Of a stretch of 64,000 nt of DNA, positions 1-64,000 are shown piece by piece (within the stretch, counting starts at the first letter, position 1; the number at the start of each line of letters is the position of its first letter). The position numbers were made by a program, and so were the translations under genes. The notes under the pieces were generated by a model. That model was given only the letters and a program-made list of their open reading frames with translations. It had not been told where the DNA came from and ran no database searches. Where the stretch lies: positions 2,199-66,198 of the forward strand of contig CAILTG010000055.1 of assembly GCA_903837125.1 (NCBI GenBank). The letters run 5' to 3'. The stretch is from Candidatus Magasanikiibacteriota bacterium. Its GTDB lineage: Bacteria > Patescibacteriota > Patescibacteriia > Magasanikbacterales > UBA922.

Positions 1-1601
1 GGAATTGCTCCACCTTTAATATCATCAACAAATTCAAAACCTTTACCCTGTTCTTGTGGCTCTAAACGCAACCAGCAATGACCATACTGACCACGTCCAC
101 CAGATTGCTTAATATATTTGCCTTCAGCCTCAGCACTTTGACGAATAGTTTCTTTAAAAGCTACCTGTGGAGCACCGACATTAACACCCACATTAAATTC
201 TCTTTTCATGCGATCAACAATAATTTCCAAATGCAATTCTCCCATACCAGAAATAATGGTTTGCATAGTTTCATCATCAGTACGAATTCGAAATGATGGA
301 TCTTCTTCTGCTAATTTCTGCAAAGCCATACCCATTTTTTCTTGGTCAACTTTGGTTTGAGGCTCAACAGCAATATGAATAACCGGTTCGGGAAAAACAA
401 TTTTTTCTAATAACACTGGAAATTTTTCATCACACAAAGTATCACCAGTGGTAGTGGCTTTAAGTCCAATAGCCGCAGCAATTTCTCCAGAGTAAACATC
501 AGTTACATCTTCGCGATGATTGGCGTGTAATCGCACAATGCGACCAATTCTTTCTTTTTCACCATTAGAAGAATTTAAAATATAAGAACCAGCGGATAAA
601 TGACCAGAATAAATGCGGAAAAAAGTTAAACGGCCCACAAATGGATCAGTGGCCACTTTAAAAGCATAGCCCACAAATGGTGCTTCATCGTTTACTTTTA
701 CTTCAATTTTCTTTTCATCTTCATCTGGATCCTGTCCAAACAAAGTTGGCTTGTCTAAAGGTGATGGCAAATATGCTACCACTCCGTCGAGTGCCAATTG
801 TACACCAATATTTCCCAAAGCTGAACCACAAAATACCGGATAAATTTCATCTTTTAAAACCAAAACGCGAATGGCTTTTTTAATTTCTTCAATACTCAAT
901 TCTGTACCGTTTAAATATTTATTCATTAAATCATCACTGGCCTCGGCCACTTTTTCCACCAACTGCGCACGATATTTTTCCACTTCTTCTTTCAGGTCTC
1001 CTGGTATTTCAATTTCCACAATATTTATACCATGATCACCTTCAAATTTAAAAGCTTTTCGTTCAATTAAATCAATAATACCGGAAAAAGTTCCTTCAGC
1101 CCCAATTGCCAACTGCACGGCAAAAGCTTTTCCTGACAATCTTTCTTTAATAGAATCTAAACTCATGTAAAAATCCGCGCCAACTTTATCCATTTTATTA
1201 ACAAAACAAATTCTCGGTACGCGATATTTATCAGCCTGATGCCAAACAGTTTCTGATTGTGGTTCCACACCTTGTGAACCATCAAACAAAGCTACTGCTC
1301 CATCTAATACACGAAGAGAGCGCTCCACTTCTACAGTAAAATCCACATGACCTGGAGTATCAATAATATTAATACGATGGTCTTTCCAAAAACAAGTGGT
1401 AGCTGCTGAAGTAATAGTAATACCACGCTCTTTTTCTTGTTCCATCCAATCCATTTCAGCCGCACCTTCATGCACTTCACCAATTTTATGTTTTTTACCA
1501 GTATAAAAAAGCACCCGCTCGGTAAAAGTAGTTTTACCAGCATCAATATGGGCCATAATGCCAATATTTCTGGTTTTATCTAAAGTATATTCTCGAGGCA
1601 T
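1..1601 (-). CDS. fusA: Elongation factor G, N-terminal ~533 aa; the 3' end runs off the window start
   Basis: Manual reverse translation from ATG (cat at 1599-1601) gives [36 protein letters not shown]...[22 protein letters not shown]...[18 protein letters not shown]. The GTPase G1-G3 motifs are canonical for EF-G. It sits downstream of rpsL-rpsG in the conserved str operon order. The ORF track missed it because it is truncated by the window edge. Confidence 0.9.
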
Positions 1602-1671
1602 AAATGTTGGTTATAAAGTTAAAAGTTTATAAAGTAATAAAGTTGGCAATAGTCCATTGACTAGAGTCAAT

Positions 1672-2148
1672 TTATGCCCTTCGAGCAAAGTGAGCAAAAG
1701 CTTTATTAGCTTCGGCCATGCGGTGCACATCTTCTCTCTTTTTTAAAGACGCACCAGTGCCTGCTAAGACATCACTCATTTCAGCTAATAACTTTTCGGC
1801 CATAGTTTTTTCTTTCCGAGATTGAGCCGCAATAATAATCCAGCGAAAAGCCAAAGCATTCTGGCGATCAGAAGTTACTGGCATTGGCACCTGATAATTG
1901 GCACCACCTACACGCACTGAACGTACTTCTACTTGTGGTTTTACTGTATTCATTACTTTTTCAAAACCTTTAAGAGCATCCTCTTTATTTTTTTCTTGTA
2001 ATTTTTGCATAGCAGAATAAACGATTTTTTGCGCCACAGTTTTTTTACCACGTTTCATTACAGTGTTAATAAATTTAGCTACCAACACGCTGTGATATTT
2101 TGGATCTGGGGCAATTACCCGTTTTACTGCACTTTTTCCTCTTGGCAT
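1672..2148 (-). CDS. rpsG: 30S ribosomal protein S7
   Basis: 158 aa, MPRGKSAVKRVIAPDPKYHSVLVAKFINTVMKRGKK..., a typical S7. It lies between rpsL and fusA. Confidence 0.95.
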   Translation of the reverse strand: MPRGKSAVKRVIAPDPKYHSVLVAKFINTVMKRGKKTVAQKIVYSAMQKLQEKNKEDALKGFEKVMNTVKPQVEVRSVRVGGANYQVPMPVTSDRQNALAFRWIIIAAQSRKEKTMAEKLLAEMSDVLAGTGASLKKREDVHRMAEANKAFAHFARRA

Positions 2149-2227
2149 ACAACAGTAAGTTAAAAGTTATAAAGTTATAAAGTAAAAAGTTGACTATAAT
2201 CTATTGACTATTTGTTATAATCCAAGA

Positions 2228-2668
2228 TTACTTTGCTGCAACTTTTGCACCGGCTTTTGGTCTCTTGGCTCCGTATACTGAACGACCTTTTCTACGGTTA
2301 GCTACTCCTTGAGTATCATAAACACCACGAACAATATGATAACGTACACCTGGTAAATCTTTTACTTTGCCACCACGGATTAGTACGATTGAATGTTCCT
2401 GTAAATTATGTCCTTCACCTGGAATATAAGCAATTACTTCCACGCCATTTGATAATCTAACCTTGGCTACTTTACGCAAAGCAGAGTTTGGTTTTTTTGG
2501 TGTAGTGGTATAAACCTTGGTACACACTCCGCGCTTAAATGGCGCACCACGTCTTAATTCAGTTTTCTTCCTATGCAAACTGTCATAGGTAAACTGCAAG
2601 GCTGGAGCCTTGGATTTCTTTTTGGCCATGTATCTGCCCTTGCGCAGAAGTTGATTCATTGTTGGCAT
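2228..2668 (-). CDS. rpsL: 30S ribosomal protein S12
   Basis: 146 aa, [12 protein letters not shown]...[65 protein letters not shown], a canonical S12. Confidence 0.95.
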
Positions 2669-2818
2669 AACTTTGAATTAATTACTTAAATTATAAATTA
2701 AAAAATTGCCCTTTAGGGACAACGAATGAATAACTAAAAATAGTTTTCAAACGTTTACCCAATGGGTACATTCACCTTTATCTGTCATGACGACAGAGGT
2801 TACTACGTAAGTGGCGAT

Positions 2819-2847
2819 ATGATAAACTATTTAAGAAGGGTTGTCAA
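2819..2847 (-). promoter_or_regulatory. Putative sigma70 promoter of the rpsL-rpsG-fusA operon (-35 TTGACA, 17-nt spacer, -10 TATCAT on the minus strand)
   Basis: Plus-strand tgtcaa at 2842-2847 and atgata at 2819-2824 read as TTGACA-N17-TATCAT on the minus strand, about 150 nt upstream of the rpsL ATG. The leader contains the inverted repeat tctgtcatgacgacaga (2781-2797). Confidence 0.4.
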
Positions 2848-2883
2848 GGGGATGTATATTTTTATATGTATTTTGTATTGTGT

Positions 2884-3504
2884 TTAGAAGTAGCCCACTC
2901 CTCCTGTAAACAACCTATATAAAAAAATAATGACCGGAGTAATAATTTGAAAACCAAAAAAAATAAAAAATAATAAAATTACAAAACCATAACGATTTAA
3001 AAATTCGGCTACGCGGTATTGGGAATTTGGCAGTAAGGCAAATAGTAATTTAGAACCATCTAAGGGTGGAATGGGCACTAAATTAAATACTGCCAAGAGC
3101 ACATTGGCATAAACTATAATTGATAAAAATATTACCAAAGTAGAATCAACTGGCAAAAAACGCATGAATATTCCAAAGGCCAGAGCCAAAATAATATTGG
3201 CTGCCGGGCCAGCCAAACCCACAGCTACTGACCCCCATTTTTGATTTTTAAGATTATAAGGGTTGTAAGGCACAGGCTTAGCATAAGCAAACAAAAAACT
3301 CCCGCCAGAAATAAAAAATAAAAATAAAGGCATTAAAATAGTACCCCATAAATCAATATGTGGGATAGGGTTCATAGTCAACCGCCCGGCATAACGCGCA
3401 GTGGGGTCACCCAGCTGATCCGCCATCCAACCATGAGCATATTCATGCAAGATGGATGAGGGAATGATAATAAGAAAGAAAAATAAGAGAGGAAGATACT
3501 GCAT
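2884..3504 (-). CDS. Site-2 protease family (peptidase M50) integral membrane zinc metalloprotease
   Basis: 206 aa, multi-TM. It has the HExxH motif (LHEYAHGW) and the conserved S2P NxxPxxxLDG motif (NLVPIPPLDGSKLL). Confidence 0.65.
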   Translation of the reverse strand: MQYLPLLFFFLIIIPSSILHEYAHGWMADQLGDPTARYAGRLTMNPIPHIDLWGTILMPLFLFFISGGSFLFAYAKPVPYNPYNLKNQKWGSVAVGLAGPAANIILALAFGIFMRFLPVDSTLVIFLSIIVYANVLLAVFNLVPIPPLDGSKLLFALLPNSQYRVAEFLNRYGFVILLFFIFFGFQIITPVIIFLYRLFTGGVGYF

Positions 3505-3510
3505 AAAAAA

Positions 3511-3616
3511 ATTTCTAATTTACTAATTTCTAATTCACCTAATAAAATGCTAAATGCTAATTATTATTTTAATATTTAGAATTTTATTAGTAAATTTGGT
3601 GAATTAGGTGAATTGG
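3511..3616. repeat. Intergenic palindromic element, copy A (aattcacctaataaaat ... attttattag..ttaggtgaattaggtgaatt)
   Basis: This is a long imperfect hairpin whose arms contain TAATTCACCTAAT and its reverse complement TTAGGTGAATT (direct duplicate). A second, roughly 80% similar copy lies at 7897-8000. Confidence 0.55.
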
Positions 3617-3634
3617 TAATTTGTAAGTTTGTTC

Positions 3635-3664
3635 TTGACAAAACAACGCCTTATAGGTTATACT
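3635..3664 (+). promoter_or_regulatory. Putative promoter of rpmB (TTGACA, 18-nt spacer, TATACT)
   Basis: TTGACA at 3635-3640 and TATACT at 3659-3664, about 40 nt upstream of the rpmB ATG. Confidence 0.35.
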
Positions 3665-3705
3665 CTTTTCACTATTCATTCTATCATATCTAATAAAAAA
3701 ACTCT

Positions 3706-3870
3706 ATGTCAAGAATTTGCACTGTTTGCAATAAAGGCAGTAAACGAGCGGCCTACCGTTCACACGCCAAAAATAAAGTATTAAAGCGTCAAATGCCAAA
3801 TTTGCAACTTTCCAACGGAAAACTAGTATGCACCAGATGCATTAGAAGTCAGGCTAAAAAATCCGCTTAA
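3706..3870 (+). CDS. rpmB: 50S ribosomal protein L28 (54 aa; below the ORF-track length cutoff)
   Basis: Manual translation gives MSRICTVCNKGSKRAAYRSHAKNKVLKRQMPNLQLSNGKLVCTRCIRSQAKKSA. The L28 signature MSRxCxVCxKG...SH(A/S)xNKxxKRxxxPNLQ is present, and an intrinsic terminator follows immediately. Confidence 0.85.
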   Translation: MSRICTVCNKGSKRAAYRSHAKNKVLKRQMPNLQLSNGKLVCTRCIRSQAKKSA

Positions 3871-3871
3871 A

Positions 3872-3906
3872 TAAAAAACTCGCCATTTCTAAGGCGAGTT
3901 TTTTAA
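3872..3906. terminator. Bidirectional intrinsic terminator between rpmB (+) and the 842-aa gene (-)
   Basis: Hairpin ACTCGCC-atttctaa-GGCGAGT followed by TTTTTT on plus and preceded by an A-run (a T-run on minus). Confidence 0.6.
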
Positions 3907-3920
3907 AACATATTTATCTA

Positions 3921-6449
3921 TTATTTTATAATAATTCCTGTAGTACAAATTCCACCGTTTTCTTGAATGCCAATAATATCTACTAGAGCACCAGTCTGTA
4001 TGGCAGTCTGCAACAATTGCTCTAAATTGACAACTCTTTGATCACAAGTAGTGATACCAGTGATACTGCCCTTAGTTAAGGCCAAATAGTTTGTAAAACT
4101 ACCATAACCATCACCGTCAGCATACTTTTTTACAACTCCTGAAAATCCTTCTGGTGTGCCTGTTAAAGGAACAACTACAGACAGACTTTCTACACAAATA
4201 CCACCATTGGTTTTTGTACCGCTTACTTCCACCTTCAAACCAGTTTTGATGGTAGTATTAATAAAATTTTTGAGATACAAAATGTTTTTATTACAAACAT
4301 CTAAACCAACTTGCACGCCCTTATCTAACTCTATGTAAGTTGAAAAACTACCATAACCGCCATCAGCAAATTCTCCCAAGTATCCACTATAAGTTTCTGT
4401 TACAGATTGCACCACAGCTTCAACAATAAAATTTTGACTATCTCCATAAACTTTATTGTTCACACCAACACGAATGAAATATTTTCCAGGAGCTATGTCT
4501 GTCCCAGGAGTCCAATTTGCCGTTCCTTTAAATAAAGCTGGTACGGTATAGATAGTTTTAACAAAATTTCCCTCTGAGGTATAAAGATCAAGTTTTCCCT
4601 CCTGATTATCCAAACCTTGCAAATCAATTACTTGCCATTTTACCAGATACTCAGTTCCTTGAGTAATTTTTACACCTTCAAAAGGAGCAATAACTTGGAC
4701 TGCATGGCCATCTGATGCCACCACATTAAAATTTTGACTATCTCCATAAACTTTACTATTCACACCAATGCGAATAAAATATTTTCCAGATGGTATATCT
4801 GTTCCAACATTCCAATAGCACGTTCCTTTAGTTAGATTTGGTACAGTGTAAACAGTTTTAACAAAATTCCCCTCTGAAGTATAAAGATCAAATTTACCTT
4901 CTTGATTATCAAGACCCTGTAAATCTACAATTTTCCATTGTATAAGATAATGGTCTCCTGGTTTAATTTGTTCACCTGAATTTGGGGTAATTACTTGAAT
5001 AGCCGAACCAGGTAAGTAATCTTTTATTACCTGAAAATTTAAAGTCACTCTATTATTTCCTTTAAATAATTCTGGAGCGTAATCCTCATAATCAGCAAAT
5101 AAAGTAACAACATATTCTCCTGCCCCTCGGCTAGGAGTAAAAATAAAACTCATGGAACAACTTTGTTGAACTTTTATAACTGAATCATTCCGACAGGTAT
5201 CATCCAAAGGTGCTGTTGCCCGAAAAACAGCTTCACCAGCATATTTTAATTCCATACCAAATGTATGTTTGGCTTCATAATCTTTGGTACCATTATTTCT
5301 AACATTAAACTTAATGGTTACCTCTTCTCCTGGTTTAAAATTTAATTTGCTAAGAACAGCATTCTCAATAACTAAATCAGGAAGATTTTGTATAAGTGAA
5401 TTCTCAATCACAAATACATCACTATACCAATACAACCCTTCACCATTTTTATCAAGATCAATTCTTAATTTCCAAGTGCCTGGCAAAATATTTTTAACAT
5501 CCCAAAACACCTGATTTTGTGTTATATCGCTAGCAGTAAACAAATCCATGGCTTTTTTGCCTGAAGGATACCAAACGCTTATATAACCTGGAGTTCCTGC
5601 GGGAATATTTTCAACATTCCACATTATTTTATATTGAGTACCAACCTTAAGTCGAGTGTTAAAATCAAGATTAGCAAAAACAATTTTTTTATTTCCTTGA
5701 TTTTCTTTATTATTATCAACCTCATTTTTAACAGCCACTTCATTAATCTGGCTTACAGTTTGCTGCTGCACATTTTTTACCATTAATTCTGTAGATTCAA
5801 CCTGACTAACAACTTTTTTAATTTCAGATTCATTAACCGGTAAATTTTGGTCCAACAAACCCTGAAGAACACTATTATAGGTTTCCAAAGAACTTTGAAT
5901 TTTATCTAGAAGTGCATAAACTGATTCCGTATCACCCATTTTTTCTAAATTTTTTGTGGCACTAGCAACCTTAGCAGTTTGTTTCATAACTTGGTTTTCT
6001 GTATCTTTAACCAGTTCACTACTTAAACTTCCTGTTTTGGCAACAACTTGTTGCATTTCTTTAAGACGCAGATTCAGTCTTTCCGCTTCCCAATTTGCTT
6101 TTTCTTTAGTTGAAAATATTAAGGCTGATTTTATTTCTTCAGAAACATTAACCTTTATTGGATAAAGCATGTCTCCTGGCAAAGCACCTTGAGCAGCCCA
6201 AACTGTGCCGCTACCAGCTCCAAAAATAATAACTAAAATCAACATTGCATAAGCAAATTTTCTATTAATTGAGAAAAATGAAAACTGAAATAATGAAGGG
6301 GGTTTTTCTTTTTCCATATTTTTATCTTTAAGAGGATTGGCGTTCAGGTAATCCAAAACTACACCATCCATAATGTTTTTCTCCTCCTCTGTTAAGTAAA
6401 CAGAATTTTTAATTTTTTGTATTTTCTCCGGAGTACTCATACTGAACAA
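3921..6449 (-). CDS. Putative anti-sigma factor. It has a short cytoplasmic N-terminus, a single TM helix and a large extracytoplasmic region with a duplicated ~97-aa beta-rich (Ig-like) domain and C-terminal Gly/Cys repeats
   Basis: 842 aa. The TM segment is FAYAMLILVIIFGAGSGTVWAA at about aa 65-90. It overlaps the 3' end of the upstream ECF sigma gene by 41 nt. There is an internal near-identical duplication (DNA 4441-4500 versus 4733-4790; protein ...VIDLQGLDNQEGK(L/F)DLYTSEGNFVKT(I/V)YTVP... twice). Confidence 0.5.
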   Translation of the reverse strand: MFSMSTPEKIQKIKNSVYLTEEEKNIMDGVVLDYLNANPLKDKNMEKEKPPSLFQFSFFSINRKFAYAMLILVIIFGAGSGTVWAAQGALPGDMLYPIKVNVSEEIKSALIFSTKEKANWEAERLNLRLKEMQQVVAKTGSLSSELVKDTENQVMKQTAKVASATKNLEKMGDTESVYALLDKIQSSLETYNSVLQGLLDQNLPVNESEIKKVVSQVESTELMVKNVQQQTVSQINEVAVKNEVDNNKENQGNKKIVFANLDFNTRLKVGTQYKIMWNVENIPAGTPGYISVWYPSGKKAMDLFTASDITQNQVFWDVKNILPGTWKLRIDLDKNGEGLYWYSDVFVIENSLIQNLPDLVIENAVLSKLNFKPGEEVTIKFNVRNNGTKDYEAKHTFGMELKYAGEAVFRATAPLDDTCRNDSVIKVQQSCSMSFIFTPSRGAGEYVVTLFADYEDYAPELFKGNNRVTLNFQVIKDYLPGSAIQVITPNSGEQIKPGDHYLIQWKIVDLQGLDNQEGKFDLYTSEGNFVKTVYTVPNLTKGTCYWNVGTDIPSGKYFIRIGVNSKVYGDSQNFNVVASDGHAVQVIAPFEGVKITQGTEYLVKWQVIDLQGLDNQEGKLDLYTSEGNFVKTIYTVPALFKGTANWTPGTDIAPGKYFIRVGVNNKVYGDSQNFIVEAVVQSVTETYSGYLGEFADGGYGSFSTYIELDKGVQVGLDVCNKNILYLKNFINTTIKTGLKVEVSGTKTNGGICVESLSVVVPLTGTPEGFSGVVKKYADGDGYGSFTNYLALTKGSITGITTCDQRVVNLEQLLQTAIQTGALVDIIGIQENGGICTTGIIIK

Positions 6450-6939
6450 AATTTACTTTTAATTTTTTTAATCCTCTATGCAGATTCACTGCTACATAAT
6501 TTTCTGATTCGCCAACAATAAAAGCTATATCTTTTATTGGTAAATCTTCAATTAATCTCAATTGGATTAATTCTCTATATTTCTCATCCAAACCTTCAAT
6601 TTCCTGCTTTACAGCCATAACATCAAGATAATCTTGTTTGTTACACTGTTTTTTATCAACCAGATCAAAACCAGCTTTCATCATTTTTTCCAATGAATCT
6701 GCACTTTTTTTCTTACTATTGTCTACAATCAGGTGATAGGCAGTTTTATATAGAAAAGCTCTTGGCTGTTCTATTTCTTTTCCATCTACCAGATATTTCC
6801 AGGCCCTCATAAATGTTTCCTGGGCCATTTCTCTGGCTTTTTCTCTGTCATACACCCGAAAAAAACAATAGCGAAAAATCTCATCCGAGTACTCATTATA
6901 GGCGTCTATAAATTGTTCTTTTTTTTGTTCCGCGGTCAC
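6409..6939 (-). CDS. ECF-type RNA polymerase sigma-70 family factor; the start is uncertain
   Basis: Sigma region 2 (FIDAYNEYSDEIFRYCFFRVYDREKAREMAQETFMRAWKYL) and region 4 (LDEKYRELIQLRLIEDLPIKDIAFIVGESENYVAVNLHRGLKKLK) are present. The ORF track extends to 7038 through a hydrophobic, non-sigma-like N-terminus with no in-frame ATG nearer. A GTG at 6939 (VTAEQKKEQ...) is the most plausible start. Confidence 0.7.
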   Translation of the reverse strand: MTAEQKKEQFIDAYNEYSDEIFRYCFFRVYDREKAREMAQETFMRAWKYLVDGKEIEQPRAFLYKTAYHLIVDNSKKKSADSLEKMMKAGFDLVDKKQCNKQDYLDVMAVKQEIEGLDEKYRELIQLRLIEDLPIKDIAFIVGESENYVAVNLHRGLKKLKVNFVQYEYSGENTKN

Positions 6940-7040
6940 ATGGTATATGACTACCTTAGAAGCTAAAACATTACACTTTATTATAAAGCAAAAGGACAAT
7001 AAAAACAATAAAATCAATATAAAAAAGTTCTTACCCAATC

Positions 7041-7069
7041 TTGAATTATTTTATCTTTATTGTTATAAT
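7041..7069 (+). promoter_or_regulatory. Possible promoter for tRNA-Pro (TTGAAT, 17-nt spacer, TATAAT)
   Basis: TTGAAT at 7041-7046 and TATAAT at 7064-7069. The leader to the tRNA would be about 80 nt, which is long. Confidence 0.3.
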
Positions 7070-7153
7070 CATCAAACAACGGGCTATATGTTCCATATGC
7101 CCCGTTCTCGCTCGAAAATGATAAAATGAATTTTTCATTTCAGCTCACTCAAA

Positions 7154-7226
7154 CGGGCTATAGCGCAGTTGGTAGCGCGCATGCATGGGGTGCATGAGGC
7201 CGTGAGTTCAAGTCTCACTAGCCCGA
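7154..7226 (+). tRNA. tRNA-Pro (anticodon GGG)
   Basis: A 73-nt cloverleaf folded by hand: acceptor CGGGCTA/TAGCCCG, D stem GCGC/GCGC, anticodon stem CATGC/GCATG with loop ATGGGGT (G37 after GGG), T stem GTGAG/CTCAC with loop TTCAAGT, discriminator A. CCA is not encoded. Confidence 0.8.
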
Positions 7227-7233
7227 CAAAACA

Positions 7234-7262
7234 AAAGATCCCGTTTAACCGGGATCTTTTTT
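7234..7262 (+). terminator. Intrinsic terminator after tRNA-Pro
   Basis: AAAGATCCCG-tttaac-CGGGATCTTT stem-loop followed by a T-run. Confidence 0.6.
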
Positions 7263-7353
7263 AGTGTTTGATAATGTTATAATTGCTAGCGAATCACAAG
7301 CGGAAACTTGTTTCCATTTGGGACGAGCGACGCAATTTCAAGCGCGTTAGCGC

Positions 7354-7740
7354 TTATATTTTCAAATCATCTACTGCACTGGTGTCTACATCATCGTTGT
7401 TCATACTAGACATACTAGATGAGTTAGACATATTTGACATACCCATACCACCAGACATACCAGGATTACTCATTCTTGGACCACGTCCGCCTATTGGTTC
7501 ATTAATTTTTAAATTAACTCGAGCATTATTTTTGGCACCCACAATTTTTAATAAAGTGCGGATAGAACGAGCGGTTTGACCTTGACGACCAATTACATAA
7601 CCCATGTCTTGAGGATTGATGTCCAATGTTAACAATACGCCTCTTTCGTCAACTGTGCGAACTACTTTTACATCGTTAGGATTGTTGACAATACCCTTAA
7701 CTATGTATTCAAGAAAATCTTGATCGCTAATATTTGCCAT
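7354..7740 (-). CDS. KH-domain RNA-binding protein (KhpA/YlqC-like) with a Met/Ser/Gly/Asn-rich low-complexity C-terminal tail
   Basis: 128 aa. It has a KH fold signature (VIGRQGQTARSIRTLLKIVGAK) and the conserved position just downstream of rpsP. The tail is ...GGRGPRMSNPGMSGGMGMSNMSNSSSMSSMNNDD. Confidence 0.7.
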   Translation of the reverse strand: MANISDQDFLEYIVKGIVNNPNDVKVVRTVDERGVLLTLDINPQDMGYVIGRQGQTARSIRTLLKIVGAKNNARVNLKINEPIGGRGPRMSNPGMSGGMGMSNMSNSSSMSSMNNDDVDTSAVDDLKI

Positions 7741-7820
7741 AACTTTACATTACATTTATAAATTAACAAGGAACTGTTCGACTCCCTAGCAATAACCAGG
7801 GCAGTTCTTGGAGTGGAATT

Positions 7821-7849
7821 ATTATATCATTATTATATTTGCCTGTCAA
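7821..7849 (-). promoter_or_regulatory. Perfect consensus sigma70 promoter (TTGACA-N17-TATAAT, minus strand) upstream of the KH-domain gene
   Basis: Plus-strand tgtcaa at 7844-7849 and attata at 7821-7826 read as TTGACA-17nt-TATAAT on minus, about 80 nt upstream of the ATG at 7740. The leader contains an imperfect hairpin (7768-7812). Confidence 0.5.
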
Positions 7850-7896
7850 CCCACTGTTTGTTAACATCTAAAAATTAATTATGCCAACAATATTTT

Positions 7897-8000
7897 GTGA
7901 ATTCTTAATTCACCTAATTATCTAATTCACCTAATAAAATGACAAATTCCAATTATTTTTATTTAAAATTTTATTAGAAATTAGGTGAATTAGGTGAATT
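7897..8000. repeat. Intergenic palindromic element, copy B (same family as 3511-3616)
   Basis: cttaattcacctaattatctaattcacctaataaaatg ... aattttattagaaattaggtgaattaggtgaatt. It lies between the rpsP terminator and the KH-gene promoter. Confidence 0.55.
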
Positions 8001-8012
8001 GAAAATTTTAAA

Positions 8013-8036
8013 ATCCGCCTCTTCGGCGGATTTTTT
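8013..8036. terminator. Bidirectional intrinsic terminator immediately after the rpsP stop
   Basis: ATCCGCC-tcttc-GGCGGAT, with TTTTTT on plus and a T-rich run on minus. Confidence 0.6.
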
Positions 8037-8363
8037 CTATACTTTTGGAGCTGCGGCTGCTTTCTTTTTATCCATTTTTATTTTTCTTCTGCCAGTAATG
8101 GAAACTACTTTCTTTTTCTTACCCTCAATCATTTTATTTTCTATCAGTAAATTATTTACTGTTTCCGACATCTGTGCGCCCACCGACAACCAATATTTTA
8201 TGCGATCAACCTTAAACTGGACTACTTTTGGTTTCGTGGTAGGGTTATAAAAACCCAAATTTTCCAAAGCACCATACTGAGTATCATGACGCTTATCAGA
8301 AACAATTAAGCGATAAGAAGGCTGTTTTATTTTACCCATTCTTTGTAAACGAAGTATTAACAT
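8037..8363 (-). CDS. rpsP: 30S ribosomal protein S16
   Basis: 108 aa, MLILRLQRMGKIKQPSYRLIVSDKRHDTQYGALENLGFYNP..., a typical S16 N-terminus with a Lys-rich tail. Confidence 0.9.
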   Translation of the reverse strand: MLILRLQRMGKIKQPSYRLIVSDKRHDTQYGALENLGFYNPTTKPKVVQFKVDRIKYWLSVGAQMSETVNNLLIENKMIEGKKKKVVSITGRRKIKMDKKKAAAAPKV

Positions 8364-8603
8364 AACAGTTTAACAATTTAACCTGCCTACCGGAAAGGCA
8401 GGCAATTTAGCAATTATTTTTCTCTTTCTCTGCCCAAAACGGGAATTAGGAGAATAATCTTGACGGATTGGCGATATTATAGACAATCAGCAAATTTTTG
8501 TCAAGAATCACTAAACCTAACACGAATCTACATTAATTCAATTAATTGTTTGGATTACTTTTTAATGTTATTATAATCATACTAAATATAAGTAATAAAA
8601 CTT

Positions 8604-9284
8604 ATGAAAAAATATATCTATTTAATCTTGCTTCTACCAATAACTTTTTTAATGGGCTGCCAAAAAATAAACCCTTTAACTACCTCTACACCAATTACCA
8701 CTAACACCACAACCATGACTGATTTCGAAAATGAAACCATTCCTGAAAACAAAAAACAAACACCAACTGGAATAAAACAAGAAGTACCTCTAAACAACAC
8801 CTTACTTTACAAAGGATCTTGGTTTGATATTAAATATCCAAAAAACTTTACTCCGAGCCCTACAGAGCCACTACAAAATGAAGGTGACAACCAAAAAATT
8901 CTAGCCATTAGAACTAACGAAGCTTATTTTACTGCCCCCGACAAAGCAGTAGAATTTTTTGTCTTTTCACCTATTTGGGGTGGTAATCCAATTAATTATT
9001 TGCAAATTACCTCTGATGAGGAATTAGTGAGTGAAAAAACTTCTATGAGTGGACCAGACTCTAATAAAAAAATTATTAAATGGGTTACTTTAAAAGCCAA
9101 AGATAACACCTATTACCGTTCCTATGTATCTATAAAACAAAGAGACACCAGCAACACTTCTATTGATGATGAACCCGGTCTTCATTATGTTTTTGGCATT
9201 AAATACCAAAACCAAGAGACTTATCAAAAATATAAAAAAGCCTTTGAAGATTTCAAAAGCTCTTTGGTACAGTACGCTGATTAA
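8604..9284 (+). CDS. Putative lipoprotein of unknown function
   Basis: 226 aa. It has a signal peptide with lipobox LMGC and a Thr-rich linker (TTSTPITTNTTTMT). No recognisable catalytic motif. A candidate promoter TTGGAT-16-TATAAT lies at 8550-8577. Confidence 0.5.
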   Translation: MKKYIYLILLLPITFLMGCQKINPLTTSTPITTNTTTMTDFENETIPENKKQTPTGIKQEVPLNNTLLYKGSWFDIKYPKNFTPSPTEPLQNEGDNQKILAIRTNEAYFTAPDKAVEFFVFSPIWGGNPINYLQITSDEELVSEKTSMSGPDSNKKIIKWVTLKAKDNTYYRSYVSIKQRDTSNTSIDDEPGLHYVFGIKYQNQETYQKYKKAFEDFKSSLVQYAD

Positions 9285-9330
9285 GCTAAAAATTAAATAT
9301 TAGAAATTTAAAAAATTCTTACCTACATAT

Positions 9331-12300
9331 CTAACTCTTAACCTCTTCACTAATTTTTTCAGCCTCACCTAATTTTACACTCAATAAATGGCTCACACCT
9401 TCTCCACCCATAGTTACCCCATACAAAGCATCAGCCGCATGCATGGTGGCATTATTATGAGTGATTAAGATAAATTGCGATTGCATGGCTAATTCTTGTA
9501 ATATTTTTGTAAACCGAATAGTATTGGTTTCATCAAGTGCTGCTTCCACTTCATCCAACACCACAAATGGTGAAGGATTCGTATGTAAAATTGCACAGAC
9601 CAAAGCAATAGAGGTCATCGTACGTTCACCGCCAGAAAGCATTTGAACATTTTTTATTTTCTTACCTGGTGGATTGGCAATTACATCAATTCCCATTAGC
9701 ATTTCTTGTTTTTTCTTTGGTTTTCCTTCACCAACTTCTTCAATCGCTATATCATTTGCAACACTTTGAACATCTCCAACATCTAAAACATTTTCTTCAT
9801 TTTCAATTTCCACCTCACCATACAATTCCACTAAATCAGCTTTTCCACCCTCAAATAAAATTGCAAAATAACGAGAAAATTCCTTGCGGATTTGCTTGAA
9901 GGCCTTATCACGAGTTTTTTTCATTATTTCATCTAATTCACCAATCATGGTTTCCAAATCTTCAATCGCCTTTTTTAAATCTGTTAATTGGGTAATTAAA
10001 AAGTCATGCCGTTCTTTGGTTACTTTATATTCTTCCACCACTTCTTCTTCAATTCCACCAATTAAAGACAATTGATATTTTAATTTTTGAATCTGCTGCT
10101 GAACCTCTGATAATTTATCAATAGCAACTTCCGGAACCTGACGACCAACCAGTGAGGACAAAGCTTCATGCATTTCCTGAAACACTTCGCCACCCAAATC
10201 TTCCTGCTTAGTAGAAAGTTTAGCCACTTCAATTTGTTTAATATTTTTTTGATCAACAATTAAATTTAACTTTTTCTGCTCGTCCTGCATGGCTTCCTGC
10301 AAAGCAAAAATACGCTGCTTTTTATTTTCTTCTTCCTGATTAAAATCATGAATTTTTTTCTCTGCTTGCGTTGATTTCTTTTCAATTTTTTCTAATTCCT
10401 TGTCCAAGTTTTCTTTTTGAATGGTTAAATCTTTCATGGCCAAATCATACTGGTCTGGACTCATGGAATAAAGCGACAACTCTTGTTCTAAAGCAGCCAC
10501 TTCTTTATCTGATTCCTGCTTTTGGCGTCCCAACAAATCAGCATGACTCGTGGCAATCTGAGCTTCTGCTTGCAAACTTCGCAAATTTTCTTGAGCTTTT
10601 TCATAAGTAATTTCTGATTGATCCAACTCTTTGCGCAATTCAGCCGCCTTTTCTTCTCCATTAAGCAACCCTTCCTGAACTAAATATGGCGCATTGCCCT
10701 GGGCAAAGCTTAAACCACGTTGTTTTTCAGCTCGACGATAGCCACCTTTCATACTACCCGAAACTTCCAAAATATCCCCCGCCAAAGTTACCATGCGCAC
10801 CCGACCAATGCCAATTTCCCGCGCCACTTCTATACTATCTACAATTAAAGTATTACCTAAAACATAAGAAAAAATATCGGCAAATTTACTATCAAATTTA
10901 ACTAATTCAACCGCCAAACCATGCACACCCTGACGATTTTTTAATTCAGCAATATCATTGGATAACATGCGTGGTTTAATTTTGCTCAGCGGTAAAAATG
11001 TAGCCACACCCAATTGATGCTCACGTAAATATTCTATGGCATTTTGAGCGGTACGGTCATGATCTACCACAATAGAAGACAAATTACCGCCAGCCGCAAT
11101 ATCTAGCGCCAACTGATATTTTTCAGCCACTTCGCCCAATTGAGCTACTGCTCCATAGATATTCCCCAATCTTTGTCGTTCTTCCAAAATTGCCTGTACT
11201 GCTTTTAAGCCTGTAAATTGAAAAAATGACTGTTCACTTTTTACCTGAGCCAACCGCTGTTCTAAATTAGCTAATTTACCACGCAATTCTGTTCGTGCCA
11301 CCAAAAGCTCCTCAATTTTCTGTTTTTGTTTAATAATATTATCTCCACTTTGATCGGCCATTTCTTCTGCTCGCGTTAATTCGGAAGTTAATTTGATTTG
11401 TTCTTTTTTTAAATCTTCAATTTTGTTTTGCAACCAACCAACATTTTGTTTACCAACTTTAGAATATTCAGCCTGCAATTTTCCGGATAATACTGCTTTT
11501 TCACGCTCCAAACGATTCTTTTCTTTTTGAATTTCTTGATAGGCGGCTTGTAAATTTTCAAAAATCCCCTGCCGTGATTCTTCTTTAGCTAAACCAGCCA
11601 ATTCCTCCTGCACGACTGTTAAATTTCTATTGACGGTTAAATATTCTAAATTAATTTTTTCCAATTCTAAACTAAGCTCATCCAATTGAGTTTGGTTATA
11701 ATTATATAATGTAGAATAATATTGTTCTTGAAATTCTCGCAGTTTTAATTCCACATCCTGACGCTGTTCCAATTTTTTTACTTGACGCGATAAAGTGCGG
11801 AGTCGCGGCTCCACTTCTTGCAACAACAATTCTGCTTGGTTAATGTTTTCTTTGGTGCGGTGAAGTTTTAAAGCTGCCTGGTGCCGTTTTATTTGAAATT
11901 CTTTAATACCAGTGGCTTCATCAAAAAAATCTTTTCGTTCTTGTGGGGTTTGCAGTAATAACCGGTCAATCATGCCCTGGCCAATAACACTGTACGACCC
12001 TTGGCCAAATTGAGCTTTAGCAAGCAATATTTGTAAATCAAGTAAACGAACTTCATTGCCATTCAAAATGTATTCACTTTCGCCCGAACGATAATAACGA
12101 CGAGTAATCACAATATCTTCATAATCCAAATTCAATCGATGGTCGGAATTATCCAAAGTCATAGTCACTGCCACCATGCCCATTTGGCCTTTGGCTTCAC
12201 TGCCAGAAAAAATAATATCCTCACCTTTTTTGCCACGCAAAGTTTTCATGCTCTGCTCCCCCATTACCCAACGAATAGCATCAGAAATATTACTTTTACC

Positions 12301-12423
12301 ACTGCCATTGGGACCAACCACTGCAGTTACAGAATTTTTCTTTTCTTTCGGTGGCAAAAAATCCAAAACAGTCTTTTGGGCAAAAGATTTAAAGCCATGA
12401 AGTTCAAGCGATTTAAGATACAT
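9331..12423 (-). CDS. smc: Chromosome partition protein SMC
   Basis: It has an N-terminal Walker A (GPNGSGKSNISDAIRWVMG), long coiled coils, a hinge, and the C-terminal ABC signature LSGGERTMTSIALVCAI plus Walker B VLDEVEAALD. The start is trimmed to MYLKSLELHGFKSF (ATG at 12421-12423), since the ORF track's extra 24 codons are non-homologous. Confidence 0.85.
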   Translation of the reverse strand: MYLKSLELHGFKSFAQKTVLDFLPPKEKKNSVTAVVGPNGSGKSNISDAIRWVMGEQSMKTLRGKKGEDIIFSGSEAKGQMGMVAVTMTLDNSDHRLNLDYEDIVITRRYYRSGESEYILNGNEVRLLDLQILLAKAQFGQGSYSVIGQGMIDRLLLQTPQERKDFFDEATGIKEFQIKRHQAALKLHRTKENINQAELLLQEVEPRLRTLSRQVKKLEQRQDVELKLREFQEQYYSTLYNYNQTQLDELSLELEKINLEYLTVNRNLTVVQEELAGLAKEESRQGIFENLQAAYQEIQKEKNRLEREKAVLSGKLQAEYSKVGKQNVGWLQNKIEDLKKEQIKLTSELTRAEEMADQSGDNIIKQKQKIEELLVARTELRGKLANLEQRLAQVKSEQSFFQFTGLKAVQAILEERQRLGNIYGAVAQLGEVAEKYQLALDIAAGGNLSSIVVDHDRTAQNAIEYLREHQLGVATFLPLSKIKPRMLSNDIAELKNRQGVHGLAVELVKFDSKFADIFSYVLGNTLIVDSIEVAREIGIGRVRMVTLAGDILEVSGSMKGGYRRAEKQRGLSFAQGNAPYLVQEGLLNGEEKAAELRKELDQSEITYEKAQENLRSLQAEAQIATSHADLLGRQKQESDKEVAALEQELSLYSMSPDQYDLAMKDLTIQKENLDKELEKIEKKSTQAEKKIHDFNQEEENKKQRIFALQEAMQDEQKKLNLIVDQKNIKQIEVAKLSTKQEDLGGEVFQEMHEALSSLVGRQVPEVAIDKLSEVQQQIQKLKYQLSLIGGIEEEVVEEYKVTKERHDFLITQLTDLKKAIEDLETMIGELDEIMKKTRDKAFKQIRKEFSRYFAILFEGGKADLVELYGEVEIENEENVLDVGDVQSVANDIAIEEVGEGKPKKKQEMLMGIDVIANPPGKKIKNVQMLSGGERTMTSIALVCAILHTNPSPFVVLDEVEAALDETNTIRFTKILQELAMQSQFILITHNNATMHAADALYGVTMGGEGVSHLLSVKLGEAEKISEEVKS

Positions 12424-12436
12424 AATTATGGCTAAT

Positions 12437-12477
12437 ATTATATCACCCTTGACATTTTTCATCAACTGAATTACAAT
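12437..12477. promoter_or_regulatory. Overlapping divergent promoters for smc (minus) and nrnA (plus)
   Basis: On minus, TTGATG-17-TATAAT (plus coordinates 12460-12465 and 12437-12442). On plus, TTGACA at 12449-12454, 17 nt, then TACAAT at 12472-12477. Confidence 0.4.
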
Positions 12478-12532
12478 GGTCTGTTCCTTAAACAAAATTC
12501 AAGATACATGGAATAACATACAAATTGTAATT

Positions 12533-13510
12533 ATGGAGCGTATTTCTAAACAAATCTACAACGAAATAATGAAGGCTAAAAATATCCTAATCGTCCCCCA
12601 TCAAAATCCTGATGGCGATGCCCTGGGTTCGGTTTCTTCGTTAGCTCACTACTTCAACCGTATTAACAAACCATATACGGTTTTTTGTGTTACCCCCATG
12701 CCTATAAATTTAACTATTTATCCGCACTTAATCCACCCTTCTTCAGCTGAGGCTATCTGGCAAGATAAATCATTTGACGTAATTATTGTCATGGATTCAG
12801 GAGATTTGAAATACGCCGGAATAGATAAACATGTGGCGAAATTGGAGCATGAACCAATAATTATTAATATTGACCACCATGCTACCAATCAAAAATTTGG
12901 CCATTATAATTTGGTAATGCCTTCGGCTTCTTCGGCCAGTGAAATAATTTACTATTTTTTTAAAAAAAATAACATTGAAATTGATAAAAAAATGGCCTCG
13001 GCCATTATGCTAGGATTAATTACTGATACGGAAAACTTTACCAATCCTGGCACCACGGTTTCTTCATTTACAGTGGCTTCTGACTTAATAAAAAAAGGCG
13101 CTAATTTTAATTTGCTCAAAAGTTTATTCTTAAAAAACAAAACCATTCCCGCGCTTAAACTTTGGGGTACAGTGCTTTCCCGTTTAGAAAAAAATCAAGT
13201 TTTAGATATTGTTTACACTTATATAACACAAGAAGATTTAATTTTAAACCAAGCCAGTGAAACTGAAATAGAAGGCATTACCAATTTTTTAAATAATTTA
13301 AATGAAGGCCGTGGTGCCTTAATTTTGAAGCAGCTAGAACCAGGAAAAATAAAAGGCAGCTTTCGTACCACCCGCGATGATTTTGATGTTTCGGCTATAG
13401 CCAAAATCTTGGGTGGCGGCGGACACAGAAAAGCGGCAGGGTTTACCATACCCGGTACCATAGAAGAAGCACTTAACAAAATCTGGGAAGAAATAAAAAG
13501 AACGGCCTAA
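12533..13510 (+). CDS. nrnA: DHH/DHHA1 family phosphoesterase (NrnA-like oligoribonuclease/pAp phosphatase)
   Basis: It has the DHH motifs (HQNPDGDALGS; IINIDHH) and the DHHA1 GGGH motif (GGGGHRKAAGF). The start is taken at MERISKQIYNEIMKAKNILIV (ATG 12533), because the ORF-track start at 12476 lies inside the promoter. Confidence 0.75.
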   Translation: MERISKQIYNEIMKAKNILIVPHQNPDGDALGSVSSLAHYFNRINKPYTVFCVTPMPINLTIYPHLIHPSSAEAIWQDKSFDVIIVMDSGDLKYAGIDKHVAKLEHEPIIINIDHHATNQKFGHYNLVMPSASSASEIIYYFFKKNNIEIDKKMASAIMLGLITDTENFTNPGTTVSSFTVASDLIKKGANFNLLKSLFLKNKTIPALKLWGTVLSRLEKNQVLDIVYTYITQEDLILNQASETEIEGITNFLNNLNEGRGALILKQLEPGKIKGSFRTTRDDFDVSAIAKILGGGGHRKAAGFTIPGTIEEALNKIWEEIKRTA

Positions 13511-13520
13511 GCCGTTCTTT

Positions 13521-16500
13521 TTATTTATACAAAACTTCATCTTTAAAAGCCTTCAACATAACAATCAATGTTTGCCTCTCCTGGTAAGAAATATCTTCAA
13601 CTTTAAATTGAGCGTTATCGGCTTTATTTGTCCCCTCTTGTTTGGCTTGGTCAGAATACATTTCACTTAAAAATCTAAGTTTATAAGACATACTTAACAA
13701 CTGTTCACAAATATCAGCCTCATGCTCTGTTAAAACATTATTTTCCATTAAGAAATTTATTTTCCCAACCAAGCTTGCTGGCACTTCTTTTCCTTTGGCT
13801 CTATCTATTTTTCCCTCAGCAATTCCTGAAAATATTAAATAATCAACTTTCATCATAATAGAACGTTGCAAAGAAAATTTTATTCTCTCCATCATTTTTC
13901 CAGTAGAAACATCTTGATACAATTTTTCAAATTGATCTACATAAGCTTCTTTTCCGGGTTTACCAATTTCCAAATCTTTTTGAATAAACAATGGCAAAAT
14001 AGCCACTCTTTCATCATCTTTAAACAACAATTCTTTTGCTTTATCAGTTACACGTTGACCATCGGCAAAAAAAGGTTCTAAATCTATAACTGCAGTTGGC
14101 TCAACTGTTTGTTTACCAGTCCCATCGGCTTTAACTTTTAGTTGGTCTATTGCCGACAAAAATACCAAAGGTTTTTCATCTTTATTAGCCTTTCCAGCAT
14201 CAGCAATAACTTTTTTATCTGCCATTAAATCATTAATAATTACCTTTAAATAATTATTAACAAAATCCTCTAATTTTGATAGGAATTGTATTTTACCTTC
14301 TTCCTCAATAACTGTATCATCTACCAAAAGGTTATAGTCAATATCAGAACCCAAAGCTAATTCAACTCGTCCACCACTACCAGCGATAGCAGGAATAATA
14401 ATTTTTTTAAATTTTTCTAATAAATTAGGATCAAAAACATTACCACTCTCGGCAATAACCCAAGCATCAGCCCATAATCTTTTCATTAATTGTTTTTTTT
14501 GTTCAGTAAACAATTGAGCAATTTCTTGTAAACGCACCGTGATTAATTCAGATGAAGCTACTCTAATTTTTTCTTTTTCATCTGATCCTTTTGAATCCAC
14601 ACTTCCTGAAGAAATTTTAGTAAATAATGCTCTTAACTTTGACTCACTAAAAGGATCAACCAGATGTGCCAAAGCATTAATATATTTTTTAGCTTCCTGC
14701 TTAAAGACTTTCATTTCTTCATCATTTAATTCAACAAATTTTTTACCAAACAAAACATATGGTAATTGATGCTCAAAAAAATTGGTAATAAAATAATTTT
14801 CTTGCAATTCACGATCTAAACCAGAAACTTCAAATGAAGCACTTTCTCCTTTATTTACTTTACGATAAACTCTGTTAGTACCTTCAAAAATATCTTTCAC
14901 AGCCTTAAGCTTTATTTTACTTCTAGTACGACTTCTAATAAATTCCATTATCTCTTCAAAACTACTATCACGATACCATTCTAATGCAGCTTTTTCTTCA
15001 CTTTCCTTACCTTTTTCACTAGGCAATGGTCCTTTATTTAAATCATTACTACTCAAAAATGAAACTAAAACTACCAAATCTTCCTTTGATTCGCCACTTT
15101 GAATCGCCGCGACTGCTTTATCAATAACCATTCTATGCTTAGGACCTAAACCATCACTTTTATAATATTTATAAACACCATTAATTACTTCTCTAGGATA
15201 ACCTAACTTAGACAAACGATTATAAAACATTTTTAATTCATCAAATTCTTGTGGACTAAGCAACATCTTTCCTTCGGCATCCATAACATTAATATATCCA
15301 CCCCAAGTGGCAATATCCTTTTTTACATTATCAATAACCGATTGATTAGAAACTTTAATTACCACACCTGTAATCTCTGAACTCGGAATACCATCCAATA
15401 CCAACTCATGATCTTCACCAATTACCCCAGAATGCTTCGGTGGCCTTTTTTTACCACTTTCACTTTGTCGATAATTTGAATAGACAATGTGAATATCGCC
15501 ATATCCGTCAATATAATTTTTTAATTTTTTTAATCGATCCGAAAAATCAGGAGAATTATTTACGACTGTTACGCGTGACACGTCTGTACCCAGTAATCCA
15601 GAACCATCTCTTTTAGTATCTGGACCTAACAATTCTCCTGGTAAATTACCTGCTTCCAAAATAAGAGCCAAAGATTGCGACTTAGCCCCATGAGTAATTG
15701 CGGCAGTTTTATCCTCACAAGAAAGTAATAATTCTGCTGACGATTTTCCGGCCATCAAATCTTCATAAATTTGTCTATTTCTTTTATCGGCTTCAGCTAA
15801 AATTCTCTCAATTTCTTCAATTTTGCTTGTTTCGCCTTTTCTTCTTAAATTTCTTATTTCTCTTTCATTACCAGAAAACCGTACTACTTCTTGCACATCG
15901 GCTTGAACAATATCCCTTAATTTTCTTTTGAACTCGTCAGAAGTTGATGAGGCTCTTGTACTTTCAACCAATTCTTTATCAAAACATTCTTCTAAATTAT
16001 ACATGTCCAAAAATAACAAACGCTTTTCTGATTCAGAAACATCTGAAGAATCAAACATTCTTTTAATTTCTTGCAATTTTTTTGACATTTCAACCCGCAC
16101 AACTGAAAGAGGTAATTTTTTTTCAGCCAGCTGATTATAAAATTCAAACAACTTATTTATAATCAACCCTTTCATTACTCCCAATTTTTTTGGATCATGA
16201 AAAGTTCTGGCCACAGTAGGATTGAATTGTATAAACAATTCAATTAAACTATTCCTAGCTTTATTTAAAAGTTCTGACTCTTCTTGACTAATCTCTCCTT
16301 GATTCTTTTTCTGGTCCAACTCATCAATTTTTTTACCAATTAAAGTAAAAACTGCTTCACTAAAAACCAATCCTAATTTTAAAAATTTATTAAAATTGTC
16401 AACTAAACTTCCAAAATTATCTTTTAAACTTAAAAGATAACCATTAGAAAGTTCAGTAAAATTTATACCTTTAATTTCTACTTGTGAAAATTTTCTTAAC

Positions 16501-19013
16501 AAATCATAATCATTGGAGCCAATTATTGAAGCTAACAATTCATCCCGTCTTTCTGGATAATCTTCCGATACTAGGTGAATTAAATGCTTTAAATCATCAA
16601 CCCTAAATTTAGAATAATCAGTATTTTTTATCATTCTATCTACAGCCTTTTGTCTTTGTTCTGGTGTAGACTCAATATACCGTCCCCATACCGGTCTTCC
16701 TTCCCCTGTTTCTGAATCTGCTTCCATTCTGGCTAAATAACGGTCAAGTAATGCCAGTACTATTTTTGGGCCACCAATTGTTACAATTGCTTCCGATAAT
16801 TCTTCAATTTTTTCTTTGCTAACTTTATGCTTACCTAAAAATTCTAACCACCGAAGACCAGTAAATTGGTTCATTGACATTAGTTCATCAAGAGCTGCAG
16901 AGGCCTTTTCTCTAAGAATTGCTTCTAAAAGATCATCAAAAAACATATCTAGAGTATCACTCCTATACATAAAACCATTACTAACAAACTCAAGCAGTTG
17001 TTTAGCATGCCCAATTTTTAATAATTTTACTGCTAAACCATACACTTCAGGATCATCCAACTTTTTACCACTATTTATTAACTTAAAAAAATAATTTGAT
17101 AAAATATCCGGACTTCCTTTTTGCAATAAAACTTCTTCAATTTTTTGAAATCTCTGTTCCTTTGGTATCTTTAAAGGATCTAAACCTGTTAATTCTCTAT
17201 AAAATCTCAATTCCGCAATTTCTGCCTGAGATAGTATTCTACCTTCCTCAGAAGCTCCAATTCCATCAAAATATTCTATTCTATCATTGATTTGACTAAT
17301 CAAATTATAATTACGATCAACTAAAAAATAATCACCAAATATCTTATTGATACTTGATTCGGGCAACATTTTTCCCTCAATTACTGAACCTAACAGTATA
17401 GTTATTTCTCTTTCATAATCATCAGCCCTTGTTACATAACCGCAGACTATATTACTTTCTTTACCAACTTTTATTAATAAATCACTAATCCAATCTACAA
17501 AAATACCCTGCATTCTTTCTTTTCTTAATTGCGGATATTTGTTTGGATTTGAAAAATATTGTAAAAATATTTTTACGTCTTCTGCTATGTTGCCAGGATG
17601 TATTTCTCTTGATAATTGACCACTCAATACTTCGTAGGTTTGCTCGACAGTATAATCAAACAATTCTGGATTGGTAGCCATTACCAAAAAATTACTCGTA
17701 CTTTCTTTACATTTAACCAAAAAATTATCAACTTTTTCATCTGGAACCGGCTCATTGGGTGAAAGTCGCGAACTTCTTTGTTCTAAAGTTTTAACACCTA
17801 ATTTCAATTCTTCTTTTGTTAACTTAATAAAATTTAGAAATCCTCTAAGCTGATAATCAGATGTTACACTTAACAAAAGCCTTCTTCTACCGCTTTCATC
17901 TAATTTATCAATTAAATCTTGAAAAAGATTAGCATTATTAATAATATTTTCCGGATTTAGTTTTAAACAAGATTCAAAAAAAGTTTTTCTTTCTTCTTCT
18001 GAAAATAATTCGCTATTCAATCCATTTTCTGCATAACGCCTATCAAAACTATTGTCTACCGGTAAATAAGCCACAAAATCTCTTTTCATTGGATCATCTT
18101 TTAACTTATCAAACCAGACTCTAGCTTCTTGTGATAGTCGATTACGGTTGGAATGATTTGACCAGGTAGTTCCACGATAATTTGTAATATAGGGGGTGAC
18201 TAACAAATCTACATGCGAATTTAATTTATTTCCCAAATCATTATAAATTTCCCCCCATAAATTTCTCGATTCCTCACTACCATTTTCAATTCCGCCTGCC
18301 TGTTCTTTCTTTTTTAGTTCCAATTCTACCAAACGATCTTTAAACTTGTGTATTTCCACAGCCACCCAAATACAAGAATTAAAACCGCGTGCATTTGCAG
18401 GAAAATATTTCCAAATAGCCAACACTTGGTCTAAATCTTCCGCTGTAGGATTTTCCTTTTCAGCAAATGAATGAATATATTTTTCCATCAAAGTTGACAA
18501 CTCATTCAAAAAATAACCCCATTTATCTTCATCAGCCTTATTAGCACCAATATAATCCTTCACAATTGTTTCTAATTCTGCAATATTAGGCTTATCCTTT
18601 TTTCCGTCAAATTTTGATAATTTTCGTACCCGTCCCCTTAATTCTTTAATAACTACCGGACTGTCTTCTCTATCAAATTCTTTTCTTCTTTTTTCAATCT
18701 TTGCTTCTCTCATCAAAATAATTGGTTTTTTTAAAATTTTTAACAATTTTTCCATCATAGTTATTCTTACTTGAACAGCTTCTCTTCTTAAATCTGTAAG
18801 TTCTGCAATCTCCTGTGCCAATTCTGGGTCTGTCCCGATATCATCCATAACTTCAACAACGACTGCTTCAATAGCAGTAATTTCAGCATCAACCTTATGA
18901 GTTAATTCTTCTACCTTCAAATCACCATCTTCTACCGTTGGAGCGGTTTCTGAAGTACCAATTTGAACTTGTTCACTCAAATTTTTAGGTAATTTTTCGT
19001 CTTTACCAGGCAT
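13521..19013 (-). CDS. Giant 1830-aa protein of unknown function with a C-terminal GlnD/GlnE-(DUF294)-type nucleotidyltransferase motif
   Basis: A single uninterrupted ORF. Around aa 1535 it reads IIIPAIAGSGGRVELALGSDIDYNLLVDD (DNA about 14370-14440), matching the hG[GS]x9-13Dh[DE]h Pol-beta-superfamily NTase signature of GlnD/GlnE/DUF294 (GGYGRxELxxxSDIDL). No other domain was recognisable by eye. Confidence 0.65.
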   Translation of the reverse strand: MPGKDEKLPKNLSEQVQIGTSETAPTVEDGDLKVEELTHKVDAEITAIEAVVVEVMDDIGTDPELAQEIAELTDLRREAVQVRITMMEKLLKILKKPIILMREAKIEKRRKEFDREDSPVVIKELRGRVRKLSKFDGKKDKPNIAELETIVKDYIGANKADEDKWGYFLNELSTLMEKYIHSFAEKENPTAEDLDQVLAIWKYFPANARGFNSCIWVAVEIHKFKDRLVELELKKKEQAGGIENGSEESRNLWGEIYNDLGNKLNSHVDLLVTPYITNYRGTTWSNHSNRNRLSQEARVWFDKLKDDPMKRDFVAYLPVDNSFDRRYAENGLNSELFSEEERKTFFESCLKLNPENIINNANLFQDLIDKLDESGRRRLLLSVTSDYQLRGFLNFIKLTKEELKLGVKTLEQRSSRLSPNEPVPDEKVDNFLVKCKESTSNFLVMATNPELFDYTVEQTYEVLSGQLSREIHPGNIAEDVKIFLQYFSNPNKYPQLRKERMQGIFVDWISDLLIKVGKESNIVCGYVTRADDYEREITILLGSVIEGKMLPESSINKIFGDYFLVDRNYNLISQINDRIEYFDGIGASEEGRILSQAEIAELRFYRELTGLDPLKIPKEQRFQKIEEVLLQKGSPDILSNYFFKLINSGKKLDDPEVYGLAVKLLKIGHAKQLLEFVSNGFMYRSDTLDMFFDDLLEAILREKASAALDELMSMNQFTGLRWLEFLGKHKVSKEKIEELSEAIVTIGGPKIVLALLDRYLARMEADSETGEGRPVWGRYIESTPEQRQKAVDRMIKNTDYSKFRVDDLKHLIHLVSEDYPERRDELLASIIGSNDYDLLRKFSQVEIKGINFTELSNGYLLSLKDNFGSLVDNFNKFLKLGLVFSEAVFTLIGKKIDELDQKKNQGEISQEESELLNKARNSLIELFIQFNPTVARTFHDPKKLGVMKGLIINKLFEFYNQLAEKKLPLSVVRVEMSKKLQEIKRMFDSSDVSESEKRLLFLDMYNLEECFDKELVESTRASSTSDEFKRKLRDIVQADVQEVVRFSGNEREIRNLRRKGETSKIEEIERILAEADKRNRQIYEDLMAGKSSAELLLSCEDKTAAITHGAKSQSLALILEAGNLPGELLGPDTKRDGSGLLGTDVSRVTVVNNSPDFSDRLKKLKNYIDGYGDIHIVYSNYRQSESGKKRPPKHSGVIGEDHELVLDGIPSSEITGVVIKVSNQSVIDNVKKDIATWGGYINVMDAEGKMLLSPQEFDELKMFYNRLSKLGYPREVINGVYKYYKSDGLGPKHRMVIDKAVAAIQSGESKEDLVVLVSFLSSNDLNKGPLPSEKGKESEEKAALEWYRDSSFEEIMEFIRSRTRSKIKLKAVKDIFEGTNRVYRKVNKGESASFEVSGLDRELQENYFITNFFEHQLPYVLFGKKFVELNDEEMKVFKQEAKKYINALAHLVDPFSESKLRALFTKISSGSVDSKGSDEKEKIRVASSELITVRLQEIAQLFTEQKKQLMKRLWADAWVIAESGNVFDPNLLEKFKKIIIPAIAGSGGRVELALGSDIDYNLLVDDTVIEEEGKIQFLSKLEDFVNNYLKVIINDLMADKKVIADAGKANKDEKPLVFLSAIDQLKVKADGTGKQTVEPTAVIDLEPFFADGQRVTDKAKELLFKDDERVAILPLFIQKDLEIGKPGKEAYVDQFEKLYQDVSTGKMMERIKFSLQRSIMMKVDYLIFSGIAEGKIDRAKGKEVPASLVGKINFLMENNVLTEHEADICEQLLSMSYKLRFLSEMYSDQAKQEGTNKADNAQFKVEDISYQERQTLIVMLKAFKDEVLYK

Positions 19014-19017
19014 AAAA

Positions 19018-19197
19018 TTACTTTAAATCAATAATCTTTTTTAATACTTGTAATTGTAAAAGTAAACTTTTTTTATCATGGTAACGCTTTAAAATTTCTA
19101 ACTGTTTCTTTCTAATTTTGGTAATTTCCAAATCAAACCATTTTTCAAGGTCTTGAATCTTTTTTATCTGTTCTGGAGTAAGTTTCTTTTTAGCCAT
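19018..19197 (-). CDS. Small 59-aa coiled-coil-like protein translationally coupled to the giant gene (4-nt gap)
   Basis: MAKKKLTPEQIKKIQDLEKWFDLEITKIRKKQLEILKRYHDKKSLLLQLQVLKKIIDLK. Its stop TAA sits 4 nt before the giant-gene ATG. An extended -10 (TGcTAAAAT, plus coordinates 19208-19216) lies about 10 nt upstream, which would make it near-leaderless. It is below the ORF-track cutoff. Confidence 0.35.
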   Translation of the reverse strand: MAKKKLTPEQIKKIQDLEKWFDLEITKIRKKQLEILKRYHDKKSLLLQLQVLKKIIDLK

Positions 19198-19388
19198 AAC
19201 TGCTTATATTTTAGCAAAAAATAGGAAAAAAATAAAGAGGATAGACTAAACTTATAAATTAACTAAAATTGACAAACAGACATTTACACAGGTTGAAAAA
19301 AAATACATATTAAGGTAAAATTAAGACTAAAGTAAATTAATTTACAAAACCTTAATCTCAGCCCTAATTCCTAATAATTACCAAAAAT

Positions 19389-20003
19389 ATGAACAACTCC
19401 AAAAACAACCAAACAGAGCCATCTTCTCAATACCTTATTCCCACAGTAATTGAAAAAACCAGTAATGGCGAAAGGGCTTATGACATATATTCTCGTCTAC
19501 TAAAAGACCGAATAATTTTCTTAGGCAGTGCCATTGACGATGGTGTAGCCAATACCGTAATCGCCCAACTATTATTTTTGGCCAACCAAAATCCAGATGA
19601 AGATATTAAATTGTATATAAATTCTCCTGGTGGATCAGTTAGTGCCGGCCTGGCGATTTATGATACTATGCAATTTATTAAACCCGATGTTTCTACCATT
19701 TGTGTAGGCATGGCGGCTTCCATGGCTTCAGTATTATTGGCAGCCGGAGCCAAAGGCAAAAGATTTTGTTTACCAAATTCTGAAGTAATGATTCATCAAA
19801 TTATGGGCGGCATGGAAGGCCAGGCTTCAGACATTAAAATTCATGCCGAAAGAATTCTCAAACTCAAAACTAGATTAAATGAAATTTTAGTTAAGCATAC
19901 CGGCCAAACTTTGGATAAAATAGACAAAGATACTGACCGCGATTATTTTATGGATGCCAAAGAGGCAGTGAAGTATGGACTGGTAGATAAAATGATTGAG
20001 TAA
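19389..20003 (+). CDS. clpP: ATP-dependent Clp protease proteolytic subunit
   Basis: 204 aa. It has the catalytic Ser motif ([14 protein letters not shown]), His (MIHQ) and a canonical ClpP fold sequence ([24 protein letters not shown]). Confidence 0.9.
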
Positions 20004-20014
20004 ACAAAATTATA

Positions 20015-20052
20015 AAAAAATCCCCAAGCTTTTTAGCCGGGGGATTTTTTAA
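20015..20052. terminator. Bidirectional intrinsic terminator between clpP (+) and the 2466-aa gene (-)
   Basis: AAAAAATCCCC-loop-GGGGGATTTTTT, with A- and T-runs on both sides. Confidence 0.6.
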
Positions 20053-20060
20053 TTGTTATT

Positions 20061-23000
20061 TCAACCTAGCAGCTCTTTTAAACCCAATAAATCCAAATTT
20101 ATTAATTTTTCTTTATTAATTTTCCCTAAAGTAACCAAACCTCTTTCTTTTAATTCAACATCATCAATTTCACCAGCTAATAATCTTTTGGCAACATTTT
20201 CATCAAGCGTAACCATTTCTTCCATCACTGTTCTTGATAGATTATCCAAGTGATCGGCCGCGGTAACAGTTGCCTTCAGTAAATATCTGAACTGCGAGTC
20301 CATCTTTTCCCCACTTTCTTCTAAAAGAGCATAAAGTATTTTATTGGCTTTATCTTTGGTTGAAACATCACTCCCAATGATTTCTTGGATTTTCCCTTCA
20401 TCCCAACTAACACTAGCATATTTTTTTACCAATTCAGAAATTTTTAGCAAACATTTTTCCGGACGAAGTTGCAATCCAAACAAACTGGTTAAAAAATCTC
20501 TAAAATCTTCCGCGCCATCATATTCACCTTCATACTTTTTCTTGAGATGATTAGGCATTGATTCGGACTTAGAGCATCCCACACTTCCCAGATCAATAAA
20601 GGTTGCTTTTGGTTTTAATAAAGGCACCACATCTAAATAAAAATTACCGGAATGCAAATCGGCATGAAAAATTCCACCCGTAGTAACTTCCCTCAAAAAT
20701 TCCAAACCCAATTCGGATTGAAGTTTTCCCACATCTAGATCTAAAATTCTTTTTTCAATGTCCTGCAATCGTTCTTTCCCATAAAGTTCAGCCAACCTTT
20801 TGCCAATCTCTTTAATTTTTTCAACATCACTTTCTTCAACTGCTCTTTGAAATTCCTGAATTTCTTTCAACGAAAGACCATGCACAAATTCTTCAACCAT
20901 TAGACCAATATCTTCATCTTCTTCTGAACCTGGATAACTTACTTCATTAATCTGTAACGGAGCGGTAACTCCCAAAAAAACAGTTTCAGTACTGCCGGAT
21001 TTAAATGACAATTCTAAAGTTGCCTCCCGTTGTTTCAAAGATTCTCCCATTTTCCTTTGATTTTCGGCCTCATTAACAAAAGACAATTCATCAATAACCA
21101 ATCTTTCAATTTCATCCAAAAGATAACTAGGAACATTAAACTTTTTTGACTCCAAAACAGCAACAATTTTGCGCAAAACTTCCATGTCAGCGACAAAATT
21201 CTTATCAATGTTTGGTTGTTTGCCCTTTATAGCTACTATTTGATTGTCTTCGGTAAGCCCCTTGGCCACTTCCTTAATAGAAGCACTACCAACAATCTCT
21301 CCTATTTGTCTTATCATCCCTTCATCGCCATGCACCAATCCCGCTGATTCAGCATAGGCCAATAATCCTCGTTTGGAAAATGGTTTGGTTTTATCTTTAA
21401 GACCGGATAGTTCTCTCCTAATTTTTTCCGGTAAAAGCCCTGGCTGTTCCGACAATACTTGTCCTGCTTTTATCCCCACAACACCAATCTGTTCCAACAA
21501 AAGCTTAATAATTTCTCCAGCGCTCATTTCCTTTCCCTCTTTTTTGGTTGCGCCGACTGCTTCAACAATATTCACCATGAGCTCTGCTCGACGAGCCGGT
21601 TCTTTCTGTTGAACAAAAAGTTCTCTAAAAATTGTTTCCAAAAGTTCTTTACCGCGTTGATTGGTTTCATGTTCTTCAGGCAGACTATCATCTATTCTCT
21701 GCTCTTTAAAAATAGATTTAAAAACATTATCAACAGTGTGTCTAATTAAATCATTTTCCCTTTCCCACATTTTCCAAGGATAAATATTCTCTACATCTTC
21801 GTCGCTGGCATCATCAGCAAGAGAAGTATCACCTCCCTTTGCCTCCATCACTCCATTTTGTCCCAATAATAAATCATATAATAAATGGCGCCGTTCGTTA
21901 GGAGTCATTTCCCACAAAACGTTTGCTCTTTCTTCCAATGATATTCCAGTCTGTTCAACTGAAAATTTTTCCGCAAAAGGTTGTTTTCCACCCAGCATCC
22001 AAATTAAATAATCGCTTCTCTCAATGGGATTTAATCCTGCTATATAAAACCTAAATTTTTCAATTGATGAAAATTGTCTCCCAACCATTTTTGATTCATC
22101 TCCTTTAGGCCATTTTACTTCCTCAGAATAGCGCATCATCCAAACTTGTCTGATTTGATCGGGGGTCTGAGCCAAATCCATTCCGATTGACTCTAAAACA
22201 TAATCCTTTTCCCAGGTTGGTTCTTCATATAATGAATTTATCCGATGCAAATACTCATCAAAAGTTCCTGGATCCTTTTTTATATTTTCTTGAAGTTCTG
22301 GCCACAGCGCTATTCTTTCCACTTCCATTAATAATCTTCTCAAAACCGGCTTCGCATCTGGACTAATTTTTTCAGACATGGCTTGTTCTATTTTGTGACG
22401 GATTAAATAAGCCTGTTCTTTTGGCAATTTTTCTAAGGCCTTAACGACATTCTCAACCTTAAATATTCTATATTTCTTTAAAAAGGAGATGTCTTTATAC
22501 AAAGGAAAATGTTCCAAAACTTCATCTAAATCAATATCTGTTTTATTCAATTGCACCCCCAATTTTTCAAGCAAATCTGCCCCTAAAGTAGTTTCTAAAA
22601 TCTGCCAAATTTCCACTGCCAATTGATTTTTAATAAATACATCTCTTAAAGGATGGCGGTCAGGCAGATCTTCTAAAACCCGTACCGACAATTTTTCTGT
22701 GTCTGCTAAATTTTCGGCTTCATCCAAAGCCTTTGTATGCCAATCCATTAAAGGTTGTGAAACCCATCTGAGACGATAAACTGGTCCAATTTCTAACCGA
22801 CTTTTTTCGTTTTCTACCACCTGATCTGAAAAAACCATTACTTCGCTCTCTTTCGCTAGAGTTAATGATCCCAGTCTTTCTTCTGAACTAGTAGATAACA
22901 AATTATACCTTTGCAAAAGTCTACTTTGAAGTTCTGAAAATTCTCTAGCCTTATCATAAGTTGTGTTAATTTTCTTTTTTCTTACTTTATTCACCTTTAC

Positions 23001-26000
23001 GTCATATTCAGTTTGACGTAAATCAAATTTTCCTCTCTCTTGTATCGTGTACTTTCCACTTTGTACATTTACAAGATGTGCTACGTCGTAAATAATAATT
23101 CCTCGATCAGACAAACTTAAAACTCCTCCATCATTTTGAAGATTTTCAGCGTTTAAGTCTGTGTCTGCCACTTTAAATTCTATCCTTTCCTCGCACGGCA
23201 ACCTAACCACTACAGTTAAGGATCCTTTGCCATTCATGGTATGTGCGAAACTCTCTGGGTTTAAAATCTCCACATCCTCTTGCTGTAAGGCTGCCACAAA
23301 AAATTCCTTTTTTTTCTTCCAGCTTTTTTCTGTCTGCTTAGCATTTTCAATCTGGCTGGAAATTTGATTCCTTTCTGAGCCTTCATGAGCAAAACTAGTA
23401 AAATGCTTCGCCCATTCTTCAATCTCTTCTAGTGTTTGAACACCTAAAAATTGCATTTTTTTATCCAAAATAAATTCTTTAAAAAAGCCCGGTTGCATTT
23501 TTTTTATTTCTTCCAAATTACCACGATCTTCCACCACTCGTTTCAACTCACTGCGAAATTTAGGCAGATCTTGTCGAAATTTTCCCATCTTTTCAGCATT
23601 TGGTTTATCAGAGCCTACTAAAGTTTCAATATTCTTAACAATAAATTCAGTGGCATCACCATTCCAGACATCTTGCATAAATAACTGCCAAGAAAAACCC
23701 GTAAACTGTAAATCTATATTATCACGTTTATAAATTCGACTGAGAAAAAAGGCATACTCTTCATATAAATGTTTAGGAAAATTCTCTCTCTCAATAATTT
23801 TTTTAGGTTTTTTTCTATCTCTATTATCTATCCTTTCAACATCAACCCCTAGCCCGGCAGGATTCAGCTGTATCCATTCCCAATGACTCATTTGTTCATC
23901 TAATTTTTTAAATCCCTCTATCTGCGACCAATCCTCTCTATAAACAACAGACAACTTTCTCCAAAATTCTATAAAAGTAGAATAGAATTTTTCTTTATTT
24001 TTTGGGTGAATATCGTCAGTAAACTGTGTAAAAGAAACAAAATTACCCAAACACAAAGCTTTTATTTTAAGAAAAAAATAATCACCTTCAGAATATTTGC
24101 CTTGATATTTTTTAACAAAAAAATCCTTCAATTCTTTAACTCCTGGCCTTGATATTTTTTCTAAATATTTTAAAACATTTTCAGCTGAAGTAAATGGCTG
24201 CCCAGTTTTATCTCGATAACTTAAAGCCGAATCTTTCGGCCGATGATGTAACCAAACACTACCATCGCTAAAACAAGTAGCTTCGTTCTCTGTTTCTTTA
24301 TAAATTTTATCCTGGTCTGAATTACCATCCAGCCCTCTTACCAATTCAATTCTTTCAAGAACATCCTCAAGCGTATATGAAGATTTTAAAACTTGCCATA
24401 GTAACTTAGAAATGTCTCCTGCATACTCTCCTTGTTTGCCAATCTCTAAAAATCCCGTTTGCATTACCTTGGCCCCCTCATCTACTAAGTGGGAAATATT
24501 GTGTATAGCTGTGGTGCCGTAGTCATTTGTTTGAAAATTACGTTCTTCTTTAAAAAAATTTTGCAAGGTTCTATCAGTAAGCAGTCCCTCACTGTAGGCC
24601 ACTTCAATATAACCACGCACCTGCTCAACAAAATTTAAAACTTTCCCAGCCAGAGCTTTTAACTTTGTTTCTTTAAACTTTCTTTTTAAATCTTTGCTTT
24701 GCAATCCAAAAAAAATAGCTAATTTAGAGGCGATGTCTGTTTCTAAAATATGACTAGTATAAACTCTTTCAGCCGCCTGCTCTGAACCGACTTGTTCTGT
24801 TTTATCAACAATTTTTTTACCATACTCAAGCCACAAACGTTCTTCAGTTGCTGCCAAATGAGTATCAGATACCCGCAAGCAGGCACTATTTTGATTTCTG
24901 GTTTTTCCTCCTGATAATTGAAAACCATAAAGATATTTTTCATTTAATTTCACATCACAGTCTTCGGAAAGACCAAGATCTAACTGGATACCGGGGGGCG
25001 CTGTTGGATCAAGTTCAAAACGACGTAAATATTCAATTTGAGTGTTATATTCTTCATCATCTTTAGCTTCTAACCCGAAAGCTATTACAGACAAAATTTC
25101 ATAGTGAAGTTTATTTTGTCTATTTCTAAAAATACAGGAACCATCTGTAGAGAACACTTTATGTAAATTTTTACACTCCAAAATTTGATTCACCTCATTT
25201 AAAAATTTAATATCAACTTTATCCAATTGTCTAAATATAAGCAATCGACCATTTTCTTCATCTATATTGTTATAAAGATGACTAAGTACAAACCTTAAGG
25301 CTTTATCTGAAATATTTTCTAAACCTTCATGTTTTAAAAATTCTCTATAACTCATTACGGTCTTTTCCTCCAATGTTTTTGAAAATTCTCTTACTAGTGG
25401 AGGTTGATCAGTTGATTTTTTTGACCAACTATCAAATTCTAAATTTACATAATATTTTGTTGTGGCATACACAGTCTTACCAACTATTTTTGAAATTTCT
25501 TCCTCTATCTCCACCTCTTCTAGGGGCGATTCTTCTTCCCTTCTTTTGTGTACCCGGCCAGCTAAAGGTAAACTGTCAAGAATAGCCAATTTTGCAGCTT
25601 CGGCTCTTGGTTTTATTATTTTCTTTTTTATTTTACTTTTTACCAACTTACTTGTTTCAACAGCTAATATATTGTTATTGTACTGATTCCTTGTTTCAAG
25701 ATGCAAAAATTCAAAAAATATCTTCTTTAAACAAAACAACTTATCAGCTCTTCCCAGAGGCGCACCTTGATAATAACGTTTGGAAATTAAATCCCAAAAA
25801 TCACTTGTGTATTCATCTTCTTTCAACCAATCTTCAAAATCTTCTGAATTCAGTTCTCTACTTTCTAAATCATTCTTAGCCACCATTTCTTTTCTCTGTT
25901 CTTTTTCTCCAAGTATTATTTTACTATTTACTTCCATTTTTTTTATTTCGTCCGGAGTATTGGCCCAAAGCACTCTCTGTTCAATTGTCAATTCTTCATC

Positions 26001-27461
26001 TGAAACCTGACCCATGGGTTGTTTAACCATTTTATACTCAGCCTCACTCCAAACTTCTCCCTGGAGATTTGGGTAAGACAAACCAACCTGCAACTCCTCC
26101 CCTTTTTCTGTGGCTGCTTGTTTTTGTTTTTCAGCTATTTTCAAAGCTAAAAGAAAACTATGTAATTTTTCTAAAAAAAGTTTTCGGTAACCCATTGTTC
26201 CATGAGCAAATTCCTGAACCCTAAATTCCTCTTGCAAAACTCTGGAACCACCACTTTCTAAACTTCTCTGGCCTTCAACAGTAAGATAATATTGATACCC
26301 ATTTAATTCTGCCATTATTTCTAATAATTCTGGAACTGTTTTGTCAGAGAATTCACTTCCTCTGGCTTCTGGTTTTTTATCTTTCTCTCTTATTGTAACC
26401 AAAGCCTCCTTAACTTTATCTGGAAAAGGACTCATTTTCCTAGCCGCATTTGGCAATGGCAAATCTGTTGAATTAAATAACTTTTCTAATTCAACTATTC
26501 TGCTTGCAGTGGGCGGATGCGAAGATCCAAAAATAATACCCAAACTAGAGCCGTCACTTTTCCCGAAATGATGAAACGCTTCTATTAAACCTCTTGGGTT
26601 ATAGCCACTAGCATCGGCAATTTTCATTCCCTCGGCATCAGCATCATATTCCAGTCGTTGACTCTCTTCAGGACTTTTATCCTCTTTAAAATATTTTGGC
26701 TGTAAAAGGTGAGAAAATTCATGAGCTAAAACACCGGCCAACTCATCTATGGTGTCCATATTATTCACCAAACCCAAGTTAATAAAAATTGGCAGTTCAA
26801 TTTCCTCTTTACTACCAGATTGTAAATAATCTTTTAACAAAACACCGCTATCATTTCTCAAAACAAAAGCATTTATTGAACGATCCTTGGTTAAGTGCAC
26901 TAAGGGCATTAAATTTTTTAACCCGGCGGCCCTAAATAAATTTTGAACAATATTTTGTAAACAGCTTCTTACTTCTTTAAAAGCACACAATAATTCTTTG
27001 CTCTCCACAGGATGAGAACCTTCGGACAATTCTGAGCTATAATCTTCAGACTTTACGCAATAGTCACGAATAGGGTTGCGGGTTTCATCTACCAATTTTG
27101 CTCTTGCTTCTTTAAATTTTTCCAATCTTTCAGATTTTTTACCGGACAAAGTTAAGTCCCTATCTAAACTATCGTGTAATTTTTTTACAGCCCCTGCTTC
27201 TACAGCCGATAGTTGTTCTTTAATTTCTGCTAATCTTTCCAAATCAACATATTCTGTGCCTTTCACACGAATAACGCAGGTAGCAAAAACGCCACTCTTT
27301 GTTGACAAAGCATCACAGATTTTCCTTAAATTTGGATCACTAATATTCATCCGAACTAAAAAAGTATCCAAATCTTTTTTTAGATACAAAACTGTTCCTT
27401 TTTTGCGCCTCTCCCATTCTTTCCCTCTTTCGGCGCGTCTATGTGTATAGTCCATATACAA
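20061..27461 (-). CDS. Giant 2466-aa multidomain protein with an N-terminal M48-type HExxH zinc metallopeptidase module and a C-terminal UbiB/ABC1-like atypical protein kinase module
   Basis: At aa about 235-330: LAGVLAHEFSHLLQ ... QRLEYDADAEGMKIADASGYNPRGLIEAF (the M48/BepA-like HExxH plus ExxAD..G...GY(D/N)P pattern). At aa about 2150-2400: LKDKTKPFS...IGEIVGSASIKEVAKG...QIVAIKGKQPNI... and GIFHADLHSGNFYLD...IDLGSVG (UbiB signatures FHADPHPGN and DFG; DNA 20641-20690). No TM helix is apparent. Confidence 0.65.
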   Translation of the reverse strand: MYMDYTHRRAERGKEWERRKKGTVLYLKKDLDTFLVRMNISDPNLRKICDALSTKSGVFATCVIRVKGTEYVDLERLAEIKEQLSAVEAGAVKKLHDSLDRDLTLSGKKSERLEKFKEARAKLVDETRNPIRDYCVKSEDYSSELSEGSHPVESKELLCAFKEVRSCLQNIVQNLFRAAGLKNLMPLVHLTKDRSINAFVLRNDSGVLLKDYLQSGSKEEIELPIFINLGLVNNMDTIDELAGVLAHEFSHLLQPKYFKEDKSPEESQRLEYDADAEGMKIADASGYNPRGLIEAFHHFGKSDGSSLGIIFGSSHPPTASRIVELEKLFNSTDLPLPNAARKMSPFPDKVKEALVTIREKDKKPEARGSEFSDKTVPELLEIMAELNGYQYYLTVEGQRSLESGGSRVLQEEFRVQEFAHGTMGYRKLFLEKLHSFLLALKIAEKQKQAATEKGEELQVGLSYPNLQGEVWSEAEYKMVKQPMGQVSDEELTIEQRVLWANTPDEIKKMEVNSKIILGEKEQRKEMVAKNDLESRELNSEDFEDWLKEDEYTSDFWDLISKRYYQGAPLGRADKLFCLKKIFFEFLHLETRNQYNNNILAVETSKLVKSKIKKKIIKPRAEAAKLAILDSLPLAGRVHKRREEESPLEEVEIEEEISKIVGKTVYATTKYYVNLEFDSWSKKSTDQPPLVREFSKTLEEKTVMSYREFLKHEGLENISDKALRFVLSHLYNNIDEENGRLLIFRQLDKVDIKFLNEVNQILECKNLHKVFSTDGSCIFRNRQNKLHYEILSVIAFGLEAKDDEEYNTQIEYLRRFELDPTAPPGIQLDLGLSEDCDVKLNEKYLYGFQLSGGKTRNQNSACLRVSDTHLAATEERLWLEYGKKIVDKTEQVGSEQAAERVYTSHILETDIASKLAIFFGLQSKDLKRKFKETKLKALAGKVLNFVEQVRGYIEVAYSEGLLTDRTLQNFFKEERNFQTNDYGTTAIHNISHLVDEGAKVMQTGFLEIGKQGEYAGDISKLLWQVLKSSYTLEDVLERIELVRGLDGNSDQDKIYKETENEATCFSDGSVWLHHRPKDSALSYRDKTGQPFTSAENVLKYLEKISRPGVKELKDFFVKKYQGKYSEGDYFFLKIKALCLGNFVSFTQFTDDIHPKNKEKFYSTFIEFWRKLSVVYREDWSQIEGFKKLDEQMSHWEWIQLNPAGLGVDVERIDNRDRKKPKKIIERENFPKHLYEEYAFFLSRIYKRDNIDLQFTGFSWQLFMQDVWNGDATEFIVKNIETLVGSDKPNAEKMGKFRQDLPKFRSELKRVVEDRGNLEEIKKMQPGFFKEFILDKKMQFLGVQTLEEIEEWAKHFTSFAHEGSERNQISSQIENAKQTEKSWKKKKEFFVAALQQEDVEILNPESFAHTMNGKGSLTVVVRLPCEERIEFKVADTDLNAENLQNDGGVLSLSDRGIIIYDVAHLVNVQSGKYTIQERGKFDLRQTEYDVKVNKVRKKKINTTYDKAREFSELQSRLLQRYNLLSTSSEERLGSLTLAKESEVMVFSDQVVENEKSRLEIGPVYRLRWVSQPLMDWHTKALDEAENLADTEKLSVRVLEDLPDRHPLRDVFIKNQLAVEIWQILETTLGADLLEKLGVQLNKTDIDLDEVLEHFPLYKDISFLKKYRIFKVENVVKALEKLPKEQAYLIRHKIEQAMSEKISPDAKPVLRRLLMEVERIALWPELQENIKKDPGTFDEYLHRINSLYEEPTWEKDYVLESIGMDLAQTPDQIRQVWMMRYSEEVKWPKGDESKMVGRQFSSIEKFRFYIAGLNPIERSDYLIWMLGGKQPFAEKFSVEQTGISLEERANVLWEMTPNERRHLLYDLLLGQNGVMEAKGGDTSLADDASDEDVENIYPWKMWERENDLIRHTVDNVFKSIFKEQRIDDSLPEEHETNQRGKELLETIFRELFVQQKEPARRAELMVNIVEAVGATKKEGKEMSAGEIIKLLLEQIGVVGIKAGQVLSEQPGLLPEKIRRELSGLKDKTKPFSKRGLLAYAESAGLVHGDEGMIRQIGEIVGSASIKEVAKGLTEDNQIVAIKGKQPNIDKNFVADMEVLRKIVAVLESKKFNVPSYLLDEIERLVIDELSFVNEAENQRKMGESLKQREATLELSFKSGSTETVFLGVTAPLQINEVSYPGSEEDEDIGLMVEEFVHGLSLKEIQEFQRAVEESDVEKIKEIGKRLAELYGKERLQDIEKRILDLDVGKLQSELGLEFLREVTTGGIFHADLHSGNFYLDVVPLLKPKATFIDLGSVGCSKSESMPNHLKKKYEGEYDGAEDFRDFLTSLFGLQLRPEKCLLKISELVKKYASVSWDEGKIQEIIGSDVSTKDKANKILYALLEESGEKMDSQFRYLLKATVTAADHLDNLSRTVMEEMVTLDENVAKRLLAGEIDDVELKERGLVTLGKINKEKLINLDLLGLKELLG

Positions 27462-27553
27462 ACTTTATTAGACTATAATATGATAAGCATATAATCACGT
27501 CGAGTTTCGCAAAAAACAAAACCAACATTTTATTTTTTGACTCAACTCTAGCG

Positions 27554-27582
27554 ATTATAGCACATTTTAGCCTTTTTGTCAA
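27554..27582 (-). promoter_or_regulatory. Perfect consensus sigma70 promoter (TTGACA-N17-TATAAT) for the 2466-aa gene
   Basis: Plus-strand tgtcaa at 27577-27582 and attata at 27554-27559, with an exact 17-nt spacer, about 90 nt upstream of the ATG at 27461. Confidence 0.55.
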
Positions 27583-27605
27583 CTCAAATTTTGGCTAATT
27601 TAAAA

Positions 27606-27650
27606 CAAAAAAAACAAACCCCGTCTCGCTTTAACGAAATCGGGGTTTTT
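27606..27650. terminator. Intrinsic terminator (bidirectional) ending the candidate sRNA
   Basis: CCCCG-tctcgctttaacgaaat-CGGGG flanked by an A-run (27601-27618) and a T-run (27646-27650). Confidence 0.6.
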
Positions 27651-27887
27651 GATTTTGAAGAGGGAATTATCCCCCAATACTGCATCCAAGAAGGTGTGTT
27701 GTAGGAAAAGACGAGCCGAAGCCTGTACTGCCCTATCACACACCTCCATGCTTGTCGTGGATACAGAAAGATGCCTGTTTTGATGAATATTGAGCGATAA
27801 AACCAGCACTTATTCTGAATCCAACTTCTTATTTTTTAAAATGAATGATTGAATGACTAAATGATTGATAACTTACCTGCTTATAGG
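27651..27887 (-). ncRNA. Candidate structured sRNA (about 280 nt including the terminator), class unknown
   Basis: A transcript is predicted from the perfect promoter at 27894-27922 to the terminator at 27606-27650. It has no credible ORF. It is visibly GC-richer than the surroundings and has long-range complementarity (GGTGTGTG...CACACACC, TAGG...CCTA, GC-UUCG-GC). It matched no RNase P, tmRNA, SRP or 6S consensus by eye. Confidence 0.35.
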
Positions 27888-27893
27888 CAACAG

Positions 27894-27922
27894 AGGATTA
27901 TATCACACACAGATCATTCTGT
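27894..27922 (-). promoter_or_regulatory. Perfect consensus sigma70 promoter (TTGACA-N17-TATAAT) driving the candidate sRNA
   Basis: Plus-strand tgtcaa at 27917-27922 and attata at 27894-27899, with an exact 17-nt spacer. It lies between the VanW-gene terminator and the GC-rich region. Confidence 0.5.
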
Positions 27923-27933
27923 CAAGGAGGATA

Positions 27934-27970
27934 TGGGGATAAATAAAAAATTTCGCTCTATTAAGCGAAA
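27934..27970 (-). terminator. Intrinsic terminator of the VanW-family gene
   Basis: A perfect 10-bp stem AAATTTCGCT-ctatta-AGCGAAATTT followed on the minus strand by TTTTTTATTTAT. Confidence 0.55.
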
Positions 27971-28015
27971 TTTTATAATTTTAAATCTTTCAATCATCTA
28001 ATCATTCGCCACTCC

Positions 28016-29956
28016 TCACTCCACTGTCGCTGGTACATCCACAGCAGTTTCTAAAGTACTGGTACTTGCCAGCACCTCTACTCCCACCAAACAAATTTTT
28101 GGCAGAGCCCGATAATGACTTTCAAAAACCCGATCTTCTTTTTGGCCATTAGCTAAAATACGAGTGTAAGTAAAAGAAGTATCCGCCCCTCTAAAAGCAT
28201 TCTGACATTGTCTTTTTCCTGGAGCAATTTTATCTGTTTCTACATCTTTAGGATCACCCACTGAATACCACTTTAACACTACCGGATGAGTATAACTCCC
28301 CTGCCGGCCATCACTAGTACCCCACAAAGTAAATTCCAGTTCCTGTTTTTTAACATTCATAAAAGTTTGCAAAAGCAAATAATTACCAGTATCATTCAAA
28401 AATTTAAAATCAGGAGCTGGATCATAAACAGTGGCATCAGTACCAGGATTATGATTAAAAGCGTCATTATAATGAGAAACCACCAAAGAATGATTTCTGC
28501 GTTCGGTAATAGTCATACCAGAATTCATAGCCATCCGAAACAAAGTAGTGCCAATCTGACAAAGACCACCGCCAATTTCTGCTTTCATTTCATCTCCTTT
28601 AATTACCAACTCCGGAAAATAACCACCCTCTAAAGTAAATGGAGCGGTATATTTTAAAGTAGAGAATTCTTCACCTGGTTTTATTAAAATACCATTCAAT
28701 TTATTAATAGCATTTTTTATATTTTTAATACGATTATTAGGACTGTTGGAATAATCAGAATAACCCACACCTAACATTTCTTTAACACCTAAATTATTAA
28801 CATCACCGGTTTTTATGTTTGGCTCAACTTGAACCACAGCAATAGTTATCGCCTTGGTTAAACCCTGATCATGCCAAGTACGGTCAATAACCGCCTGATT
28901 AATTAAATTATAAGTTGTCTCTACATCTACCGTTAATCCAGGACGAGAACCTAAAAATTCCACCACCTTACCATTTTCATCCATTTTAAATTTAGCATCC
29001 AAAGGTGAAACATCTATATCTGCGGCAGTTATTTTCTTTAAAAAAGCCACCACTGAGTCTTTAGCTAAACCTATAACAAAATCATTATTGGTGGTTTTTT
29101 GTACATTCAACCAACTTTTTATTTGATCCAAATTAATGAGCCAACCATATTCTCTTCTGGTTTCTGGATTAGTATATTGCAAATGTAAATCACCGGCCAA
29201 AAAAACCTGAGGCAATCTTTTTTCAAGAGCCAACACATCATTCTCTAGCACATCGGGAATTTTTTCTTGTCTACCTATTTCCAAATTGATTGCTTCCAGC
29301 TCCGACCAGTTATTCCCCACCTGGCTGCTAATATTTTGATAATCAAAAATTACCCCTGGGGAAGAAGAAACTATTTTATAATTCAAAGGATTGATAGACT
29401 GAACTGAGAGCGAAGCATTTTGGGGAGGAATTTCTTCACTAATTAAATTTTCTTTTATGGCCTCAACCAGTCTAACTTCATCCACTTTAACAGTTTGCAA
29501 CTTCACCTGTTCTTTATTAAAAAGCAAAGAAAGTAAATTAAGTGTTTGAGAAAAAAAATCATTACTTTTTTTATAATTTAATAAAAGAGGTACTTCTTTT
29601 TCAATATCCAAACTCACCAAATCCACTGAATCGCCTTGGGTGGTAATAACTGGATAAATAGTAAAACTCTTTTTTTTGCCATTGACCTCATAATTAAAAT
29701 GCAGACCTTCATTAACTAATTTATTATCCATTTTCTGCAAAAAACCTTTTAAATCCCCAGCAGTCAAGCCGCCAATACCAATTTCACCCAAATAAACATT
29801 GGGAAATACTTTATTTTTAAAAGTATAAGCATAAACCGAAAAGCCAGAAAACAATAAAATAACCACCAAAAAAAATACCCCCACAACAAAAAAAATACGG
29901 GGCCGATAAAACCTTATTTTAACCTCCTTAAAAAAATTGGCTACTTTTTCTTTCAT
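28016..29956 (-). CDS. VanW-family protein with an N-terminal membrane anchor
   Basis: 646 aa. It has an N-terminal TM helix (IFFVVGVFFLVVILLFSGFSVYAY) and a VanW-domain signature GGGLCQIGTTLFRMAMNSGMTITERRNH (compare G-G-V-C-Q-x-S-T-T-L). Confidence 0.55.
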   Translation of the reverse strand: MKEKVANFFKEVKIRFYRPRIFFVVGVFFLVVILLFSGFSVYAYTFKNKVFPNVYLGEIGIGGLTAGDLKGFLQKMDNKLVNEGLHFNYEVNGKKKSFTIYPVITTQGDSVDLVSLDIEKEVPLLLNYKKSNDFFSQTLNLLSLLFNKEQVKLQTVKVDEVRLVEAIKENLISEEIPPQNASLSVQSINPLNYKIVSSSPGVIFDYQNISSQVGNNWSELEAINLEIGRQEKIPDVLENDVLALEKRLPQVFLAGDLHLQYTNPETRREYGWLINLDQIKSWLNVQKTTNNDFVIGLAKDSVVAFLKKITAADIDVSPLDAKFKMDENGKVVEFLGSRPGLTVDVETTYNLINQAVIDRTWHDQGLTKAITIAVVQVEPNIKTGDVNNLGVKEMLGVGYSDYSNSPNNRIKNIKNAINKLNGILIKPGEEFSTLKYTAPFTLEGGYFPELVIKGDEMKAEIGGGLCQIGTTLFRMAMNSGMTITERRNHSLVVSHYNDAFNHNPGTDATVYDPAPDFKFLNDTGNYLLLQTFMNVKKQELEFTLWGTSDGRQGSYTHPVVLKWYSVGDPKDVETDKIAPGKRQCQNAFRGADTSFTYTRILANGQKEDRVFESHYRALPKICLVGVEVLASTSTLETAVDVPATVE

Positions 29957-29958
29957 AA

Positions 29959-30414
29959 TTAATCTTCCACCACCACCACTGGTATCTTGGTGTCCACTTT
30001 ACGTTTAGGAATTCTAATAGTTAAAACCCCATTTTTATATTCAGCTAAAGAAGAATCACCTTTAACTTCTACTGGCAAAACAATAGTGCGGGAAAATTTA
30101 CCCCAAAAGCATTCTTGATGAAAAAATTCAATTCCCGAATAATTAAATAAAGGCGAAGCACGCAGGCCACGAATAGTTAATAATTCATTATGAATATATA
30201 TTTCAATTTTTGAAGTTTCCGCTCCGGCCATGGTGGAAACTACTAAAACTTCTTTCTCAATTTGGGCCACATCCACACTCAATTGACCTTCGTGGTGATC
30301 CTCATGCCACTCGGCTGGCAATTCTTGATGCCTTAAAGTAGCACCCACGGTTTGTGGTGCATCAGTAATTGATTCCAAAATCATCTCAAATACAGGTACA
30401 GGGTTATTTGACAT
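29959..30414 (-). CDS. Hsp20/alpha-crystallin family small heat-shock protein
   Basis: 151 aa. It has the alpha-crystallin domain ending in AEYKNGVLTIRIPK (compare GVLTITLPK). It sits 2 nt downstream of the VanW gene. Confidence 0.8.
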   Translation of the reverse strand: MSNNPVPVFEMILESITDAPQTVGATLRHQELPAEWHEDHHEGQLSVDVAQIEKEVLVVSTMAGAETSKIEIYIHNELLTIRGLRASPLFNYSGIEFFHQECFWGKFSRTIVLPVEVKGDSSLAEYKNGVLTIRIPKRKVDTKIPVVVVED

Positions 30415-30491
30415 ACGAAAATATTATAACATAAAAAAACCAAAATTAAAACACCTAGAAGGTGTTTTAATTTTTGATAAATGATTTACCT

Positions 30492-31907
30492 TTATTGGCA
30501 TAACCCTTGCATACATGAAGTTCCACCAGGACATTTGGTATCTGCTTGACAAGGAGGTTGGCAACTATTTACAAAAGTTGGACTACATCCATAACTATCA
30601 TTTTGACAATACCAAATAGCGCTGCCAAGACTGCATTTTTTTGTCCCAGGAAAAGCATAAGTACAAACGTTATTTCTACAGAGATAATTTTCAACATCTC
30701 CACAGTCAAAAGACGTGTTGCAAGATTTACCCGTCTCGGCTCCATATTTTTGAGCACAAAAACTACCAAGAACATTACAATACAATTTTTCATTTCCACA
30801 ATCCGAGTCTTTTGTGCATTCGCCAGTGCTCTTACACTCACCATATTTTGTACCACACCATTGACCAGCCTTACAGCCCCAGGTATTGGCTCCGCTGCCA
30901 CAGACTTCGATATCTCCTCCGTTGGAAATACTAGTGCATAAATTATTAGTGCAAGTTAAACCCTTAGAAGCACAATCGTCACTGCTGTTACAACCAGATC
31001 CAAGTTTTGGCCCACAGTACCCATTTAAACAGCGTTGATCTGTGGCACAATTGCTATTGGTAGTACAATCTGGAGTATTTTTACATTCACCATATTTTAA
31101 ACCACACCATTGACCAGCCTTACAGCCCCAGGTATTGGCTCCGCTGCCACAGACTTCGGTGTCAACAATGGGTTTACTAACACATAGATTACTAGTACAA
31201 GTTAAGCTCTTAGAAGCACAATCGTCACTGCTGTTACAACTAGATCCAAGCTTAGGTCCACAATATCCGTTTAAACAACGTTGATCTGTGGCACAATTGC
31301 TATTGGTAGTACAATCAGGAGTATTTTTACACTCACCATATTTTAAACCGCACCATTGACCGGCCTTACAACCCCAGGTATTGGCTCCGCTGCCACAGAC
31401 TTCGGTGTCAACAATGGGTTTACTAACACATAGATTACTAGTACAAGTTAAGCTCTTAGAAGCACAATCATCACTGCTGTTACAACTTGATCCAAGCTTA
31501 GGTCCACAGTATCCGTTTAAACAACGTTGATCTGTGGCACAATTACTGTTGCTAGTACAATCTGGAGTATTTTTACATTCACCATATTTTAAACCACACC
31601 ATTGACCAGCTTTGCAACCCCAGGTATTGGCTCCGCTGCCACAGACTTCCGTGTCAGTGCCTGGCCCCTTTACACATTCATTATTTTTACATATTAAAAA
31701 TCCTTTTTCACCACAATCTTGGTCTGAAGTACATTTAGAAATTGTTGAAGCTGTTGTAGTTGTTGAAGCTGTTGAAACTATTGGAGTTGTGGTGGTGTTG
31801 GTATTATTCTCTGTGTTGGTTGGTAAATTATTACAAGAAGCACCAAGCAAAAGAAGTGAACCACTCAACAATAAAATTGTATAAATAAATGCTCGATGTA
31901 TATTCAT
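30492..31907 (-). CDS. Secreted cysteine-rich repeat protein (4 x ~82-aa Cys-rich modules)
   Basis: 471 aa. It has a signal peptide and a Thr-rich linker, then four near-identical modules ...VCGSGANTWGCKAGQWCGLKYGECKNTPDCTTNSNCATDQRCLNGYCGPKLGSSCNSSDDCASKSLTCTSNLCVSKPIVDTE... The overlapping plus/minus ORFs in the track are spurious. Confidence 0.6.
   Translation of the reverse strand: MNIHRAFIYTILLLSGSLLLLGASCNNLPTNTENNTNTTTTPIVSTASTTTTASTISKCTSDQDCGEKGFLICKNNECVKGPGTDTEVCGSGANTWGCKAGQWCGLKYGECKNTPDCTSNSNCATDQRCLNGYCGPKLGSSCNSSDDCASKSLTCTSNLCVSKPIVDTEVCGSGANTWGCKAGQWCGLKYGECKNTPDCTTNSNCATDQRCLNGYCGPKLGSSCNSSDDCASKSLTCTSNLCVSKPIVDTEVCGSGANTWGCKAGQWCGLKYGECKNTPDCTTNSNCATDQRCLNGYCGPKLGSGCNSSDDCASKGLTCTNNLCTSISNGGDIEVCGSGANTWGCKAGQWCGTKYGECKSTGECTKDSDCGNEKLYCNVLGSFCAQKYGAETGKSCNTSFDCGDVENYLCRNNVCTYAFPGTKKCSLGSAIWYCQNDSYGCSPTFVNSCQPPCQADTKCPGGTSCMQGLCQ
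30640..31700. repeat. Tandem DNA repeat, period ~246-249 bp, 4 copies, inside the Cys-rich gene
   Basis: The string aggtattggctccgctgccacagacttcg recurs at 30881, 31130, 31376 and 31622. The units are near-identical at nucleotide level. Confidence 0.8.
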
Positions 31908-32075
31908 AGATTTAATATTGCATAATTAAAATTCTAAAATGAATTATACCACAAATATTAAAAAAAACAAGATATTGTGCACTCACCTTGCGGTAAGTCC
32001 GTGACAAATTTAATACGCTTGGATTGAAACGAAAAAGTGGCAGAGAACTTACAATTTTGAATTATCAAAAAATTC

Positions 32076-32834
32076 TTAATCAATTTTTTTTAATGAACTC
32101 AATGACCAACTAAAGATAACTACCATTAATACAAACATGATCACAAAGCCCGCCACAACTTCCCAACTTTGCCAGTTGCCGGCAAACAGTGCCCGCGAGG
32201 CATTGACTGCATACGAAAAAGGATTGAATTTGGCGGTATCCTGAATCCAGAGTGGCGCCAGCGCTAGTGGCAAGATAATGCCTGACAAAAGTGACAACGG
32301 CAAAGTGATCATATTGAGGGTAGGCGCCAGAGGATCTTCAATCTTGTAAATTAGGGCAAAAGAATACGAGGTGGAAGCCATGGTAATAGAAACAAAAGCA
32401 TATAGTAATAGTGACAGCAAAAACCCGCCCAGATTGACAGTCAGACCAAAAGGAATAGCCACCAAGGTAATCAAAATACATTGCACATCTAGAATGACAG
32501 CATCCCGCAAGACTCTGCCCCAAAGAATTGCTGAACGAGAAACTGGCGTGACCAAAAATCTTTCAATCACCCCAGACCGAATATCATCTATCAAATTGAA
32601 ACCCACAAAAGCTGAACCAAACAGCGCCATCATCACCAGGAGCCCTGGAATAAAAATTTGCACGGTCTTGCCAGCCGGCAGTCCTGGCACTCCCCCAAGA
32701 TTATTTAAGAGAGGCATGAATAAAAATAAATATAAGAGTGGCTGGAACAAACTAACAAAAATAAAAACTGGACTCCGTAAAGTTTGCCGTAAATTCCGGA
32801 TAAACATCAATTTTGTTTCCCTTAGTAATTTCAT
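32076..32834 (-). CDS. ABC-2 family transporter permease
   Basis: 252 aa with 6 predicted TM helices. It lies immediately downstream (2-nt gap) of the ABC ATPase gene. Confidence 0.75.
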   Translation of the reverse strand: MKLLRETKLMFIRNLRQTLRSPVFIFVSLFQPLLYLFLFMPLLNNLGGVPGLPAGKTVQIFIPGLLVMMALFGSAFVGFNLIDDIRSGVIERFLVTPVSRSAILWGRVLRDAVILDVQCILITLVAIPFGLTVNLGGFLLSLLLYAFVSITMASTSYSFALIYKIEDPLAPTLNMITLPLSLLSGIILPLALAPLWIQDTAKFNPFSYAVNASRALFAGNWQSWEVVAGFVIMFVLMVVIFSWSLSSLKKID

Positions 32835-32836
32835 AT

Positions 32837-33817
32837 TTATATTTTATCTTCCCGAAGTGAGCGTCCGGTATATTTAAGAAAAACATCATCCAAACTTGGT
32901 TTTGATAAAGTGATATTTTGCGCGGTCAAATGATTAGCGTCAAGCAAACGCAAAGCTTCGGGTAAAATTTGATCGCCATTTTTTATATATAACCGAACTT
33001 CATTGCCTTCAGTATTTACTTTTTCTGGCTGAAATTTTGCTAATAATAAATTTTTGGATTTAAGGGCTATTTCCTGATCGCTAAAACCAAAAACAATGAT
33101 GTCAGCGCCAATGCTATTTTTTAATTCAAGTGGCGTTCCTTCAATAATAATCTGACCATTATCAATAATGGCGATCGTGTCGCAAAGTTTGTCAGCTTCA
33201 TCCATGTAATGAGTCGTGAGAAAAATGGTGACGCCGTCGGCTTTTAATTTTTTTATTTCTTCCCACATATACACCCGACTTTGCGGATCAAGCCCAGTGG
33301 TTGGTTCGTCTAGGAGGAGTAACTGCGGCCGGTGAGTCATGCCGAGCGCCACATCCAACCGGCGCTTTTGTCCACCGGAATAAGTCGCGGCCGGCCGGCC
33401 AGCAAAAGAAACCATTTGAAAACGTTTGACCAATTCTTCGGCTTGTTTTTTGGCAAGGTCATCGGTCAAGCCATAAAGCTGGGCTTGCAGAATTAAATTT
33501 TCATAACCAGTCGCACCAGCGTCAGTTCCTCCTGCCTGACTGACATAACCGATATTTTTTCTTATTTGAATTTGTTCAGTTTTCAAATCAAAACCAGCGA
33601 TAGTGACTTCGCCGCTGGTTGGCAATAATAATGTTGAGAGCATTTTTTGCGTGGTAGATTTACCAGCCCCGTTCGGACCCAAAAAACCAAAAATTTCGCC
33701 TTTTTTAATCGCTAAATTAACGCCTTTGACAGCTTTCACTTCTTCTTGTTTGCCTTTGACTTTGGAAACAAAGGTTTTCTTAAGATTGTGAGTTTCAATA
33801 ACAAATTGCGAGGACAT
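32837..33817 (-). CDS. ABC transporter ATP-binding protein (DrrA/NatA-like exporter ATPase)
   Basis: Walker A GPNGAGKSTT, ABC signature YSGGQKRRL, Walker B LLLLDEPTTGLD, H-loop TTHYMDEA. Confidence 0.85.
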   Translation of the reverse strand: MSSQFVIETHNLKKTFVSKVKGKQEEVKAVKGVNLAIKKGEIFGFLGPNGAGKSTTQKMLSTLLLPTSGEVTIAGFDLKTEQIQIRKNIGYVSQAGGTDAGATGYENLILQAQLYGLTDDLAKKQAEELVKRFQMVSFAGRPAATYSGGQKRRLDVALGMTHRPQLLLLDEPTTGLDPQSRVYMWEEIKKLKADGVTIFLTTHYMDEADKLCDTIAIIDNGQIIIEGTPLELKNSIGADIIVFGFSDQEIALKSKNLLLAKFQPEKVNTEGNEVRLYIKNGDQILPEALRLLDANHLTAQNITLSKPSLDDVFLKYTGRSLREDKI

Positions 33818-33832
33818 ATAAAGAAATTAAAT

Positions 33833-33920
33833 TGGCGGAGAGGGCGGGATTCGAACCCGCGAGGGGTTGCCCCCTGCAGCTTTAGCAAAGCTGGACGATA
33901 GACCGCTCTGACACCTCTCC
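33833..33920 (-). tRNA. tRNA-Ser (anticodon GCT), CCA encoded
   Basis: Acceptor GGAGAGG/CCTCTCC, anticodon stem CAGCT/AGCTG with loop TTGCTAA, a long variable arm (CAGGGGGCAACCCCTC), T arm GCGGG-TTCGAAT-CCCGC, and 3' GCCA. Confidence 0.85.
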
Positions 33921-34007
33921 ATTTACAACATACAAAATACACATAATAAAATACAAAATACATAAAAAAATTGTATATTACTCCATGTACATTGTATTTC
34001 ATTTTTG

Positions 34008-34094
34008 CGGAGAGAGTGGGATTTGAACCCACGGAGGACTTTCATCCTCAACAGTTTTCAAGACTGTCGCCTTAAACCACTCAGCCATCTCTCC
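34008..34094 (-). tRNA. tRNA-Ser (anticodon TGA)
   Basis: Acceptor GGAGAGA/TCTCTCC, anticodon stem ACAGT/ACTGT with loop CTTGAAA, long variable arm, T arm GTGGG-TTCAAAT-CCCAC. Confidence 0.85.
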
Positions 34095-34237
34095 ATACGG
34101 AGTTGAAAGTTATAAAGTTATTGAGTTATAAAGTAACAAGATAAAAAATTATCATTTTTTAAACTTTATAACTTTACAAACTTTTAACTTTAAAACTTTA
34201 TAAAGTGTAACACTTTTTATGGTCTTTGTCTAGAGGA

Positions 34238-36382
34238 TTAGTTGGTGTATTTTAAATGATTAATTACTGCCCTAATCTCGCCATAACTTACCTCTTCGCC
34301 CAGGACCTCTTTTAAAGGAGTCAATAAATAGTGACCGTATTTTTTAATGGCAGAAACAATTTGGGGAATTTTGTCTTCTGAAACAAGTTCAGTTACTTTT
34401 AACTTGCCGCTCTGGATGTAAAAAGCCAGATGACTTTCAATGGTTGCCGGACTTAACCCACGAATTGTGGCAATTTCCAAAATTGTTTTTTTATCTTTAA
34501 AAAGATTATAAGAAATAATTTTAGTATCAGTTTCTACTACACGTTCTGCTTTGGTACGGCGCTCACGCTTAGGAATTTTTTCGGAAATTCTGGAGGCTAA
34601 TTGGTGCTTTGTACAATAGGTAGTAACAACTTTAAGAAAAGGTTGTCCATATTTGGCAAGTTTAACCTCACCAAAACCGGAAATCTTTTTAATATCTTCC
34701 TCAGTTTGCGGTAAATAAGTTGCCAATTCCAGTAAGGTGGCATCGGAAAAAATAATATATGAAGGAACATTTTCTTGTCGCGCCCAATTGTTGCGAACAA
34801 TCTTAAGTTCATTAAATAATTCTTTTTCATAAGGCTTTTCGGAAAAAGAAATTTCTTTTTTAGAAATAGTTTTAACTAGAAAAACTGACTCTTTTCCTTG
34901 AAGTACTGCTGGACTTTTCTCCGTTAGAGCTAAAATAGGATATTCGCTGCCTGTCTGTTTTAAATACCCCAGCGAAATTAAATCTTGAAAATATCTAAAC
35001 CAGTCATCTTTGGAAATATCACCACCAATACCATAAGTTGTTAAATTTTTATGTACCTCTTTTATTTTCTCTGATTTAGAACCGCGTAAAAAATCAATCA
35101 CATAAGTGAGACCAAATCGACTCTCCAATCTGGCAACAGCTGAAAGAGCTTTTTGGGCAATAATAGTGCCATCAAATTTTTCACGGCTACTAAGACAGCT
35201 ATCACAACTTCCGCAAACATCAGGCGCTTCTTCGCCAAAATAATTAAGTATGGTTTTACGACGGCAAGTGTTGGACTCGCATAATGAGGCCATTTGGGAA
35301 AGTTTACGGAGCATAATGCGTGATTGTTCCGGATTACCTTCCACCATGGCAAACTTTTTAAGTTTAATAACATCACCGCCACTATAATATAAAATCGCCT
35401 CGCTCTTTAGTCCATCACGTCCCGCCCGGCCGGTTTCTTGATAATAACTTTCAATATTTTTAGGCAAGTCAGCATGAATCACAAAACGCACATTAGATTT
35501 ATTAATCCCCATGCCAAAAGCAATGGTGGCCACAATAATTTTAACTTCATCTTTGACAAATAGATCTTGATTTTTTTTACGACATTCATTGGTTAAGCCG
35601 GCGTGGTAAGGCACAGCCGAAAAACCGTCGTGTGTAAGTTTTTGAGCCAAGGTTTCGGTTGAATTACGGGATAATACATAAATAATTCCTGAATCATCGT
35701 GGTGTGTTTCAAGATAAGTCGTTAATTCATCATACATTCCGCGCTTGGGTAAAATATTATAATGAATATTGGGCCGATTGAAACTAGAAATAAAAACTCG
35801 TGCTTGATTAAGCTGTAATTTATTTAAAATATCATCACGAGTAAGTTTGTCTGCAGTCGCAGTTAGGGCAACAATCGGCACAGCAGGAAATTCTTTTTTA
35901 AGAGATGAAAGCATTCGGTACTCTGGACGGAAATCATGGCCCCAATGAGAAATACAATGAGCTTCATCAATGGCAAACAAAGCCACTCTTAAACTTTTTA
36001 AAAAAAACATAAACTGTTCGTTGTTGTTAAACAACCGCTCTGGAGCAATATAAAGCAGTTTAAGTTCACCGCGTTTAAGTTCATTATAAACCTCAGAAGA
36101 CTCTTCTGAACTTAAAGAAGAATTTAAATAAGAGGCTTTAATTCCGTTTATTCGCAATGCATCAACTTGGTCTTTCATTAGGGCAATTAAAGGTGAAATA
36201 ACCACAGTTAAGCCAGGAAATATCAACGCTGGTATTTGATAACAAAGAGACTTGCCTCCACCGGTTGGCATTAACACAAAAGCATCCTGCTGTCGCAAAA
36301 TGGTATTGATAATTTCTTCCTGATTAAAGCGAAATGACTGATAACCAAACTTGTCTTTAAGAATTTGTATTGGTGTGAACAT
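34238..36382 (-). CDS. recQ: ATP-dependent DNA helicase RecQ (with C-terminal extension)
   Basis: Helicase motifs I (LMPTGGGKSLCYQIPA), II (DEAH: AIDEAHCISHWGHDFRPEY) and the rest. It has the RecQ Zn-binding Cys cluster (CRRKTILNYFGEE...CGSCDSC), plus a winged-helix domain and an extra C-terminal domain. Confidence 0.85.
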   Translation of the reverse strand: MFTPIQILKDKFGYQSFRFNQEEIINTILRQQDAFVLMPTGGGKSLCYQIPALIFPGLTVVISPLIALMKDQVDALRINGIKASYLNSSLSSEESSEVYNELKRGELKLLYIAPERLFNNNEQFMFFLKSLRVALFAIDEAHCISHWGHDFRPEYRMLSSLKKEFPAVPIVALTATADKLTRDDILNKLQLNQARVFISSFNRPNIHYNILPKRGMYDELTTYLETHHDDSGIIYVLSRNSTETLAQKLTHDGFSAVPYHAGLTNECRKKNQDLFVKDEVKIIVATIAFGMGINKSNVRFVIHADLPKNIESYYQETGRAGRDGLKSEAILYYSGGDVIKLKKFAMVEGNPEQSRIMLRKLSQMASLCESNTCRRKTILNYFGEEAPDVCGSCDSCLSSREKFDGTIIAQKALSAVARLESRFGLTYVIDFLRGSKSEKIKEVHKNLTTYGIGGDISKDDWFRYFQDLISLGYLKQTGSEYPILALTEKSPAVLQGKESVFLVKTISKKEISFSEKPYEKELFNELKIVRNNWARQENVPSYIIFSDATLLELATYLPQTEEDIKKISGFGEVKLAKYGQPFLKVVTTYCTKHQLASRISEKIPKRERRTKAERVVETDTKIISYNLFKDKKTILEIATIRGLSPATIESHLAFYIQSGKLKVTELVSEDKIPQIVSAIKKYGHYLLTPLKEVLGEEVSYGEIRAVINHLKYTN

Positions 36383-36468
36383 TTAAAAAATGATTAAAAT
36401 TTTAAAAATGATAAAGCTACAACCATTCTACCATCAAAGCAAATATTTAAAAAGAACCTATAGTGAGG

Positions 36469-36497
36469 TTGACTTGACACATCAAATATAGTAAAAT
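36469..36497 (+). promoter_or_regulatory. Promoter for the plus-strand tRNA (TTGACT-N17-TAAAAT)
   Basis: TTGACT at 36469-36474, a 17-nt spacer, TAAAAT at 36492-36497. The tRNA begins 15 nt downstream. Confidence 0.4.
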
Positions 36498-36511
36498 ATT
36501 TTTAACATATT

Positions 36512-36598
36512 GGAGAGATGGCCGAGTGGTTTAAGGCAGCAGTTTACTAAACTGCCGTCCCTTCACAGGGACCGAGGGTTCGAATCCCTCCCTCTCCG
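36512..36598 (+). tRNA. Class II (long-variable-arm) tRNA-Ser-like gene with an atypical anticodon loop TTACTAA (anticodon ACT by standard numbering)
   Basis: The body is near-identical at the 5' end to tRNA-Ser(TGA): GGAGAGATGGCCGAGTGGTTTAAGGC. The anticodon stem is GCAGT/ACTGC. The loop TTACTAA is the Ser(GCT) loop with G34 changed to A. It has a long variable arm and T arm GAGGG-TTCGAAT-CCCTC. Confidence 0.65.
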
Positions 36599-36602
36599 CA
36601 TA

Positions 36603-36640
36603 ACAAAATATACCAGATTTATCTGGTATATTTTGTTGTA
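36603..36640 (+). terminator. Perfect 15-bp hairpin after the tRNA (terminator-like)
   Basis: AACAAAATATACCAG-atttat-CTGGTATATTTTGTT followed by a T-rich run. Confidence 0.5.
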
Positions 36641-36724
36641 ATTATCTTAATAGCATTCAATCCCAAAACAGAAAAAATACTCAAAAAACCTACTCAATTT
36701 CGGACAAAAGCTAAAATTTTAAAT

Positions 36725-36753
36725 TTGCTAAAAACAAAATCAGGAGATATAAT
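36725..36753 (+). promoter_or_regulatory. Promoter TTGCTA-N17-TATAAT for the 455-aa gene
   Basis: TTGCTA at 36725-36730 and TATAAT at 36748-36753. It lies inside the ORF-track's N-terminal extension, so the true start is downstream. Confidence 0.4.
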
Positions 36754-36808
36754 ATTAAGTACCAATTTTACAAATCTACAATATTTTTATTCAACTGATT
36801 ATATCTAT

Positions 36809-38176
36809 ATGAGAGAAGGAAGTCGTCATGAAAAAGGACCTGAACGGCAAAAAAGAAAATCACCTGTTTCAGAAAATATAGTTAAAAACCATCCAAAAGG
36901 AAATAGCGGCTTTTTAAAAAGAAACCTTCTTAGAGGTAGCTTAGCTTTAATTTTAGGAACAGGAGCCGTGGCAGGATATGAACGATTTACAGGAGGAGAA
37001 GGAGAAGAAGAAGAAACGCCCAAAATTATACTTGATGATTACCCAAAACCTACACCAAATCCTGCTTTCGCAGAAATATCTCCCAAACGAGAAATAGAAA
37101 AAGTGGAACCAGTCGCAGCAATAAAACTTATTTTAACCGAGTACAACTCCTGGTTGGATAATCTTAACGTAGACGACATTCCGAATATAGATGGCATAGC
37201 AAAATTTGTTGAAATTTATAATCAATACATAAAATATTTAAAAACTGATAAACCATTAGCTCAACTTTCACTCAAGGAATTTAACAAAACCGGCAATCCT
37301 GATAAATTTTTCCAACAATTAGAACCAATAAAAAAACTTCTAGAAAAAAACGGGTATTACTTTCGAGCTACACCCACCCTCGGTCAGTGGAAAGGAGAAG
37401 AATTAAATTTCATGATGGTACTAACTGGTAAAATACAAAGCCAGGAACAAAAAACAATTGAACGCCGAGGGAAAAAAGCCAAATATCAACATATTATTGT
37501 GGTAATCCCTCCTGGTGAAACAGAGGAAAATTACCGAAGTGCGCCATCATGGGCCACGGCTTTGACCTATAATGAAAATGGGGGGACCACTGTTATGCAA
37601 AATGAAGCTGGTTATGCTAAATCAGCTGAAATAATCTACAGTACCTTAAAAAGAAACCCCCAAACACTAAAAGAGCAAGCAGTACACGCTGCATTTAGTT
37701 GCTATGACAAAGGCGACCGTGCGAGTACCACTCAGGCTATTAAAGAAGTATTAATGTCCACCTCTCTTTCACATGAGGAGCAACATGTCCTTGACGGACA
37801 TGGAGAAGACACTCTTATGACTCAAGAAACCATGCCAAAATACATGATAATTGAATTGCGAGGCATTTTAGCGCCACTAACTGGGCCAAACCCAAGAGCG
37901 GCTTTAGAAAACATCTTCAACTGGTCCATAGCTCAAGAAGCAACTAGACGTTCAATAGGAGAAATGACGCTTGCTGTTCTCAAAGATCTAGCCATGAAAG
38001 AACCAATTAAAATATTTTCTGAAAATGACGATCAAATCCGATTATTGGGCGAGAAAGCCCTGCAAATTTCGGATCTTTATTTTCACCGCGTAATTGAACA
38101 AAATAAACCGATAACAGATGTAGAAAGTGAAAATGAATATGGTGATCTTCTTGATAAACTAAAAGATAAATTATGA
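36809..38176 (+). CDS. Hypothetical membrane-anchored/secreted protein (455 aa from ATG 36809)
   Basis: MREGSRHEKGPERQKRK... followed by one hydrophobic segment (LLRGSLALILGTGAVAGY). No known motif. Its stop overlaps the next gene's start in ATGA (translational coupling). Confidence 0.5.
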   Translation: MREGSRHEKGPERQKRKSPVSENIVKNHPKGNSGFLKRNLLRGSLALILGTGAVAGYERFTGGEGEEEETPKIILDDYPKPTPNPAFAEISPKREIEKVEPVAAIKLILTEYNSWLDNLNVDDIPNIDGIAKFVEIYNQYIKYLKTDKPLAQLSLKEFNKTGNPDKFFQQLEPIKKLLEKNGYYFRATPTLGQWKGEELNFMMVLTGKIQSQEQKTIERRGKKAKYQHIIVVIPPGETEENYRSAPSWATALTYNENGGTTVMQNEAGYAKSAEIIYSTLKRNPQTLKEQAVHAAFSCYDKGDRASTTQAIKEVLMSTSLSHEEQHVLDGHGEDTLMTQETMPKYMIIELRGILAPLTGPNPRAALENIFNWSIAQEATRRSIGEMTLAVLKDLAMKEPIKIFSENDDQIRLLGEKALQISDLYFHRVIEQNKPITDVESENEYGDLLDKLKDKL

Positions 38177-39750
38177 AACGTCTTCTCCCAATTCTCATCT
38201 TAATCCTTAGTTTTGCCAGCATTATTTTTATTCTAAGCCATACTTTGGATCCTGACTCTGGCTGGCACTTACGTTTTGGTCAAGCTGCCATTCAAGGCCA
38301 TTTTTCTTATACTGATACTTACACCTACACTTTTTTTGGCCAAAATTGGGTCAATCATGAATGGGGTGGCGATATATTGTTTTGGTTAATTTACAGCCAC
38401 TTTGGTTATGTAGGACTTATGATATTGACCGGAGTAGCCGTGTGGTTGTCACTATTTTTAATTCAATATTTATTTCAAAAAAGAATTACCATTATTTTTG
38501 CGCTGGTTCATTTAAGCTCAGTCTGGATTTTGTTACGTTTTTACTCCGTGAGAATAACCATGATGGCTATAATCTTCCCAGTTTTATTAATTATTATTTT
38601 GGAAAAAATTCAAGTACGACCTAAGATTATTTGGCTAACTTTACCACTTTTTTGGTTATGGTCAATTATGCACGGCAGTTGGATTTTAGGTTACATAATC
38701 ATCAATATTTATCTTTTTGCCAACCTCGGCCTAATACTTATCAATCGTTATTTTCCGCGTTGGCCTTATCTTAAAGATTATTGGCAAACTAAAATTATTA
38801 AACAAATTATTTTAGTACAAATTTTTTCAGCAATATTAATCTGTCTTAATCCTTATGGGCCAAAACTATGGCTGGAAATAATTAATTATTTTTCGCAAAG
38901 TTATTTTAAACAATTTACTTTAGAATGGATACCAAGCTATACCTACCCTGTTTACATCATACCTTTAATCACCGCCACCCTTGCCGCAGTAATTATTTTA
39001 GTAAATTTTAAAAATAAAAAAATATCTCTGCCACAACTCCTCTTATTTTTTGCTTTTTTCTACGCTGCTTGGGAATACCGACGCAATAACACTTATCTGG
39101 TCATTATCTGCGCGCCCATTCTTACTCTTTGTCTGGAAAATGGCTGGGCCACAATCAAAAAAACCTTATTTAAAAATAACTTGCGAACTAACAATCTTAT
39201 TTTGTATCCTGCCGGCTTGTTGGCTATTTTATTTATTATTTTGTTAATTGCTCAAACTAGTTTTGCCAGTGATAAATTTATTGATGCCCGCGTTCTTTCA
39301 CAATCCACCTACCCTTTGGCTGCTGTAAATTTTTTACAACAACAACTTGGCGACAAACCAACAAATATTTTTAATGAATTTGGCTGGGGTGGCTACTTAA
39401 TTTGGCGCCTACCACAAGCTAAAGTGTATTTTGACGGACGAGGCACGGCTACTTGGACGTACCCAGGCACTAATGAACCAATGCTCAAACATTATCGTGA
39501 ACTTAAATTTTTGCCCGGAGGATTAGCTGAGATTGAAAAAAGCCCAGCCGAATGGATAATTCTAGAAAGAAGCTATTCCGGATATTCCACCACACCAGAC
39601 ACTTTCAACCGCCTGATGTTTGGGGAAGATAATTTACAAAAAGTTTTGGACAATTCTGCCCCACCTCTGATAGTTGATTTGGAAAAAAGTTCTAATTGGA
39701 AAAAAGTTTACGAGGATTATCTAGCCACGATTTGGCAACGAAAATCGTAA
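38173..39750 (+). CDS. Polytopic integral membrane protein (10 or more predicted TM helices plus a C-terminal soluble domain), possibly a GT-C-type glycosyltransferase
   Basis: 525 aa and highly hydrophobic with aromatic-rich loops. The GT-C assignment rests on topology only. Confidence 0.45.
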   Translation: MKRLLPILILILSFASIIFILSHTLDPDSGWHLRFGQAAIQGHFSYTDTYTYTFFGQNWVNHEWGGDILFWLIYSHFGYVGLMILTGVAVWLSLFLIQYLFQKRITIIFALVHLSSVWILLRFYSVRITMMAIIFPVLLIIILEKIQVRPKIIWLTLPLFWLWSIMHGSWILGYIIINIYLFANLGLILINRYFPRWPYLKDYWQTKIIKQIILVQIFSAILICLNPYGPKLWLEIINYFSQSYFKQFTLEWIPSYTYPVYIIPLITATLAAVIILVNFKNKKISLPQLLLFFAFFYAAWEYRRNNTYLVIICAPILTLCLENGWATIKKTLFKNNLRTNNLILYPAGLLAILFIILLIAQTSFASDKFIDARVLSQSTYPLAAVNFLQQQLGDKPTNIFNEFGWGGYLIWRLPQAKVYFDGRGTATWTYPGTNEPMLKHYRELKFLPGGLAEIEKSPAEWIILERSYSGYSTTPDTFNRLMFGEDNLQKVLDNSAPPLIVDLEKSSNWKKVYEDYLATIWQRKS

Positions 39751-39797
39751 AATACAAAAAATGTTGTATTTTTTTATGTGTATATTGTATCTTGTTT

Positions 39798-40499
39798 CTA
39801 CATTCCTCTCGCCAAAGTAAAACCAACCACTTCTCTCACGCCCGCTAGCCGCAAAACTTTGGCACACTCATTCATGGTGCTACCGGTAGTAAAAACATCA
39901 TCCACTAAAATTATTTTTTTACCAGCTAATAATTTATTCTCTAACAATTCAAAAGCACCCGCCACATTTTTTATTCTGGCTTCGCGACTTAATTTTGCCT
40001 GTTGATGAGTATAAACAATCCTTTTTAAAACTAAAGCTACCGGAAGTTTAAGCTCGTGCCCCAACTGACGAGCGATAATCTCTGCTTGATTAAAACCTCG
40101 TTCAGCATAACGCCGAGCATGCAAGGGCACGGGTACGATTAAATCCATATTTTTTAATAACTCACTATTTTTTCCAACAAAAATCTTTATTAAATCTTCA
40201 AAAACTAATTTTAACTCCTCTAAATAATTATATTTAAAATCAGTAATAATTTTACCAGCTAATAAATTTTCGCTGTACGGTAATAGGGAAATCTGCGCGG
40301 AGAGTGGAGAAAATCTAGAACACGAATCACAACAAACTCCTCCAACCACTCGCCGCCTACAACGCGGACAACAAAAGACCCCCACGGGGTCTATTTTTTT
40401 AAAACATTTTGTACAAACCAATTTGCCCTCTTCACTACAACCCAAACAATAAACAGGAAAAATACAATCTTTTATTTCTGCTATCAACCTTTTTAGCAT
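39798..40499 (-). CDS. comF: ComF/GntX family protein (double zinc ribbon plus phosphoribosyltransferase domain)
   Basis: N-terminal Cys clusters (CLGCSEEGKLVCTKC ... CCPRCRRR...CCDSC) and a PRTase motif KKIILVDDVFTTGSTMNE. Confidence 0.7.
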   Translation of the reverse strand: MLKRLIAEIKDCIFPVYCLGCSEEGKLVCTKCFKKIDPVGVFCCPRCRRRVVGGVCCDSCSRFSPLSAQISLLPYSENLLAGKIITDFKYNYLEELKLVFEDLIKIFVGKNSELLKNMDLIVPVPLHARRYAERGFNQAEIIARQLGHELKLPVALVLKRIVYTHQQAKLSREARIKNVAGAFELLENKLLAGKKIILVDDVFTTGSTMNECAKVLRLAGVREVVGFTLARGM

Positions 40500-40505
40500 A
40501 AATTC

Positions 40506-40600
40506 TCAATTTACAATTTACAATTTTCAATGAATTTACAATTTTCAATTACCAATTAGTGTATTGAAAATTTATTGTAAATTGAAAATTGATTATTGTA
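40506..40600. repeat. Intergenic array of direct and inverted copies of TTACAATTTTCAAT, including a 26-bp segment identical to 63122-63147
   Basis: tcaatttacaatttacaattttcaat-gaatttacaattttcaattacc ... attgaaaatttattgtaaattgaaaattgattattgtaaa. Confidence 0.7.
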
Positions 40601-40608
40601 AATTTTTT

Positions 40609-41187
40609 TTACTTGTTCCAATAAAATCCACTAACTTTCCAATCTGCTCCGGCACGAACCAATTCTACTCTACCAGATCTATAGTAAGTCTGGCTTGAAG
40701 TAGCAGTTTCATCAATTATTTGTGTATCCACCAAAACTGTAGCTTTCTCAGTTTCAAAACTTGTTACTGAACTGGATATTACTTTGGTTTCTCGACCCTG
40801 ATAAACAGAATTTTGCGGCACAGCTTGGGTTTTAAGCCACTTAACCACCTCGGGTGTAGCCATTAGTAATACGTCAGCTAAATGAGCATTATTGTTTTGA
40901 TTGGAATAACTGCCAAACCGTTCTACAAAAATTTGGGCCACCTGTTTGGCATAAAGTTCGTCTGGTGCAGTTCTGGTTGGAACAATAGGTTGAATTGGCC
41001 CCTGATTTTGATTAACAGCTTGTTGGGTAGCACCTGTTTCCTGTTGTTCTACTTTATTTCCAATAGTAGGAATATTTAATTTAATAATTCCCGGCTTAAA
41101 AACAAACAAATATAATAATAGTGAAACTATAATTAAACCGGCTACAATTCCTGTTCCTAAAAAAATTCGTTTTCTTAAATCCAACAT
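40609..41187 (-). CDS. Bitopic membrane protein (N-terminal TM plus extracytoplasmic domain), possibly a VirB8/TcpC-like T4SS component
   Basis: 192 aa. It has a TM helix IFLGTGIVAGLIIVSLLLYLFVF. The soluble domain is of a size and hydrophobic-core pattern compatible with an NTF2-like fold, and its position is last in the T4SS-like operon. The assignment is tentative. Confidence 0.35.
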   Translation of the reverse strand: MLDLRKRIFLGTGIVAGLIIVSLLLYLFVFKPGIIKLNIPTIGNKVEQQETGATQQAVNQNQGPIQPIVPTRTAPDELYAKQVAQIFVERFGSYSNQNNNAHLADVLLMATPEVVKWLKTQAVPQNSVYQGRETKVISSSVTSFETEKATVLVDTQIIDETATSSQTYYRSGRVELVRAGADWKVSGFYWNK

Positions 41188-41210
41188 ACAATTAACACTT
41201 AAACGATAAG

Positions 41211-43103
41211 TTATGTTTCACTTTTCGGTTCAGCTCCTCCCATTTGTTCTTCATATTCTTTCTTAGCTTTTTCTATATCTAATAACTGTTGAGGATTAGT
41301 AGTAACTAATTGATCTTCAGTATAAGAGGCTACCACCTTGATGGCGGCATGTTTTAAACCGGCAAAGAAAATCCCCTCGCCCACTGCAGTTTCCAGTAAT
41401 AAATACTTCTCTCCTTCAGTCAACATAAAAGTTTTCTGTACCATTTCAATAGCCGCCGGCGACTGACGTAGGAGTAATTGCAAAGCAGAATTAGTAACAA
41501 TTGCCTGGCCGTATTGAGAACGTAAAAAATCATTCACGTCTTGGGTGATCGTGGTTACTCCCAAATAATACTTGCGACAACGTTTTACCAAAGCATAAAT
41601 AAATTTGGCACTATCTTCATTGGTCATTAGCCACCAGGCCTCATCAATAATCATAATTCTCTTTTTTCTTTCACTACGCACCACATTCCAAATATAATTA
41701 ACTAAAGTATAAATAGCCATGGGCCGCAATTCATCTTCTAAATCACGCACCGAAAACACCACCAATTGATTACTCATGTTGACATTGGTAGGTGAATTAA
41801 ACAGCCCTGAGAAAGTACCAATGGTAAATTTGCTTAATTTTAAAACCAAATTTTCTGCCCCCTGCATTCCTTCCAAAACTTCTTGCAAATCCTGCATAAT
41901 CGGCGCCTCTACTGTCGTTAAATCAGCATTGGCAGTAATATCTTTTTTAGCAAAAGTTTCCAACAAGGCCTTGTCCATAAGTGAATCTTCTTGAGAGGTA
42001 AGCGTGTTGAACATGATTCTAATTAACCCTTTTAAAGTAATTACGGCACTTCTAATAATATCCTCGGTGGATACTTGCTGGCCAACTGGACGAGGCAAAT
42101 CAAAAGGATTTACTTTTGATTCTGAAGCCAAAGAAATATTAACATAAGTGCCGCCCACTGCTTCACAAAGATGCAAATATTCCATTTCCGGATCAATAAT
42201 AATAATATCAGTGCCCATCATTAAAGTACGTAAAACTTCTAATTTAACGGCATACGATTTTCCCGAACCAGCCGTGGCAAACACCACCATATTGGCATTT
42301 TGTAAAGAAAAACGATCAAATAAAATAAGACTATTATTGTGGCGATTAATACCATATAATACTCCATCATCACTAGTCAATTCTGAAGAAATAAAAGGAA
42401 AAGAAGAAGCAATAGGCGAAGAATTCATGTTGAAAGAAACCGTAAGTTCATCAATACCAAGTGGCAGAGTTGAATTAAAACCCTGTTCAGCCTGAAATAA
42501 AACATGCTTACTATAAATTAATTTACTGCCAAAAATATTTTCCACATCTTCGGTTATTTTATTCAATTCTTCTAAATTCTTGGAATATAAAGTTACATAA
42601 AAAGAAAATTGAAAAAAATGTTCTACCCCTTGGGTTAAATCATCGCGCAGTTGTTCAATATCTCTGAGGGCTGTTTCACGTAAAGGATCACGAGCCGCGC
42701 CTTTTTCAGTATCTGAACTAATTTGAGCTTCTAGCGCTCCTACTTTTTTCTTTAACTGTTTGAGAATTATTTCAGCATTTACCGGATAAAAAAACATGGA
42801 AATATCCATGGTAATATTTAAATTCAAAATCGGCGAACTCCAACCAACGGCAATATACCGAGGATAAGTTATTACATAAATGGTCCGCAAAAAAATATCT
42901 CCCAATTGAATATAATTTGATTCAACTCTAAAAGCCGAAGGAGCAATCAAATCCTTAATAGCCACCGTGCCTTCCCGATAAAGCTGCTCTTCTTTTAAAG
43001 TAGTTATTTCCTCTTCTATTTTTTTATTTCGCAACCTATCCTCTGCTACCTGTCCGGCCAAAGCACCACGGGCTTTTTTAATTGTAGCTGGCTTAAAAGC
43101 CAT
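41211..43103 (-). CDS. VirB4/TraE-family type IV secretion ATPase (Gram-positive-size variant)
   Basis: 630 aa. Walker A VVFATAGSGKSYAV, NPFDL motif (SKVNPFDLP), Walker B RIMIIDEAWWLM, and C-terminal GVTTITQDVNDF, which are the hallmarks of VirB4/CagE/TraE AAA_10 ATPases. Confidence 0.7.
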   Translation of the reverse strand: MAFKPATIKKARGALAGQVAEDRLRNKKIEEEITTLKEEQLYREGTVAIKDLIAPSAFRVESNYIQLGDIFLRTIYVITYPRYIAVGWSSPILNLNITMDISMFFYPVNAEIILKQLKKKVGALEAQISSDTEKGAARDPLRETALRDIEQLRDDLTQGVEHFFQFSFYVTLYSKNLEELNKITEDVENIFGSKLIYSKHVLFQAEQGFNSTLPLGIDELTVSFNMNSSPIASSFPFISSELTSDDGVLYGINRHNNSLILFDRFSLQNANMVVFATAGSGKSYAVKLEVLRTLMMGTDIIIIDPEMEYLHLCEAVGGTYVNISLASESKVNPFDLPRPVGQQVSTEDIIRSAVITLKGLIRIMFNTLTSQEDSLMDKALLETFAKKDITANADLTTVEAPIMQDLQEVLEGMQGAENLVLKLSKFTIGTFSGLFNSPTNVNMSNQLVVFSVRDLEDELRPMAIYTLVNYIWNVVRSERKKRIMIIDEAWWLMTNEDSAKFIYALVKRCRKYYLGVTTITQDVNDFLRSQYGQAIVTNSALQLLLRQSPAAIEMVQKTFMLTEGEKYLLLETAVGEGIFFAGLKHAAIKVVASYTEDQLVTTNPQQLLDIEKAKKEYEEQMGGAEPKSET

Positions 43104-43132
43104 AATTGTACTAACTAAACATTAATAAATAA

Positions 43133-43831
43133 CTATTCATAATTATTTTCAATCTGCAATTGTTCAACTGCTCCCAGTCCTTCAGAAAAAGAAATATCAG
43201 GATTATAAGTTGCATAATATAATTCTATCAAAGCCTGGGTGCCTAACTCGGCAATTTCCAAACCCACACTCTGTAAACCACCAGCTACCTGCCGCACTCG
43301 GCTATCTAAATCCCCTTTTCTCTGTTTAAATCTTTCTTCTTTTAATCGAACAGTTAAGGCTGGTTTTATTACTTCTTTAAACCGCGCCCAAAAACTTTTT
43401 TTACGGTTGGACATGGGATCATAAGGAATAATCACATAAAATCTTTTAGTAACAATTTGACCCATTTCTACCAATTGTTCCACAAATGAACGATAATCGG
43501 CAATCTGAATCCTTAACAATTCATTACTTTGACTTTTTTCTGTTTCAAGTAATCGATCAAGATAAGGTTTTATTTGCAAACGCCGAGACTGAATTTGTAT
43601 CTGCAACGGAAAATCAATGCTGTTTAAAAAACCAACGTAAGCAGAAATCAGGGCCTCTTGTTCATCATCGGATTTTAAAGAAAAATTGATGCTAGAGACC
43701 ATTAAAACCGACCGCAAAGTGCCATCTTTTAAAATCACCACTCCATCTTTTATTTCCGCAATCGGCAGATAAGTTTGGGTGGCAGGTTTACTAGCAATTT
43801 TCTTTTGTGCCTTCTTAGACTTCATAAACAA
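43133..43831 (-). CDS. Hypothetical protein (232 aa) encoded immediately upstream of the VirB4-like ATPase
   Basis: No motif was recognised. There is a 29-nt gap to the ATPase gene and it is out of frame with it. Confidence 0.45.
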   Translation of the reverse strand: MFMKSKKAQKKIASKPATQTYLPIAEIKDGVVILKDGTLRSVLMVSSINFSLKSDDEQEALISAYVGFLNSIDFPLQIQIQSRRLQIKPYLDRLLETEKSQSNELLRIQIADYRSFVEQLVEMGQIVTKRFYVIIPYDPMSNRKKSFWARFKEVIKPALTVRLKEERFKQRKGDLDSRVRQVAGGLQSVGLEIAELGTQALIELYYATYNPDISFSEGLGAVEQLQIENNYE

Positions 43832-43845
43832 ATACCATTATACCA

Positions 43846-44271
43846 TTAATCTTCCGGTTTATAAAACCCACCAGTATTTACTATTAGCGCCAAATCGCGC
43901 ACATGCTCTGACTTCACTTTTTTTCTAATCTCTTTTTCCGGAATTTTTTCAACCTCCAGATTTCTAAAATAATCTAATTCTTCTTTACTATAAAACTTAC
44001 GCCAAATACGCAAAGAAGGCTTTCGTACTGTTTGTAAAATATTCAATAAAAAATAATGGAATAACTGACCATTCACTTTAACAAAAGAAAAAACTAAGGC
44101 CAAACTGCCAACTATCACTAAAACAGTAATGAATAAACTAAAATCCGCATATTTATAAGCCAAAAAAATTAATAAGCTAGCAGATAATAATATCAAAAAC
44201 TGCCGGGTGGTAATTGGCCCAAATATTTTATCTTCCACATCAATAAATTGAGGAACAACAAACTGTTGCAT
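43846..44271 (-). CDS. PrgI/TcpE-like (VirB3-like) small two-TM protein
   Basis: 141 aa. It reads IDVEDKIFGPITTRQFLILL followed by two hydrophobic helices, which resembles PrgI-family proteins of Gram-positive-type T4SS loci. It is adjacent to the VirB4-like gene. Confidence 0.5.
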   Translation of the reverse strand: MQQFVVPQFIDVEDKIFGPITTRQFLILLSASLLIFLAYKYADFSLFITVLVIVGSLALVFSFVKVNGQLFHYFLLNILQTVRKPSLRIWRKFYSKEELDYFRNLEVEKIPEKEIRKKVKSEHVRDLALIVNTGGFYKPED

Positions 44272-44275
44272 ATTT

Positions 44276-45364
44276 TCAATTGTTAAGTTGGCTGTTCACC
44301 TCTACCAGTGCGGTAAACTCAGTGGTTTTCATTTGACTACCCTGACCATTATTAGCATCCAATAAACTGGCTATTTTGGTTTTCTTTTCTAAAGCCTCTC
44401 TAATCACTCCTTGGTACTGTTTATAAAGAGGACTAACCTGCCAAGCATTAAGTGCTTCAAAAAATAACAAATATGACTCTTTTTTAAAAACAGCAAATTT
44501 GTCAGCCAAAATTTTACCTGCTTGAGATGGCTTATTACTCAAACGCCGAAAATCTGTTAAAGAAAACATTTTTAATTCTTCAATTGGCCCTACACTTCTT
44601 TTTTCAACCACCGGAGCAATCACATCATGAATTATTGGTCTGGCGGCTTGGCTGTTTATTAAAACTGTCTGATTTGGGGGTATCTCCTGGCTCTGCAATG
44701 ATTCATTAACCAAGTGGTCAAGTGGTTTAGTGGTTGGGTGGTAAGGTGGTAAGGTGCTTGAATGGTTCAGTGATTGAGTGTTCAAATTTTTAATCGCCTC
44801 AAGCAACTGTTTAGCCTGATCCTGGCTCCAACCTAAACCGCCAGAATTTTCCAACTTAAGACAATATTCAATTACTTGATCATCCGTACGCACATCTTTT
44901 AAACGCGAAACCACTAAAGGACGAAGTCGTGAAAGTTGTTTATCAGTAACCGGAAATTTTATTTTTTTCATTATTCCACTAAATTCATCTTCTTTATTAC
45001 TTGGCAAAGACTCCAAATCAAAATCAGTTTCCTCCACTTTTTCTTCCAATGGTGACACCTGGTCGCCCTCTGTCCATTGTTTTATATTCGGCAAAATTTG
45101 ATCTTTCGATCTTTCGATCTTTCGATCTTTCGCCACAGCCATCGCCGCCGCTTCATCAATAAAAATATCAGTCACCGGCGTACTGGTAGCCAAAGCTTGA
45201 CTCTGCGTCTCCATTGGCAGTGCCTCAATCGGTGCTTTTGCATTCAGTTGCTCAGGTGTTGAGGTGCTCAAGTTTTCTTTATATTTTTTAAACTCATCCA
45301 TAGTCATACGAACCGACGTACCGTCGGCTTTTTTGACAAGGATAGTTGGTAATGATAAAACCAT
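44276..45364 (-). CDS. Hypothetical protein (362 aa) containing an in-frame 9-bp x4 tandem repeat
   Basis: No known motif. DNA 45100-45135 is (gatctttcg)x4, encoding ...KDRKIERSKD... Confidence 0.45.
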   Translation of the reverse strand: MVLSLPTILVKKADGTSVRMTMDEFKKYKENLSTSTPEQLNAKAPIEALPMETQSQALATSTPVTDIFIDEAAAMAVAKDRKIERSKDQILPNIKQWTEGDQVSPLEEKVEETDFDLESLPSNKEDEFSGIMKKIKFPVTDKQLSRLRPLVVSRLKDVRTDDQVIEYCLKLENSGGLGWSQDQAKQLLEAIKNLNTQSLNHSSTLPPYHPTTKPLDHLVNESLQSQEIPPNQTVLINSQAARPIIHDVIAPVVEKRSVGPIEELKMFSLTDFRRLSNKPSQAGKILADKFAVFKKESYLLFFEALNAWQVSPLYKQYQGVIREALEKKTKIASLLDANNGQGSQMKTTEFTALVEVNSQLNN

Positions 45365-45373
45365 AAAATATTA

Positions 45374-46885
45374 TTATACAAATTTCTGATTTGGTCTGGT
45401 AGTATTCAACTTCCATTGATTATCTTTTTCTGAATAATAAATCAAAGGTCCATATTCTGGAGAAAATAATTCCTCATACAATTGACTCAAAACTAAAATA
45501 CCAGAAAAATAAGGATCTTCCTGCCAATCAGGTAAATCCATAAAGGCACAAATCAATTCCACGCGCAAAGCAAATGGACGATTAACAATTTTAAAATAAG
45601 TTTTAATATTTTCAGCAGACTCTTCATCTATTTCACCGCTAATTATTTTTTGCCAATCAAAATTCGCATCCTTTTTTAACATTTCACCCAAAATATGATG
45701 AAAATCTATTAAGTCACAGTCACGCAAATGCAAATATAAATTTAAAACACCCAATAATTTTGGCTCCAGACTTATTGGCCAACTATTCTTGGCAATCTCC
45801 GCTTTTACATAATTTTCCTGATTTGCTATTTCTAATTCATTGTTGCTTCCGGCCAAATAAGCACCAATAAATTGACCAATTGTTAGACTATCATCACCAT
45901 TCTCTTGAAAATACACAACCTCTTGGTTGGCCAACAAGCTCTCGGCCAGGGTGGCTGATTGTACCAAATATTCATCCAAAAATCTCTGATCTACTAAAAT
46001 ATTAATTAACACGCTTCGCCAAGGCGCGTTTAAGCAAAAACCTGTCCAAAAATATTTTTCAATTAAAGTTTTTCTTTCTTCAACAATAAAATCCGGAAAG
46101 CCTTTTAAAATTAAAAATACTAAACCAATAATAAATAAATAATAATCAAATTCCTGGTGCAGTTCTTTATTAAAGTTTAACTTTAATAAAAAAGACTTAG
46201 CCCAAACCTGTAGATCTGCTTCATTGCCATAAAAAGACTGACCTAAAAATCTAAGTAACGATTGCCAATCAGGTACCTGGCCATTTTTTATTTCCTCTTC
46301 TAATTCCTGCACCGTATATCTGTGCTCAGTTTGATAAAAAAGTAACAAAGAACCAACCAACAAAAATTGCTTCTGCAAATAATTATAAGAAATAAAGATT
46401 GATTTTAATGTTTCTTCAACTTTTATTGCTGTTTCTACATCCAAAACAACTAATCTAGCAACGAGTTCTTTTACAGCCTCTGTTTCCCAACCAAGGCTTG
46501 CTAATAATTTACTCCAATTTATCTCATTCGCTTCAATAATATCAGCAGTTGCGCTTTTTGGCCAAATATTTTGCAATGAATTTAAATCTAACAAAAGATT
46601 ATTCAACATTTCATTATCTATAGTATCTACACCCATTACCAAAAAAGCAATTTCAAGATCTTTACCCACTTTTTTAATACTAAATTCATCATTAACATCT
46701 TCCACTAAAAACGACAAACCGCGCCAAAAAGAATTGTATGTCCAATTACGGCCAAAAATATTTTTAGACAGTTCCGAAATATTGGACAAGACCAAAAATT
46801 TTTTGTCCCACCATTCTTCTGGATTGTTAACTATATTTTGATACATAACCAATTTATTTCTGACCGGATTAATAAAATATAACAA
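45374..46885 (-). CDS. Hypothetical protein (503 aa), likely cytoplasmic
   Basis: A long uninterrupted ORF packed 9 nt from its downstream neighbour. No recognisable motif. Confidence 0.45.
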   Translation of the reverse strand: MLYFINPVRNKLVMYQNIVNNPEEWWDKKFLVLSNISELSKNIFGRNWTYNSFWRGLSFLVEDVNDEFSIKKVGKDLEIAFLVMGVDTIDNEMLNNLLLDLNSLQNIWPKSATADIIEANEINWSKLLASLGWETEAVKELVARLVVLDVETAIKVEETLKSIFISYNYLQKQFLLVGSLLLFYQTEHRYTVQELEEEIKNGQVPDWQSLLRFLGQSFYGNEADLQVWAKSFLLKLNFNKELHQEFDYYLFIIGLVFLILKGFPDFIVEERKTLIEKYFWTGFCLNAPWRSVLINILVDQRFLDEYLVQSATLAESLLANQEVVYFQENGDDSLTIGQFIGAYLAGSNNELEIANQENYVKAEIAKNSWPISLEPKLLGVLNLYLHLRDCDLIDFHHILGEMLKKDANFDWQKIISGEIDEESAENIKTYFKIVNRPFALRVELICAFMDLPDWQEDPYFSGILVLSQLYEELFSPEYGPLIYYSEKDNQWKLNTTRPNQKFV

Positions 46886-46910
46886 AATTACGATGTGAAA
46901 AAATCTTTAT

Positions 46911-49900
46911 TTACGGCCTTGTCCTACCACTTCTTCTAGGGGTACCACCACTCGGTGCCACCACTGGTACTGCTCCCGTACCAGCTGTTCCAGTAGTTGG
47001 TGCTGGAGTAGGAGTTGTCGGTTTTGGTGGTTTCTCTGTCGCGCTTTCTTGGGCTTGCGACAGCTTATTAGTTATTTCAGCAATATTTAAATCCAACACG
47101 CCTTTAGTTTTCTCTCTATGCTTTTCTATAAATTCAATAAGATCATAAACATCCTTAATCTCTTGCTCATCTCCATTTTCATCAGTATACGCATTATTGG
47201 CCATACCTCTTATGGCTGCGTTAAAACCACCTTTTAATGAAGACCGGGAACCTAGTACAGCCATAAAGGCTGGGCCGACTGCTGAAAGTGCAACTGCCAT
47301 ATTGTCGGCGGCATGTGCCAAAGTCAATTTCATTGCTTCTTTTTCTCTATCAACTGCACTCAATTTCTTATCTTTTAATGAATCAAAATATTTTTTATAA
47401 AGCTTTGATTTTTTACCGCCAATCACTGCTCTACCGCTAGCATTTATTTCCGCCTTTTCACCAGGCGTCAAAAAGCCAGCCAAAAGATCACCTTCACGGC
47501 CATGATGCCCTTCCATAATACGTTCAGTATTGGCGCCACTATATGACTCACGTAAGGTGTCAATATTTTTCATTTCCATTCTAAACGTGCCATCATCTTC
47601 ATCATATTGGCCATTACTATGACACATAATTCTTCTCATTCTTTCGTTCACAGGGATCTTGCGCCAATCTGCTGTAATAAACGCCAAGGCATTTTTGGCA
47701 GTCTGGCCTCTAAACATTCCTTCATCCATATCATAATAAGTATGCCCGCCATCATCTAAATGCCCATCTGCCAAAGCCAAATTTTTGGCATCAGCCAGCA
47801 TTTGATTGGCTTCAGTATGGCTTTTCATTTTTGTTTTAAATTTATCCATGGCCCCTGATGAGGATTTTGCACCAACCAAAAAAGTTCTAGCAAAAGAAGA
47901 TAATTCATTTTGAGCACGATCAGTTGTAAAACCTAATTTAGTAGCCAAACCTGCCAAAGGACCGATTAATTTACCAGTTAATGCATCTATAGAACTCTGC
48001 AATACTCCTCCGGTTAATTCCTGCCCTGCACCTACACCTAAAGCATCACGAACTTGATCGCCTAAATTAACGCCAGAAGCAGTATAGCCCATGCCAGTAC
48101 TATCCATATGACTTAACACTGCACTTTCACTTGTTAACAATTCAAGATCTCCAGCATTGCCTATTAACCTATGCAATTGATTGGTTCTTTCATTATCAGA
48201 CTTGTTATCATAAATCAATTTGCTCCCTTCCATATGACCCCAACCCAAGGTGTCCACAAATACTTTTTCCAACATTTGACCTCTTTCGGCTTCTTCACCG
48301 CGCAAACCACCAGCTTTGGAGGCTTTCACTTGATTACCAATTCTTCCCAATAAATCATCAGACCAGCCTTGTTTGGTTAAATAAGTAATACTCGCCATAA
48401 GCATGGCTTCTTGATCACGGCCTAAAGTTTCGCCTTTTTCTTTGGCGGTTAATAACTTGGTCATATCGCCAAACGCCATGCCCACAGCTTGTTCTCTTTC
48501 TATACCATTATAATCTTCCATTTTTTTCTTAATTAAAGATTTAAAAGCCGTGGCCGGTACATGGTGACCATATCTTTCAAAACTGTATTGATCATCGGCT
48601 TCGTCGGTTAATTCTTGCTTGGCAATGCCAGAATGTTCAGCATAATATTTTGATTCAATAGCGCTTCTAGCCTGAAGAGCACCAGCAGATTTACCCAAAG
48701 TTTTTCGAATATCTTCTAATCGGCGCAATTCTGCTTTTGACTGTGCCTGATTTACATTATTTTTTGTGGCAACAGCACCAGCCAATTTGCCTTTTTCCTC
48801 ATTAATTTGTTTAGCATTTTCTTCCTTAGCTTTTAAATCGGTTAAACCAGCACTAAAAATATGCTGTAAATCGGCTTGTTTTATTTTATCAATAAATTTA
48901 TCGGCAGCCTCGGTAAAAATTTTATAAACTTCTTCTTGTTCAAAAAACCCTCTCGGCCCAGCTAAGCCTAAGGCTTTTTCTTTCATTTGGGTTTCAGCAG
49001 ATTTAACACCAGCTTCTTCACTGGCTAATTCCAATTGTGACCTAATTTGTTGCGCCATGCCAGACTGTATTCCAGGCGATTTCTTGCCAGCAAATTTTGG
49101 AACCAATTCAGCTCTTAACGCAGAAATCTTTTGTGCAATTTGAGCTTCAGCCATTCCAGGGTTTTGTCTAATTAAAGCAGTGCGCAATCCTTGTTCGCCA
49201 TTTTCCACATAAACTTTTTTTAGATCTGCATCTTCTCTTCTTGCCTTAGCTGCAGCATACTCCGGCGATTTTTCGTCTGCTTCTAACTTTTTTCTGGCAG
49301 TCAATTTATCATCAACTTTTTTTAAATCTATTTTTTTTGCTGGAATAATAGGATCATTTTCTATGGCTAATGTAGCTCTTCCGCGTAAGTCGTCATTTGT
49401 TGTAGCATTTAATTCGTCTTCTTCTTTCATTTTAGCTTCGGCAATGGCTATTGCTTTTTCAGCATCAATCAAAACCCGTGGTTTTTCCACTTTTCCTGTT
49501 CCTTCTTCAACTGCTTTTAAAGCTGTAGTTGCTGCTGCCATTTCAGTTTCAATCCCTGCCCTTTTAGCCCCAGGTCTTTTCATCTCTTCTTCCAAAGCAT
49601 GTACTGCCCTACTTTTTGCTAAAATATCTTCTTTCCAGGCCTTATAACCGGAATTAGGATCAATCATAACGCCTTTTTTTACGGTTTCTGCCGCGGCGAT
49701 TTCATCTTGAATCGTTTTTCTTACACCAACATGTCTTTCTTTTTCTGTTTGTAAATCTGGTTCTACTACATCGTAATGCACTTTACTTAAAGCATCAATT
49801 TCAGTCGCCAAAGCACCTCTATTTCCTTCTAAGTTTTTAACTTCAGTTGATTTAGCATCTTCATCAATTTGTCCTTCAATTTCTTCTTTTTGTGCCAATT

Positions 49901-52532
49901 CATCTCTGCCTTCTTGTCTGTTTAGTCTTTTTCTTTTGTTAATTACAGTATCTTTTTCAATTTGTGCGGTTTTGGTAGTGGTTTCTGCAGCTGTTACTCT
50001 GGCCACCAAATCTTCACTAATTTTATAGTATTTAGTAGTGGCTGTATCCTTAGCCCCTTTTGCTTCCTGTTCACTCGCCTTCTTCTCCTCTTCTGCCTGA
50101 ATCACCCGAACATAAGGATTCACATTTGCCAACTGTGCTAATTCATAATGAGCTGCTTCTTTGGCCTGTGGAGTAGTGGCCTGATCAATTTTTAATCTTA
50201 CTTTTTCCAAAGCTTTTTTGGCCTCATCAAAATTAACTGTTAATTCAGCATTTTTTAGAGCTTCAACAATGGCTTTGGCGCCTGCTTCTTCTTGTTGGGC
50301 TGTGGCAATCCGCGCTACATATCCAGCACCAGAAGTTGTTTGACCCATAAAGGCCTTGGCTTTCTGGCTTTCGGCCTCATGTTCGGCTTTGGCAGCATCA
50401 AAATCCCACTTAATTTTCTGGCCTCTAATATTGGCGGCCAAACCTTCACGGTCGGCGCGAGATAAATTCATTGGCTTCCCATTTTTGTCTAACCTTACCG
50501 GAAGATCAACTTTATTTCTGGTAACATCCTGAGCTAATTGTTCAACCACATCACCTTCACGTTTAGCAAGCTTCTTACCCTCTGAAGTATTTACAGCGAA
50601 GTCGCTGTTACCAAGCCTGGCCCTGCCGGCATTCTCCTGTTTTAATAAATCATCCAAGGCTTCCTTCTTTTGGGATTCAGTCATTCCTGTATTATCTTCA
50701 ATAGCTTTTACTGCCAGTCTATTTTCCGCACTGCTATTCCGTAAAGCATTCACATCTGCCAATTCGCCATATTTTGCCCGATTGCCGCCTTGACCTAAAA
50801 AGCCTTTATAAGCCTCGGCTTTATCCGCGTTCAAATCCGTAAAACGCACTTCTAACAATGACAAAGCTTCTCTGTCAGCCTTGCCCTTCTCTGTCTCTTC
50901 TCTTCTTTGTTGTGAAATTTTACTTCTAGCCTCAACTTGATCATGAGCAGATTCAGCAGCATATTTATGTTCGCCAGAAGCTGCTGCGCCTCTGCCAAGC
51001 GCCACGCGGGCAATGCCACCTTTATCATAAGCCCACTGGCCAATTTGATCCCTATAGGTTAAATTTTCTCCACGACGCATGGTTTTTTTAGTATCTTCTG
51101 TTCGCAATTTATTTTCCTTTTCTGTATCTTCCAATATTTTCTCTCTCCTCAACCTGCCATAACTTCCGAGCAAAGGGAATTTACGCAAAACCGGAGTAGT
51201 GGCGCGCATGGTATTTATGCGCTTGCCCATAATTTTTGCCGTATCCGTAATAGGTGAAAAAAATCGTTTGGCTCCTCCCGCCAAGGCAGCCTTACCAAGA
51301 GAAGTAGCTTCACTCTTGACTTTTCCTCCCAAAAACCTAGCTGTAGCAAAACCAGTAGCAAAAGCCAAAACTCCTGTACCAATTTTTACTCCCTGAGAAA
51401 CCATACTACCACCTATCACACCCATTTCCTGAACTTTTTGCAGACCGACCAATAAAAAGGCCACGGCTATAAAAAAACTAGCCATGTTTTCCCAACTACT
51501 TACTTCCGCCAAAGTGGCAGCCTGTTTAAGTGGCCCTGTACCGCCTGTAGAATCACTAAAATTAGCATTTAAACCATATTTTGTTTCTGAAGCGGCATCC
51601 ATTTGAAAAGCCGTTGGCATACCTTTCTTCATATCAGTAGCCGCATCGCCCGCGCCCATGGTGGCAAAAGTAAGCCAGAGGAAAAAAACCATTACTGGTG
51701 CCACCAGCACATGTTTACCAAATTGTTTCCACCACTCCTGCGCATATTGCTGAGTTTGAGGAAGCACTTGAGCAATAAACGCTATAGGCGATAAAATTAT
51801 TAAAACCCACAGTACCACTACTCTAATCAACATCACCACCATATAAGTACCCATGGTTACCAAAGTTACCACAGCAAAAAAACAAGAAGCCGCCACTGCC
51901 ATAAATATTTGAGCCGTTATACTTCCTTCTGCACCTGTTAAGGTGCCACCAGCAGTGGCCATCTTCAACATGGCATCCATGTGAAATAGTGAAATAAGAT
52001 TACCACCAGCAGTGGCAGCTACAGCATTTAAAAAAGTAATAGTGAAAACATGTGCAATATCTATAACCAAACCACAAATTAAATTACTAAAATTAATAAA
52101 CACGGCTGCGAAGACAAACTTAACCAAAGTTTTTTTCCATTCATATTGTTCAATACCTAAAATTGTGCCAATGGCAATAGCCAACAAGACCACCACAAAA
52201 AACATATTAGCCACGTCACGCACCATGGCCCAACCAAGCAACACTACTGGCGAATCTATAAAGCCGTTATAACCAGCTGCTTGAATAAAAAATCTTAAAG
52301 CAAAAATCGCCAGCTGAATGCAGAGCTGAGCAATCCAAAGCATTAAAGCAATAGTGGCATCCACCAAATATTCAGCACCAGTACTTACTAATTCCACTGC
52401 TTTAACATTTGGCGCCAAAACCAACCAACCTAAAACCAACACTGCCGTCAACACCAAAGACCACTGCCAACCCTTTTTGGTTTGAGGGAGAAGAGTTTTG
52501 AATAATCTTTTAATTTTTACTTTAACACTCAT
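46911..52532 (-). CDS. Giant (1873 aa) VirB6/TrbL-like polytopic membrane protein with a ~1400-aa hydrophilic, coiled-coil-rich C-terminal extension ending in a Pro/Thr-rich basic tail
   Basis: The N-terminal ~420 aa contain a signal/TM segment plus at least 6 further TM helices in a VirB6/TrbL-like arrangement. The remainder is Ala/Lys/Glu-rich with many predicted coiled coils. The tail is PPKPTTPTPAPTTGTAGTGAVPVVAPSGGTPRRSGRTRP. Confidence 0.5.
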   Translation of the reverse strand: MSVKVKIKRLFKTLLPQTKKGWQWSLVLTAVLVLGWLVLAPNVKAVELVSTGAEYLVDATIALMLWIAQLCIQLAIFALRFFIQAAGYNGFIDSPVVLLGWAMVRDVANMFFVVVLLAIAIGTILGIEQYEWKKTLVKFVFAAVFINFSNLICGLVIDIAHVFTITFLNAVAATAGGNLISLFHMDAMLKMATAGGTLTGAEGSITAQIFMAVAASCFFAVVTLVTMGTYMVVMLIRVVVLWVLIILSPIAFIAQVLPQTQQYAQEWWKQFGKHVLVAPVMVFFLWLTFATMGAGDAATDMKKGMPTAFQMDAASETKYGLNANFSDSTGGTGPLKQAATLAEVSSWENMASFFIAVAFLLVGLQKVQEMGVIGGSMVSQGVKIGTGVLAFATGFATARFLGGKVKSEATSLGKAALAGGAKRFFSPITDTAKIMGKRINTMRATTPVLRKFPLLGSYGRLRREKILEDTEKENKLRTEDTKKTMRRGENLTYRDQIGQWAYDKGGIARVALGRGAAASGEHKYAAESAHDQVEARSKISQQRREETEKGKADREALSLLEVRFTDLNADKAEAYKGFLGQGGNRAKYGELADVNALRNSSAENRLAVKAIEDNTGMTESQKKEALDDLLKQENAGRARLGNSDFAVNTSEGKKLAKREGDVVEQLAQDVTRNKVDLPVRLDKNGKPMNLSRADREGLAANIRGQKIKWDFDAAKAEHEAESQKAKAFMGQTTSGAGYVARIATAQQEEAGAKAIVEALKNAELTVNFDEAKKALEKVRLKIDQATTPQAKEAAHYELAQLANVNPYVRVIQAEEEKKASEQEAKGAKDTATTKYYKISEDLVARVTAAETTTKTAQIEKDTVINKRKRLNRQEGRDELAQKEEIEGQIDEDAKSTEVKNLEGNRGALATEIDALSKVHYDVVEPDLQTEKERHVGVRKTIQDEIAAAETVKKGVMIDPNSGYKAWKEDILAKSRAVHALEEEMKRPGAKRAGIETEMAAATTALKAVEEGTGKVEKPRVLIDAEKAIAIAEAKMKEEDELNATTNDDLRGRATLAIENDPIIPAKKIDLKKVDDKLTARKKLEADEKSPEYAAAKARREDADLKKVYVENGEQGLRTALIRQNPGMAEAQIAQKISALRAELVPKFAGKKSPGIQSGMAQQIRSQLELASEEAGVKSAETQMKEKALGLAGPRGFFEQEEVYKIFTEAADKFIDKIKQADLQHIFSAGLTDLKAKEENAKQINEEKGKLAGAVATKNNVNQAQSKAELRRLEDIRKTLGKSAGALQARSAIESKYYAEHSGIAKQELTDEADDQYSFERYGHHVPATAFKSLIKKKMEDYNGIEREQAVGMAFGDMTKLLTAKEKGETLGRDQEAMLMASITYLTKQGWSDDLLGRIGNQVKASKAGGLRGEEAERGQMLEKVFVDTLGWGHMEGSKLIYDNKSDNERTNQLHRLIGNAGDLELLTSESAVLSHMDSTGMGYTASGVNLGDQVRDALGVGAGQELTGGVLQSSIDALTGKLIGPLAGLATKLGFTTDRAQNELSSFARTFLVGAKSSSGAMDKFKTKMKSHTEANQMLADAKNLALADGHLDDGGHTYYDMDEGMFRGQTAKNALAFITADWRKIPVNERMRRIMCHSNGQYDEDDGTFRMEMKNIDTLRESYSGANTERIMEGHHGREGDLLAGFLTPGEKAEINASGRAVIGGKKSKLYKKYFDSLKDKKLSAVDREKEAMKLTLAHAADNMAVALSAVGPAFMAVLGSRSSLKGGFNAAIRGMANNAYTDENGDEQEIKDVYDLIEFIEKHREKTKGVLDLNIAEITNKLSQAQESATEKPPKPTTPTPAPTTGTAGTGAVPVVAPSGGTPRRSGRTRP

Positions 52533-52580
52533 GCTATTTATTATCTGCTATTTGTTAATTATTATTTGCATTATACCACA

Positions 52581-55500
52581 CTATTTCTTCTTCTCATTTG
52601 GTATCACAATAATCTTTGATTGAAAATAAGTCCAGGCGTTAATTTTTGTTGGATCACAATTTTTACTACTATCATCGCCATAACAGCCTTTAGGATCATT
52701 ACAATTACACCAACCCCAGTTGTCCATTAGTTGAACTTTGGGTTGAAAAACACACACCATAATCGCTGAAGGACTTTTTTCCCGTATGATCTTTTTCTGA
52801 TCCTCATCTAAACTATTAACAGGGGTGGTAGCAGTTTGATTATCACAAGCATAACCATGTTCAATTTTGAAATAATTTGCTCGGCAAGTGCGCATAATAT
52901 CACCAAAACTCTGGAGAGTATCATTAGGTAAACGACCACAAGTCGCAGCTGCGTCTATCCCCAAGCAATCTGAATTATCATTACAAGTTATTTGTTTGTC
53001 TTTATTACCAACCAAGCAGTGTTTTACCGTAAAATTACCACCATCATCATTTGATTCACAAATTGGCTTATTATTAAAGTAATAACCACTAATTCCTTGA
53101 CCATAAATTGGCAGATCATCACCCCAATCTATCATTAGTCTACGTAAAGGCATGCGGTTTTCATCAGCAAAACCATAAAATTCCACCATGGCGTTATAAG
53201 TGCCTATTCCTACTAAATTATCCGCATCAGTTAAGCCATTTTTATTTAAATCCTCTTCAAAAACATTGGTATCACCAGCATAATGAGCCCCAGGTAAACC
53301 ATTATTTTTATTTACTGTAAAAGTATTCGGCATCCAAGGAGTACATTTAACGGCCACCCCAGAAGTATTACTACTAGGTAAACAATTAACTAAATTAAGT
53401 GAATAAATTTGCGGCGGTAAAAGCTTGGCGAAAACACCAGAATTACTAGCAGCAACATCCACATCGCCACCACTGACAAGCTTTAATGTATTATCATTAC
53501 GTTTAACCACATAATATTCTTTAGCAAATAACTGGTGAAGTATTTCTCGGCCGTTAACACCGTTTAGAGTACCAAGGCCGGTGATTACATTATAGTAAGG
53601 ACTGGCAGTATTATCAGCCGCACTGGTAACTGTTTGGCCGTTAGCATCTAATATTGGAACCATTAAACCGGAACAACCTAAATAATAACTTGCTGCCACG
53701 TTAATTAAGCTGTCAGTTGCCCATAAAATTTGACTGCAAACAAATGGATAACCTGCTGCTGCCGGATCCATAAAATTATAATCAATAATTGAATCCTGGT
53801 TATGTACTAAATCAGAACCCTTCAAACTTAAATTACCAAACGGACGGCTGACACTGGTGTTATTTAACAATGTAGTAGTGGCAGCACCAGCTAATTTTAA
53901 AGTCAAAACATCTGCAGCATTTTTCCACACTCTATTAGTCCAGGCTTTGTTGGAAACAGGAATGCCAGAATAACTAATTGGTTGGTTTTCATTATAAACT
54001 TGCACATATTCTGTACAACGAGGATACAAATCGGCGATTACGCCGAGGTAAGGGTAAAGAACATGATTAAGCGCGTGGAGATTATTATTTGTAAGACTAT
54101 TAACAGGATTAGAAAACGTTCCACCTTCGCTTCTGGAAAATAGAGCTTTACCTCTATTCATTTTAGCTAAAGCAATAAAATTATTATTAAGCTTGGCACT
54201 CCAACCACTGTTGAAGTAGGAAGGATTGCTACAACCAAAACCCGCATAACAATTAAAAGCAATATTATCATATACCTGGTCTTTGTAACCACTCTCAAAA
54301 GTTGAAAGATCTAAATTATTATCTGAATCAAATTTGAATAAAGTGGCGCGATAAAAACCGTTAAGACTCCCCTCATACGCAGATGCAGTCTGTACACCAC
54401 AGTCTTTGCCAGGGTCAAGTCCGCTAGGTAGATTATTATATTTATTGGCAGTATCCACCGCTAATCCTGAATCTGTAGATTCTATATTTGGACATTCCAA
54501 TTCATTACTAATAATACTACCAAATCTATCTGAATTTATTGAACTTGGATTACCTTCATATTGGTCGTTATCATCAACCACTACACCAATCACCAAATGA
54601 TTATCATTCTTATTTTTTGCATAAAATGCCACAGCAGTAACGTTCCTTGGAGTTTCTGGAGTGGTGTGTATATTTAAATGAGCTGAACTAAAATCTAAAA
54701 GAAAAGTATAAGTAACATAACTCCAATTTGGAGAACGACGGTCAATACTATTTGGTTCAGGAGGGTTTAAATAAAGTGAACGCAAACGATCCACATCAAT
54801 TTTTACATTATCTATTAGAGCAAAACTTCTATCACTACCAGTAAAGCGTGTACCCTTATAAGAATAGGGAGCCAAATATAATGCCTTAAGATCTTTTTCA
54901 TTAACTTTTTTTGTAGCAACATACGGCTTTGAAGCTACCCCAGTAAAATCATTAAAATAAGAATCACCAAAGCCCATTAAATTAGTAGGGGCACAACTAC
55001 CACTACTACTACAGGTTACAGTCTCTTTCTCACTCCACTTCACTGGATCATGCGCCAACAGCACTTGAGCCGTGGGGCTAATTTTTAGCCAGGAGTAGGT
55101 TTGGAGGTAGGTGTAGAAAGTATTACTTTTGTCGCTAGAGTTGACTTTCTTTGAAAAAGAATCAGCACTTAGATTATTATTACACCAACCCAAAACAGAT
55201 TTTGTATAATCCTCTTGGGGATCACCATATTGAAAAGTACTCGTGTCATTACAAATTTGCTCTGTAAATGGGTTAATCATCCAAAAAAAGTTATCTTTAT
55301 CAAACATCGAAATAAAATGACCTTTAGTATTTTTATCAGTACAATCAAGTGCAGAATTGACATTTGAATCCTGAAAAATTGAAGGAACAAAACACTTATT
55401 CAAATAATCATAAGCCAAATTAGCATAAGCTTCCACTTCTGGAGATGGGTCATTTAAAAAATTTGCTTTAGGATCAAAAGAGTTTTTTTTGCTAAATTCC

Positions 55501-58500
55501 TCTGACCATTCCTTATTAGGATCATATTTTGAAGGATCAAAAGCACGTAAACTTCGCTGTGTTCTAAAAGCTAAATATTGAACAAAAGCATTATCAGCTG
55601 GTTCAAAAAAATGGTTCGGCTGTCCAAAACATTCTGTCTTTATATTTTCCACCCATTCATAACACACACCAGGAGTACCAGTATATGCTAAACAAGTTAT
55701 GTACTGTTGTCTTACAGGAATAGGTTCAACCTTGCACCATTCAAACCGCCCCGCTACTGATGAATTATTATCATATTTAGAAGGATTTTCTCTTGGTGGA
55801 AAATAACTCTCTATCAAACCATTCCCTTTTCCATCCTTTTCCATTTTCTGATTAATATCAGAAAAATTTTCATATATTGGTGTAAGTAATCCATATAGGT
55901 TTACCATTCCAAAATTTTTCCAATAACTCTTTTCATAACTGAGCGGCGCCGTAGAATTGGTGCAGTATACTTCTCCAATACTAGGATTGGCATCTATACC
56001 AGTAGTATAGCCAAGATTGGGATTGCCATTTATATTGTCGGCAGTACCGCCAGCTAAATCTAGTGGAAGCCAGGTGAGACAAGGAAAAATTATTTTGCCA
56101 GTGCTGTCTGTGCCCAACGGATGGCTTAGATCATTTTCTAAACAATAACCAGTTGTTCCTTTATATTTATCTATGGAAGACTCTTGCGCGCAAACACCAT
56201 TGGTATTATCACCACTATTACAGTCAGTATCTACTAAACAAGCAAAACCATCTTTATTTCCACCAGTACAAATACCCTGAGGCCTTACATCAAAAGGATT
56301 TTTTAAAGTTGAATTATCAGGCCAGTAATCAGGCAATACTCCTTTGTAATTAATTTTTTCATATTGGCAAGAACAGTCTACATTGGCTTGACAAACATTT
56401 ACTCCTTTATAATCATTTTTTATATTAGTAAATTCTGCGCGCCAACCCCCCTTATCTGGTGTATTCTTAAACCATTTTTTTCCATTTTCTACGCCATTTT
56501 TAGCATCATTAACTTTGGAATCTACCACCAAAGATTCAGGAAAAGGTGAAGTGGCTTCAGGATGAGATTTACAAATACTCTTGGACCAAGCAGAACTAAC
56601 CACCGCTTTTTCAACACCAGTATTTATATCAACTATACCAACATCAGCAAATGGACCATCTAATGGATAAATACAACTTCCGTTATAACAACGGCCGCCG
56701 TTATCTATGCCACAAATACCTTTAATAGAATTACCTGAACTATCTATACAATTGGCATTATTGGAATCTGAATGAACTAAATAAAGTTTATTACTTGAAG
56801 GAAAACTAACTGCCCGATCAGTTGCCAAATTATAGCGATTCAACAGCGAATAACCAGAATAATCTGGTTCAGCCCAGCCCACCGCGCGCCCTACATAAAA
56901 GGCTTCATCCAACAAATTATTATTTGTGGTGGGGAGAAAATTATTGCAATAACCGTCTGGGGTAGTTTGATTGCACAAACCAAAATCTGAACAATATTTA
57001 ATGGTTTTACCAGTTTCGGTTTGCAAATCAAAAGAAGTACGGCAAGACAGCCATTCAGAACATTCACGATCACGCCTTACTTTTAACAATAAATTAGTGT
57101 CAAGCTGGCCAGTGGTTACCGGAGGAACTGGTAAAAACCGCTCTGGCTTGGTAGCGGCCGAGTTGGCATAAGTAGCCCCACTATTATAAATTTTATTGGG
57201 ATCCTCAGTGCGGTTAAACAAAACGCAGCCCCTAGTTTCGCCCACTTTATTATTACAACCATTTATTTGATCTGACGCTTGGTCTACTAAATCTTGGCTA
57301 TAAATTACATAGTAAGGCTTACCAGTGGGATCTTGTGCAGAAGTAGCCACCGTGTCCAAGAGCTCGGTACAAGCATTATTGGCTTCGTCACATTCCCCTA
57401 CATTGCCTTTATAACTACTAGTATTACCATTAGACCAAATACCGTTTTCAATATTATTTTGCAAATAATTATCATAACAAGGAACCGGATTTGTTTTCTG
57501 ACAAGAATTCCCTTGGCCACAGTCATCATCAACGCGACATAATTGGGCAGAACCAGAACTGCAATAGCCTATATCTTTCTTAAACCAACCATAAGCTTGT
57601 GTTGGATTAATTGGATCATGTTGTTTGTAATAGCAAAGACTGTTGCCGGTTTGTAAAGGATCTTTGAAATAAAAAGTATTGGCTCCATAAGTATAACCGC
57701 TGCAACCAAGCAAACCACTGCGGCATAAAGTTCCTTTAATTCCAGTAGTATCATTGGTTAAATAATTAGCCGGATTATTTTTATAATACACGTCAGAAAA
57801 TTGATAAGAAGTGGTATCAGAATTCGGCAAAATATGATTTTCCTGACCAAATTTTTGACAACCCAATTCAGCTTGCGTGCAAGTGAGTGGTGTACTGCTG
57901 GCTAAATTATAAGTGGTTAAGAAAATTGGTGTATGATCAGAAGTATCTGCGGGAATAACTATGGTGGAAGTAACTACATATAATTCACCAGTATCGGTTG
58001 AAGTGGTTGGCTCGGTGTGACCACCAGAATGAAATGAATTAAAATGTATAATACCCTTGGTGTGATCAAAAGCAGGATTGATAGTATAATAATCTGGAAC
58101 ACTCACTGGAGCTTGTGTGTAACCAGTAGGACTTACTAAACCCTGGACAAAACAACGATCTTCTCCAGGTAAAACTGTACAACCATAGGTTCCATTATCA
58201 CCCACAGTAAATGAACACTTGGGAGTTGTAGAAGTAAGCCTGCATTCAGCATTATAAAGCTGTATTTGTTGATCTAGTGGATTACCAGAAATACGGTTAT
58301 GCGAATCATAAACCGCGGTACAACCCACTGCCTCAGGCCGACACATTTTAGCAAAACCAGTTAAATTTGCTTCAACATTCTGTTTATTAATAGCAGAATT
58401 TACCACATCAATATAAGCTTTACAACCCAAAGCCTTGCCTGGATAAGGAGTTTTAGCATTACCTAAATCTTCATCAGTGGTGCCAAAACAAGCGCCCGGA

Positions 58501-61500
58501 GCATCAGCCCAAAATGTTTCCCCAGTAGATAATTGAATTAATGATTTCCAGCTATCTTTAATTAAATAAATATTGCCTGGAACTTCGGTCAGCCGTACAT
58601 TATCAATATAATATGAGCCGCCTACTCCTGGAGAACTAACTAGACCAAAATATAACTGAGCAGGAGTGGTGCTGGCACCGGTAAACTCCACTGGCCCAAA
58701 ATGATAATTTTGCCATTCACTGCCAATGGTGACTGAAAGCGGTGTTTGTGCTTCTTGATTGTAAGTAAATGCTCCTACTTTATCAGTAGCTTGTTTAAAA
58801 TAAATCTCAATATTTTGTGAAGTGCCGCGCGCCCAAAAAGACAATTCATACCAGCCCTGATTATTTAAACTCCCGGCCGGCAATTGCCGATTTACATCAT
58901 CTTTTATTTCCAAAGAATGTCCACCCGCGTAAATTGATTCTGGAGATAGAGTTACTCCTGACCACAGACTTAAAGAACTAGTGGTTTCAAAATCGTCAAT
59001 CTCAAAAACATTTCTAGGACTGTTACCATTATTACCTTTATAAGCACGACAACCATTAAACTCTGCTAAATTATCAGCTGGACCATTACAGGACAATGAC
59101 TCACCAGGCCGAGAAATTGTCCAATAAATACAAGTACTGCTGGCATATTGTCCACCATTATAGCAACGCTGACAAGTATTATTGGCACGATCCCAATAGC
59201 CTTGTTCATCCGCGCAAGAGGGAGAAACAAAATCAATTCTACTTTCCTTTAAAAGAGAATCCGAATATAAATGAGCAGCTGTTTTGCGCAAAGGATGGCA
59301 AGCTGGGTCAACGGTTACTGTTTCACTTAATAAGCGATAAAAAACTTCGCCATTACTATTATAAAGTGCCCGACAATTTGGGGCATCATCAGATAAACTA
59401 GAATAAAGCTGATTATTATAAGCAAGAGCATTGCAAATATAATTATTATTAATCATTTTTTCCGGACTATAATCCACATAAGCTGGTGAACCTAAAGGAA
59501 ATCCTGACCAGATAGTGCTGTTAACTTCGGCTTTAATTAATAATAATTTGTCTGCGTTTATTTTAAGCATTTTGTGAGTGCGCAACACATAGCCTTCTTG
59601 TTTGGAACCTTCCCAAGAATAAAAAGTTCCTTCATTACTGCCAGTTGGCCTTTCACAATAACGCAATTGACTATAATATTCCAAACCTTCACCACCAGCC
59701 GCGGCAGCATCAATATTTGTGAACTCATCACAACCAACAAACTCTTTACTGCAAATCTGTTTACCCTGTACCATATTGGTTTGCGCAACAATAGGCACAA
59801 AATAAAGCGGAAATTTTTGTGGTTCAAAATCAGTGCTTTCTTGTTTAAAAGTATTATAACCAACGCAATTGGCAGCACACTTATTAATATCTTCAGCTAC
59901 TCCAGGAATCATTTGTCCACCATCTTTTGGCTGATAGGCCAGACAACCAACTTCTTCTGGTAAACAGGCGCGAGAAAAATTATCACAACGAGGTTCAGTC
60001 GGAAGTAAAGCTAATTCAGGTTTGGTTTGCGGCCAAACAATTTCTTTATTCGCAGAACGAGGATCAATATTATAACACCCCAAATAATCCGGAGCTTTTT
60101 TAATATAAACCAAAGCGCCAGTATCATAATTATTTACATAAGCACCATCACCATCTAAAATCGCCGGATAAAAAGAACTACAGCCATCATTGGCAGCATC
60201 ACATATATTATTATCTGCTATAAAATTTTTATTAAAATATGATACTTGATTCCGACCAGCAAGCTGGTAATTCAAACCTTGCACTTTTGAACTGGGCAGC
60301 CAACTATCACCCACTTGCTCTTGGCTGTAAGCAGTACAACCAACATCATTGGCTGTGCACTGGCCATAATCTACAGTACGTGATAAATAACTGGGAGTAG
60401 TTCCATCAATAGCAGTATAAGTTTTACAAGTATTATAATAACTTGGACAAGTAGGAGCGTCTAAACGCCAAATATTACCTTCTTTTAAGCAATAACTATG
60501 ATAACCACCCAGACAACCGCCTTTATTATCCTCTTTTATACAAGTAGACAAATCCGCGCATTCGGTTTGTCTAGTACCCAAACCAGAACTTTGTGTCCTT
60601 TCGCCAATCACCGCTGATTCGCAAACAGCCTCAGGCGATTTTAACAGCCAATTAGGATCAATTAAATGACAATACTGATATACCGGGTCGCTACTTATTT
60701 CTACTTTACCATTAACATAATAACAATTATCATAATTATCAACCACTGTTTTCAAAGTCCAAGCCGCCAAATTATGGGGGTCAGCTTTGAAAGCTGCCAA
60801 CTCAAAACCTAAAGGAATAATTCTAGCTTTTCTTAATTTTTGTAAATTAGAATAACAATAGCCGCGACTATAACAATTTTTGTCAGTATTATCCGACACT
60901 CTACTGGGAGAAATTAAAGGCCAATCAGCATGCAATAAATCCTCTTTTTTATCCATGGCTTGTCTAATAGTCATTGCCGCCGCCCCATTGCTGCCACGGT
61001 TTACTGCTGTAGCAAAAGGCAAATCCATTACACAATTATCAGGATCATTTGAGCTGAGGTCACAGCTAGAAAACTTGGTAACAATTCCATAATCAATAAA
61101 ACTTTTATTAGGCACGGCCGTATAAAAGAAACTAAAAGCATTAGCCACTGCTTGCTGTGTTTGCGCCACATACTCACTGGTGTAAGAATTGAGCACTGGG
61201 GCTTGTTCGCCTGCTCCACTGCCACTACTATCAAACAACCCTTTGCTTAAAAGTTTATTTAACAATTGGCTTACCAAAGTGTTAAGAAAAACCGAACCGG
61301 CCATAGGCAATATCTGAGCTGACGCAGCCCCATAAATTCCGGCTATTTGTTGATTGCTTTCTTTGCCCTTTTCTTTGGCAGTCAAAGCTGTAGATTCTGT
61401 TTTAATTATATCGCCAGGGGTTTTTATATTACCGGAAATAAGATCAGTTAACGGCTTAAAACCCGCAGCTTCTAAACGTTGGCTAGTGGCGCCAGCTACT

Positions 61501-62243
61501 TCAGTGGCTTGCAAACGATCTATCTGAGCCTGAGCACCTAAAGCCAAACTAAAATCATCATTAGAAGTTTTTATGGAATTAGCCAACAATTGATCAGCAA
61601 ACTTTGAACCATCAGCCCCATATTTTTGTTGCATGCCAGTAGTCCAAGCACCCTGCATTTGCTGAAAAGTACAATCTGGTTGCGGACCGTTTTCATTATT
61701 TGTACCATTTCCACTGCCATTTTTAGAAGGTTGTTTATACTTCTGCCTTAAACCAACCTGTAAAAAAGCTTGCAATTTTAAATCCGGAGTTTGACACATG
61801 TCTAAGCCAAATGGCTTGCCTAACTGGTTAATTAGGGAAGCCGCGCTATTTTCCGCAATACCCACAATATAACTGGAAAAATTTTGCTTAAAAGCCAAAG
61901 CACCCTGGCCGTGACCACCGGTAGAGATAAACATGGCTAAATCATAAGATACTTTACGAGCCACATAAGAAGCCATATTTACTAAACCACCCAAAGCTGC
62001 GGTTAACAAAGTACTTTTTACAGTATCAGCGGTAGATTTGGCAGCGATTAATGTTTGTGTTCCTGTGTCCTTCGTCGGCATTCCCGGTGTTGCTGCCGCA
62101 GTTGCTGCCGCAGCCGCCATAGCCGCTGCCTCCTCCTGTGCTTGAACCGTTTGAGTATTAAAAATAAAACCAAAAAGTTCTACAAATACAAAAAACATTA
62201 TGAAAATTTTCAAAAATACTTTTTGGCCTTTAAGGTTGTACAT
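52581..62243 (-). CDS. Giant (3220 aa) secreted cysteine-rich surface protein, a putative adhesin or apparatus-associated protein
   Basis: It has an N-terminal signal peptide (IFIMFFVFVELFGFIFNTQTVQAQ) followed by Ala-rich and Gly/Asn/Ser/Thr/Cys-rich sequence throughout, with very many Cys residues and no TM beyond the signal. It is a single ORF of 9.66 kb. Confidence 0.55.
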   Translation of the reverse strand: MYNLKGQKVFLKIFIMFFVFVELFGFIFNTQTVQAQEEAAAMAAAAATAAATPGMPTKDTGTQTLIAAKSTADTVKSTLLTAALGGLVNMASYVARKVSYDLAMFISTGGHGQGALAFKQNFSSYIVGIAENSAASLINQLGKPFGLDMCQTPDLKLQAFLQVGLRQKYKQPSKNGSGNGTNNENGPQPDCTFQQMQGAWTTGMQQKYGADGSKFADQLLANSIKTSNDDFSLALGAQAQIDRLQATEVAGATSQRLEAAGFKPLTDLISGNIKTPGDIIKTESTALTAKEKGKESNQQIAGIYGAASAQILPMAGSVFLNTLVSQLLNKLLSKGLFDSSGSGAGEQAPVLNSYTSEYVAQTQQAVANAFSFFYTAVPNKSFIDYGIVTKFSSCDLSSNDPDNCVMDLPFATAVNRGSNGAAAMTIRQAMDKKEDLLHADWPLISPSRVSDNTDKNCYSRGYCYSNLQKLRKARIIPLGFELAAFKADPHNLAAWTLKTVVDNYDNCYYVNGKVEISSDPVYQYCHLIDPNWLLKSPEAVCESAVIGERTQSSGLGTRQTECADLSTCIKEDNKGGCLGGYHSYCLKEGNIWRLDAPTCPSYYNTCKTYTAIDGTTPSYLSRTVDYGQCTANDVGCTAYSQEQVGDSWLPSSKVQGLNYQLAGRNQVSYFNKNFIADNNICDAANDGCSSFYPAILDGDGAYVNNYDTGALVYIKKAPDYLGCYNIDPRSANKEIVWPQTKPELALLPTEPRCDNFSRACLPEEVGCLAYQPKDGGQMIPGVAEDINKCAANCVGYNTFKQESTDFEPQKFPLYFVPIVAQTNMVQGKQICSKEFVGCDEFTNIDAAAAGGEGLEYYSQLRYCERPTGSNEGTFYSWEGSKQEGYVLRTHKMLKINADKLLLIKAEVNSTIWSGFPLGSPAYVDYSPEKMINNNYICNALAYNNQLYSSLSDDAPNCRALYNSNGEVFYRLLSETVTVDPACHPLRKTAAHLYSDSLLKESRIDFVSPSCADEQGYWDRANNTCQRCYNGGQYASSTCIYWTISRPGESLSCNGPADNLAEFNGCRAYKGNNGNSPRNVFEIDDFETTSSLSLWSGVTLSPESIYAGGHSLEIKDDVNRQLPAGSLNNQGWYELSFWARGTSQNIEIYFKQATDKVGAFTYNQEAQTPLSVTIGSEWQNYHFGPVEFTGASTTPAQLYFGLVSSPGVGGSYYIDNVRLTEVPGNIYLIKDSWKSLIQLSTGETFWADAPGACFGTTDEDLGNAKTPYPGKALGCKAYIDVVNSAINKQNVEANLTGFAKMCRPEAVGCTAVYDSHNRISGNPLDQQIQLYNAECRLTSTTPKCSFTVGDNGTYGCTVLPGEDRCFVQGLVSPTGYTQAPVSVPDYYTINPAFDHTKGIIHFNSFHSGGHTEPTTSTDTGELYVVTSTIVIPADTSDHTPIFLTTYNLASSTPLTCTQAELGCQKFGQENHILPNSDTTSYQFSDVYYKNNPANYLTNDTTGIKGTLCRSGLLGCSGYTYGANTFYFKDPLQTGNSLCYYKQHDPINPTQAYGWFKKDIGYCSSGSAQLCRVDDDCGQGNSCQKTNPVPCYDNYLQNNIENGIWSNGNTSSYKGNVGECDEANNACTELLDTVATSAQDPTGKPYYVIYSQDLVDQASDQINGCNNKVGETRGCVLFNRTEDPNKIYNSGATYANSAATKPERFLPVPPVTTGQLDTNLLLKVRRDRECSEWLSCRTSFDLQTETGKTIKYCSDFGLCNQTTPDGYCNNFLPTTNNNLLDEAFYVGRAVGWAEPDYSGYSLLNRYNLATDRAVSFPSSNKLYLVHSDSNNANCIDSSGNSIKGICGIDNGGRCYNGSCIYPLDGPFADVGIVDINTGVEKAVVSSAWSKSICKSHPEATSPFPESLVVDSKVNDAKNGVENGKKWFKNTPDKGGWRAEFTNIKNDYKGVNVCQANVDCSCQYEKINYKGVLPDYWPDNSTLKNPFDVRPQGICTGGNKDGFACLVDTDCNSGDNTNGVCAQESSIDKYKGTTGYCLENDLSHPLGTDSTGKIIFPCLTWLPLDLAGGTADNINGNPNLGYTTGIDANPSIGEVYCTNSTAPLSYEKSYWKNFGMVNLYGLLTPIYENFSDINQKMEKDGKGNGLIESYFPPRENPSKYDNNSSVAGRFEWCKVEPIPVRQQYITCLAYTGTPGVCYEWVENIKTECFGQPNHFFEPADNAFVQYLAFRTQRSLRAFDPSKYDPNKEWSEEFSKKNSFDPKANFLNDPSPEVEAYANLAYDYLNKCFVPSIFQDSNVNSALDCTDKNTKGHFISMFDKDNFFWMINPFTEQICNDTSTFQYGDPQEDYTKSVLGWCNNNLSADSFSKKVNSSDKSNTFYTYLQTYSWLKISPTAQVLLAHDPVKWSEKETVTCSSSGSCAPTNLMGFGDSYFNDFTGVASKPYVATKKVNEKDLKALYLAPYSYKGTRFTGSDRSFALIDNVKIDVDRLRSLYLNPPEPNSIDRRSPNWSYVTYTFLLDFSSAHLNIHTTPETPRNVTAVAFYAKNKNDNHLVIGVVVDDNDQYEGNPSSINSDRFGSIISNELECPNIESTDSGLAVDTANKYNNLPSGLDPGKDCGVQTASAYEGSLNGFYRATLFKFDSDNNLDLSTFESGYKDQVYDNIAFNCYAGFGCSNPSYFNSGWSAKLNNNFIALAKMNRGKALFSRSEGGTFSNPVNSLTNNNLHALNHVLYPYLGVIADLYPRCTEYVQVYNENQPISYSGIPVSNKAWTNRVWKNAADVLTLKLAGAATTTLLNNTSVSRPFGNLSLKGSDLVHNQDSIIDYNFMDPAAAGYPFVCSQILWATDSLINVAASYYLGCSGLMVPILDANGQTVTSAADNTASPYYNVITGLGTLNGVNGREILHQLFAKEYYVVKRNDNTLKLVSGGDVDVAASNSGVFAKLLPPQIYSLNLVNCLPSSNTSGVAVKCTPWMPNTFTVNKNNGLPGAHYAGDTNVFEEDLNKNGLTDADNLVGIGTYNAMVEFYGFADENRMPLRRLMIDWGDDLPIYGQGISGYYFNNKPICESNDDGGNFTVKHCLVGNKDKQITCNDNSDCLGIDAAATCGRLPNDTLQSFGDIMRTCRANYFKIEHGYACDNQTATTPVNSLDEDQKKIIREKSPSAIMVCVFQPKVQLMDNWGWCNCNDPKGCYGDDSSKNCDPTKINAWTYFQSKIIVIPNEKKK

Positions 62244-62272
62244 AAATAAAACCTGATTTTATTTTGGCAAAA

Positions 62273-63025
62273 TTATTTTTTGGTGGTGGAAACTATTCCC
62301 AACACTTTGGCCGCACCTTCATCACTTAAATCTAAATTATTATTTGAACCAGCAGTTGTACTAGTACTGGATTCTTGCAATAACTGAGTAATCATTTGCA
62401 TTAAAGACTGATCGTCAATTTTAGAAAGTGTGTCAGTGGCAATTTTACCGGTGGCCAAGAGCATTTCCCGCACAGTTTTAGGATCTTGTAAATCTTGTTT
62501 AAATCCAGAAAAAGCTCCATTATCATTTGTGGCCACAGTTTGATTAATAATATCCTGTGCTGTGGCTACGTTGGCCAAAGGACTACCCATATCAATAATA
62601 GTGGAAGAAGGAGAAGCAGTGGAAGAAAGTACGCCTTCTGAACCTGGATACTGCGCTCCAGCTGTACAATTTTGATTATTTGCCGCACATAAGGGATTTA
62701 AATTTTTAGCAATTTTTTCTTTATCAGACATATTATCTGAAGCAGTGGACCATAAATAAGGGCTGGTATGATAAACATAAATTTCATCATAATCGGTCAA
62801 GCCATCATGATCAGTGTCAATATATTTTAACCGTAAAACAGGATCAGTAACTGAAGGAGATAATTGGCTGTCTAAAAGTGGTTTATAAGCAAAAGGACCA
62901 TAAACACGATTACGTATTTGAAGTAATCCCAAACCCACGGCTAAAATACCAAAAATCAGCAACAAAACAAAGCCTGTTTTCTGCTGTCCAGTTAAAGCCT
63001 TTCGCCTTAGATCGTTTTGATCCAT
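62273..63025 (-). CDS. Membrane-anchored protein (250 aa) with a thrombospondin-type-3-like Ca-binding motif; first gene of the operon
   Basis: TM helix GFVLLLIFGILAVGLGLLQI. The motif DTDHDGLTDYDE matches DxDxDGxxDxxE. Confidence 0.45.
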   Translation of the reverse strand: MDQNDLRRKALTGQQKTGFVLLLIFGILAVGLGLLQIRNRVYGPFAYKPLLDSQLSPSVTDPVLRLKYIDTDHDGLTDYDEIYVYHTSPYLWSTASDNMSDKEKIAKNLNPLCAANNQNCTAGAQYPGSEGVLSSTASPSSTIIDMGSPLANVATAQDIINQTVATNDNGAFSGFKQDLQDPKTVREMLLATGKIATDTLSKIDDQSLMQMITQLLQESSTSTTAGSNNNLDLSDEGAAKVLGIVSTTKK

Positions 63026-63048
63026 AAGCTATATTTGCTAATGCGCAT

Positions 63049-63057
63049 ATTATAGCA
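63049..63057 (-). promoter_or_regulatory. Extended -10 promoter (TGcTATAAT) for the nine-gene operon
   Basis: Minus-strand TGCTATAAT (plus coordinates 63049-63057) lies 24 nt upstream of the ATG at 63025. It is embedded in the inverted repeat ATTTGCTA...TAGCAAAT. Confidence 0.35.
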
Positions 63058-63121
63058 AATTTTTAACAACTTAACAACAAAGAGTGGATAAGTCCACCAC
63101 AGCTGAGGCTGTGGTTAATTT

Positions 63122-63160
63122 TCAATTTACAATTTACAATTTTCAATCAATTTTCAATGA
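63122..63160. repeat. Second copy of the TTACAATTTTCAAT-type repeat (26 bp identical to 40506-40531)
   Basis: tcaatttacaatttacaattttcaat-caattttcaatgacc, immediately after a hairpin CCACAGC-tgag-GCTGTGG (63097-63116) that likely terminates ksgA. Confidence 0.7.
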
Positions 63161-63172
63161 CCAAACTACCAA

Positions 63173-64000
63173 TTATATTCCCAGTTTCTCTATTATTTTC
63201 TTCCACTGTTCCACATTCAACTCTTCGGCCCTAATTTTTTCATTTCCAGTCACTTCTAATAACACTTTTTTAACACTTTCTCCATTTATTTTTAATCCTT
63301 TGGACAAATTACCCCATAATTGTTTACGTTTTTGCGCAAATCCCAACTTTACCACCCGAAAAAAATCCCCGCCCCTGCCAAGGGGAGGATTAAAGAGGGA
63401 TTTCGTCAAATCAATATGTAAAATCGCCGAATCAACCTTCGGTTCTGGCCAAAAATTTCCTTTGGTTACAATATCCACAATTTTCGGCTCTCCATAATAT
63501 TGAACTGAAACTGCCAAAAGAGACATGTCACCGGGCTTAGCGCAAATTCTCTCCGCGACTTCTTTCTGCACCATAATAGTGATTGATTCGGGTTTGTTTT
63601 CTAATTCTAATAAAGTTCTTAAAATTTGAGAAGTAATTTGATAGGGAATATTGGCCACGACTTTAAAATTGGAAATTGGAAATTGGAAATTGGAAATTTG
63701 GGCAAGTGCATTGCCCCAGACTATTTCTATATTATCATTTATCATTTTATCATTTATTTTTTTGGTTTTTAAAATATCATTCCAATAATCTTCTAATTTT
63801 CTTTCTATCTCCAATCCAATCACTCTCCCCGCCCGCTCCGCCAAAGCAAAGGTTAAAATCCCAAACCCAGAGCCAATTTCTATTACCGTGTCATTTTTAT
63901 TTATATTTGCTACCTCAATAATTTTTTTTATTGGATACTCTTGAATTAAAAAATTCTGACCGTACTTTTTTGATGGTGTTAAATTATATTGCTGACAAAG
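63173..64000 (-). CDS. rsmA: 16S rRNA (adenine1518/1519-N6)-dimethyltransferase RsmA/KsgA; the N-terminus runs off the window end
   Basis: The reverse translation continues past the ORF-track Met: ...KKYGQNFLIQEY...VIEIGSGFGILTFALAERAGRVIGLEIE...VVANIPYQITSQILRTLLE, which gives the KsgA SAM-binding and NIPY motifs. Confidence 0.85.
   Translation of the reverse strand, partial: LCQQYNLTPSKKYGQNFLIQEYPIKKIIEVANINKNDTVIEIGSGFGILTFALAERAGRVIGLEIERKLEDYWNDILKTKKINDKMINDNIEIVWGNALAQISNFQFPISNFKVVANIPYQITSQILRTLLELENKPESITIMVQKEVAERICAKPGDMSLLAVSVQYYGEPKIVDIVTKGNFWPEPKVDSAILHIDLTKSLFNPPLGRGGDFFRVVKLGFAQKRKQLWGNLSKGLKINGESVKKVLLEVTGNEKIRAEELNVEQWKKIIEKLGI

Follow-up and report, generated by a model that had tools for sequence, protein, structure and literature searches.

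Positions 13521-19197 of the window, by which we mean the whole 64,000-nucleotide stretch analyzed here (contig CAILTG010000055.1 of a Candidatus Magasanikiibacteriota bacterium), hold a two-gene accessory cassette on the minus strand. A small basic open reading frame (ORF) is followed by a giant of 1830 amino acids (aa), whose architecture is new but assembled from known folds: an ADP-ribosyltransferase (ART)-like domain and, C-terminal to it, a GlnE/DrrA-type nucleotidyltransferase (NTase). The explanation that we consider probable overall is an accessory cassette in which the giant combines an ART-like enzyme with an adenylyltransferase and the small protein serves as its accessory partner. 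Patescibacteria, ultra-small CPR bacteria, are believed to live on other microbes; to our knowledge, few of the molecules with which they act on their hosts have been identified, and their giant genes are mostly unannotated.

The cassette and its neighborhood

Both ORFs described in a sequence-only reading of this DNA were found, and the spacing that it gave was confirmed: the TAA stop codon of the 59-aa ORF is followed by four nucleotides (tttt) and then by the ATG of the giant (Table 1). At the base composition of this locus, an 1830-codon open frame would arise by chance with a p of ~1e-77 and a 59-codon one with a p of ~0.003, and the small ORF is also a gene in the source annotation (P0002). 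An extended -10 element had been proposed just upstream of the small ORF. The string TGcTAAAAT is indeed present there, and a transcript starting from it would have a very short leader or none, but a consensus scan of this AT-rich region found promoter-like sites no more often than in shuffled sequences (23 observed versus 25.7 expected), so the string is weak evidence. The combined promoter and terminator scan of the region gave no excess over shuffles, and no Shine-Dalgarno sequence is visible before the small ORF.

Table 1. Features of the cassette in window coordinates, with residue numbers referring to the giant
Feature	Positions	Strand	Basis
Small Lys-rich basic ORF, 59 aa, net charge +9	19018..19197	-	ORF calling; frame differs from that of the giant
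Giant ORF, 1830 aa	13521..19013	-	ORF calling
TGcTAAAAT, extended -10-like string	19208..19216	-	Sequence reading; 10 nt upstream of the small-ORF ATG
Residues 33-152, charged N-terminal segment of a subfamily	18558..18917	-	Profile and BLASTP
Residues 153-904, non-conserved	16302..18557	-	Without detectable homolog or domain
Residues 905-1071, start of the family-conserved core	15801..16301	-	BLASTP and consensus
Residues 1072-1272, predicted ART-fold domain (Tpt1/DarT-like)	15198..15800	-	Predicted structure
Residues 1273-1499, conserved linker between the enzyme domains	14517..15197	-	Family consensus
Residues 1500-1830, GlnE/DrrA-type adenylyltransferase	13524..14516	-	Pol-beta NTase subdomain and HEPN-like subdomain
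G1545-X11-D1557-X-D1559, catalytic NTase motif GSGGRVELALGSDID	14337..14381	-	Alignment of 25 sequences
D1605-A-G, predicted third metal-binding carboxylate	14193..14201	-	Alignment of 25 sequences

In five related contigs, DHH is immediately followed by ClpP and both cassette genes are missing together; the cassette has a GC content of 0.314, and its flanks 0.37-0.38. The gene downstream of the giant, a DHH phosphoesterase, runs convergently to it and is part of the conserved backbone. Across clpP lies a second giant (20061-27461), with Peptidase_M48 and ABC1/UbiB kinase-like domains, which is missing from two other related contigs. Both giants are lineage-specific insertions, because related contigs have DHH adjoining ClpP and also ClpP adjoining VanW. 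It had been thought striking that two giants with signaling-type domains flank clpP; the domains of the second giant are confirmed, but synteny deprives the arrangement of its significance. We regard it as incidental, and a functional link of the giant to clpP is rejected on the same grounds. None of the homologous loci has the DHH-cassette-clpP neighborhood of the window. The cassette ends carry no terminal repeats or mobile-element marks, only chance AT-rich 9-mers, and no immunity gene or defense-system match was found for the cassette. Separately, the four giants in the window were considered as mutual paralogs and are not paralogs of each other.

Two predicted enzyme domains in the giant protein

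Relatives of the giant were found by exhaustive HMMER search alone. Indexed homolog searches with the full-length protein, its C-terminus, or the family alignment retrieved nothing beyond the query, a single-protein genome scan yielded no homolog, and a viral collection contained no relative. The family comprises about two dozen giants of ~1500 to 3600 aa with variable N-termini, and its six homologous genome loci are all from Patescibacteria or candidate-phylum MAGs. Judged from sequence, what the family conserves is the last 920 aa (residues 905-1830): BLASTP alignments with ~20 giants start at residues 883-927, and the segment preceding the ART-like domain has one predicted helix with an ADxRNR motif, which starts just inside the ART model. 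The motifs of the linker between the two enzyme domains include GYPxxVI..VY.YY and DLAxLVxFLxxNDLN. The sequence-only reading had called the 1500 aa preceding the NTase unassignable, a description that no longer holds, given a confidently predicted ART fold and conservation across the family from residue 905 onward.

Residues 153-904 match nothing in Pfam or NCBIfam and do not align to any family member. The charged segment before them (residues 33-152) is common to the window giant, L001, L004/P0015, P0013, P0016, and P0020; a profile built from L001 and L004 alone retrieves it from the window with an E of 1.7e-4, and BLASTP against P0015/L004 gives an E of ~5e-7. The first 80 residues are strongly acidic (net -14). 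Neither a signal peptide nor a transmembrane helix is predicted in the 1830 aa, and the highest Kyte-Doolittle 19-residue window reaches 1.36. For the giant as a whole, NCBIfam gave no match, PADLOC-DB 2.0 gave no family at E<=0.01 (nor did it for the small ORF), and PDB sequence searches with the giant or its family returned only insignificant or borderline NTase matches.

The string AGSGGRVELALGSDIDYNLLVDD, which spans giant residues 1544-1566, contains the catalytic motif of the NTase, in which G1545, S1556, D1557, and D1559 are invariant among 25 sequences. In the same alignment D1605 and G1607 never vary and A1606 hardly does; D1605 lies in a strand of the predicted structure (residues 105-107 of the model), and from general knowledge of Pol-beta NTases we take it to be a metal ligand. 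Against the Pfam model DUF294 (PF03445; gathering cutoff, 21 bits), the full-length giant scores 19.1 bits, which is below the cutoff, the isolated 379-aa C-terminus 22.0 bits, and a 331-aa fragment 16.9 bits. DUF294 matches all 25 family members at E<=0.01, and five of nine homologs exceed the cutoff, the best with 32 bits. Family members also match GlnE and DUF294_C, more weakly, and one has a weak match to Pfam SidM_N. With DUF294 profile matches in all 25 family members and the catalytic Asp pair conserved in homologs, the earlier assignment to GlnE/GlnD/DUF294-type NTases is upheld, as is the helical substrate-binding domain placed downstream of it. The predicted model joins an NTase core to a helical subdomain, which begins at about residue 1711, and the match of this subdomain to HEPN domains fits the published description of GlnE, DUF294_C, and DrrA as NTase-HEPN proteins (PMC3710099). 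The motif G-X11-D-X-D is used here as defined for the SidM/DrrA ATase domain (PMC12409994). The fold does not fix the direction of the reaction, since the GlnE N-terminal domain shares it yet removes AMP (PMC12409994). We infer that the NTase transfers a nucleotidyl group to a protein hydroxyl.

Residues 1072-1272 are confidently modeled as a divergent ART fold (pLDDT 93.0). The model contains the ART core, and its closest structures are the NAD-binding lobe of Tpt1/KptA and DarT, at TM-scores of only ~0.45; the best Tpt1 match is 7yw4_A, a 120-residue chain with 108 residues aligned. No curated ART sequence family is matched. Residues 1072-1451 have no Pfam match even at E<=10, including none to PTS_2-RNA, ten other carriers of the ART module have no ART-family match and nine of them no match of any kind at E<=0.01, and the family profile finds no ART among PDB sequences. 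The N-terminal winged-helix lobe of Tpt1, with its R-H-R-R tetrad, was not detected in the giant.

The model suggests a candidate pocket formed by H1108 (beta1, HGA), E1127, D1144 (beta2), H1202, and E1213. In a 39-sequence alignment, H1202 is invariant and E1213 is present in 36 sequences; the window has N1242 where 37 of the 39 have Pro. Positions 1108, 1127, and 1144 covary without exception: 72 of 91 sequences read H/K-E-D, all nine that carry Q at 1108 have the combination Q-[A/G/S]-H, and most others are single substitutions or gapped rows. In some members Q or K replaces the beta1 His, and other positions change to compensate; the window carries the majority state, H-E-D-H-E. Known ART catalytic triads are of the H-Y-E, R-S-E, and H-H-h types (PMC8120803). 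None of these is clearly reproduced in the module, although H1108, located where beta1 ends in the predicted model, suits the first triad position and H1202 and E1213 are candidates for the others. Such a pocket may bind NAD+ and support ADP-ribosyl transfer.

The same ART module recurs in ~70 further large proteins, where the C-terminal tails that follow it differ and belong to at least two other families. One group has weak HipA_2 matches in 3 of its 12 members and the other has a second NTase-like motif; we tentatively regard these tails as kinase-like and NTase-like. A more speculative reading, which we hold to be decidedly unlikely, is that such proteins are Patescibacteria-specific multi-warhead effectors that pair an unrecognized ART clade with interchangeable ATP-dependent transferases directed at the same host target, the small protein being an export adaptor. 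The tails would then be a GlnE/DrrA-type AMPylase, a second type of NTase, or a HipA-like kinase. Both enzymes might act sequentially in the host bacterium and build a compound nucleotide-linked modification, and the small basic protein might be a dedicated adaptor that engages the acidic N-terminus of the giant and so delivers it to an export pathway of these episymbionts. If this were true, a previously unrecognized ART clade would be a common effector module of Patescibacteria.

DUF294, GlnE, and GlnD are established as regulatory enzymes, the targets of GlnE and GlnD being glutamine synthetase and PII. The giant could likewise be a housekeeping regulator, with the NTase reversibly adenylylating or uridylylating one of the cell's own enzymes and the ART-like domain acting as a non-catalytic sensor of NAD+ or ADP-ribose that tunes it. 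The best structural matches of the NTase model, which include both GlnE domains, would suit this role, as would the lack of a secretion signal and of an immunity-like neighbor and the non-canonical ART triad with its replaceable beta1 His. We nevertheless consider it unlikely. The cassette is missing from five contigs with the same backbone and is therefore dispensable rather than core, and the family has unconserved N-termini and widely differing lengths. Only one NTase domain is detectable in the 1830 aa, with no second NTase, ACT, HD, cNMP-binding, or CBS domain, and the invariant H1202 and the coordinated remodeling of the pocket suit catalysis better than passive binding.

Another possibility is a conflict enzyme that attacks the nucleic acids of a host or phage, in which the ART-like domain would add ADP-ribose to the ends or bases of DNA or RNA and the NTase would add nucleotides to the same nucleic acid or otherwise modify it. 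Nucleic acids are the substrates of Tpt1/KptA and DarT, whose structures come closest to that of the ART-like domain (PMC8120803), the cassette is accessory with a GC content below that of its flanks, and the alternative tails resemble toxin-type enzymes. However, the giant lacks a detectable counterpart of the RNA-binding N-lobe of Tpt1, no DarG-like macrodomain lies nearby, PADLOC gives no match, and the NTase is closest to protein AMPylases rather than to nucleic-acid polymerases, all of which make this alternative quite unlikely.

The small ORF and its possible role

A coupled basic ORF of 52-59 aa occupies the equivalent position at three of six informative loci, namely, the window (59 aa), L001 (57 aa), and L004 (52 aa). 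In these three lineages it ends 1-5 nt before the ATG of the giant, in a frame that differs from the giant's in each, and its net charge is +6 to +9, compared with -11 to -14 for the first 80 residues of the corresponding giants. Pairwise alignments of the small ORFs give z-scores of 4.1-7.7 against shuffles. In a leave-one-out profile test, the L001 and L004 copies retrieve each other (E ~2e-4), and the window copy comes only at rank 10 (E 0.65, not significant); its similarity to the other two, as far as sequence comparison goes, is marginal. The 59-aa product can be read as helical and has no match in Pfam, NCBIfam, or PADLOC, and no DNA-binding or known antitoxin domain was found in it.

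Several other identities were considered and set aside. A ribosomal or other known small protein was dropped, there being no Pfam match, and a profile search for the small ORF fused to, or elsewhere near, those giants that have no coupled copy was negative. A frameshifted N-terminus of the giant was rejected because all three lineages show a stop codon, unequal spacings, and unequal frame offsets.

The coupled ORF is absent at L002, L006, and L007, whose giants keep all catalytic residues. It tracks the N-terminal segment of the giant instead, being present at all three loci with this segment and at none of the three without it, a 3-versus-3 co-occurrence that could reflect phylogeny only. An obligate antitoxin role toward the catalytic core is therefore unlikely: the small ORF is missing where this core is fully conserved, whereas the antitoxin of a type II toxin-antitoxin pair co-occurs with the toxin domain across homologs. 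The antitoxin-like role first suggested for it is accordingly disfavored with respect to this core. The accompanying suggestion of a small co-expressed partner survives in part, in that similar-sized basic ORFs recur at the coupled position, but their similarity is marginal and they are absent beside intact cores.

A contrary reading would make the 59-aa ORF either a type II-style antitoxin that neutralizes the enzymatic domains of the giant or no gene at all. A small upstream ORF that ends 4 nt before its partner has the classic antitoxin-first layout, and the domains of the giant are related to the toxins DarT and DrrA; that it is not a gene would agree with the nonsignificant conservation of the window copy and the missing Shine-Dalgarno sequence. 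We judge both versions very improbable. The first is countered by the three loci with intact catalytic residues and no coupled ORF and by the lack of a DNA-binding or known antitoxin domain, and the second by the low chance probability of the open frame, by the agreement in size, charge, and spacing despite differing frames in three lineages, and by the mutual retrieval of the L001 and L004 copies.

In the accessory-partner explanation that we favor, the giant would be synthesized in the cytoplasm and the 59-aa basic protein co-translated with it from one transcript. The ART-like domain would bind NAD+ in the pocket of H1108, E1127, D1144, H1202, and E1213 and ADP-ribosylate a protein or nucleic-acid target. 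The NTase would bind Mg2+ and an NTP through D1557, D1559, and D1605 and transfer a nucleotide monophosphate from ATP (or another NTP) to a hydroxyl of a target macromolecule, in parallel with the action of GlnE on glutamine synthetase and of DrrA on Rab1, and its HEPN-like helical subdomain would be inactive. The fast-evolving N-terminal ~900 residues would provide targeting or regulation. The small protein would pair with the acidic, subfamily-specific N-terminal segment as a chaperone or adaptor, without inhibiting the catalytic core, and the cassette may have a role in conflict or host interaction.

The giant can now be tested through two defined enzyme domains, named candidate catalytic residues (D1557/D1559/D1605 and H1108/H1202/E1213), and a candidate partner. 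If its domains are active, they would represent a new branch of the ART superfamily, extend GlnE/DrrA-type AMPylases to candidate phyla, and open the way to candidate effector chemistry between symbiont and host. Should they prove inactive or serve regulation only, a formerly blank gene family would still have gained a useful annotation.

Comparison with known systems

The N-terminal AMPylase domain of SidM/DrrA from Legionella pneumophila has the same G-X11-D-X-D motif and the same layout of an NTase with a HEPN-like helical subdomain as the giant, and in both cases it is one enzymatic module within a larger multidomain protein. However, the two share ~15% identity, and the domain is N-terminal in DrrA and C-terminal here. 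Rab GEF and PI4P-binding domains follow the ATase in DrrA, whereas Pfam finds neither in the giant, where the NTase is itself C-terminal. DrrA also belongs to the Dot/Icm context of an intracellular pathogen of eukaryotes, unlike the giant, which comes from candidate-phylum bacteria and has no such context.

The catalytic carboxylates of GlnE and DUF294/DUF294_C are conserved in the giant family. In DUF294 proteins, cNMP-binding or CBS domains typically precede the NTase, and none was detected in the giant. GlnE has tandem adenylyl-removing and adenylyl-transferring NTase domains joined by a regulatory linker (PMC12409994), whereas the giant has one NTase and lies in an accessory cassette rather than being a conserved nitrogen-regulation gene.

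Tpt1/KptA and DarT have a His at the end of beta1, and many members of the giant family show an H-x-[S/T]-type context there (PMC8120803). The ART of the giant differs in having no Pfam PTS_2-RNA or DarT-family match, and its conserved H/K-E-D-H-E set maps poorly onto H-H-h or H-Y-E. In DarTG, the DarG macrodomain is adjacent or fused, whereas the neighbors of the giant are DHH/DHHA1 and ClpP and the giant contains no macrodomain. In polymorphic toxin systems, a conserved N-terminal trafficking domain precedes a C-terminal toxin that varies, and an immunity gene lies downstream; the giant family shows the reverse pattern, a variable N-terminus with a conserved C-terminal core.

The Legionella SidE family also joins an ART to a second enzyme, its ARTs being of the R-S-E type and paired with a phosphodiesterase. 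Like the giant, SidE proteins are large, place an ART fold beside a second nucleotide-dependent enzyme, and have long non-catalytic regions; the giant instead pairs a Tpt1/DarT-like ART with a Pol-beta AMPylase and shows no evidence of secretion. LXG toxins have small helical partners, encoded upstream, that bind the N-terminal domain of the toxin and serve its export by the type VII system. Genes for type VII secretion were not seen here, and the small upstream protein would, by analogy only, resemble these partners in tracking the N-terminal region and not the catalytic domain.

The coupled gene pair and its nucleotidyltransferase domain

The sequence-only reading had described a giant protein of 1830 residues translationally coupled to a 59-residue ORF, and both ORFs are confirmed: four bases separate the TAA stop of the small ORF from the ATG of the giant. 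By chance, an open frame of 59 codons has a probability of about 0.003 given the local base composition, and the small ORF is also annotated as a gene in the source annotation. The proposed extended -10 is present as a string, TGcTAAAAT, 10 nt ahead of the small ORF ATG, but we give it little weight because shuffles of this AT-rich stretch contain matches to the promoter consensus at least as often.

The nucleotidyltransferase (NTase) motif noted earlier corresponds to residues 1544-1566 of the giant. From the window protein alone, a Pfam DUF294 call is borderline: the cut-off is 21 bits, and the protein scores 19.1 at full length and 22.0 with the C-terminus taken by itself. Indexed homologue searches with the giant returned the query alone; an exhaustive HMMER search with residues 631-1830 yielded 98 proteins, of which 24 had E<1e-30. 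DUF294 matches every family member of a 25-sequence set, and some also match NTP_transf_2, DUF294_C, GlnE, or SidM_N. The 25-sequence alignment is invariant in the C-terminal module at G1545, S1556, D1557, D1559, D1605, G1607, Q1635, P1639, K1712, R1717, K1722, and R1780. The NTase assignment thus stands, with both catalytic aspartates (D1557 and D1559) conserved.

Features of the window and of homologous loci
Feature	Sequence	Position	Strand	Remarks
ORF, 226 aa	window	8604-9284	plus	no Pfam match at E<=0.001
Giant, 1830 aa	window	13521-19013	minus	ORF call
Small ORF, 59 aa	window	19018-19197	minus	directly upstream of giant
Second giant, 2466 aa	window	20061-27461	minus	Peptidase_M48 domain near N-terminus; ABC1/UbiB atypical kinase-like domain near C-terminus
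ORF, 471 aa	window	30492-31907	minus	no Pfam match at E<=0.001
tRNA-Ser(GCT) and tRNA-Ser(TGA)	window	33833-34094		near tRNA-Ser(ACT)
tRNA-Ser(ACT)	window	36512-36599	plus	unusual anticodon; ARAGORN call, tRNA confirmed by Rfam
Giant, 1873 aa	window	46911-52532	minus	no Pfam or PADLOC match
Giant, 3220 aa	window	52581-62243	minus	adjacent to 1873-aa giant; no Pfam match
UPF0102 (YraN-like) gene	L001	2323-2706		directly upstream of small-ORF-plus-giant pair
UPF0102 (YraN-like) gene	L004	2394-2816		directly upstream of small-ORF-plus-giant pair
ORF, 54 aa	L002	4938-5102	same as giant	ends ~160 nt upstream of giant
Giant homologue	L006	318-5477		Candidatus Peribacteria-labelled MAG
Giant homologue	L008	1-3648		Candidatus Peribacteria-labelled MAG

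A conserved core and a reused ART-like module

BLAST mapping defines the family core as the contiguous C-terminal ~920 residues (905-1830), in front of which the N-termini are unrelated. The 1500 residues preceding the NTase had been called unassignable, a description that no longer holds, as conservation begins at residue 905 and strong motifs fall within residues 1072-1272, a predicted ADP-ribosyltransferase (ART)-like domain of the Tpt1/DarT kind. These motifs are ADxRNR, (T)HG..L..IL..GN..GE.LG, D.S, H.L...G.PSTEI, and NGFYIP..D..G.LLF.PEEFD; a Pfam ART match to this region is absent from every protein tested. Mapping on predicted strands places H1108 at the end of beta1, the usual place of the first triad residue, and D1144 inside beta2. 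H1202 is invariant and E1213 present in 36 of 39 aligned sequences. Over a set of 91 sequences, co-variation among positions 1108, 1127, and 1144 has no exceptions: 72 carry H/K-E-D, all nine with Q at 1108 carry Q-[A/G/S]-H, and the remainder are mostly single substitutions or gapped rows, while H1202 is kept throughout. The window giant has the majority state, H-E-D-H-E. This co-variation around a constant H1202 is as would be expected for one functional pocket, and H1108, E1127, D1144, H1202, and E1213 may line the NAD+ site.

The ART-like module alone is common to about 70 further large proteins of the HMMER set (P0041-P0109), which share the layout of the giant: a long N-terminus, the module, and a tail of 230-440 residues. 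The tails form two mutually unrelated groups, neither of which matches a Pfam family or PDB sequence significantly. Group one, with the motifs GSNxG..YVKF..NWD..RIDNG and weak HipA_2 matches in 3 of 12 members, is tentatively kinase-like; group two, without a database match, has a GSTxRGT..DFDF motif of a type typical for Pol-beta NTases and may be a second Pol-beta NTase-like tail.

The small ORF and the N-terminus of the giant

Five homologous loci have a readable start of the giant's gene; reading L006 requires TGA as a sense codon. Coupled ORFs of 57 residues (L001) and 52 residues (L004) end 1 and 5 nt before the giant ATG, each out of frame with its giant and with a stop codon between the two. 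All three small proteins, that of the window included, are basic (net charge +6 to +9). Pairwise alignments score above composition-matched shuffles, with z 7.7 for L001-L004 and z 4.4 and 4.1 where the window copy is one of the pair. Leave-one-out profiles recover L001 and L004 from one another (E about 2e-4), but place the window copy no higher than 10th (E 0.65). Position, size, and charge are thus clearly conserved, sequence only marginally. At L002, L006, and L007 no small ORF is coupled to the giant, yet the catalytic residues are intact, which speaks against an antitoxin that the core obligately needs; the co-expressed partner proposed earlier is partly supported by the recurrence of a similar ORF at L001 and L004.

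A profile based solely on the N-termini of L001 and L004 picks up the window giant at residues 33-152 (E 1.7e-4), together with the homologous proteins P0013, P0016, and P0020, and has no match in L002, L006, or L007. The small ORF is thus present in 3/3 loci with this segment versus 0/3 without it, and in all three of these giants the first 80 residues form a strongly acidic stretch (net -11 to -14). We infer that the N-terminus of the giant is where the small protein binds as a partner; with six loci, shared ancestry could account for the co-occurrence just as well.

The UPF0102 genes of L001 and L004 have no equivalent at that place in the window. The 54-residue ORF of L002, the Saccharibacteria locus, is very basic (net +12); it matches no Pfam family and resembles none of the other small ORFs. 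The Peribacteria-labelled homologue contains 38 in-frame TGA codons, some where the family consensus is Gly, which points to genetic code 25; the taxonomic label or assumed code of this MAG may be wrong.

Insertion beside clpP and probable role

Searches of one-genome-per-species contigs found six homologous loci, all in Magasanikiibacteriota, Saccharibacteria, or Parcubacteria, three members of the Patescibacteria group, or in the MAG labelled Peribacteria, a class of candidate phylum Peregrinibacteriota. Low GC, a DUF5667 protein, and the gene content of the window would fit an origin in this radiation. NCBI assigns a partial ClpP of the ClpP cluster (P0006, HYE60025.1), at least 90% identical to the window ClpP, to Candidatus Kapabacteria, which conflicts with the window and all homologous loci being Patescibacteria-like; a mis-binned contig may be its source.

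The window's neighbour genes occur at none of the homologous loci. Among contigs from organisms with ClpP at least 90% identical to that of the window, five keep the gene order KH-S16-x-SMC-DHH-ClpP with only 35-131 nt between DHH and ClpP, which leaves no room for either the small ORF or the giant. The second giant (M48 plus ABC1) is likewise absent from two further contigs, where VanW comes next after ClpP. GC is 0.314 in the cassette of small ORF and giant versus 0.37-0.38 in its flanks, and the cassette has no terminal repeats. Each of the two giants is thus an insertion specific to its lineage in an otherwise conserved gene order, and their position around clpP, earlier considered striking, has no demonstrated functional meaning. 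The four giants of the window together occupy ~28 kb of its 64 kb; their paralogy to one another was rejected.

The best-supported reading is that the giant modifies its targets with two enzyme domains. A GlnE/DrrA-type nucleotidyl transferase using NTP and Mg2+ and an ART-like domain using NAD+ would share one long scaffold of variable sequence, and the gene alongside would supply a small accessory protein. An accessory, conflict-type, or host-interaction function appears more likely than a core regulator because the cassette is dispensable, the giant's N-terminus is fast-evolving, toxins and effectors are among the closest structural relatives, and the ART module recurs ahead of different tails similar to toxin-type enzymes. 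Against this preference, the giant has neither secretion signal nor transmembrane segment, and the cassette has neither a defence-system match nor an immunity-like neighbour.

The literature on CPR/Patescibacteria with ART, giant proteins, and AMPylation, as far as it is searchable, yielded no description of this family or architecture. The folds are already known, and current profiles do not detect this branch of ART; the combination of ART with a GlnE/DrrA-type AMPylase is, as far as we found, undescribed. The fold alone does not fix the direction of the NTase reaction, since the N-terminal domain of GlnE removes AMP (PMC12409994). The published motif of the SidM/DrrA ATase domain is G-X11-D-X-D (PMC12409994), which the giant fits as G1545-X11-D1557-X-D1559.

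Follow-up and report, generated by a model that had tools for sequence, protein, structure and literature searches.

A stand-alone structured RNA gene beside VanW in Magasanikbacteria-type CPR bacteria, very probably of a new family

Between a VanW gene and a giant gene for 2466 amino acids, the minus strand of the window (the whole 64-kb stretch of DNA analysed here) carries a short segment that we take, with high confidence, to be a genuine gene for a structured RNA, conserved and stand-alone, which belongs to a new family found in Magasanikbacteria-type members of the CPR (Patescibacteria). The CPR accounts for a large share of bacterial diversity, with genomes of about 1 Mb and few known regulators, and we know of almost nothing that has been established about its non-coding RNAs. 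The RNA has been kept across a whole CPR class, its promoter is near-perfect, its loop does not vary and its rod covaries, all of which makes a central role likely.

Results

The RNA gene has its own promoter and terminator

An earlier note, made from the letters of the window, had claimed an RNA with a perfect promoter of its own at 27922-27894. The promoter is present, displaced by 3 nt, at 27897-27925 of the minus strand, with the -35 element TTGACA at 27925-27920, a 17-nt spacer, a TG at 27905-27904 and the -10 element TATAAT at 27902-27897. It matches TTGACA-17-TATAAT at 12 of 12 positions, and the TG at -15/-14 makes it an extended -10 promoter of the sigma-70 type. With no more than one mismatch allowed, TTGACA-N14-TGnTATAAT occurs at just three sites in the 64-kb window, where 0.06 would be expected by chance, and the promoter of the RNA gene is one of the three. 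The RNA is predicted to start near 27890 on the minus strand. At the other end, where a strong terminator had been placed at 27650-27606, we found an intrinsic terminator at 27607-27648 (minus strand), composed of the stem AAACCCCG...CGGGGUUU at 27648-27616 and a U-run at 27614-27607, with a folding energy of -21 kcal/mol. A simple scanner had overlooked it because the stem is interrupted by an inner bulge. Promoter and terminator together set the ends of a predicted non-coding transcript of ~285 nt (27607-27890, minus strand).

The surroundings of this unit likewise agreed with the initial description. A terminator hairpin of the VanW gene (27947-27974, minus strand) lies between VanW and the RNA promoter, outside the RNA, and a second perfect promoter, at 27554-27582 of the same strand and also outside the RNA, belongs separately to the 2466-aa gene. 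The RNA segment had been described as GC-richer than its surroundings, and the GC content across 27650-27800 is indeed 0.46-0.47, compared with 0.28-0.34 in the flanks. Folding of the 293-nt stretch gives -86.7 kcal/mol (z = -5.3), which none of 200 shuffles equalled. The 5' leader (27826-27890, minus strand) is lineage-specific and comprises a small hairpin at 27890-27873, followed by an AU-rich part with three AAUCAUU-like repeats; only part of it is shared with the closest relative, L040, and the 5' regions of the homologues differ widely.

With regard to coding potential, two ORFs on the sense strand, of 51 and 69 aa, continue past the RNA terminator. In the related loci L001 and L002, the ATG and GTG frames of the core reach stops within a few codons, and 1-nt indels separate the homologues. 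Because these stops and indels break the ORFs in relatives, we rejected a small-protein reading, and the original impression of some 280 nt devoid of a credible ORF holds. Public annotations place spurious small ORFs over the RNA, which the covariance model presented below (R1) would correct.

A covarying rod of 95 nt forms the core of the RNA

RNAalifold and a hand-written structure concurred on an irregular rod of four helices, P1-P4, which occupies 95 nt at 27677-27770 of the minus strand. P1 (27766-27758 with 27688-27680) is a helix of 9-10 bp. It is followed by an asymmetric internal loop, CGACAAGCAU (27748-27757), the 10 nt of which face a single U at 27689. P2 (27747-27738 with 27699-27690) comprises 10 bp, formed by GGRGGUGUGU and ACACACCUUC, and P3 (27735-27732 with 27705-27702) pairs UAGG with CCUA. 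Beyond an irregular internal loop between P3 and P4, the sequences RCAGGC and GCUCGY form P4 (27726-27721 with 27716-27711), a helix that is continuous below the tip apart from one A/C mismatch and is capped by UUCG at 27720-27717, a tip of the UNCG type (UUCG/YNCG). The long-range complementarities that had been picked out by eye thus correspond to actual helices supported by the relatives, GGTGTGTG/CACACACC being P2, TAGG/CCTA being P3 and the GC-UUCG-GC element being the tip of P4. A reading of CCUAAG/AUAGG as a GNRA tetraloop and its receptor was rejected, as the pairing is canonical and the tip is UNCG. Directly 3' of P1 follows the hairpin P5, GGGGGA-UAAU-UCCCUC (27660-27675, minus strand), and then an A-rich spacer of 20-40 nt, both of them situated between P1 and the terminator. 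In ~45 of 53 homologues the P5 position holds a hairpin, variable in sequence, with a median z of -3.2.

The comparative alignment that the earlier note had proposed revealed conservation and covariation in more than 50 relatives. In 50 distinct sequences, standard pairs fill 95.2% of the pair cells, and compensatory changes affecting both sides occur in 15 of the 29 core pairs; one of these, for instance, is G-C in 25 copies, A-U in 20 and G-U in 4. When the 3' partner was slid by 1-3 columns as a control, pairing fell to 37-51%. None of 500 shuffles matched the core alignment on any of five pairing measures, although such shuffle controls overstate significance and do not give probabilities, because the homologue sequences are related. 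Specific G.U and A/C non-Watson-Crick positions of the core, as well as its unpaired nucleotides, are invariant.

From the core alignment we built the covariance model R1. On the window it scored 99.9 bits at 27677-27770 of the minus strand and 26 bits on the plus strand; over the related loci, scores were 84-107 bits in the sense and at most 26 bits in the antisense direction. According to the model, each related locus holds a single copy, as does the window. Given the G.U pairs and the four-fold difference in score between the strands, we place selection on the minus-strand RNA.

Homologues found with and without a sequence pattern

The closest relatives of the VanW protein of the window bear the names Candidatus Magasanikbacteria, Parcubacteria or Patescibacteria, which places the window in a CPR bacterium; an exact look-up of the protein itself in an assembly index gave no match. 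An unbiased set of loci was assembled from VanW homology alone, at 46-55% protein identity, and consists of the window together with L001, L002, L004, L008 and L070-L073. The VanW scan of genome contigs yielded three loci only, the species of the window being absent from the representatives. In all nine Magasanikbacteria-type VanW-anchored loci, the window counted, the RNA adjoins VanW, and the loop CGACAAGCAU is identical in all nine, a set that is independent of the DNA pattern described next. A VanW-anchored locus labelled Nomurabacteria (L006/L007) showed no match to the RNA and has a different small promoter-terminator unit in that place. Loci L070-L073, which are pattern-independent, scored 84-98 bits with R1, retained the loop unchanged and supplied new compensations: P2 of L071 reads GAUAUG/UAUAUC, and a C-G pair in P4 of L073 has become U-A.

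A degenerate DNA pattern was drawn from the first five copies, with ACAAGCATGG, GG, CAGG and CTCG as its fixed elements. One metagenome scan with this pattern returned 61 loci, including one chance GC-rich match (L025), and left ~50 distinct cores. These fixed elements owe part of their invariance in the metagenome set to the pattern itself. In the pattern-derived loci the loop part ACAAGCAU is invariant by construction, while the leading CG of the loop was free and varies there. The same pattern had 0 matches in viral contigs, which therefore give no sign of a phage origin.

Transcription signals accompany the core in most copies. Of 53 distinct copies, ~46 have a TTGACA-17-(TG)TATAAT-like promoter, matching at 10 or more of 12 positions, at a distance of 70-380 nt upstream of the core, and a hairpin (dG <= -7 kcal/mol) with a U-tract follows ~130 nt past the loop in 47 of 52 homologues. 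The homologous RNAs have predicted lengths of ~180 to 660 nt (median near 300).

The RNA gene sits in a conserved gene block

In the window, the RNA gene lies between the VanW gene (28016-29956, minus strand; Pfam VanW and PG_binding_4) and the 2466-aa giant gene (20061-27461, minus strand; Peptidase_M48 and ABC1 domains); clpP occupies 19389-20003 of the plus strand, and a DHH gene lies at 12536-13501. Among 53 distinct loci, VanW is adjacent in 47, of which 41 have it upstream and co-oriented and six on the other side and opposed. clpP occurs in 39 of the 53, in 32 of these downstream and convergent, Hsp20 in 33 and a DHH phosphoesterase in 27. These counts indicate that the RNA sits in a conserved Hsp20-VanW-RNA-clpP-DHH block. 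In 6-7 loci, L004 for example, the RNA gene has the same neighbours but the opposite orientation.

Since clpP and DHH of the window lie beyond them, the 2466-aa gene and an 1830-aa gene represent insertions into this block. At the place of the giant gene, L004, L070 and L073 have other genes downstream of the RNA. As judged from gene order, the giant gene is a lineage-specific insertion, specific to the genome of the window. A role of the RNA as a dedicated leader of the giant gene can be ruled out, because the downstream gene varies and a perfect promoter of its own precedes the giant gene.

Upstream modules compete with the core for one strand

In the window, the core is preceded by one accessory hairpin module, H (27759-27822, minus strand), which forms in the MFE structure and consists of the strand a (GGAUUCAGAA, 27822-27813), an AU-rich stem-loop and the strand a' (UUCUGUAUCC, 27768-27759). 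Homologues have from zero to three such modules upstream of the core, as imperfect units of unequal length; L057, L043 and L072 have three each, whereas the divergent L033 and L061 have none and start ~20 nt before P1. A module unit comprises a purine-rich strand a of the GGAUAUAGAG type, an AU-rich stem-loop, the strand a' (CUCUGUAUCC) and a linker made up of (A)CGAC, a GC-rich hairpin and CAAG-N-CGAGG. Linkers of the form CCACGAC...CAAG...GAGG are reused among modules, and each module ends in CUGUAUCCA(CGAC). We counted 61 occurrences of the motif CUGUAUCCA[CU] within these RNAs, compared with three elsewhere in 665 kb.

The 3' strand of the module, CUGUAUCC, can pair either with an upstream GGAUAUAGAG-like partner or with a partner downstream, and conservation extends to both pairings. 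The last a' doubles as the 5' strand of P1, so that its partner can be either a upstream or a'' (UGGAUACAG) downstream, and the two helices are mutually exclusive. In the window, a'' is the 3' strand of P1 (UGGAUGCAG, 27680-27688, minus strand) and rivals a (27822-27813) for a'. The a:a' helix is 86% paired, with six of its ten pairs compensated and an outermost pair that is G-C in 25 copies, A-U in 14 and U-A in five. The a':a'' helix (P1) is 97% paired; each U-to-C change in a' is met by a G, and C-G compensation is seen at three positions. By folding energy, 39 of 50 copies prefer the upstream a:a' pairing (median advantage 3.9 kcal/mol), and in 17 copies the two lie within 2 kcal/mol of each other. 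The exchange between a:a' and a':a'' leaves the terminator uninvolved. P1 is perfect over 10 bp in L033, which has no modules, and for this reason we regard P1-P4 as the ancestral functional core. The modular 5' repeats and the two exclusive, conserved helices together provide a specific, testable structural hypothesis.

Two mutually exclusive helices could point to a sensing or switching role rather than to the plain protein binding discussed below.

The inverted repeat around the promoter is lineage-specific

The segment had also been described as bracketed by an inverted repeat. The repeat is real: 27851-27868 in the RNA leader and 27990-28007 in the 3' UTR of VanW (minus strand) are complementary at 16 of 18 positions, above all 40 of 40 dinucleotide shuffles, and both arms are runs of an 8-nt RAAUGAYU unit. 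It is not, however, a conserved feature, for L040, the closest relative, keeps part of the leader arm and lacks the VanW-side arm. For this reason we treat the repeat as lineage-specific and outside the RNA family. In the species of the window it could let the RNA leader pair with the VanW mRNA. An invertible-promoter reading was dropped, given the missing upstream arm in L040 and the constant orientation of promoter and RNA.

The RNA has no counterpart in Rfam 15

The earlier note had found no RNase P, tmRNA, SRP or 6S consensus by eye, and covariance-model scans agreed. With Rfam 15, the whole window at the gathering score gave tRNAs and noise only and no family for the RNA; region 27350-28100 at E <=10 contained no RNase P, tmRNA, SRP, 6S or self-cleaving ribozyme match; and 12 homologous loci at E <=0.05 showed no family match. 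A literature search that included the literal loop sequence retrieved no description of such an RNA.

Several specific candidates were considered and rejected. RNase P RNA was set aside as no covariance model for it matched, and tmRNA, which the clpP neighbour had brought to mind, had neither an Rfam match nor a tRNA-like match in the region. A type III antitoxin RNA (ToxI-like) would not fit the absence of exact tandem repeats and of a conserved downstream (toxin) gene. The loop bears what we take to be an imperfect resemblance to the antisense of the 16S 1050-1067 region; an rRNA-mimic reading found no supporting match.

Discussion

A tentative role in protein binding

In our reading of how the RNA might function, it would act in trans as an abundant protein-binding RNA, either as a component of an RNA-protein particle or as a sequestering RNA. 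A partner protein would recognize the rod by its invariant loop and its fixed non-canonical pairs, and the repeated modules would supply further binding sites or control access to them as the a' strand is exchanged between its two alternative helices. Four points were counted in favour of protein binding, namely the invariance of the unpaired nucleotides and of specific G.U and A/C positions, the number of modules, with their shared linkers, that varies among lineages, the confinement of the module motif CUGUAUCCA[CU] to the RNA and the result that no complementary target for the loop turned up in the window or in 600 kb of related loci. Taken by itself, protein binding with read-out by a partner is possible, and we propose it tentatively; towards the new RNA family and the protein-binding explanation taken together we lean slightly, a stance that is a compromise between our confidence in the one and in the other.

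A more elaborate version of this idea, which we offer as speculation and consider rather unlikely, would be a CPR-specific housekeeping RNA with a new mode of action, in which the shared pyrimidine-rich CUGUAUCC is passed between an upstream and a downstream purine-rich partner. Such a three-partner strand-exchange switch would be repeated one to four times per molecule and would gate the invariant loop, through which an abundant RNA-binding protein or RNA polymerase would be recruited or sequestered. A KhpA-type KH protein is a possible candidate for the partner of such a switch RNA; its gene carries one of only two other perfect promoters in the window.

Alternative explanations

The initial description had left two functional options, a trans-acting RNA and a cis-acting leader, and it is the first, a stand-alone RNA acting in trans, that fits our results. 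Within that option, the RNA could be a base-pairing sRNA, with the loop CGACAAGCAU or the lineage-specific 5' leader serving as a seed for one or more mRNAs and with rod and terminator providing stability. A stand-alone gene with its own promoter and terminator, an unpaired 10-mer that does not vary and, in the window, the complementarity of the 5' leader to the VanW 3' UTR (16/18) would all suit such an RNA. Sites complementary to the loop with up to two mismatches, however, are not found beyond chance in the 64-kb window, and across the 600 kb of related loci searched, the loop complement occurs only in the antisense strand of the gene itself. Moreover, the leader/VanW complementarity is absent in L040, and a covarying rod with fixed non-canonical pairs exceeds what a scaffold for a seed would need. 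On balance we regard a base-pairing sRNA as unlikely.

Alternatively, the RNA might be a divergent 6S-like regulator of RNA polymerase, whose rod and loop would mimic open promoter DNA and whose exclusive helices would mirror the 6S rearrangement. The probable abundance of the RNA, its consensus promoter and the very small genome speak for this idea, as do the rod with an internal loop and the conserved, mutually exclusive helices. Against it stand the missing Rfam 6S match at E <=10, a loop that is not a two-sided bubble, the lack of a closing stem, a core of only 95 nt and the minimal L033, which has no accessory module. A 6S-like role appears improbable.

A self-processing or processed RNA is conceivable in two forms: the modules could be a precursor that is cut, by RNase III for example, into small RNAs, or the core could be a ribozyme. 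Long, nearly perfect hairpins repeated up to three times and highly conserved loop nucleotides might be expected of such an RNA, but no self-cleaving ribozyme of Rfam matched and the minimal form is free of modules, which leaves this reading quite improbable.

The second of the two options, a cis-acting leader, riboswitch or attenuator, would have a conditional terminator control either the giant gene or antisense transcription into the convergent clpP. Two exclusive, conserved helices ahead of a terminator are what such an element would show, and read-through would run antisense into clpP in most genomes. Synteny contradicts it, as the downstream gene is the giant gene in the window, a convergent clpP in 32 loci and others in L004, L070 and L073, and in the 6-7 inverted loci the RNA points towards VanW. 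In addition, the giant gene is served by its own perfect promoter, and P5 and the A-rich spacer separate the core from the terminator, with no terminator/antiterminator overlap visible. We consider a cis-acting leader highly improbable and have rejected it. Finally, that the segment acts other than as RNA, as a small protein gene or as a DNA site for binding or recombination, is hardly credible: the two sense ORFs of the window and the differing gene content of the flanks might suggest it, but the ORFs are broken in relatives, compensation and G.U pairs are strand-specific (100 vs 26 bits), and promoter and terminator are conserved on one strand.

Comparison with known RNAs

Having set out these alternatives, we return to a stand-alone structured RNA that may bind protein, and to how it compares with known systems. 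Its way of working would be most like that of abundant protein-binding RNAs such as 6S, 4.5S and CsrB, and protein binding is proposed by analogy with them, although the RNA belongs to none of their families. Like 6S RNA (ssrS, RF00013), it is a stand-alone and presumably abundant RNA with a sigma-70 promoter, a helical rod with an internal loop and alternative helices. Unlike 6S RNA, it has no covariance-model match, its loop is one-sided (10 nt facing 1 nt), its 5' and 3' ends are not joined by a closing stem, the 3' end being a terminator hairpin and the 5' end variable, and its core is half the size and accompanied by variable 5' modules. With bacterial SRP RNA (4.5S, RF00169) it has in common a hairpin rod ~100 nt long that ends in a tetraloop, contains conserved internal loops and is kept in very small genomes. 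It differs from SRP RNA (RF00169/RF01854) in that the tip is UNCG rather than GNRA, the conserved loop lies near the base rather than the tip, and the symmetric and asymmetric loop motifs of domain IV are absent, as is an Rfam match.

The sequestering RNAs CsrB and RsmZ resemble it in that a promoter and a terminator enclose a lineage-variable number of hairpin units with short conserved sequences. Their units measure ~20 nt, however, compared with 60-100 nt here, and the RNA described here has one non-repeated and far more conserved core. When we looked for features of the CsrB/Rsm type, GGA triplets were few and all in stems (P1, P2 and a), none was presented in a loop, and the loops of the modules were not conserved. 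Riboswitch and attenuator leaders share with it conserved helices that exclude each other and precede an intrinsic terminator; here, in contrast, no downstream gene or orientation is conserved and the terminator stands apart from the switching helices.

The raiA, OLE, ROOL and GOLLD classes have no match to it in sequence or structure in Rfam 15, and its core is smaller than theirs. With these classes, nevertheless, it shares strong covariation, transcription signals of its own and confinement to a single bacterial lineage, and, being absent from Rfam 15, it would form a new entry in the small list of broadly conserved orphan bacterial RNAs.

Gene context of the RNA

The VanW-RNA-clpP-DHH block, conserved elsewhere, is interrupted in the window by two giant genes on the minus strand. 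The product of the first (window 20061-27461) has 2466 aa and contains M48 peptidase and ABC1 kinase domains; that of the second (window 13521-19013) has 1830 aa and lacks a Pfam match. In relatives, other inserted genes occupy the corresponding site: Dicty_CTDC/TSP_3 proteins in L004, AAA and NosD/beta-helix proteins in L073, and a 329-aa ORF in L070. Judged from these arrangements, the region flanking the RNA gene resembles a hot spot for insertions.

Immediately 5' of the RNA promoter, several relatives share the AT-rich palindrome TTTGGCT-N6-AGCCAAA (L008 ~5050-5075; L040 ~1015-990, minus strand; L004 ~5265-5295; L001 ~3880-3905), which is presumably the VanW terminator. In the window another hairpin occupies this position instead, and of the palindrome there is only a half-site, TTAGCCAAAATT, at ~27596-27585. 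The window additionally contains an inverted repeat built from 8-nt RAAUGAYU units (27851-27868 and 27990-28007), with one arm lying within the 5' leader of the RNA and the other within the VanW 3' UTR. The arms are complementary at 16 of 18 positions, which is above chance, and could allow the RNA to pair with the VanW mRNA in the window species. The VanW-side arm is absent from L040, the closest relative.

In L005 (5029-5175 and 5313-5435) and L070 (7747-7953 and 7950-8261), the RNA gene or its accessory hairpin modules are overlapped by publicly annotated small hypothetical ORFs, 40-103 aa in length. A Pfam search with these ORFs returned no match, and they are probably annotation artefacts. 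Downstream of VanW in L006, from a MAG labelled Nomurabacteria, we found a different unit of ~170-200 nt (~5040-5240), in which a long hairpin lies between promoter and terminator, with an identical sequence in L007. The L006 unit showed no similarity to the RNA family, reaching at most 17 bits with R1, the covariance model of the conserved RNA core, and it may represent either a 5' UTR or a small RNA of another kind.

A conceivable protein partner, and an RNase III gene near the RNA in one relative

Perfect TTGACA-N14-TGnTATAAT promoters occur at only three places in the window, namely at the RNA gene, at the 2466-aa giant gene and at 7821-7849 on the minus strand. The last drives a gene on the same strand (7354-7740), with a 5' UTR of ~80 nt. 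Its 128-aa product is an RNA-binding protein of the KhpA type that carries a KH domain (Pfam KH_KhpA-B, E = 1e-22) and a tail rich in Gly, Ser and Met. This protein is a conceivable candidate partner of the RNA.

In a single relative, L071, the RNA core is followed ~640 nt further downstream by an RNase III gene (6934-7695) encoded on the other strand; because this neighbourhood was observed just once, the proximity is probably coincidental, although the long hairpins of the RNA modules would be RNase III-type substrates.

Follow-up and report, generated by a model that had tools for sequence, protein, structure and literature searches.

A tRNA-Ser Gene with the Anticodon ACU in Relatives of Candidatus Magasanikbacteria and in Phages

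The near-absence of adenosine from the wobble position of the anticodon (position 34) is an old and unresolved question, reportedly first touched on by Crick in 1966. For the split boxes, including the Ser/Arg box, anticodons that begin with adenosine (ANN) have been called universally missing, phages are said to "lack the same genes", and A and G at position 34 are described as mutually excluded (PMC8007984). A further study repeats both the absence of split-box ANN anticodons and the exclusion between A34 and G34; it also mentions that ANN genes of all kinds turn up sporadically in GtRNAdb, and the only tRNAs for which it describes retention at the level of a clade are Leu(AAG) and Thr(AGU), both of family boxes (bioRxiv 10.64898/2026.05.15.725136). 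The stretch of DNA analysed here, 64,000 nucleotides in length and called “the window” below, carries a tRNA-Ser gene with the anticodon ACT, that is, with A34 in the Ser/Arg split box. Is this gene a working tRNA, which codons does it read, and where does it come from? A first reading, made from the sequence alone (the sequence-only reading), had left two possibilities, a functional specialised isoacceptor or a recently mutated or decaying paralog. It had also stated that A34 is otherwise confined in bacteria to tRNA-Arg(ACG), the substrate of the deaminase TadA, and this agrees with the literature.

The window has a G+C content of 36% and encodes the ribosomal proteins S7, S12, and S16, as well as SMC, ClpP, RecQ, a VirB4/PrgI type-IV-secretion-like cluster, and four giant open reading frames (1830 to 3220 amino acids), three of them without any Pfam domain. 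Because its proteins display 40–82% identity and synteny with contigs of Candidatus Magasanikbacteria and related metagenome-assembled genomes (MAGs) in tblastn searches, we regard the window as a chromosomal region of a bacterium of the CPR/Patescibacteria, a group of ultra-small bacteria. The features discussed in this paper are listed in Table 1.

Table 1. Positions in the window of the tRNA-Ser(ACT) gene, its flanking signals, and the neighbouring genes used for comparison
Feature	Position	Strand	Basis
tRNA-Ser(ACT) gene	36512-36599	+	ARAGORN; Rfam; alignment and covariation with 12 orthologues
Putative sigma-70-like promoter match, TTGACT-17-TAAAAT	36469-36497	+	Consensus scan, 10/12
Putative second, overlapping promoter match, TTGACA-17-TATTTT	36474-36502	+	Consensus scan
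Hairpin, 18 bp, A/T-rich	36600-36639	+	Terminator scan; RNA fold -22 kcal/mol, z = -8.07
tRNA-Ser(GCT) gene, AGY partner	33833-33920	-	ARAGORN; Rfam 39.8 bits; compared with 13 partner genes of related loci
tRNA-Ser(TGA) gene, body type as in tRNA-Ser(ACT)	34007-34094	-	ARAGORN; Rfam; alignment
comF-like phosphoribosyltransferase gene, synteny anchor	39798-40499	-	Pfam Pribosyltran and DZR_2; tblastn synteny

The tRNA-Ser(ACT) gene and its flanking signals

ARAGORN, which the sequence-only reading had proposed as a check, calls a tRNA-Ser with the anticodon act, and the Rfam model RF00005 matches positions 36512–36598 over its full length (model positions 1–71; 52.5 bits, E = 2.1e-8). No fold with a shifted loop and the anticodon CTA or GCT came out of either program, and the proposed class II tRNA-Ser with the anticodon ACT is thereby borne out. 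The gene has the sequence GGAGAGATGGCCGAGTGGTTTAAGGCAGCAGTTTACTAAACTGCCGTCCCTTCACAGGGACCGAGGGTTCGAATCCCTCCCTCTCCGC. Its loop, TTACTAA, occupies positions 36544–36550, with the anticodon at 36546–36548 and A34 at 36546, and the anticodon is complementary to AGT, a serine codon. The molecule has the long variable arm of class II and G73, the CCA end is not encoded, and the geometry is standard: a 7/5 acceptor/T stem, the anticodon stem GCAGT/ACTGC, a 7-nt anticodon loop with U33, and a T arm and T loop that are canonical for an elongator tRNA.

Studies in Escherichia coli have defined the identity elements recognized by seryl-tRNA synthetase (SerRS), namely the long variable arm, G73, G2-C71/A3-U70, and C11-G24, and the enzyme does not read the anticodon. 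All these elements are present in tRNA-Ser(ACT), and they are common to tRNA-Ser(TGA) and the canonical tRNA-Ser(GCT) of the CPR. In other words, by its cloverleaf, its identity elements, and its anticodon, the gene is a bacterial class II elongator-type tRNA-Ser. The allo-tRNA and tRNA-Sec-like classes, which have 8/4, 9/3, or 8/5 stems and a non-Ser or UGA anticodon, were considered and rejected on account of the 7/5 stems and the Ser anticodon.

Two comparisons made in the sequence-only reading also hold in the alignments: the 5' half is nearly identical to that of tRNA-Ser(TGA), with one difference within the first 26 nt, and the anticodon loop is the tRNA-Ser(GCT) loop with G34 replaced by A. 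Both of these tRNA genes, which it had placed nearby, were found by ARAGORN and Rfam. The tRNA-Ser(GCT) of the window has a divergent body, a weak D stem (U10.U25 and A12.C23), and an encoded CCA end.

It should be mentioned that the window copy of tRNA-Ser(ACT) has a mismatch in the acceptor stem, A7.C66 (A7 is at 36518), which was absent from the earlier description. Among the 13 orthologues it is the sole acceptor-stem non-pair, and it is confined to the window copy. Gene conversion from the GCT paralogue was considered as its source, since the 3' 28 nt are those of the Magasanikbacteria GCT genes. We rejected this source, because the same 3' end occurs in the canonical CPR tRNA-Ser(GCT) genes too and one G7A substitution accounts for the mismatch more simply.

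Upstream of the gene, the first of the two overlapping promoter matches ends 15 nt before the tRNA. The promoter that the sequence-only reading had assigned to the gene was found in this way, as a consensus match only; the match alone is weak evidence, because promoter-like sites are only ~1.6-fold enriched in the region (17 found versus 10.3 expected in the 3.2 kb scanned). Directly 3' of the tRNA lies the hairpin, a probable terminator or processing signal. It had been described as a perfect 15-bp terminator hairpin, and this holds in part: the 15 perfect pairs exist, but they are the core of a longer stem of 18 bp that includes one G.U pair, and no canonical U-tract follows the hairpin.

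Conservation in related genomes and origin of the gene

We scanned one genome per species with a pattern in which any base was allowed at position 34 and the anticodon stem and the AAGGC motif were kept constant, and obtained at least 119 loci. Among the 119 matches listed, 100 have G34 and represent the ordinary tRNA-Ser(GCT) of many phyla, and 17 have A34; the number of species-representative genomes with A34 is therefore a lower bound (at least 17). All seven Magasanikbacteria-labelled loci among the matches listed have A34, and none has G34. The other A34 loci belong to a Kaiserbacteria MAG, an unclassified MAG, and MAGs labelled Gammaproteobacteria or Udaeobacter. Several of the Gammaproteobacteria labels look wrong, because the proteins on those contigs match the CPR genes of the window. 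A second route, in which the tRNA sequence was not constrained by any pattern, followed metagenome relatives of the adjacent RecQ and gave three more tRNA-Ser(ACT) genes (loci L251, L254, and L258), all with the identical anticodon arm, GCAGCAGTTTACTAAACTGC. The contigs of the nearest RecQ relatives (81% identity) are short, and recQ has no tRNA next to it there. The survey of related genomes suggested in the sequence-only reading has thus found the same tRNA with A34 in at least 17 genomes and three metagenome contigs. Altogether, 20 independent assemblies of related organisms contain A34, and the base is invariant in 21 sequences.

These data bear directly on the view that the gene results from an error of sequencing or assembly, or that it is a copy of tRNA-Ser(GCT) that mutated recently and is decaying. 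The A7.C66 mismatch of the window copy is what such a view would point to, together with the metagenome contigs scanned, in which the 3' half of the window gene has 0 matches, so that there is no independent re-assembly of this exact species. However, four observations oppose it: (i) the 20 independent assemblies share A34 and the identical anticodon arm, with compensatory changes elsewhere in the molecule; (ii) in an alignment of 13 distinct sequences, 99.1% of the stem cells are paired and in 13 of the 26 pairs, distributed over the acceptor, D, variable, and T stems, both partners have changed, a value that 0 of 500 shuffles reach and that no slid control comes close to; (iii) the Rfam score is higher than that of the neighbouring tRNA-Ser(GCT), an accepted and uncontested gene (39.8 bits); and (iv) the gene has its own promoter-like site and hairpin. 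The covariation across the 13 sequences rules out, for the family as a whole, both a sequencing error and decay, and the compensatory pairs, together with the invariance of A34 in sequences of different species, led us to reject a tRNA pseudogene. As far as can be judged from the aligned sequences, the family is kept under purifying selection. For the family, then, the error or decay view is largely refuted, and we consider it extremely improbable. Of the two possibilities left by the sequence-only reading, the recently mutated or decaying paralog is contradicted by the conservation, the covariation, and the pairing with a GCT gene, and the same three lines of evidence support the functional specialised isoacceptor.

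Where does the gene come from? Other groups of the CPR (Saccharibacteria, Parcubacteria, Sungiibacteriota, Doudnabacteria, Peregrinibacteria, and Veblenbacteria) have one tRNA-Ser(GCT) gene, and this gene has the body type of tRNA-Ser(ACT) (GGAGAGGTGGCCGAGTGGTTTAAGGCAGCAGTTTGCTAAACTGCGG...). For example, tRNA-Ser(ACT) and the tRNA-Ser(GCT) of Doudnabacteria agree at 43 of their first 46 nt. The canonical CPR gene usually lies beside tRNA-Ser(TGA), often beside tRNA-Arg(GCG), and often directly after a comF-like gene, and at two of the A34 loci (L055 and L091) the gene order is comF, ACT, GCT. The match of the bodies and the comF-adjacent place at these two loci make tRNA-Ser(ACT) a positional orthologue of the canonical CPR tRNA-Ser(GCU) that carries the G34A change. 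The two have in common the class II cloverleaf, the D arm, the GCAGU/ACUGC stem, U32-U33 and A37-A38 of the loop, G73, the variable arm, and the place next to comF. They differ at position 34, which is G in the canonical tRNA and A in tRNA-Ser(ACU), and AGC is consequently no longer readable by a standard pair. The earlier designation of the gene as a paralog of tRNA-Ser(TGA) was right about the shared body, but positional orthologue of the canonical tRNA-Ser(GCU) is the better description.

The A34 gene is usually accompanied by a second tRNA for the same codon pair. A tRNA-Ser(GCT) partner lies near it at 13 of the 17 loci and in the window (14 of 18 in all), at a distance of 20 bp to 7 kb. 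In Magasanikbacteria, the gene that adjoins the ACT gene is a tRNA-Ser(GCT) with a divergent body. In the Magasanikbacteria-type genomes and the window, this body (GGAGAGGTGTCAGAGYGGYCNATYGT-CAGCTTTGCTAAAGCTG) differs from that of the ACT gene and its D stem is weak (U10.U25 and A12.C/U23); the same body type is found in the tRNA-Ser(CGA) gene of relatives (L259 and L261). One related locus, L248, is syntenic with the window (ClpP, VanW, Hsp20, RecQ, Ser-TGA, Ser-GCT, comF, and VirB4) and has the canonical-type GCT gene only, with no ACT gene. From its gene content, this arrangement looks like the ancestral state. The order of events may have been as follows: (i) a second GCU-bearing tRNA-Ser of the other body type appeared; (ii) the canonical CPR tRNA-Ser(GCU) gene underwent the G34A change; and (iii) both genes were retained across Ca. 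Magasanikbacteria and their relatives.

Proposed decoding of AGU and the state of A34

The genetic code in the window is standard, with AGA read as Arg and AGT read as Ser. Serine is encoded most often by AGT (385 of 1274 Ser codons) and arginine by AGA (275 uses). In alignments with relatives, AGT codons of the window stand opposite AGT, AGC, and TCN codons, and AGA codons stand opposite CGN (37 of 84) and Lys codons, Ser being outside the six commonest aligned residues. A recoding of AGA to Ser was rejected on account of this alignment with the Arg codons of relatives. When CPR with and without tRNA-Ser(ACT) were compared, no enrichment of AGT beyond the general bias towards T at the third codon position (T3) was found, and, whether or not the ACT gene is present, the T fraction of AGY is not above that of the remaining two-codon Y boxes. 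Within the window, the ribosomal protein genes use few AGT codons, and AGT accounts for 0.35 of the Ser codons in the giant open reading frames versus 0.24 in the short ones; both are small samples.

We think it probable, at roughly 0.6, that tRNA-Ser(ACU) is a functional elongator tRNA in which an unmodified A34 reads AGU by a Watson–Crick pair (A34-U3), with tRNA-Ser(GCU) covering AGC. The gene would be transcribed from its own promoter and the CCA end added afterwards, and SerRS would charge the product, the Ser identity elements being intact. A34 would stay unmodified, because the CPR are reported to be without the tRNA-Arg(ACG)/inosine system, and such an unmodified A34 would read AGU and little AGC, AGA, or AGG, as the ACU anticodon does in E. 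coli. Unmodified A34 superwobbles in some contexts (PMC3711424), so some misreading of AGR by tRNA-Ser(ACU) may occur.

The behaviour of the ACU anticodon is known from engineered tRNAs in E. coli, one an orthogonal tRNA of M. jannaschii and the other a Ser-tRNA with G34A. The orthogonal tRNA(ACU) gave 9.4% at AGU and 0.36% at AGG, with AGC and AGA below detection and no inosine (PMC11066159), and over-expression of Ser-tRNA(ACU) gave better growth and a low estimated likelihood of mistranslation (bioRxiv 10.64898/2026.05.15.725136). In short, these tRNAs are AGU-specific, free of inosine, low in mistranslation, and without a fitness cost (PMC11066159; bioRxiv 10.64898/2026.05.15.725136). They carry the same anticodon as the tRNA described here, but they are artificial and work in a host that contains TadA, whereas the CPR tRNA-Ser(ACU) is natural and conserved. 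Natural A34 tRNAs kept at the level of a bacterial clade have been described as well: tRNA-Thr(AGU) of Mycoplasma capricolum, whose A34 is unmodified (PMC3711424), and tRNA-Leu(AAG) and tRNA-Thr(AGU) of Lactobacillales (bioRxiv 10.64898/2026.05.15.725136). Unlike tRNA-Ser(ACU), these tRNAs take the place of the G34 tRNA and belong to four-codon family boxes, in which misreading does no harm; tRNA-Ser(ACU) serves a two-codon split box and co-exists with a G34 tRNA.

The alternative, also raised in the sequence-only reading, is an inosine at position 34, produced from A34 by TadA or some other deaminase, so that the tRNA would read AGU, AGC, and potentially AGA. The UUACUAA loop does have U33-A34-C35, as in tRNA-Arg(ACG), the TadA substrate in which A34 is likewise encoded in the gene. 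Moreover, the split-box tRNA Phe-AAA is converted from A to I in E. coli, and TadA has broadened its range to Leu(AAG) in Oenococcus and Streptococcus (bioRxiv 10.64898/2026.05.15.725136). On the other hand, bacterial TadA has been described as specific for tRNA-Arg(ACG) (PMC3711424), and tRNA-Ser(ACU) has U36 (T in the gene) in place of the G36 of the U33-A34-C35-G36 sequence. The ACU anticodon is not deaminated in E. coli and is thus no substrate of its TadA (PMC11066159). As to the host, Shulgina and Eddy reported that tRNA-Arg(ACG) appears to be lacking in the CPR, which use tRNA-Arg(GCG) instead (PMC8629427), and among the 20 other CPR loci collected here we found tRNA-Arg(GCG) in nine and tRNA-Arg(ACG) in none. 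Known I34 boxes have no G34 isoacceptor (PMC8007984), but the GCT gene is kept in 14 of the 18 genomes here, and an inosine in tRNA-Ser(ACU) would make this GCU partner redundant. Furthermore, the box is split between Ser and Arg, so that I34 would misread AGA, the commonest Arg codon, which is still aligned with Arg codons.

No deaminase gene was found in the window or in the CPR loci, which cover ~8 kb per genome, a small part of each. In a tblastn search of the window and the collected loci with an approximate E. coli TadA sequence as the query, the sole match besides weak phage ones is in a non-CPR locus; the weak phage matches were rejected as tRNA deaminases, because their GYNG/HAExNA/PCxxCA pattern is that of dCMP deaminases. 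Given that the CPR are reported to be without tRNA-Arg(ACG), that AGA is plainly Arg, and that the G34 partner is kept, we disfavour inosine at position 34 and regard it as unlikely.

The same anticodon in phages and the rule against A34

What could not have been foreseen from a single window is the abundance of tRNA-Ser(ACT) in phage tRNA arrays. A scan of IMG/VR for any class II tRNA with the loop YTACTAA gave at least 120 loci, and ARAGORN confirmed a tRNA-Ser(act) in 119 of the 120 listed. The genes in these loci have many different bodies and lie mostly in tRNA arrays, Ser(gct) is present in 1 of the 120, and Phe(aaa) and Leu(aag) genes occur as well. AGT is the commonest Ser codon of the viral loci, with no enrichment beyond the general T3 bias in these loci either. 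In a control scan of viral loci bearing tRNA-Ser(TGA), Ser(gct) was found in 22 and Ser(act) in two (L326, plus L129 from the earlier list), so that roughly one phage AGY decoder in 12 is an ACT tRNA in this sample. Among cultured phages, Rhizobium phages RHph_TM30, TM40, and Y65 have a gene annotated “tRNA-Ser(act)”. BLAST searches with two abundant viral tRNA-Ser(ACT) sequences gave no match in cultured phages, and most of the cultured-phage BLAST relatives of the window tRNA proved to be TGA or GCT tRNAs and were rejected as tRNA-Ser(ACT). The hosts of the cultured phages with this gene are proteobacteria (Rhizobium), which have TadA.

Was the CPR gene then acquired horizontally from a phage tRNA array? 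Many viral contigs bear tRNA-Ser(ACT), and the anticodon stem-loop of the CPR type, CAGTTTACTAAACTG, recurs in at least three viral sequences, including one with the full GGCAGCAGTTTACTAAACTGCCG. The phage and CPR genes are alike in their class II structure, the YUACUAA loop, G73, and the prevalence of AGT among the Ser codons. But the body of the CPR gene is that of the canonical tRNA-Ser(GCU) of many CPR phyla, and its chromosomal neighbourhood is conserved (comF, VirB4-like, ClpP, and ribosomal protein genes). The phage genes, in contrast, have many unrelated bodies unlike that of the CPR gene, sit in arrays, and are almost always without tRNA-Ser(GCT), so that the GCU tRNA is presumably supplied by the host. 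Because the bodies differ, we do not regard the CPR gene as a phage import, an origin that seems very improbable. The diversity of the phage bodies suggests repeated, independent G34A events, and on these sequences the phage and CPR genes look convergent.

Another possibility is that tRNA-Ser(ACT) is kept mainly for something other than faster reading of AGU: as a spare tRNA-Ser that escapes an anticodon nuclease or toxin recognizing G34 of tRNA-Ser(GCU), or as a serine donor for a tRNA-dependent transferase. A role of phage tRNAs against defences that cleave tRNAs has been proposed. Phage arrays in which tRNA-Ser(ACT) is common and, among the matches listed, almost always without tRNA-Ser(GCT) would fit such a role, as would the codon usage, in which we found no signature of specialisation for AGU. 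However, we found no gene for a nuclease, toxin, or transferase linked to tRNA-Ser(ACT) in the window or the related loci, and the T arm and T loop are those of a canonical elongator tRNA. A tRNA that escapes a nuclease would still act in translation, which makes this variant partly an addition to the AGU-reading elongator rather than a replacement for it. On the whole, we find this possibility unlikely.

To return to the AGU-reading elongator with an unmodified A34, we lean, somewhat beyond even odds, towards a clade-wide arrangement in the Magasanikbacteria-related CPR in which an unmodified ACU tRNA serves AGU and a GCU tRNA serves AGC, an arrangement that would have been permitted by the loss of TadA and inosine and repeated in phages. 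In the genomes with tRNA-Ser(ACU), a second GCU tRNA co-exists with it, and both purines at position 34 serve one codon pair. This co-existence of A34 and G34 tRNAs for AGY contradicts the “excluded purine” rule (PMC8007984). Likewise, the viral contigs with tRNA-Ser(ACT), at least 120 in number, contradict the published claim of a universal absence of A34 from the Ser/Arg split box.

In the literature we found no report of a natural, conserved tRNA-Ser(ACU), and one sporadic trnS-ACU in a haptophyte mitogenome. Individual tRNA-Ser(ACT) calls are already present in public annotation. What appears to be new is the conservation of a split-box A34 tRNA at the level of a clade, its co-existence with a G34 partner, and its frequent occurrence in phages. 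Genome annotation is affected, because genes like tRNA-Ser(ACT) tend to be dismissed as errors, and there is some relevance to the engineering of codon reassignment in the AGN box.

The pair of tRNA-Ser(ACT) and tRNA-Ser(GCT) is a counter-example under selection across a bacterial lineage, and the phages add many independent ones. If the reading proposed here is true, neither the universal absence or prohibition of split-box ANN anticodons nor the exclusion between A34 and G34 would stand any longer, and natural systems, including the cultured Rhizobium phages, would be at hand for testing why A34 is avoided. With these natural tRNAs one can ask whether A34 is modified, how specific it is for U, what the misreading of AGA and AGG costs, and whether the loss of TadA was the permissive step.

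Serine tRNA genes and their mismatches

In the window's tRNA-Ser(ACT) gene the acceptor stem is interrupted by the mismatch A7.C66 (window positions 36518 and 36592), which is unique to this copy, the pair 7-66 being A-U, G.U, G-C or U-A in its orthologues. The mismatch is most simply explained by one substitution, G7A, in an ancestral G-C pair, but an assembly error may instead have produced it. Its partner, tRNA-Ser(GCT), has an unusual and weak D stem (U10.U25, C11-G24, A12.C23, and G13.U22) and scores just 39.8 bits with the Rfam tRNA model; position 12-23 is A-U in some relatives, versus A12.C23 in the window. This weak-stemmed tRNA is nonetheless kept across Magasanikbacteria-type genomes, and the same type of tRNA body carries the anticodon CGA in two relatives (loci L259 and L261).

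Gene neighbourhood and contig labels

Whereas the tRNA adjoins comF in the relatives, the window has an ORF of 483 aa and another of 525 aa, overlapping each other, between the tRNA-Ser(ACT) gene and comF. The 525-aa protein has a homologue with 40% identity near the Ser tRNAs of L112, and a fragment in L052. The comF/VirB4/PrgI cluster, which also contains several domain-less ORFs, is type-IV-secretion-like or competence-like and is syntenic in L055, L086, L091, L112, and L248. Most metagenomic relatives of the window's RecQ align only over residues 1 to about 612; the C-terminal extension is therefore not common to all of them. Recognisable domains are found in one of the four giant ORFs, and AGT accounts for 35% of the Ser codons in these four versus 24% in the shorter window genes.

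Features of the window and of four viral loci
Feature	Location	Strand	Remarks
Giant ORF, 1830 aa	window 13521-19013	-	
Giant ORF, 2466 aa	window 20061-27461	-	M48 peptidase and ABC1 kinase-like domain
tRNA-Ser(GCT) partner	window 33833-33920	-	relatives include L002 41-128, L040 662-748
RecQ helicase	window 34238-36382	-	C-terminal HTH_40 domain, residues 620-707
ORF, 483 aa	window 36725-38176	+	no Pfam match
ORF, 525 aa	window 38173-39750	+	no Pfam match
comF-like gene, then VirB4/PrgI cluster	window 39798-46885	-	
VirB4/TraG-type ATPase	window 41211-43103	-	within comF cluster
PrgI-family protein	window 43846-44271	-	within comF cluster
Giant ORF, 1873 aa	window 46911-52532	-	
Giant ORF, 3220 aa	window 52581-62243	-	
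Zinc-deaminase ORF	L153 2454-2891		
Zinc-deaminase ORF	L181 1349-1879		
Zinc-deaminase ORF	L236 6764-7228		
Zinc-deaminase ORF	L239 1358-2056		

The CPR-type Ser(ACT) gene is also carried by public MAG contigs labelled “uncultured Gammaproteobacteria” (L052-L055, L091, L092, and L111). These labels look wrong, because the contigs combine this gene with tblastn matches to window proteins, which are strong for the VirB4-like, VanW-like, and comF-like proteins (40-75%) and weakest for an ABC-ATPase similarity (27-30%). The gene is present as well on L084, labelled “Udaeobacter”, where tblastn gave no match to window proteins; here we infer a mislabelling solely from the tRNA pair.

A34 tRNAs in phages and tRNA-Arg in CPR

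The tRNA arrays of phages (IMG/VR loci L120-L239 and L266-L384) contain further A34 tRNAs, namely Phe(aaa), Leu(aag), His(atg), Thr(agt), and Ser(aga), kinds that are absent from phages according to reviews (PMC8007984). Many of these arrays also contain Ile(tat) genes. Zinc-deaminase ORFs lie near the tRNA genes in four Ser(ACT) phage loci, and their motifs (GYNG, HAExNA, and PCxxCA) resemble those of dCMP deaminase, not those of TadA.

In CPR, tRNA-Arg(GCG), the archaeal-type choice, is found close to Ser tRNA genes (L036, L068, L071, L079, L090, L098, L106, L110, L118, and others), and no Arg(ACG) was seen in the CPR loci examined around these genes. The inosine system has been reported as missing in CPR (PMC8629427), and the occurrence of Arg(GCG) without Arg(ACG) in these loci agrees with that statement.

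What the first reader, a model, noticed from the sequence alone, without database searches (positions are those of the whole stretch)
40609..63025. A 22.4-kb nine-gene operon couples type-IV-secretion-like components to two giant proteins
All nine ORFs lie on the minus strand with gaps of 4-48 nt, behind an extended -10 promoter at 63049-63057. The recognisable parts are a VirB4/TraE-like ATPase (Walker A, NPFDL, DEAW, TITQ motifs), a PrgI/VirB3-like two-TM protein, a VirB6/TrbL-like polytopic protein fused to a ~1400-aa coiled-coil extension (1873 aa) and a putative VirB8-like bitopic protein. They are interleaved with a 3220-aa secreted Cys-rich giant protein and four proteins of unknown function. 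No VirD4 coupling protein, relaxase, pilin or integrase is present, so this is not a canonical conjugative module. It looks like a chromosomal T4SS-like envelope machine, possibly used for cell-cell attachment, DNA uptake or effector delivery in a host-dependent small-genome bacterium. The fusion of the channel component to a huge extension and the co-transcribed 3220-aa surface protein are unusual.
Basis: partly seen in the sequence, partly recalled or inferred. Interest (0 to 1): 0.85.

Follow-up and report, generated by a model that had tools for sequence, protein, structure and literature searches.

The report
Patescibacterial type IV secretion gene cluster
This is the chromosomal, non-conjugative type IV secretion-like machine already described for ultra-small Patescibacteria, here in a Magasanikbacteria-type genome, and it differs from published descriptions in having an oversized channel protein, an attached competence gene (comF) and a neighbouring giant surface protein.

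Summary
The nine minus-strand ORFs, their 4-48 nt gaps and the extended -10 promoter are real.

**Components identified**
- The 630-aa protein is a VirB4 ATPase, above the NCBIfam cut-off.
- The 141-aa protein is PrgI/VirB3.
- The 232-aa "unknown" is a TrsD-like split-off VirB4 N-domain.
- The 1873-aa protein has a TrbL/VirB6-like membrane domain. That domain is borderline in this protein but passes the cut-off in two homologues.

**Context**
- The system matches the relaxase-less, Gram-positive-like T4SS published for Patescibacteria in 2023 and 2025, including the comF and ksgA neighbours.
- It is probably not one nine-gene operon. In about 80 related genomes the conserved core is VirB6-long, 503, 362, PrgI, TrsD, VirB4, VirB8-like and ComF.
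- The 250-aa + giant pair lies upstream in only 21 of 56 genomes.
- Two further genome-validated TGNTATAAT promoters sit before the VirB6-like gene and before trsD.

**What seems undescribed**
- A confidently modelled ~530-aa C-terminal domain on the VirB6-like protein, with no structural or sequence relatives outside this family.
- The recurrent link to a ~3000-aa Cys-rich secreted protein.

The cargo is unknown. I slightly favour DNA import handed to ComF. Interest is moderate.

The parts
63049..63077 (-). Promoter P1: -35 TTGTTA, 17-nt spacer, extended -10 TGcTATAAT. The -10 ends 24 nt upstream of the 250-aa ORF.
   Evidence: TGNTATAAT is strongly enriched in the intergenic DNA of this window.
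62273..63025 (-). 250-aa bitopic protein with an N-terminal TM (residues 19-37) and a weak TSP3-type Ca-binding motif. It is the conserved upstream partner of the giant gene.
   Evidence: A homologue precedes the giant gene in L003 and L004 and in 5 of 6 testable loci.
52581..62243 (-). 3220-aa secreted or surface Cys-rich giant protein with 110 Cys and an N-terminal signal-like segment. It belongs to a family of about 2,800-3,200 aa.
   Evidence: No Pfam or PDB sequence hit. Distant homologues carry CBM_4_9.
52570..52578 (-). Candidate internal promoter P2: extended -10 TGgTATAAT in the 48-nt gap, 38 nt upstream of the VirB6-like start codon.
51333..52532 (-). N-terminal polytopic membrane domain of the 1873-aa protein (residues 1-400, about 8 hydrophobic segments). 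It is TrbL/VirB6-like.
   Evidence: TrbL PF04610 scores 17.1 bits for the window protein, below the 25.9 cut-off. P0025 and P0058 score 27.4 and 27.9 bits and pass. Six of 25 family members hit TrbL, the only recurrent family. PF19590 TrbL_3 is precomputed on many homologues. TM analysis.
48606..51332 (-). Charged, helical linker of the 1873-aa protein (about residues 401-1309). Its length varies and it is poorly conserved.
   Evidence: Conservation profile, composition, variable length among homologues, and long helices in the modelled part.
47013..48605 (-). Conserved C-terminal globular alpha-helical domain of the 1873-aa protein (about residues 1310-1840), with invariant D1392, D1393, H1591 and K1625. 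It is an orphan domain.
45374..46885 (-). 503-aa protein of unknown function. It belongs to a fast-evolving family that occupies the slot after the VirB6-like gene.
   Evidence: 62 of 69 slot ORFs in relatives form one BLAST cluster that includes this protein. No Pfam, NCBIfam or PDB hit.
44276..45364 (-). 362-aa soluble protein of unknown function. It is conserved directly upstream of PrgI.
   Evidence: tblastn hits in 56 of 80 loci. Family alignment A5. No PDB or Pfam hit even with the family profile.
43846..44271 (-). 141-aa PrgI/VirB3-like small membrane protein.
   Evidence: PF12666 scores 33.7 bits against a cut-off of 27. It is conserved in 54 loci.
43837..43845 (-). Candidate internal promoter P3: extended -10 TGgTATAAT in the 14-nt gap, 6 nt before the TrsD-like start codon.
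43133..43831 (-). 232-aa TrsD-like protein, a free-standing equivalent of the VirB4 N-terminal domain.
   Evidence: It matches the N-terminal positions of VirB4 models (TIGR00929 positions 4-176; NF045971 positions 9-93) and TrsD NF041427 at E 2e-7, all below cut-off. Orthologues in relatives carry PF26593 TraC-like.
41211..43103 (-). 630-aa VirB4-family ATPase, lacking the first ~170 positions of the full-length model.
   Evidence: NF045971 scores 350.7 bits against a cut-off of 325, over model positions 172-728. P-loop_TraG 5e-29 and AAA_10. PDB 4ag5 VirB4-like at 1.3e-46. About 82% identical across relatives.
40609..41187 (-). 192-aa bitopic VirB8-like protein: N-terminal TM, linker, then an NTF2-like domain.
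39798..40499 (-). 233-aa ComF (ComFC-type) protein with a double zinc ribbon and a PRTase domain.
   Evidence: TIGR00201 comF at 1.2e-30 (below cut-off), Pribosyltran and DZR_2. It is present after the VirB8-like gene in 30 of 31 loci, at a median gap of 18 nt.

Best explanation
**What it is.** The block is the chromosomal, relaxase-less type IV secretion system of the Patescibacteria clade, which derives from Gram-positive (MPF-FATA) conjugation machinery. Here it is in a Magasanikbacteria-like (class ABY1) genome.

**Shown.**
- A conserved eight-gene core: extended VirB6-like protein, 503-aa family, 362-aa family, PrgI/VirB3, TrsD-like VirB4 N-domain, VirB4 ATPase, VirB8-like bitopic protein, and ComF.
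- A separate two-gene surface module: a 250-aa membrane-anchored TSP3-like protein plus a Sec-signal-bearing 3220-aa Cys-rich giant. It abuts the core here and in about 38% of related species.
- The block carries three genome-typical extended -10 promoters, so it is probably two or three transcription units with read-through, not one operon.

**Inferred mechanism.**
- PrgI anchors a split VirB4 (TrsD + ATPase) hexamer beneath a VirB6/VirB8 membrane channel.
- The VirB6 C-terminal linker and its ~530-aa orphan domain probably lie in the cytoplasm. They may act as the substrate-handling platform in place of the missing VirD4.
- The giant Cys-rich protein, held by the 250-aa anchor, is the likely host-contact adhesin.

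**Cargo and direction** are not shown. My preferred reading (about 0.35-0.4) is nucleic-acid import at the host interface, with ssDNA passed to the co-encoded ComF.

Confidence in the identity is about 0.9.
For: **Component identities**
- VirB4.
- PrgI.
- TrsD-like.
- VirB8 fold.
- TrbL/VirB6 at family level.
- ComF.

**Lineage**
- All close homologues come from Magasanikbacteria or other Patescibacteria.

**Chromosomal setting**
- The flanking genes are housekeeping: ksgA, recQ, smc, clpP, rpsG, rpsL.

**Literature match**
- PMC12102498 describes VirB4 + TrsD + PrgI + VirB6, rare VirB8 that is mostly in ABY1, no relaxase, and comF and ksgA nearby.
- PMC10633639 shows the Saccharibacterial T4SS is essential and lacks coupling and relaxase proteins.

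**Synteny**
- The core order is conserved across about 50 species. The 192-aa homologue and ComF are each present in 30 of 31 loci. The giant lies upstream in 21 of 56.
- The 250 + giant pair occurs without a T4SS next to it in L004. The T4SS occurs without the giant in L001.

**Promoters**
-.

**Selection**
- VirB4 is about 82% identical, TrsD about 72% and PrgI about 70% across species, against about 45-48% for ksgA and comF.

**For the import reading**
- comF is in the operon.
- There is no T4CP or relaxase. From my own knowledge, the ComB (H. pylori) and Ced (archaeal) import systems also lack these; ComFC and ComB references are PMC9005727 and PMC13395361.
Against: - The VirB6 assignment for the window protein itself is below the Pfam cut-off (17.1 against 25.9 bits).
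- The TrsD match is below its family cut-off.
- VirB8 membership rests on a predicted fold only. The fold belongs to the broad NTF2 superfamily, and no sequence profile supports it.
- The cytoplasmic location of the VirB6 extension is inferred only from K/R counts.
- Against the import reading: in Southlakia, comEC, comF and dprA are dispensable while the T4SS is essential. No other competence gene lies next to the cluster in the relatives examined. A monoderm does not obviously need a T4SS in addition to ComEC.
- The giant-T4SS linkage is absent in 62% of species, so a functional coupling is not required by the data.
- No transcript data exist.
Confidence: 0.78

Rival explanations
1. The same machine works outward. 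It exports proteins or effectors into or onto the host bacterium, or builds a contact structure. This is what has been suggested for the essential Saccharibacterial T4SS. On this reading ComF is only a conserved neighbour.
For: - Wang et al. propose protein export or an alternative role, because coupling and relaxase proteins are absent, and they find comEC, comF and dprA non-essential.
- The strong conservation of VirB4, TrsD and PrgI fits an essential host-interaction role.
- Large surface proteins cluster near the system.
Against: - No effector-like gene, immunity pair or T4CP was detected in the window.
- No VirB2-like pilin ORF fits in the block, because the gaps are at most 48 nt.
- comF is placed tightly in the operon in 27 of 29 loci, which this reading leaves unexplained.
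Confidence: 0.3
2. All nine genes form one operon that encodes a single integrated machine, in which the 3220-aa giant is a structural or obligate component of the T4SS.
For: - All genes are co-oriented, with gaps of at most 48 nt, and no terminator-like hairpin lies in any of the intergenic gaps.
- The same ksgA-250-giant-VirB6L order recurs in L003, L066 and L072.
- Giant-like paralogues also sit next to VirB6-like paralogues in L010, L070 and L073.
Against: - The giant is absent from the upstream 3-10 kb in 35 of 56 species.
- The 250 + giant pair exists without an adjacent T4SS in L004, and the T4SS without the giant in L001.
- A genome-validated extended -10 element lies in the giant-VirB6L gap.
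- The giant has a Sec-type N-terminal signal, so it does not need the T4SS for export.
Confidence: 0.15
3. A decayed conjugative element (ICE or plasmid remnant) integrated in the chromosome, with no current cellular function.
For: - The VirB4 best matches a conjugal-transfer family, CD1110.
- The gene set resembles Gram-positive conjugation operons.
Against: - No integrase, relaxase, T4CP or repeats were detected in the window.
- GC content is uniform with the flanks.
- The same chromosomal context and gene order hold across about 50 species.
- All ORFs are intact.
- VirB4 is more conserved than the neighbouring housekeeping genes.
Confidence: 0.03

Closest known systems
Patescibacteria-clade T4SS (Quinonero-Coronel et al. 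2025, PMC12102498; Southlakia epibionticum SEML1_0006-0019, Wang et al. 2023, PMC10633639)
   Same: - Chromosomal location.
- VirB4 with an adjacent TrsD-like protein, PrgI/VirB3 and VirB6.
- No relaxase or coupling protein at the locus.
- comF and ksgA nearby, as reported for class ABY1 and other classes.
- A Gram-positive (MPF-FATA) flavour.
   Different: - There is no VirB2-like pilin array and no VirB1-like hydrolase in this block.
- The VirB6 is a protein of about 1,000-2,100 aa with a lineage-restricted ~530-aa C-terminal domain.
- A clear VirB8-fold protein is present, whereas none was found in Southlakia.
- A giant Cys-rich secreted protein is often adjacent.
- The 2025 paper's text holds none of the terms 'giant', 'large protein' or 'extension'.
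Gram-positive conjugative T4SS of the pIP501/pGO1/pCF10/CTn2 type (MPF-FATA)
   Same: - A minimal membrane translocon: VirB4 (TraE/TrsE/PrgJ), TrsD, PrgI/TrsC, a VirB6-like protein (PrgH/TraL) and VirB8-fold proteins (TraM/TraH/PrgL/TcpC).
- No outer-membrane core.
- Adhesion is supplied by a large surface protein (PrgB) and not by a pilus.
   Different: - There is no relaxase, no VirD4/TcpA coupling protein, no VirB1-type hydrolase and no oriT context.
- The system is chromosomal and vertically conserved.
- comF is attached.
Extended VirB6 proteins (Rickettsiales VirB6 paralogues, F-plasmid TraG; Alvarez-Martinez and Christie 2009, cited in PMC12857230)
   Same: A polytopic VirB6-like N-terminal domain followed by a very large hydrophilic C-terminal region.
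   Different: - The C-terminal domain here has no detectable sequence relative outside this family, and no fold relative among solved or viral predicted structures.
- It is predicted, weakly, to be cytoplasmic and not periplasmic or surface-exposed.
DNA-uptake T4SS-like systems: Helicobacter pylori ComB (with ComEC/ComFC) and the archaeal Ced system
   Same: - A VirB4-type ATPase machine without relaxase or coupling protein.
- Association with ComFC (in H. pylori, functionally; PMC9005727 and PMC13395361).
- A weak CedB match for the ATPase, 4e-12 and far below cut-off.
   Different: - ComB has VirB7, VirB9 and VirB10 outer-membrane parts and operates in a diderm.
- Ced uses CedA-family membrane proteins.
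- Neither has TrsD, an extended VirB6 or a giant Cys-rich partner.
- The resemblance is of possible function only, not of membership.

Membership tests
Patescibacteria-clade / MPF-FATA-type T4SS | VirB4-family ATPase (the signature protein) | tested here: met
   NF045971 scores 350.7 bits against a cut-off of 325. P-loop_TraG 5e-29. PDB 4ag5 at 1.3e-46.
Patescibacteria-clade / MPF-FATA-type T4SS | TrsD-like protein (remote homologue of the VirB4 N-terminus) encoded next to virB4 | tested here: met
   The 232-aa ORF matches N-terminal positions of four VirB4 models and TrsD NF041427 at E 2e-7. All are below the curated cut-offs. Positional orthologues carry PF26593 TraC-like.
Patescibacteria-clade / MPF-FATA-type T4SS | VirB3/PrgI small membrane protein | tested here: met
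   PF12666 scores 33.7 bits against a cut-off of 27.
Patescibacteria-clade / MPF-FATA-type T4SS | VirB6/TrbL polytopic channel protein | tested here: inconclusive
   The window protein's N-terminal domain scores 17.1 bits, below the 25.9 cut-off, over profile positions 6-190 of 215. Homologues P0025 and P0058 pass at 27.4 and 27.9 bits. Six of 25 family members hit TrbL. TrbL_3 is precomputed on many homologues. No structure model of this domain was made.
Patescibacteria-clade / MPF-FATA-type T4SS | Placement of VirB4 inside the monophyletic Patescibacteria clade | not tested
   No phylogeny was built. Indirect support only: the orthologous VirB4 genes in 51 Magasanikbacteria/Patescibacteria loci are up to about 82% identical.
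Patescibacteria-clade / MPF-FATA-type T4SS | Absence of relaxase and coupling protein at the locus | tested here: met
   No relaxase or T4CP family reached significance in any ORF scanned in the 64-kb window. The only T4CP-like matches are far sub-threshold hits of the VirB4 ATPase itself. The rest of the genome was not seen.
Patescibacteria-clade / MPF-FATA-type T4SS | VirB2-like pilin gene or array near virB4 (frequent, not universal) | tested here: not met
   The gaps in the block are at most 48 nt, and no small unassigned ORF lies between the genes.
VirB8 family | Bitopic topology (N-terminal TM) plus a C-terminal NTF2-like VirB8 fold | tested here: met
VirB8 family | Sequence-profile match to VirB8, TraE or PrgL | tested here: not met
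   There was no VirB8 hit with the family profile against PDB sequences. One of 20 members hit PF05309 TraE, at E 0.023.
Conjugative T4SS / ICE | Relaxase, type IV coupling protein, and integrase or oriT | tested here: not met
   None was detected in the window. The context is conserved chromosomal housekeeping genes.
Extended VirB6 | VirB6-like polytopic N-domain fused to one or more large hydrophilic domains | tested here: met
   About 8 hydrophobic segments lie in residues 1-400, followed by about 1,470 hydrophilic residues. The architecture is conserved in 101 of 120 homologues.
ComB-type DNA-uptake T4SS | VirB7, VirB9 and VirB10 envelope-spanning core together with ComB2-4, 6 and 8 | tested here: not met
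   No VirB9 or VirB10 family hit was found. The organism is presumed to be a monoderm.
ComF (ComFC) competence protein | N-terminal zinc ribbon plus a PRTase-like domain | tested here: met
   DZR_2 at 1.7e-4 and Pribosyltran at 2.9e-10. TIGR00201 comF at 1.2e-30, 106.9 bits, which is below the 233.55 cut-off.

The most novel reading that the evidence does not exclude
In Magasanikbacteria the T4SS has been rebuilt into a contact-dependent nucleic-acid import machine.
- The giant Cys-rich protein, held by the 250-aa anchor, docks the epibiont on its host.
- The VirB4/TrsD-powered VirB6/VirB8 channel pulls host DNA inward.
- The lineage-specific ~530-aa cytoplasmic domain on VirB6 replaces the coupling protein. 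It receives the strand and passes it to the co-transcribed ComF.

This would be a monoderm 'reverse conjugation' system that feeds a nucleotide-auxotrophic cell.
Probability: 0.18. Interest if true: 0.85.

Novelty: new variant of a known kind. Interest (0 to 1): 0.45.

Why it matters
The Patescibacterial T4SS is the only T4SS known to be essential for its owner's growth (PMC12857230), and its cargo is unknown.

The Magasanikbacteria version gives concrete handles on that question:
- A clear VirB8-fold subunit. Sequence profiles detected VirB8 only rarely in the published survey (PMC12102498).
- A competence gene fixed in the operon.
- A conserved orphan domain fused to the channel protein.
- A candidate giant adhesin.

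These features could guide structure prediction of the complex and the design of experiments on how ultra-small epibionts take material from their hosts.

Beyond that, the locus is a member of a published system and not a new class of machine.

Tried and rejected
**Negative searches**
- Sequence-profile detection of VirB8 for the 192-aa family was negative against both PDB sequences and Pfam. Only the fold comparison was informative.
- The 362-aa family had no PDB hit and no recurrent Pfam hit (no family matched more than one of 13 members).
- The 503-aa and 250-aa proteins had no PDB-sequence hit. The 232-aa protein had only chance-level hits, E about 0.7.
- The giant had no Pfam or PDB hit.
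- The 1873-aa protein had no PDB-sequence hit.
- Rfam found only tRNAs in the window.
- The large ORFs elsewhere in the window (1830, 2466, 842, 646 and 471 aa) are not paralogues of the operon proteins.

- The afdb50 library was unavailable.
- An NCBIfam scan of the giant and its homologues exceeded the residue limit.
- The window's own contig could not be retrieved by exact protein look-up. The organism's name is therefore inferred from relatives.

**Ideas considered and rejected**
- A conjugative or ICE remnant, rejected because of the conserved chromosomal synteny, the intact genes and the lack of mobility genes.
- The giant as a T4SS substrate, rejected because it has a Sec-type signal.
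- The whole VirB6 extension as one coiled coil, rejected because the last ~530 aa form a confident globular domain.

Full report
**Observation.**
The gaps from those coordinates are 23, 29, 14, 4, 9, 25, 48 and 29 nt.
- Upstream of the first ORF there is a TTGTTA-17-TGcTATAAT promoter, with its -10 at 63049-63057. Before it, a terminator-like hairpin closes ksgA.
- The 3220-aa protein has a single N-terminal hydrophobic segment and 110 cysteines.

**Component identities.**

| ORF | Assignment | Evidence |
|---|---|---|
| 630 aa | VirB4 ATPase | NF045971 (CD1110-type VirB4) 350.7 bits, cut-off 325, over model positions 172-728 only. P-loop_TraG and AAA_10. PDB 4ag5 at 1.3e-46 |
| 232 aa | TrsD-like, the missing VirB4 N-terminal part | Matches positions 4-176 of TIGR00929 and 9-93 of NF045971, and TrsD/TraD at E 2e-7, all below cut-off. 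Orthologues in relatives carry PF26593 TraC-like |
| 141 aa | PrgI/VirB3 | Passes the Pfam cut-off |
| 1873 aa, N-terminal ~400 residues | VirB6/TrbL-like at family level | About eight hydrophobic segments. TrbL at 17.1 bits, below the 25.9 cut-off. Two homologues pass and TrbL is the only recurrent family, 6 of 25 |

So VirB4 is split, as in the pGO1-type Gram-positive systems.

**Organism and prior knowledge.**
- Homologues of the 1873-aa, 3220-aa and 192-aa proteins come almost only from Candidatus Magasanikbacteria and other Patescibacteria. From my own knowledge of GTDB, this order belongs to class ABY1.
- The rest of the window is housekeeping chromosome: S7, S12, ClpP, SMC, RecQ, a sigma factor and KsgA.
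- The system is already described. Quinonero-Coronel et al. 2025 catalogued a Patescibacteria-specific, MPF-FATA-derived T4SS with VirB4, TrsD, PrgI/VirB3 and VirB6. They found rare VirB8 (mostly in ABY1), almost no relaxases, and comF (in ABY1) and ksgA near virB4.
- Wang et al. 2023 showed that the Saccharibacterial version is essential for epibiotic growth and lacks coupling and relaxase proteins.
- 'Extended VirB6' proteins are a recognised category.

**Modular structure.** I fetched 80 loci centred on the VirB6-like gene from species-representative genomes and searched them with all window proteins.
- The conserved, co-oriented order is VirB6-long, one to three ORFs of a fast-evolving family that includes the 503-aa protein (62 of 69 slot ORFs cluster together), the 362-aa family, PrgI, TrsD, VirB4, VirB8-like and ComF.
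- The 192-aa homologue and ComF are each present in 30 of 31 loci with enough downstream sequence. ComF starts a median 18 nt after the VirB8-like gene. Synteny ends after it. comF (39798-40499) therefore belongs to the unit.
- The giant gene lies upstream of the VirB6-like gene in only 21 of 56 loci.
- The 250-aa homologue + giant pair occurs with no T4SS next to it in L004. The VirB6-like gene is about 13 kb further along the same contig.
- The T4SS occurs without the giant in L001.
- Where it can be tested, the 250-aa homologue precedes the giant in 5 of 6 loci.
- Three loci show a giant-like paralogue downstream of a VirB6-like paralogue.

The two families are therefore recurrently, but not obligatorily, linked.

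**Promoters.**
- TGNTATAAT occurs 14 times in the window, against about 5 expected.
- Eleven copies fall in the 9.2% of the window that is intergenic (P about 1e-9).
- Shuffling the intergenic DNA alone gives 1.05 expected, and 0 of 2000 shuffles reach 11. It is a genuine promoter element in this genome.
- Three copies lie in the block: before the 250-aa ORF, in the 48-nt gap before the VirB6-like gene, and in the 14-nt gap before trsD.
- No terminator-like hairpin lies in any of the intergenic gaps. Nested transcripts with read-through are the likeliest arrangement. This is inference.

**The VirB6-like protein.**
- Alignments show three parts: the membrane domain, a poorly conserved charged helical linker of variable length, and a conserved C-terminal region with invariant D1392, D1393, H1591 and K1625.
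- Residues 1150-1873 were modelled with pLDDT 86.1 and pTM 0.81 as a mostly helical globular domain.
- An exhaustive HMMER scan of 1.84 billion representative proteins found only 48 hits, nearly all at the C-terminus of long proteins of this same family. It is a lineage-restricted orphan domain.
- The segment after the last hydrophobic stretch has 19 K/R against 9 D/E, and the N-terminus has 7 K/R in 20 residues. That suggests a cytoplasmic location. This is weak inference.

**Mechanism.**
- Shown: the parts list and its conservation. VirB4, TrsD and PrgI are about 70-82% identical between species, far above ksgA and comF at about 45-48%.
- Inferred: a minimal Gram-positive-type membrane translocon driven by a split VirB4. 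The VirB6 C-domain acts as a cytoplasmic platform in place of VirD4. The Sec-exported giant and its 250-aa anchor act as the adhesin that such pilus-less systems need.
- Cargo: the fixed comF and the lack of T4CP and relaxase (which, from my own knowledge, ComB and Ced also lack) make DNA import my preferred reading, at about 0.35-0.4.
- Against it, the Southlakia data show com genes are dispensable while the T4SS is essential, and no other competence gene lies adjacent. Outward protein delivery stays nearly as likely.

**Verdict.** This is a real, well-supported T4SS cluster of a published type. What appears undescribed is the orphan VirB6 C-domain, the structural identification of the VirB8 subunit in this lineage, and the recurrent link to a giant Cys-rich protein.

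**Limits.** There are no transcript data. No model was made of the VirB6 membrane domain or of the giant. The 362-, 503- and 250-aa proteins remain unassigned. The AlphaFold-database fold library was unavailable.

Noticed in passing
window 30492-31907 (-): A 471-aa ORF with 61 cysteines (13%) and a lipoprotein-like N-terminus (LLLLGASC). It has only sub-threshold Pfam hints (Dumpy DPY, DUF7107). A TGgTATAAT promoter element lies 36 nt upstream.
   Followed up: partly
window 20061-27461 (-) and 13521-19013 (-): Two more very large ORFs. The 2466-aa protein combines an N-terminal Peptidase_M48 domain with a C-terminal ABC1 atypical-kinase domain. The 1830-aa protein has no Pfam hit. Neither is similar to the operon proteins.
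   Followed up: partly
window 36512-36599 (+): ARAGORN calls a tRNA-Ser with anticodon ACT (A34), in addition to tRNA-Ser(GCT) and tRNA-Ser(TGA) nearby. From my own knowledge, A34 is unusual in bacterial tRNAs outside tRNA-Arg(ACG). A long 18-pair hairpin (G-T pairs allowed) follows at 36600-36639.
   Followed up: no
window-wide, e.g. 30423-30431, 43837-43845, 63049-63057 (-): TGNTATAAT works as a genome-specific extended -10 signal. Several copies lie only 6-24 nt from the annotated start codon, which suggests very short leaders or leaderless mRNAs in this organism.
   Followed up: partly
L007, L010, L012, L014, L016 and many others: Many public genome records titled 'uncultured Gammaproteobacteria bacterium' carry this Magasanikbacteria-type cluster. 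Their titles look like taxonomic mislabels or placeholders.
   Followed up: no
L001 18446-18862 and 21615-21968; L003 2821-3177 and 26627-26989; L087 18009-18215: Small ORFs with PF05635 (23S_rRNA_IVP) or PDDEXK_3 domains are inserted between T4SS genes in relatives but not in this window. This suggests mobile small genes that repeatedly land in the cluster.
   Followed up: no
L010 10079-14299; L070 14033-19825; L073 8193-13934: In three genomes a divergent giant-like paralogue (27-41% identity) lies downstream of a VirB6-like gene, not upstream. In L070 and L073 no VirB4 was detected in the locus.
   Followed up: partly
window 54143-55940 (-), giant protein residues about 2100-2700: This ~600-residue stretch of the giant protein aligns with almost none of its 85 homologues. 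The flanking regions align with nearly all of them. It looks like a lineage-specific insertion or a hypervariable region.
   Followed up: no
window 36725-39750 (+): Two convergent ORFs of 483 and 525 aa lie just beyond comF. The 525-aa sequence is strongly hydrophobic and looks like a polytopic membrane protein. Neither has a significant Pfam hit. They mark the end of the minus-strand block.
   Followed up: no
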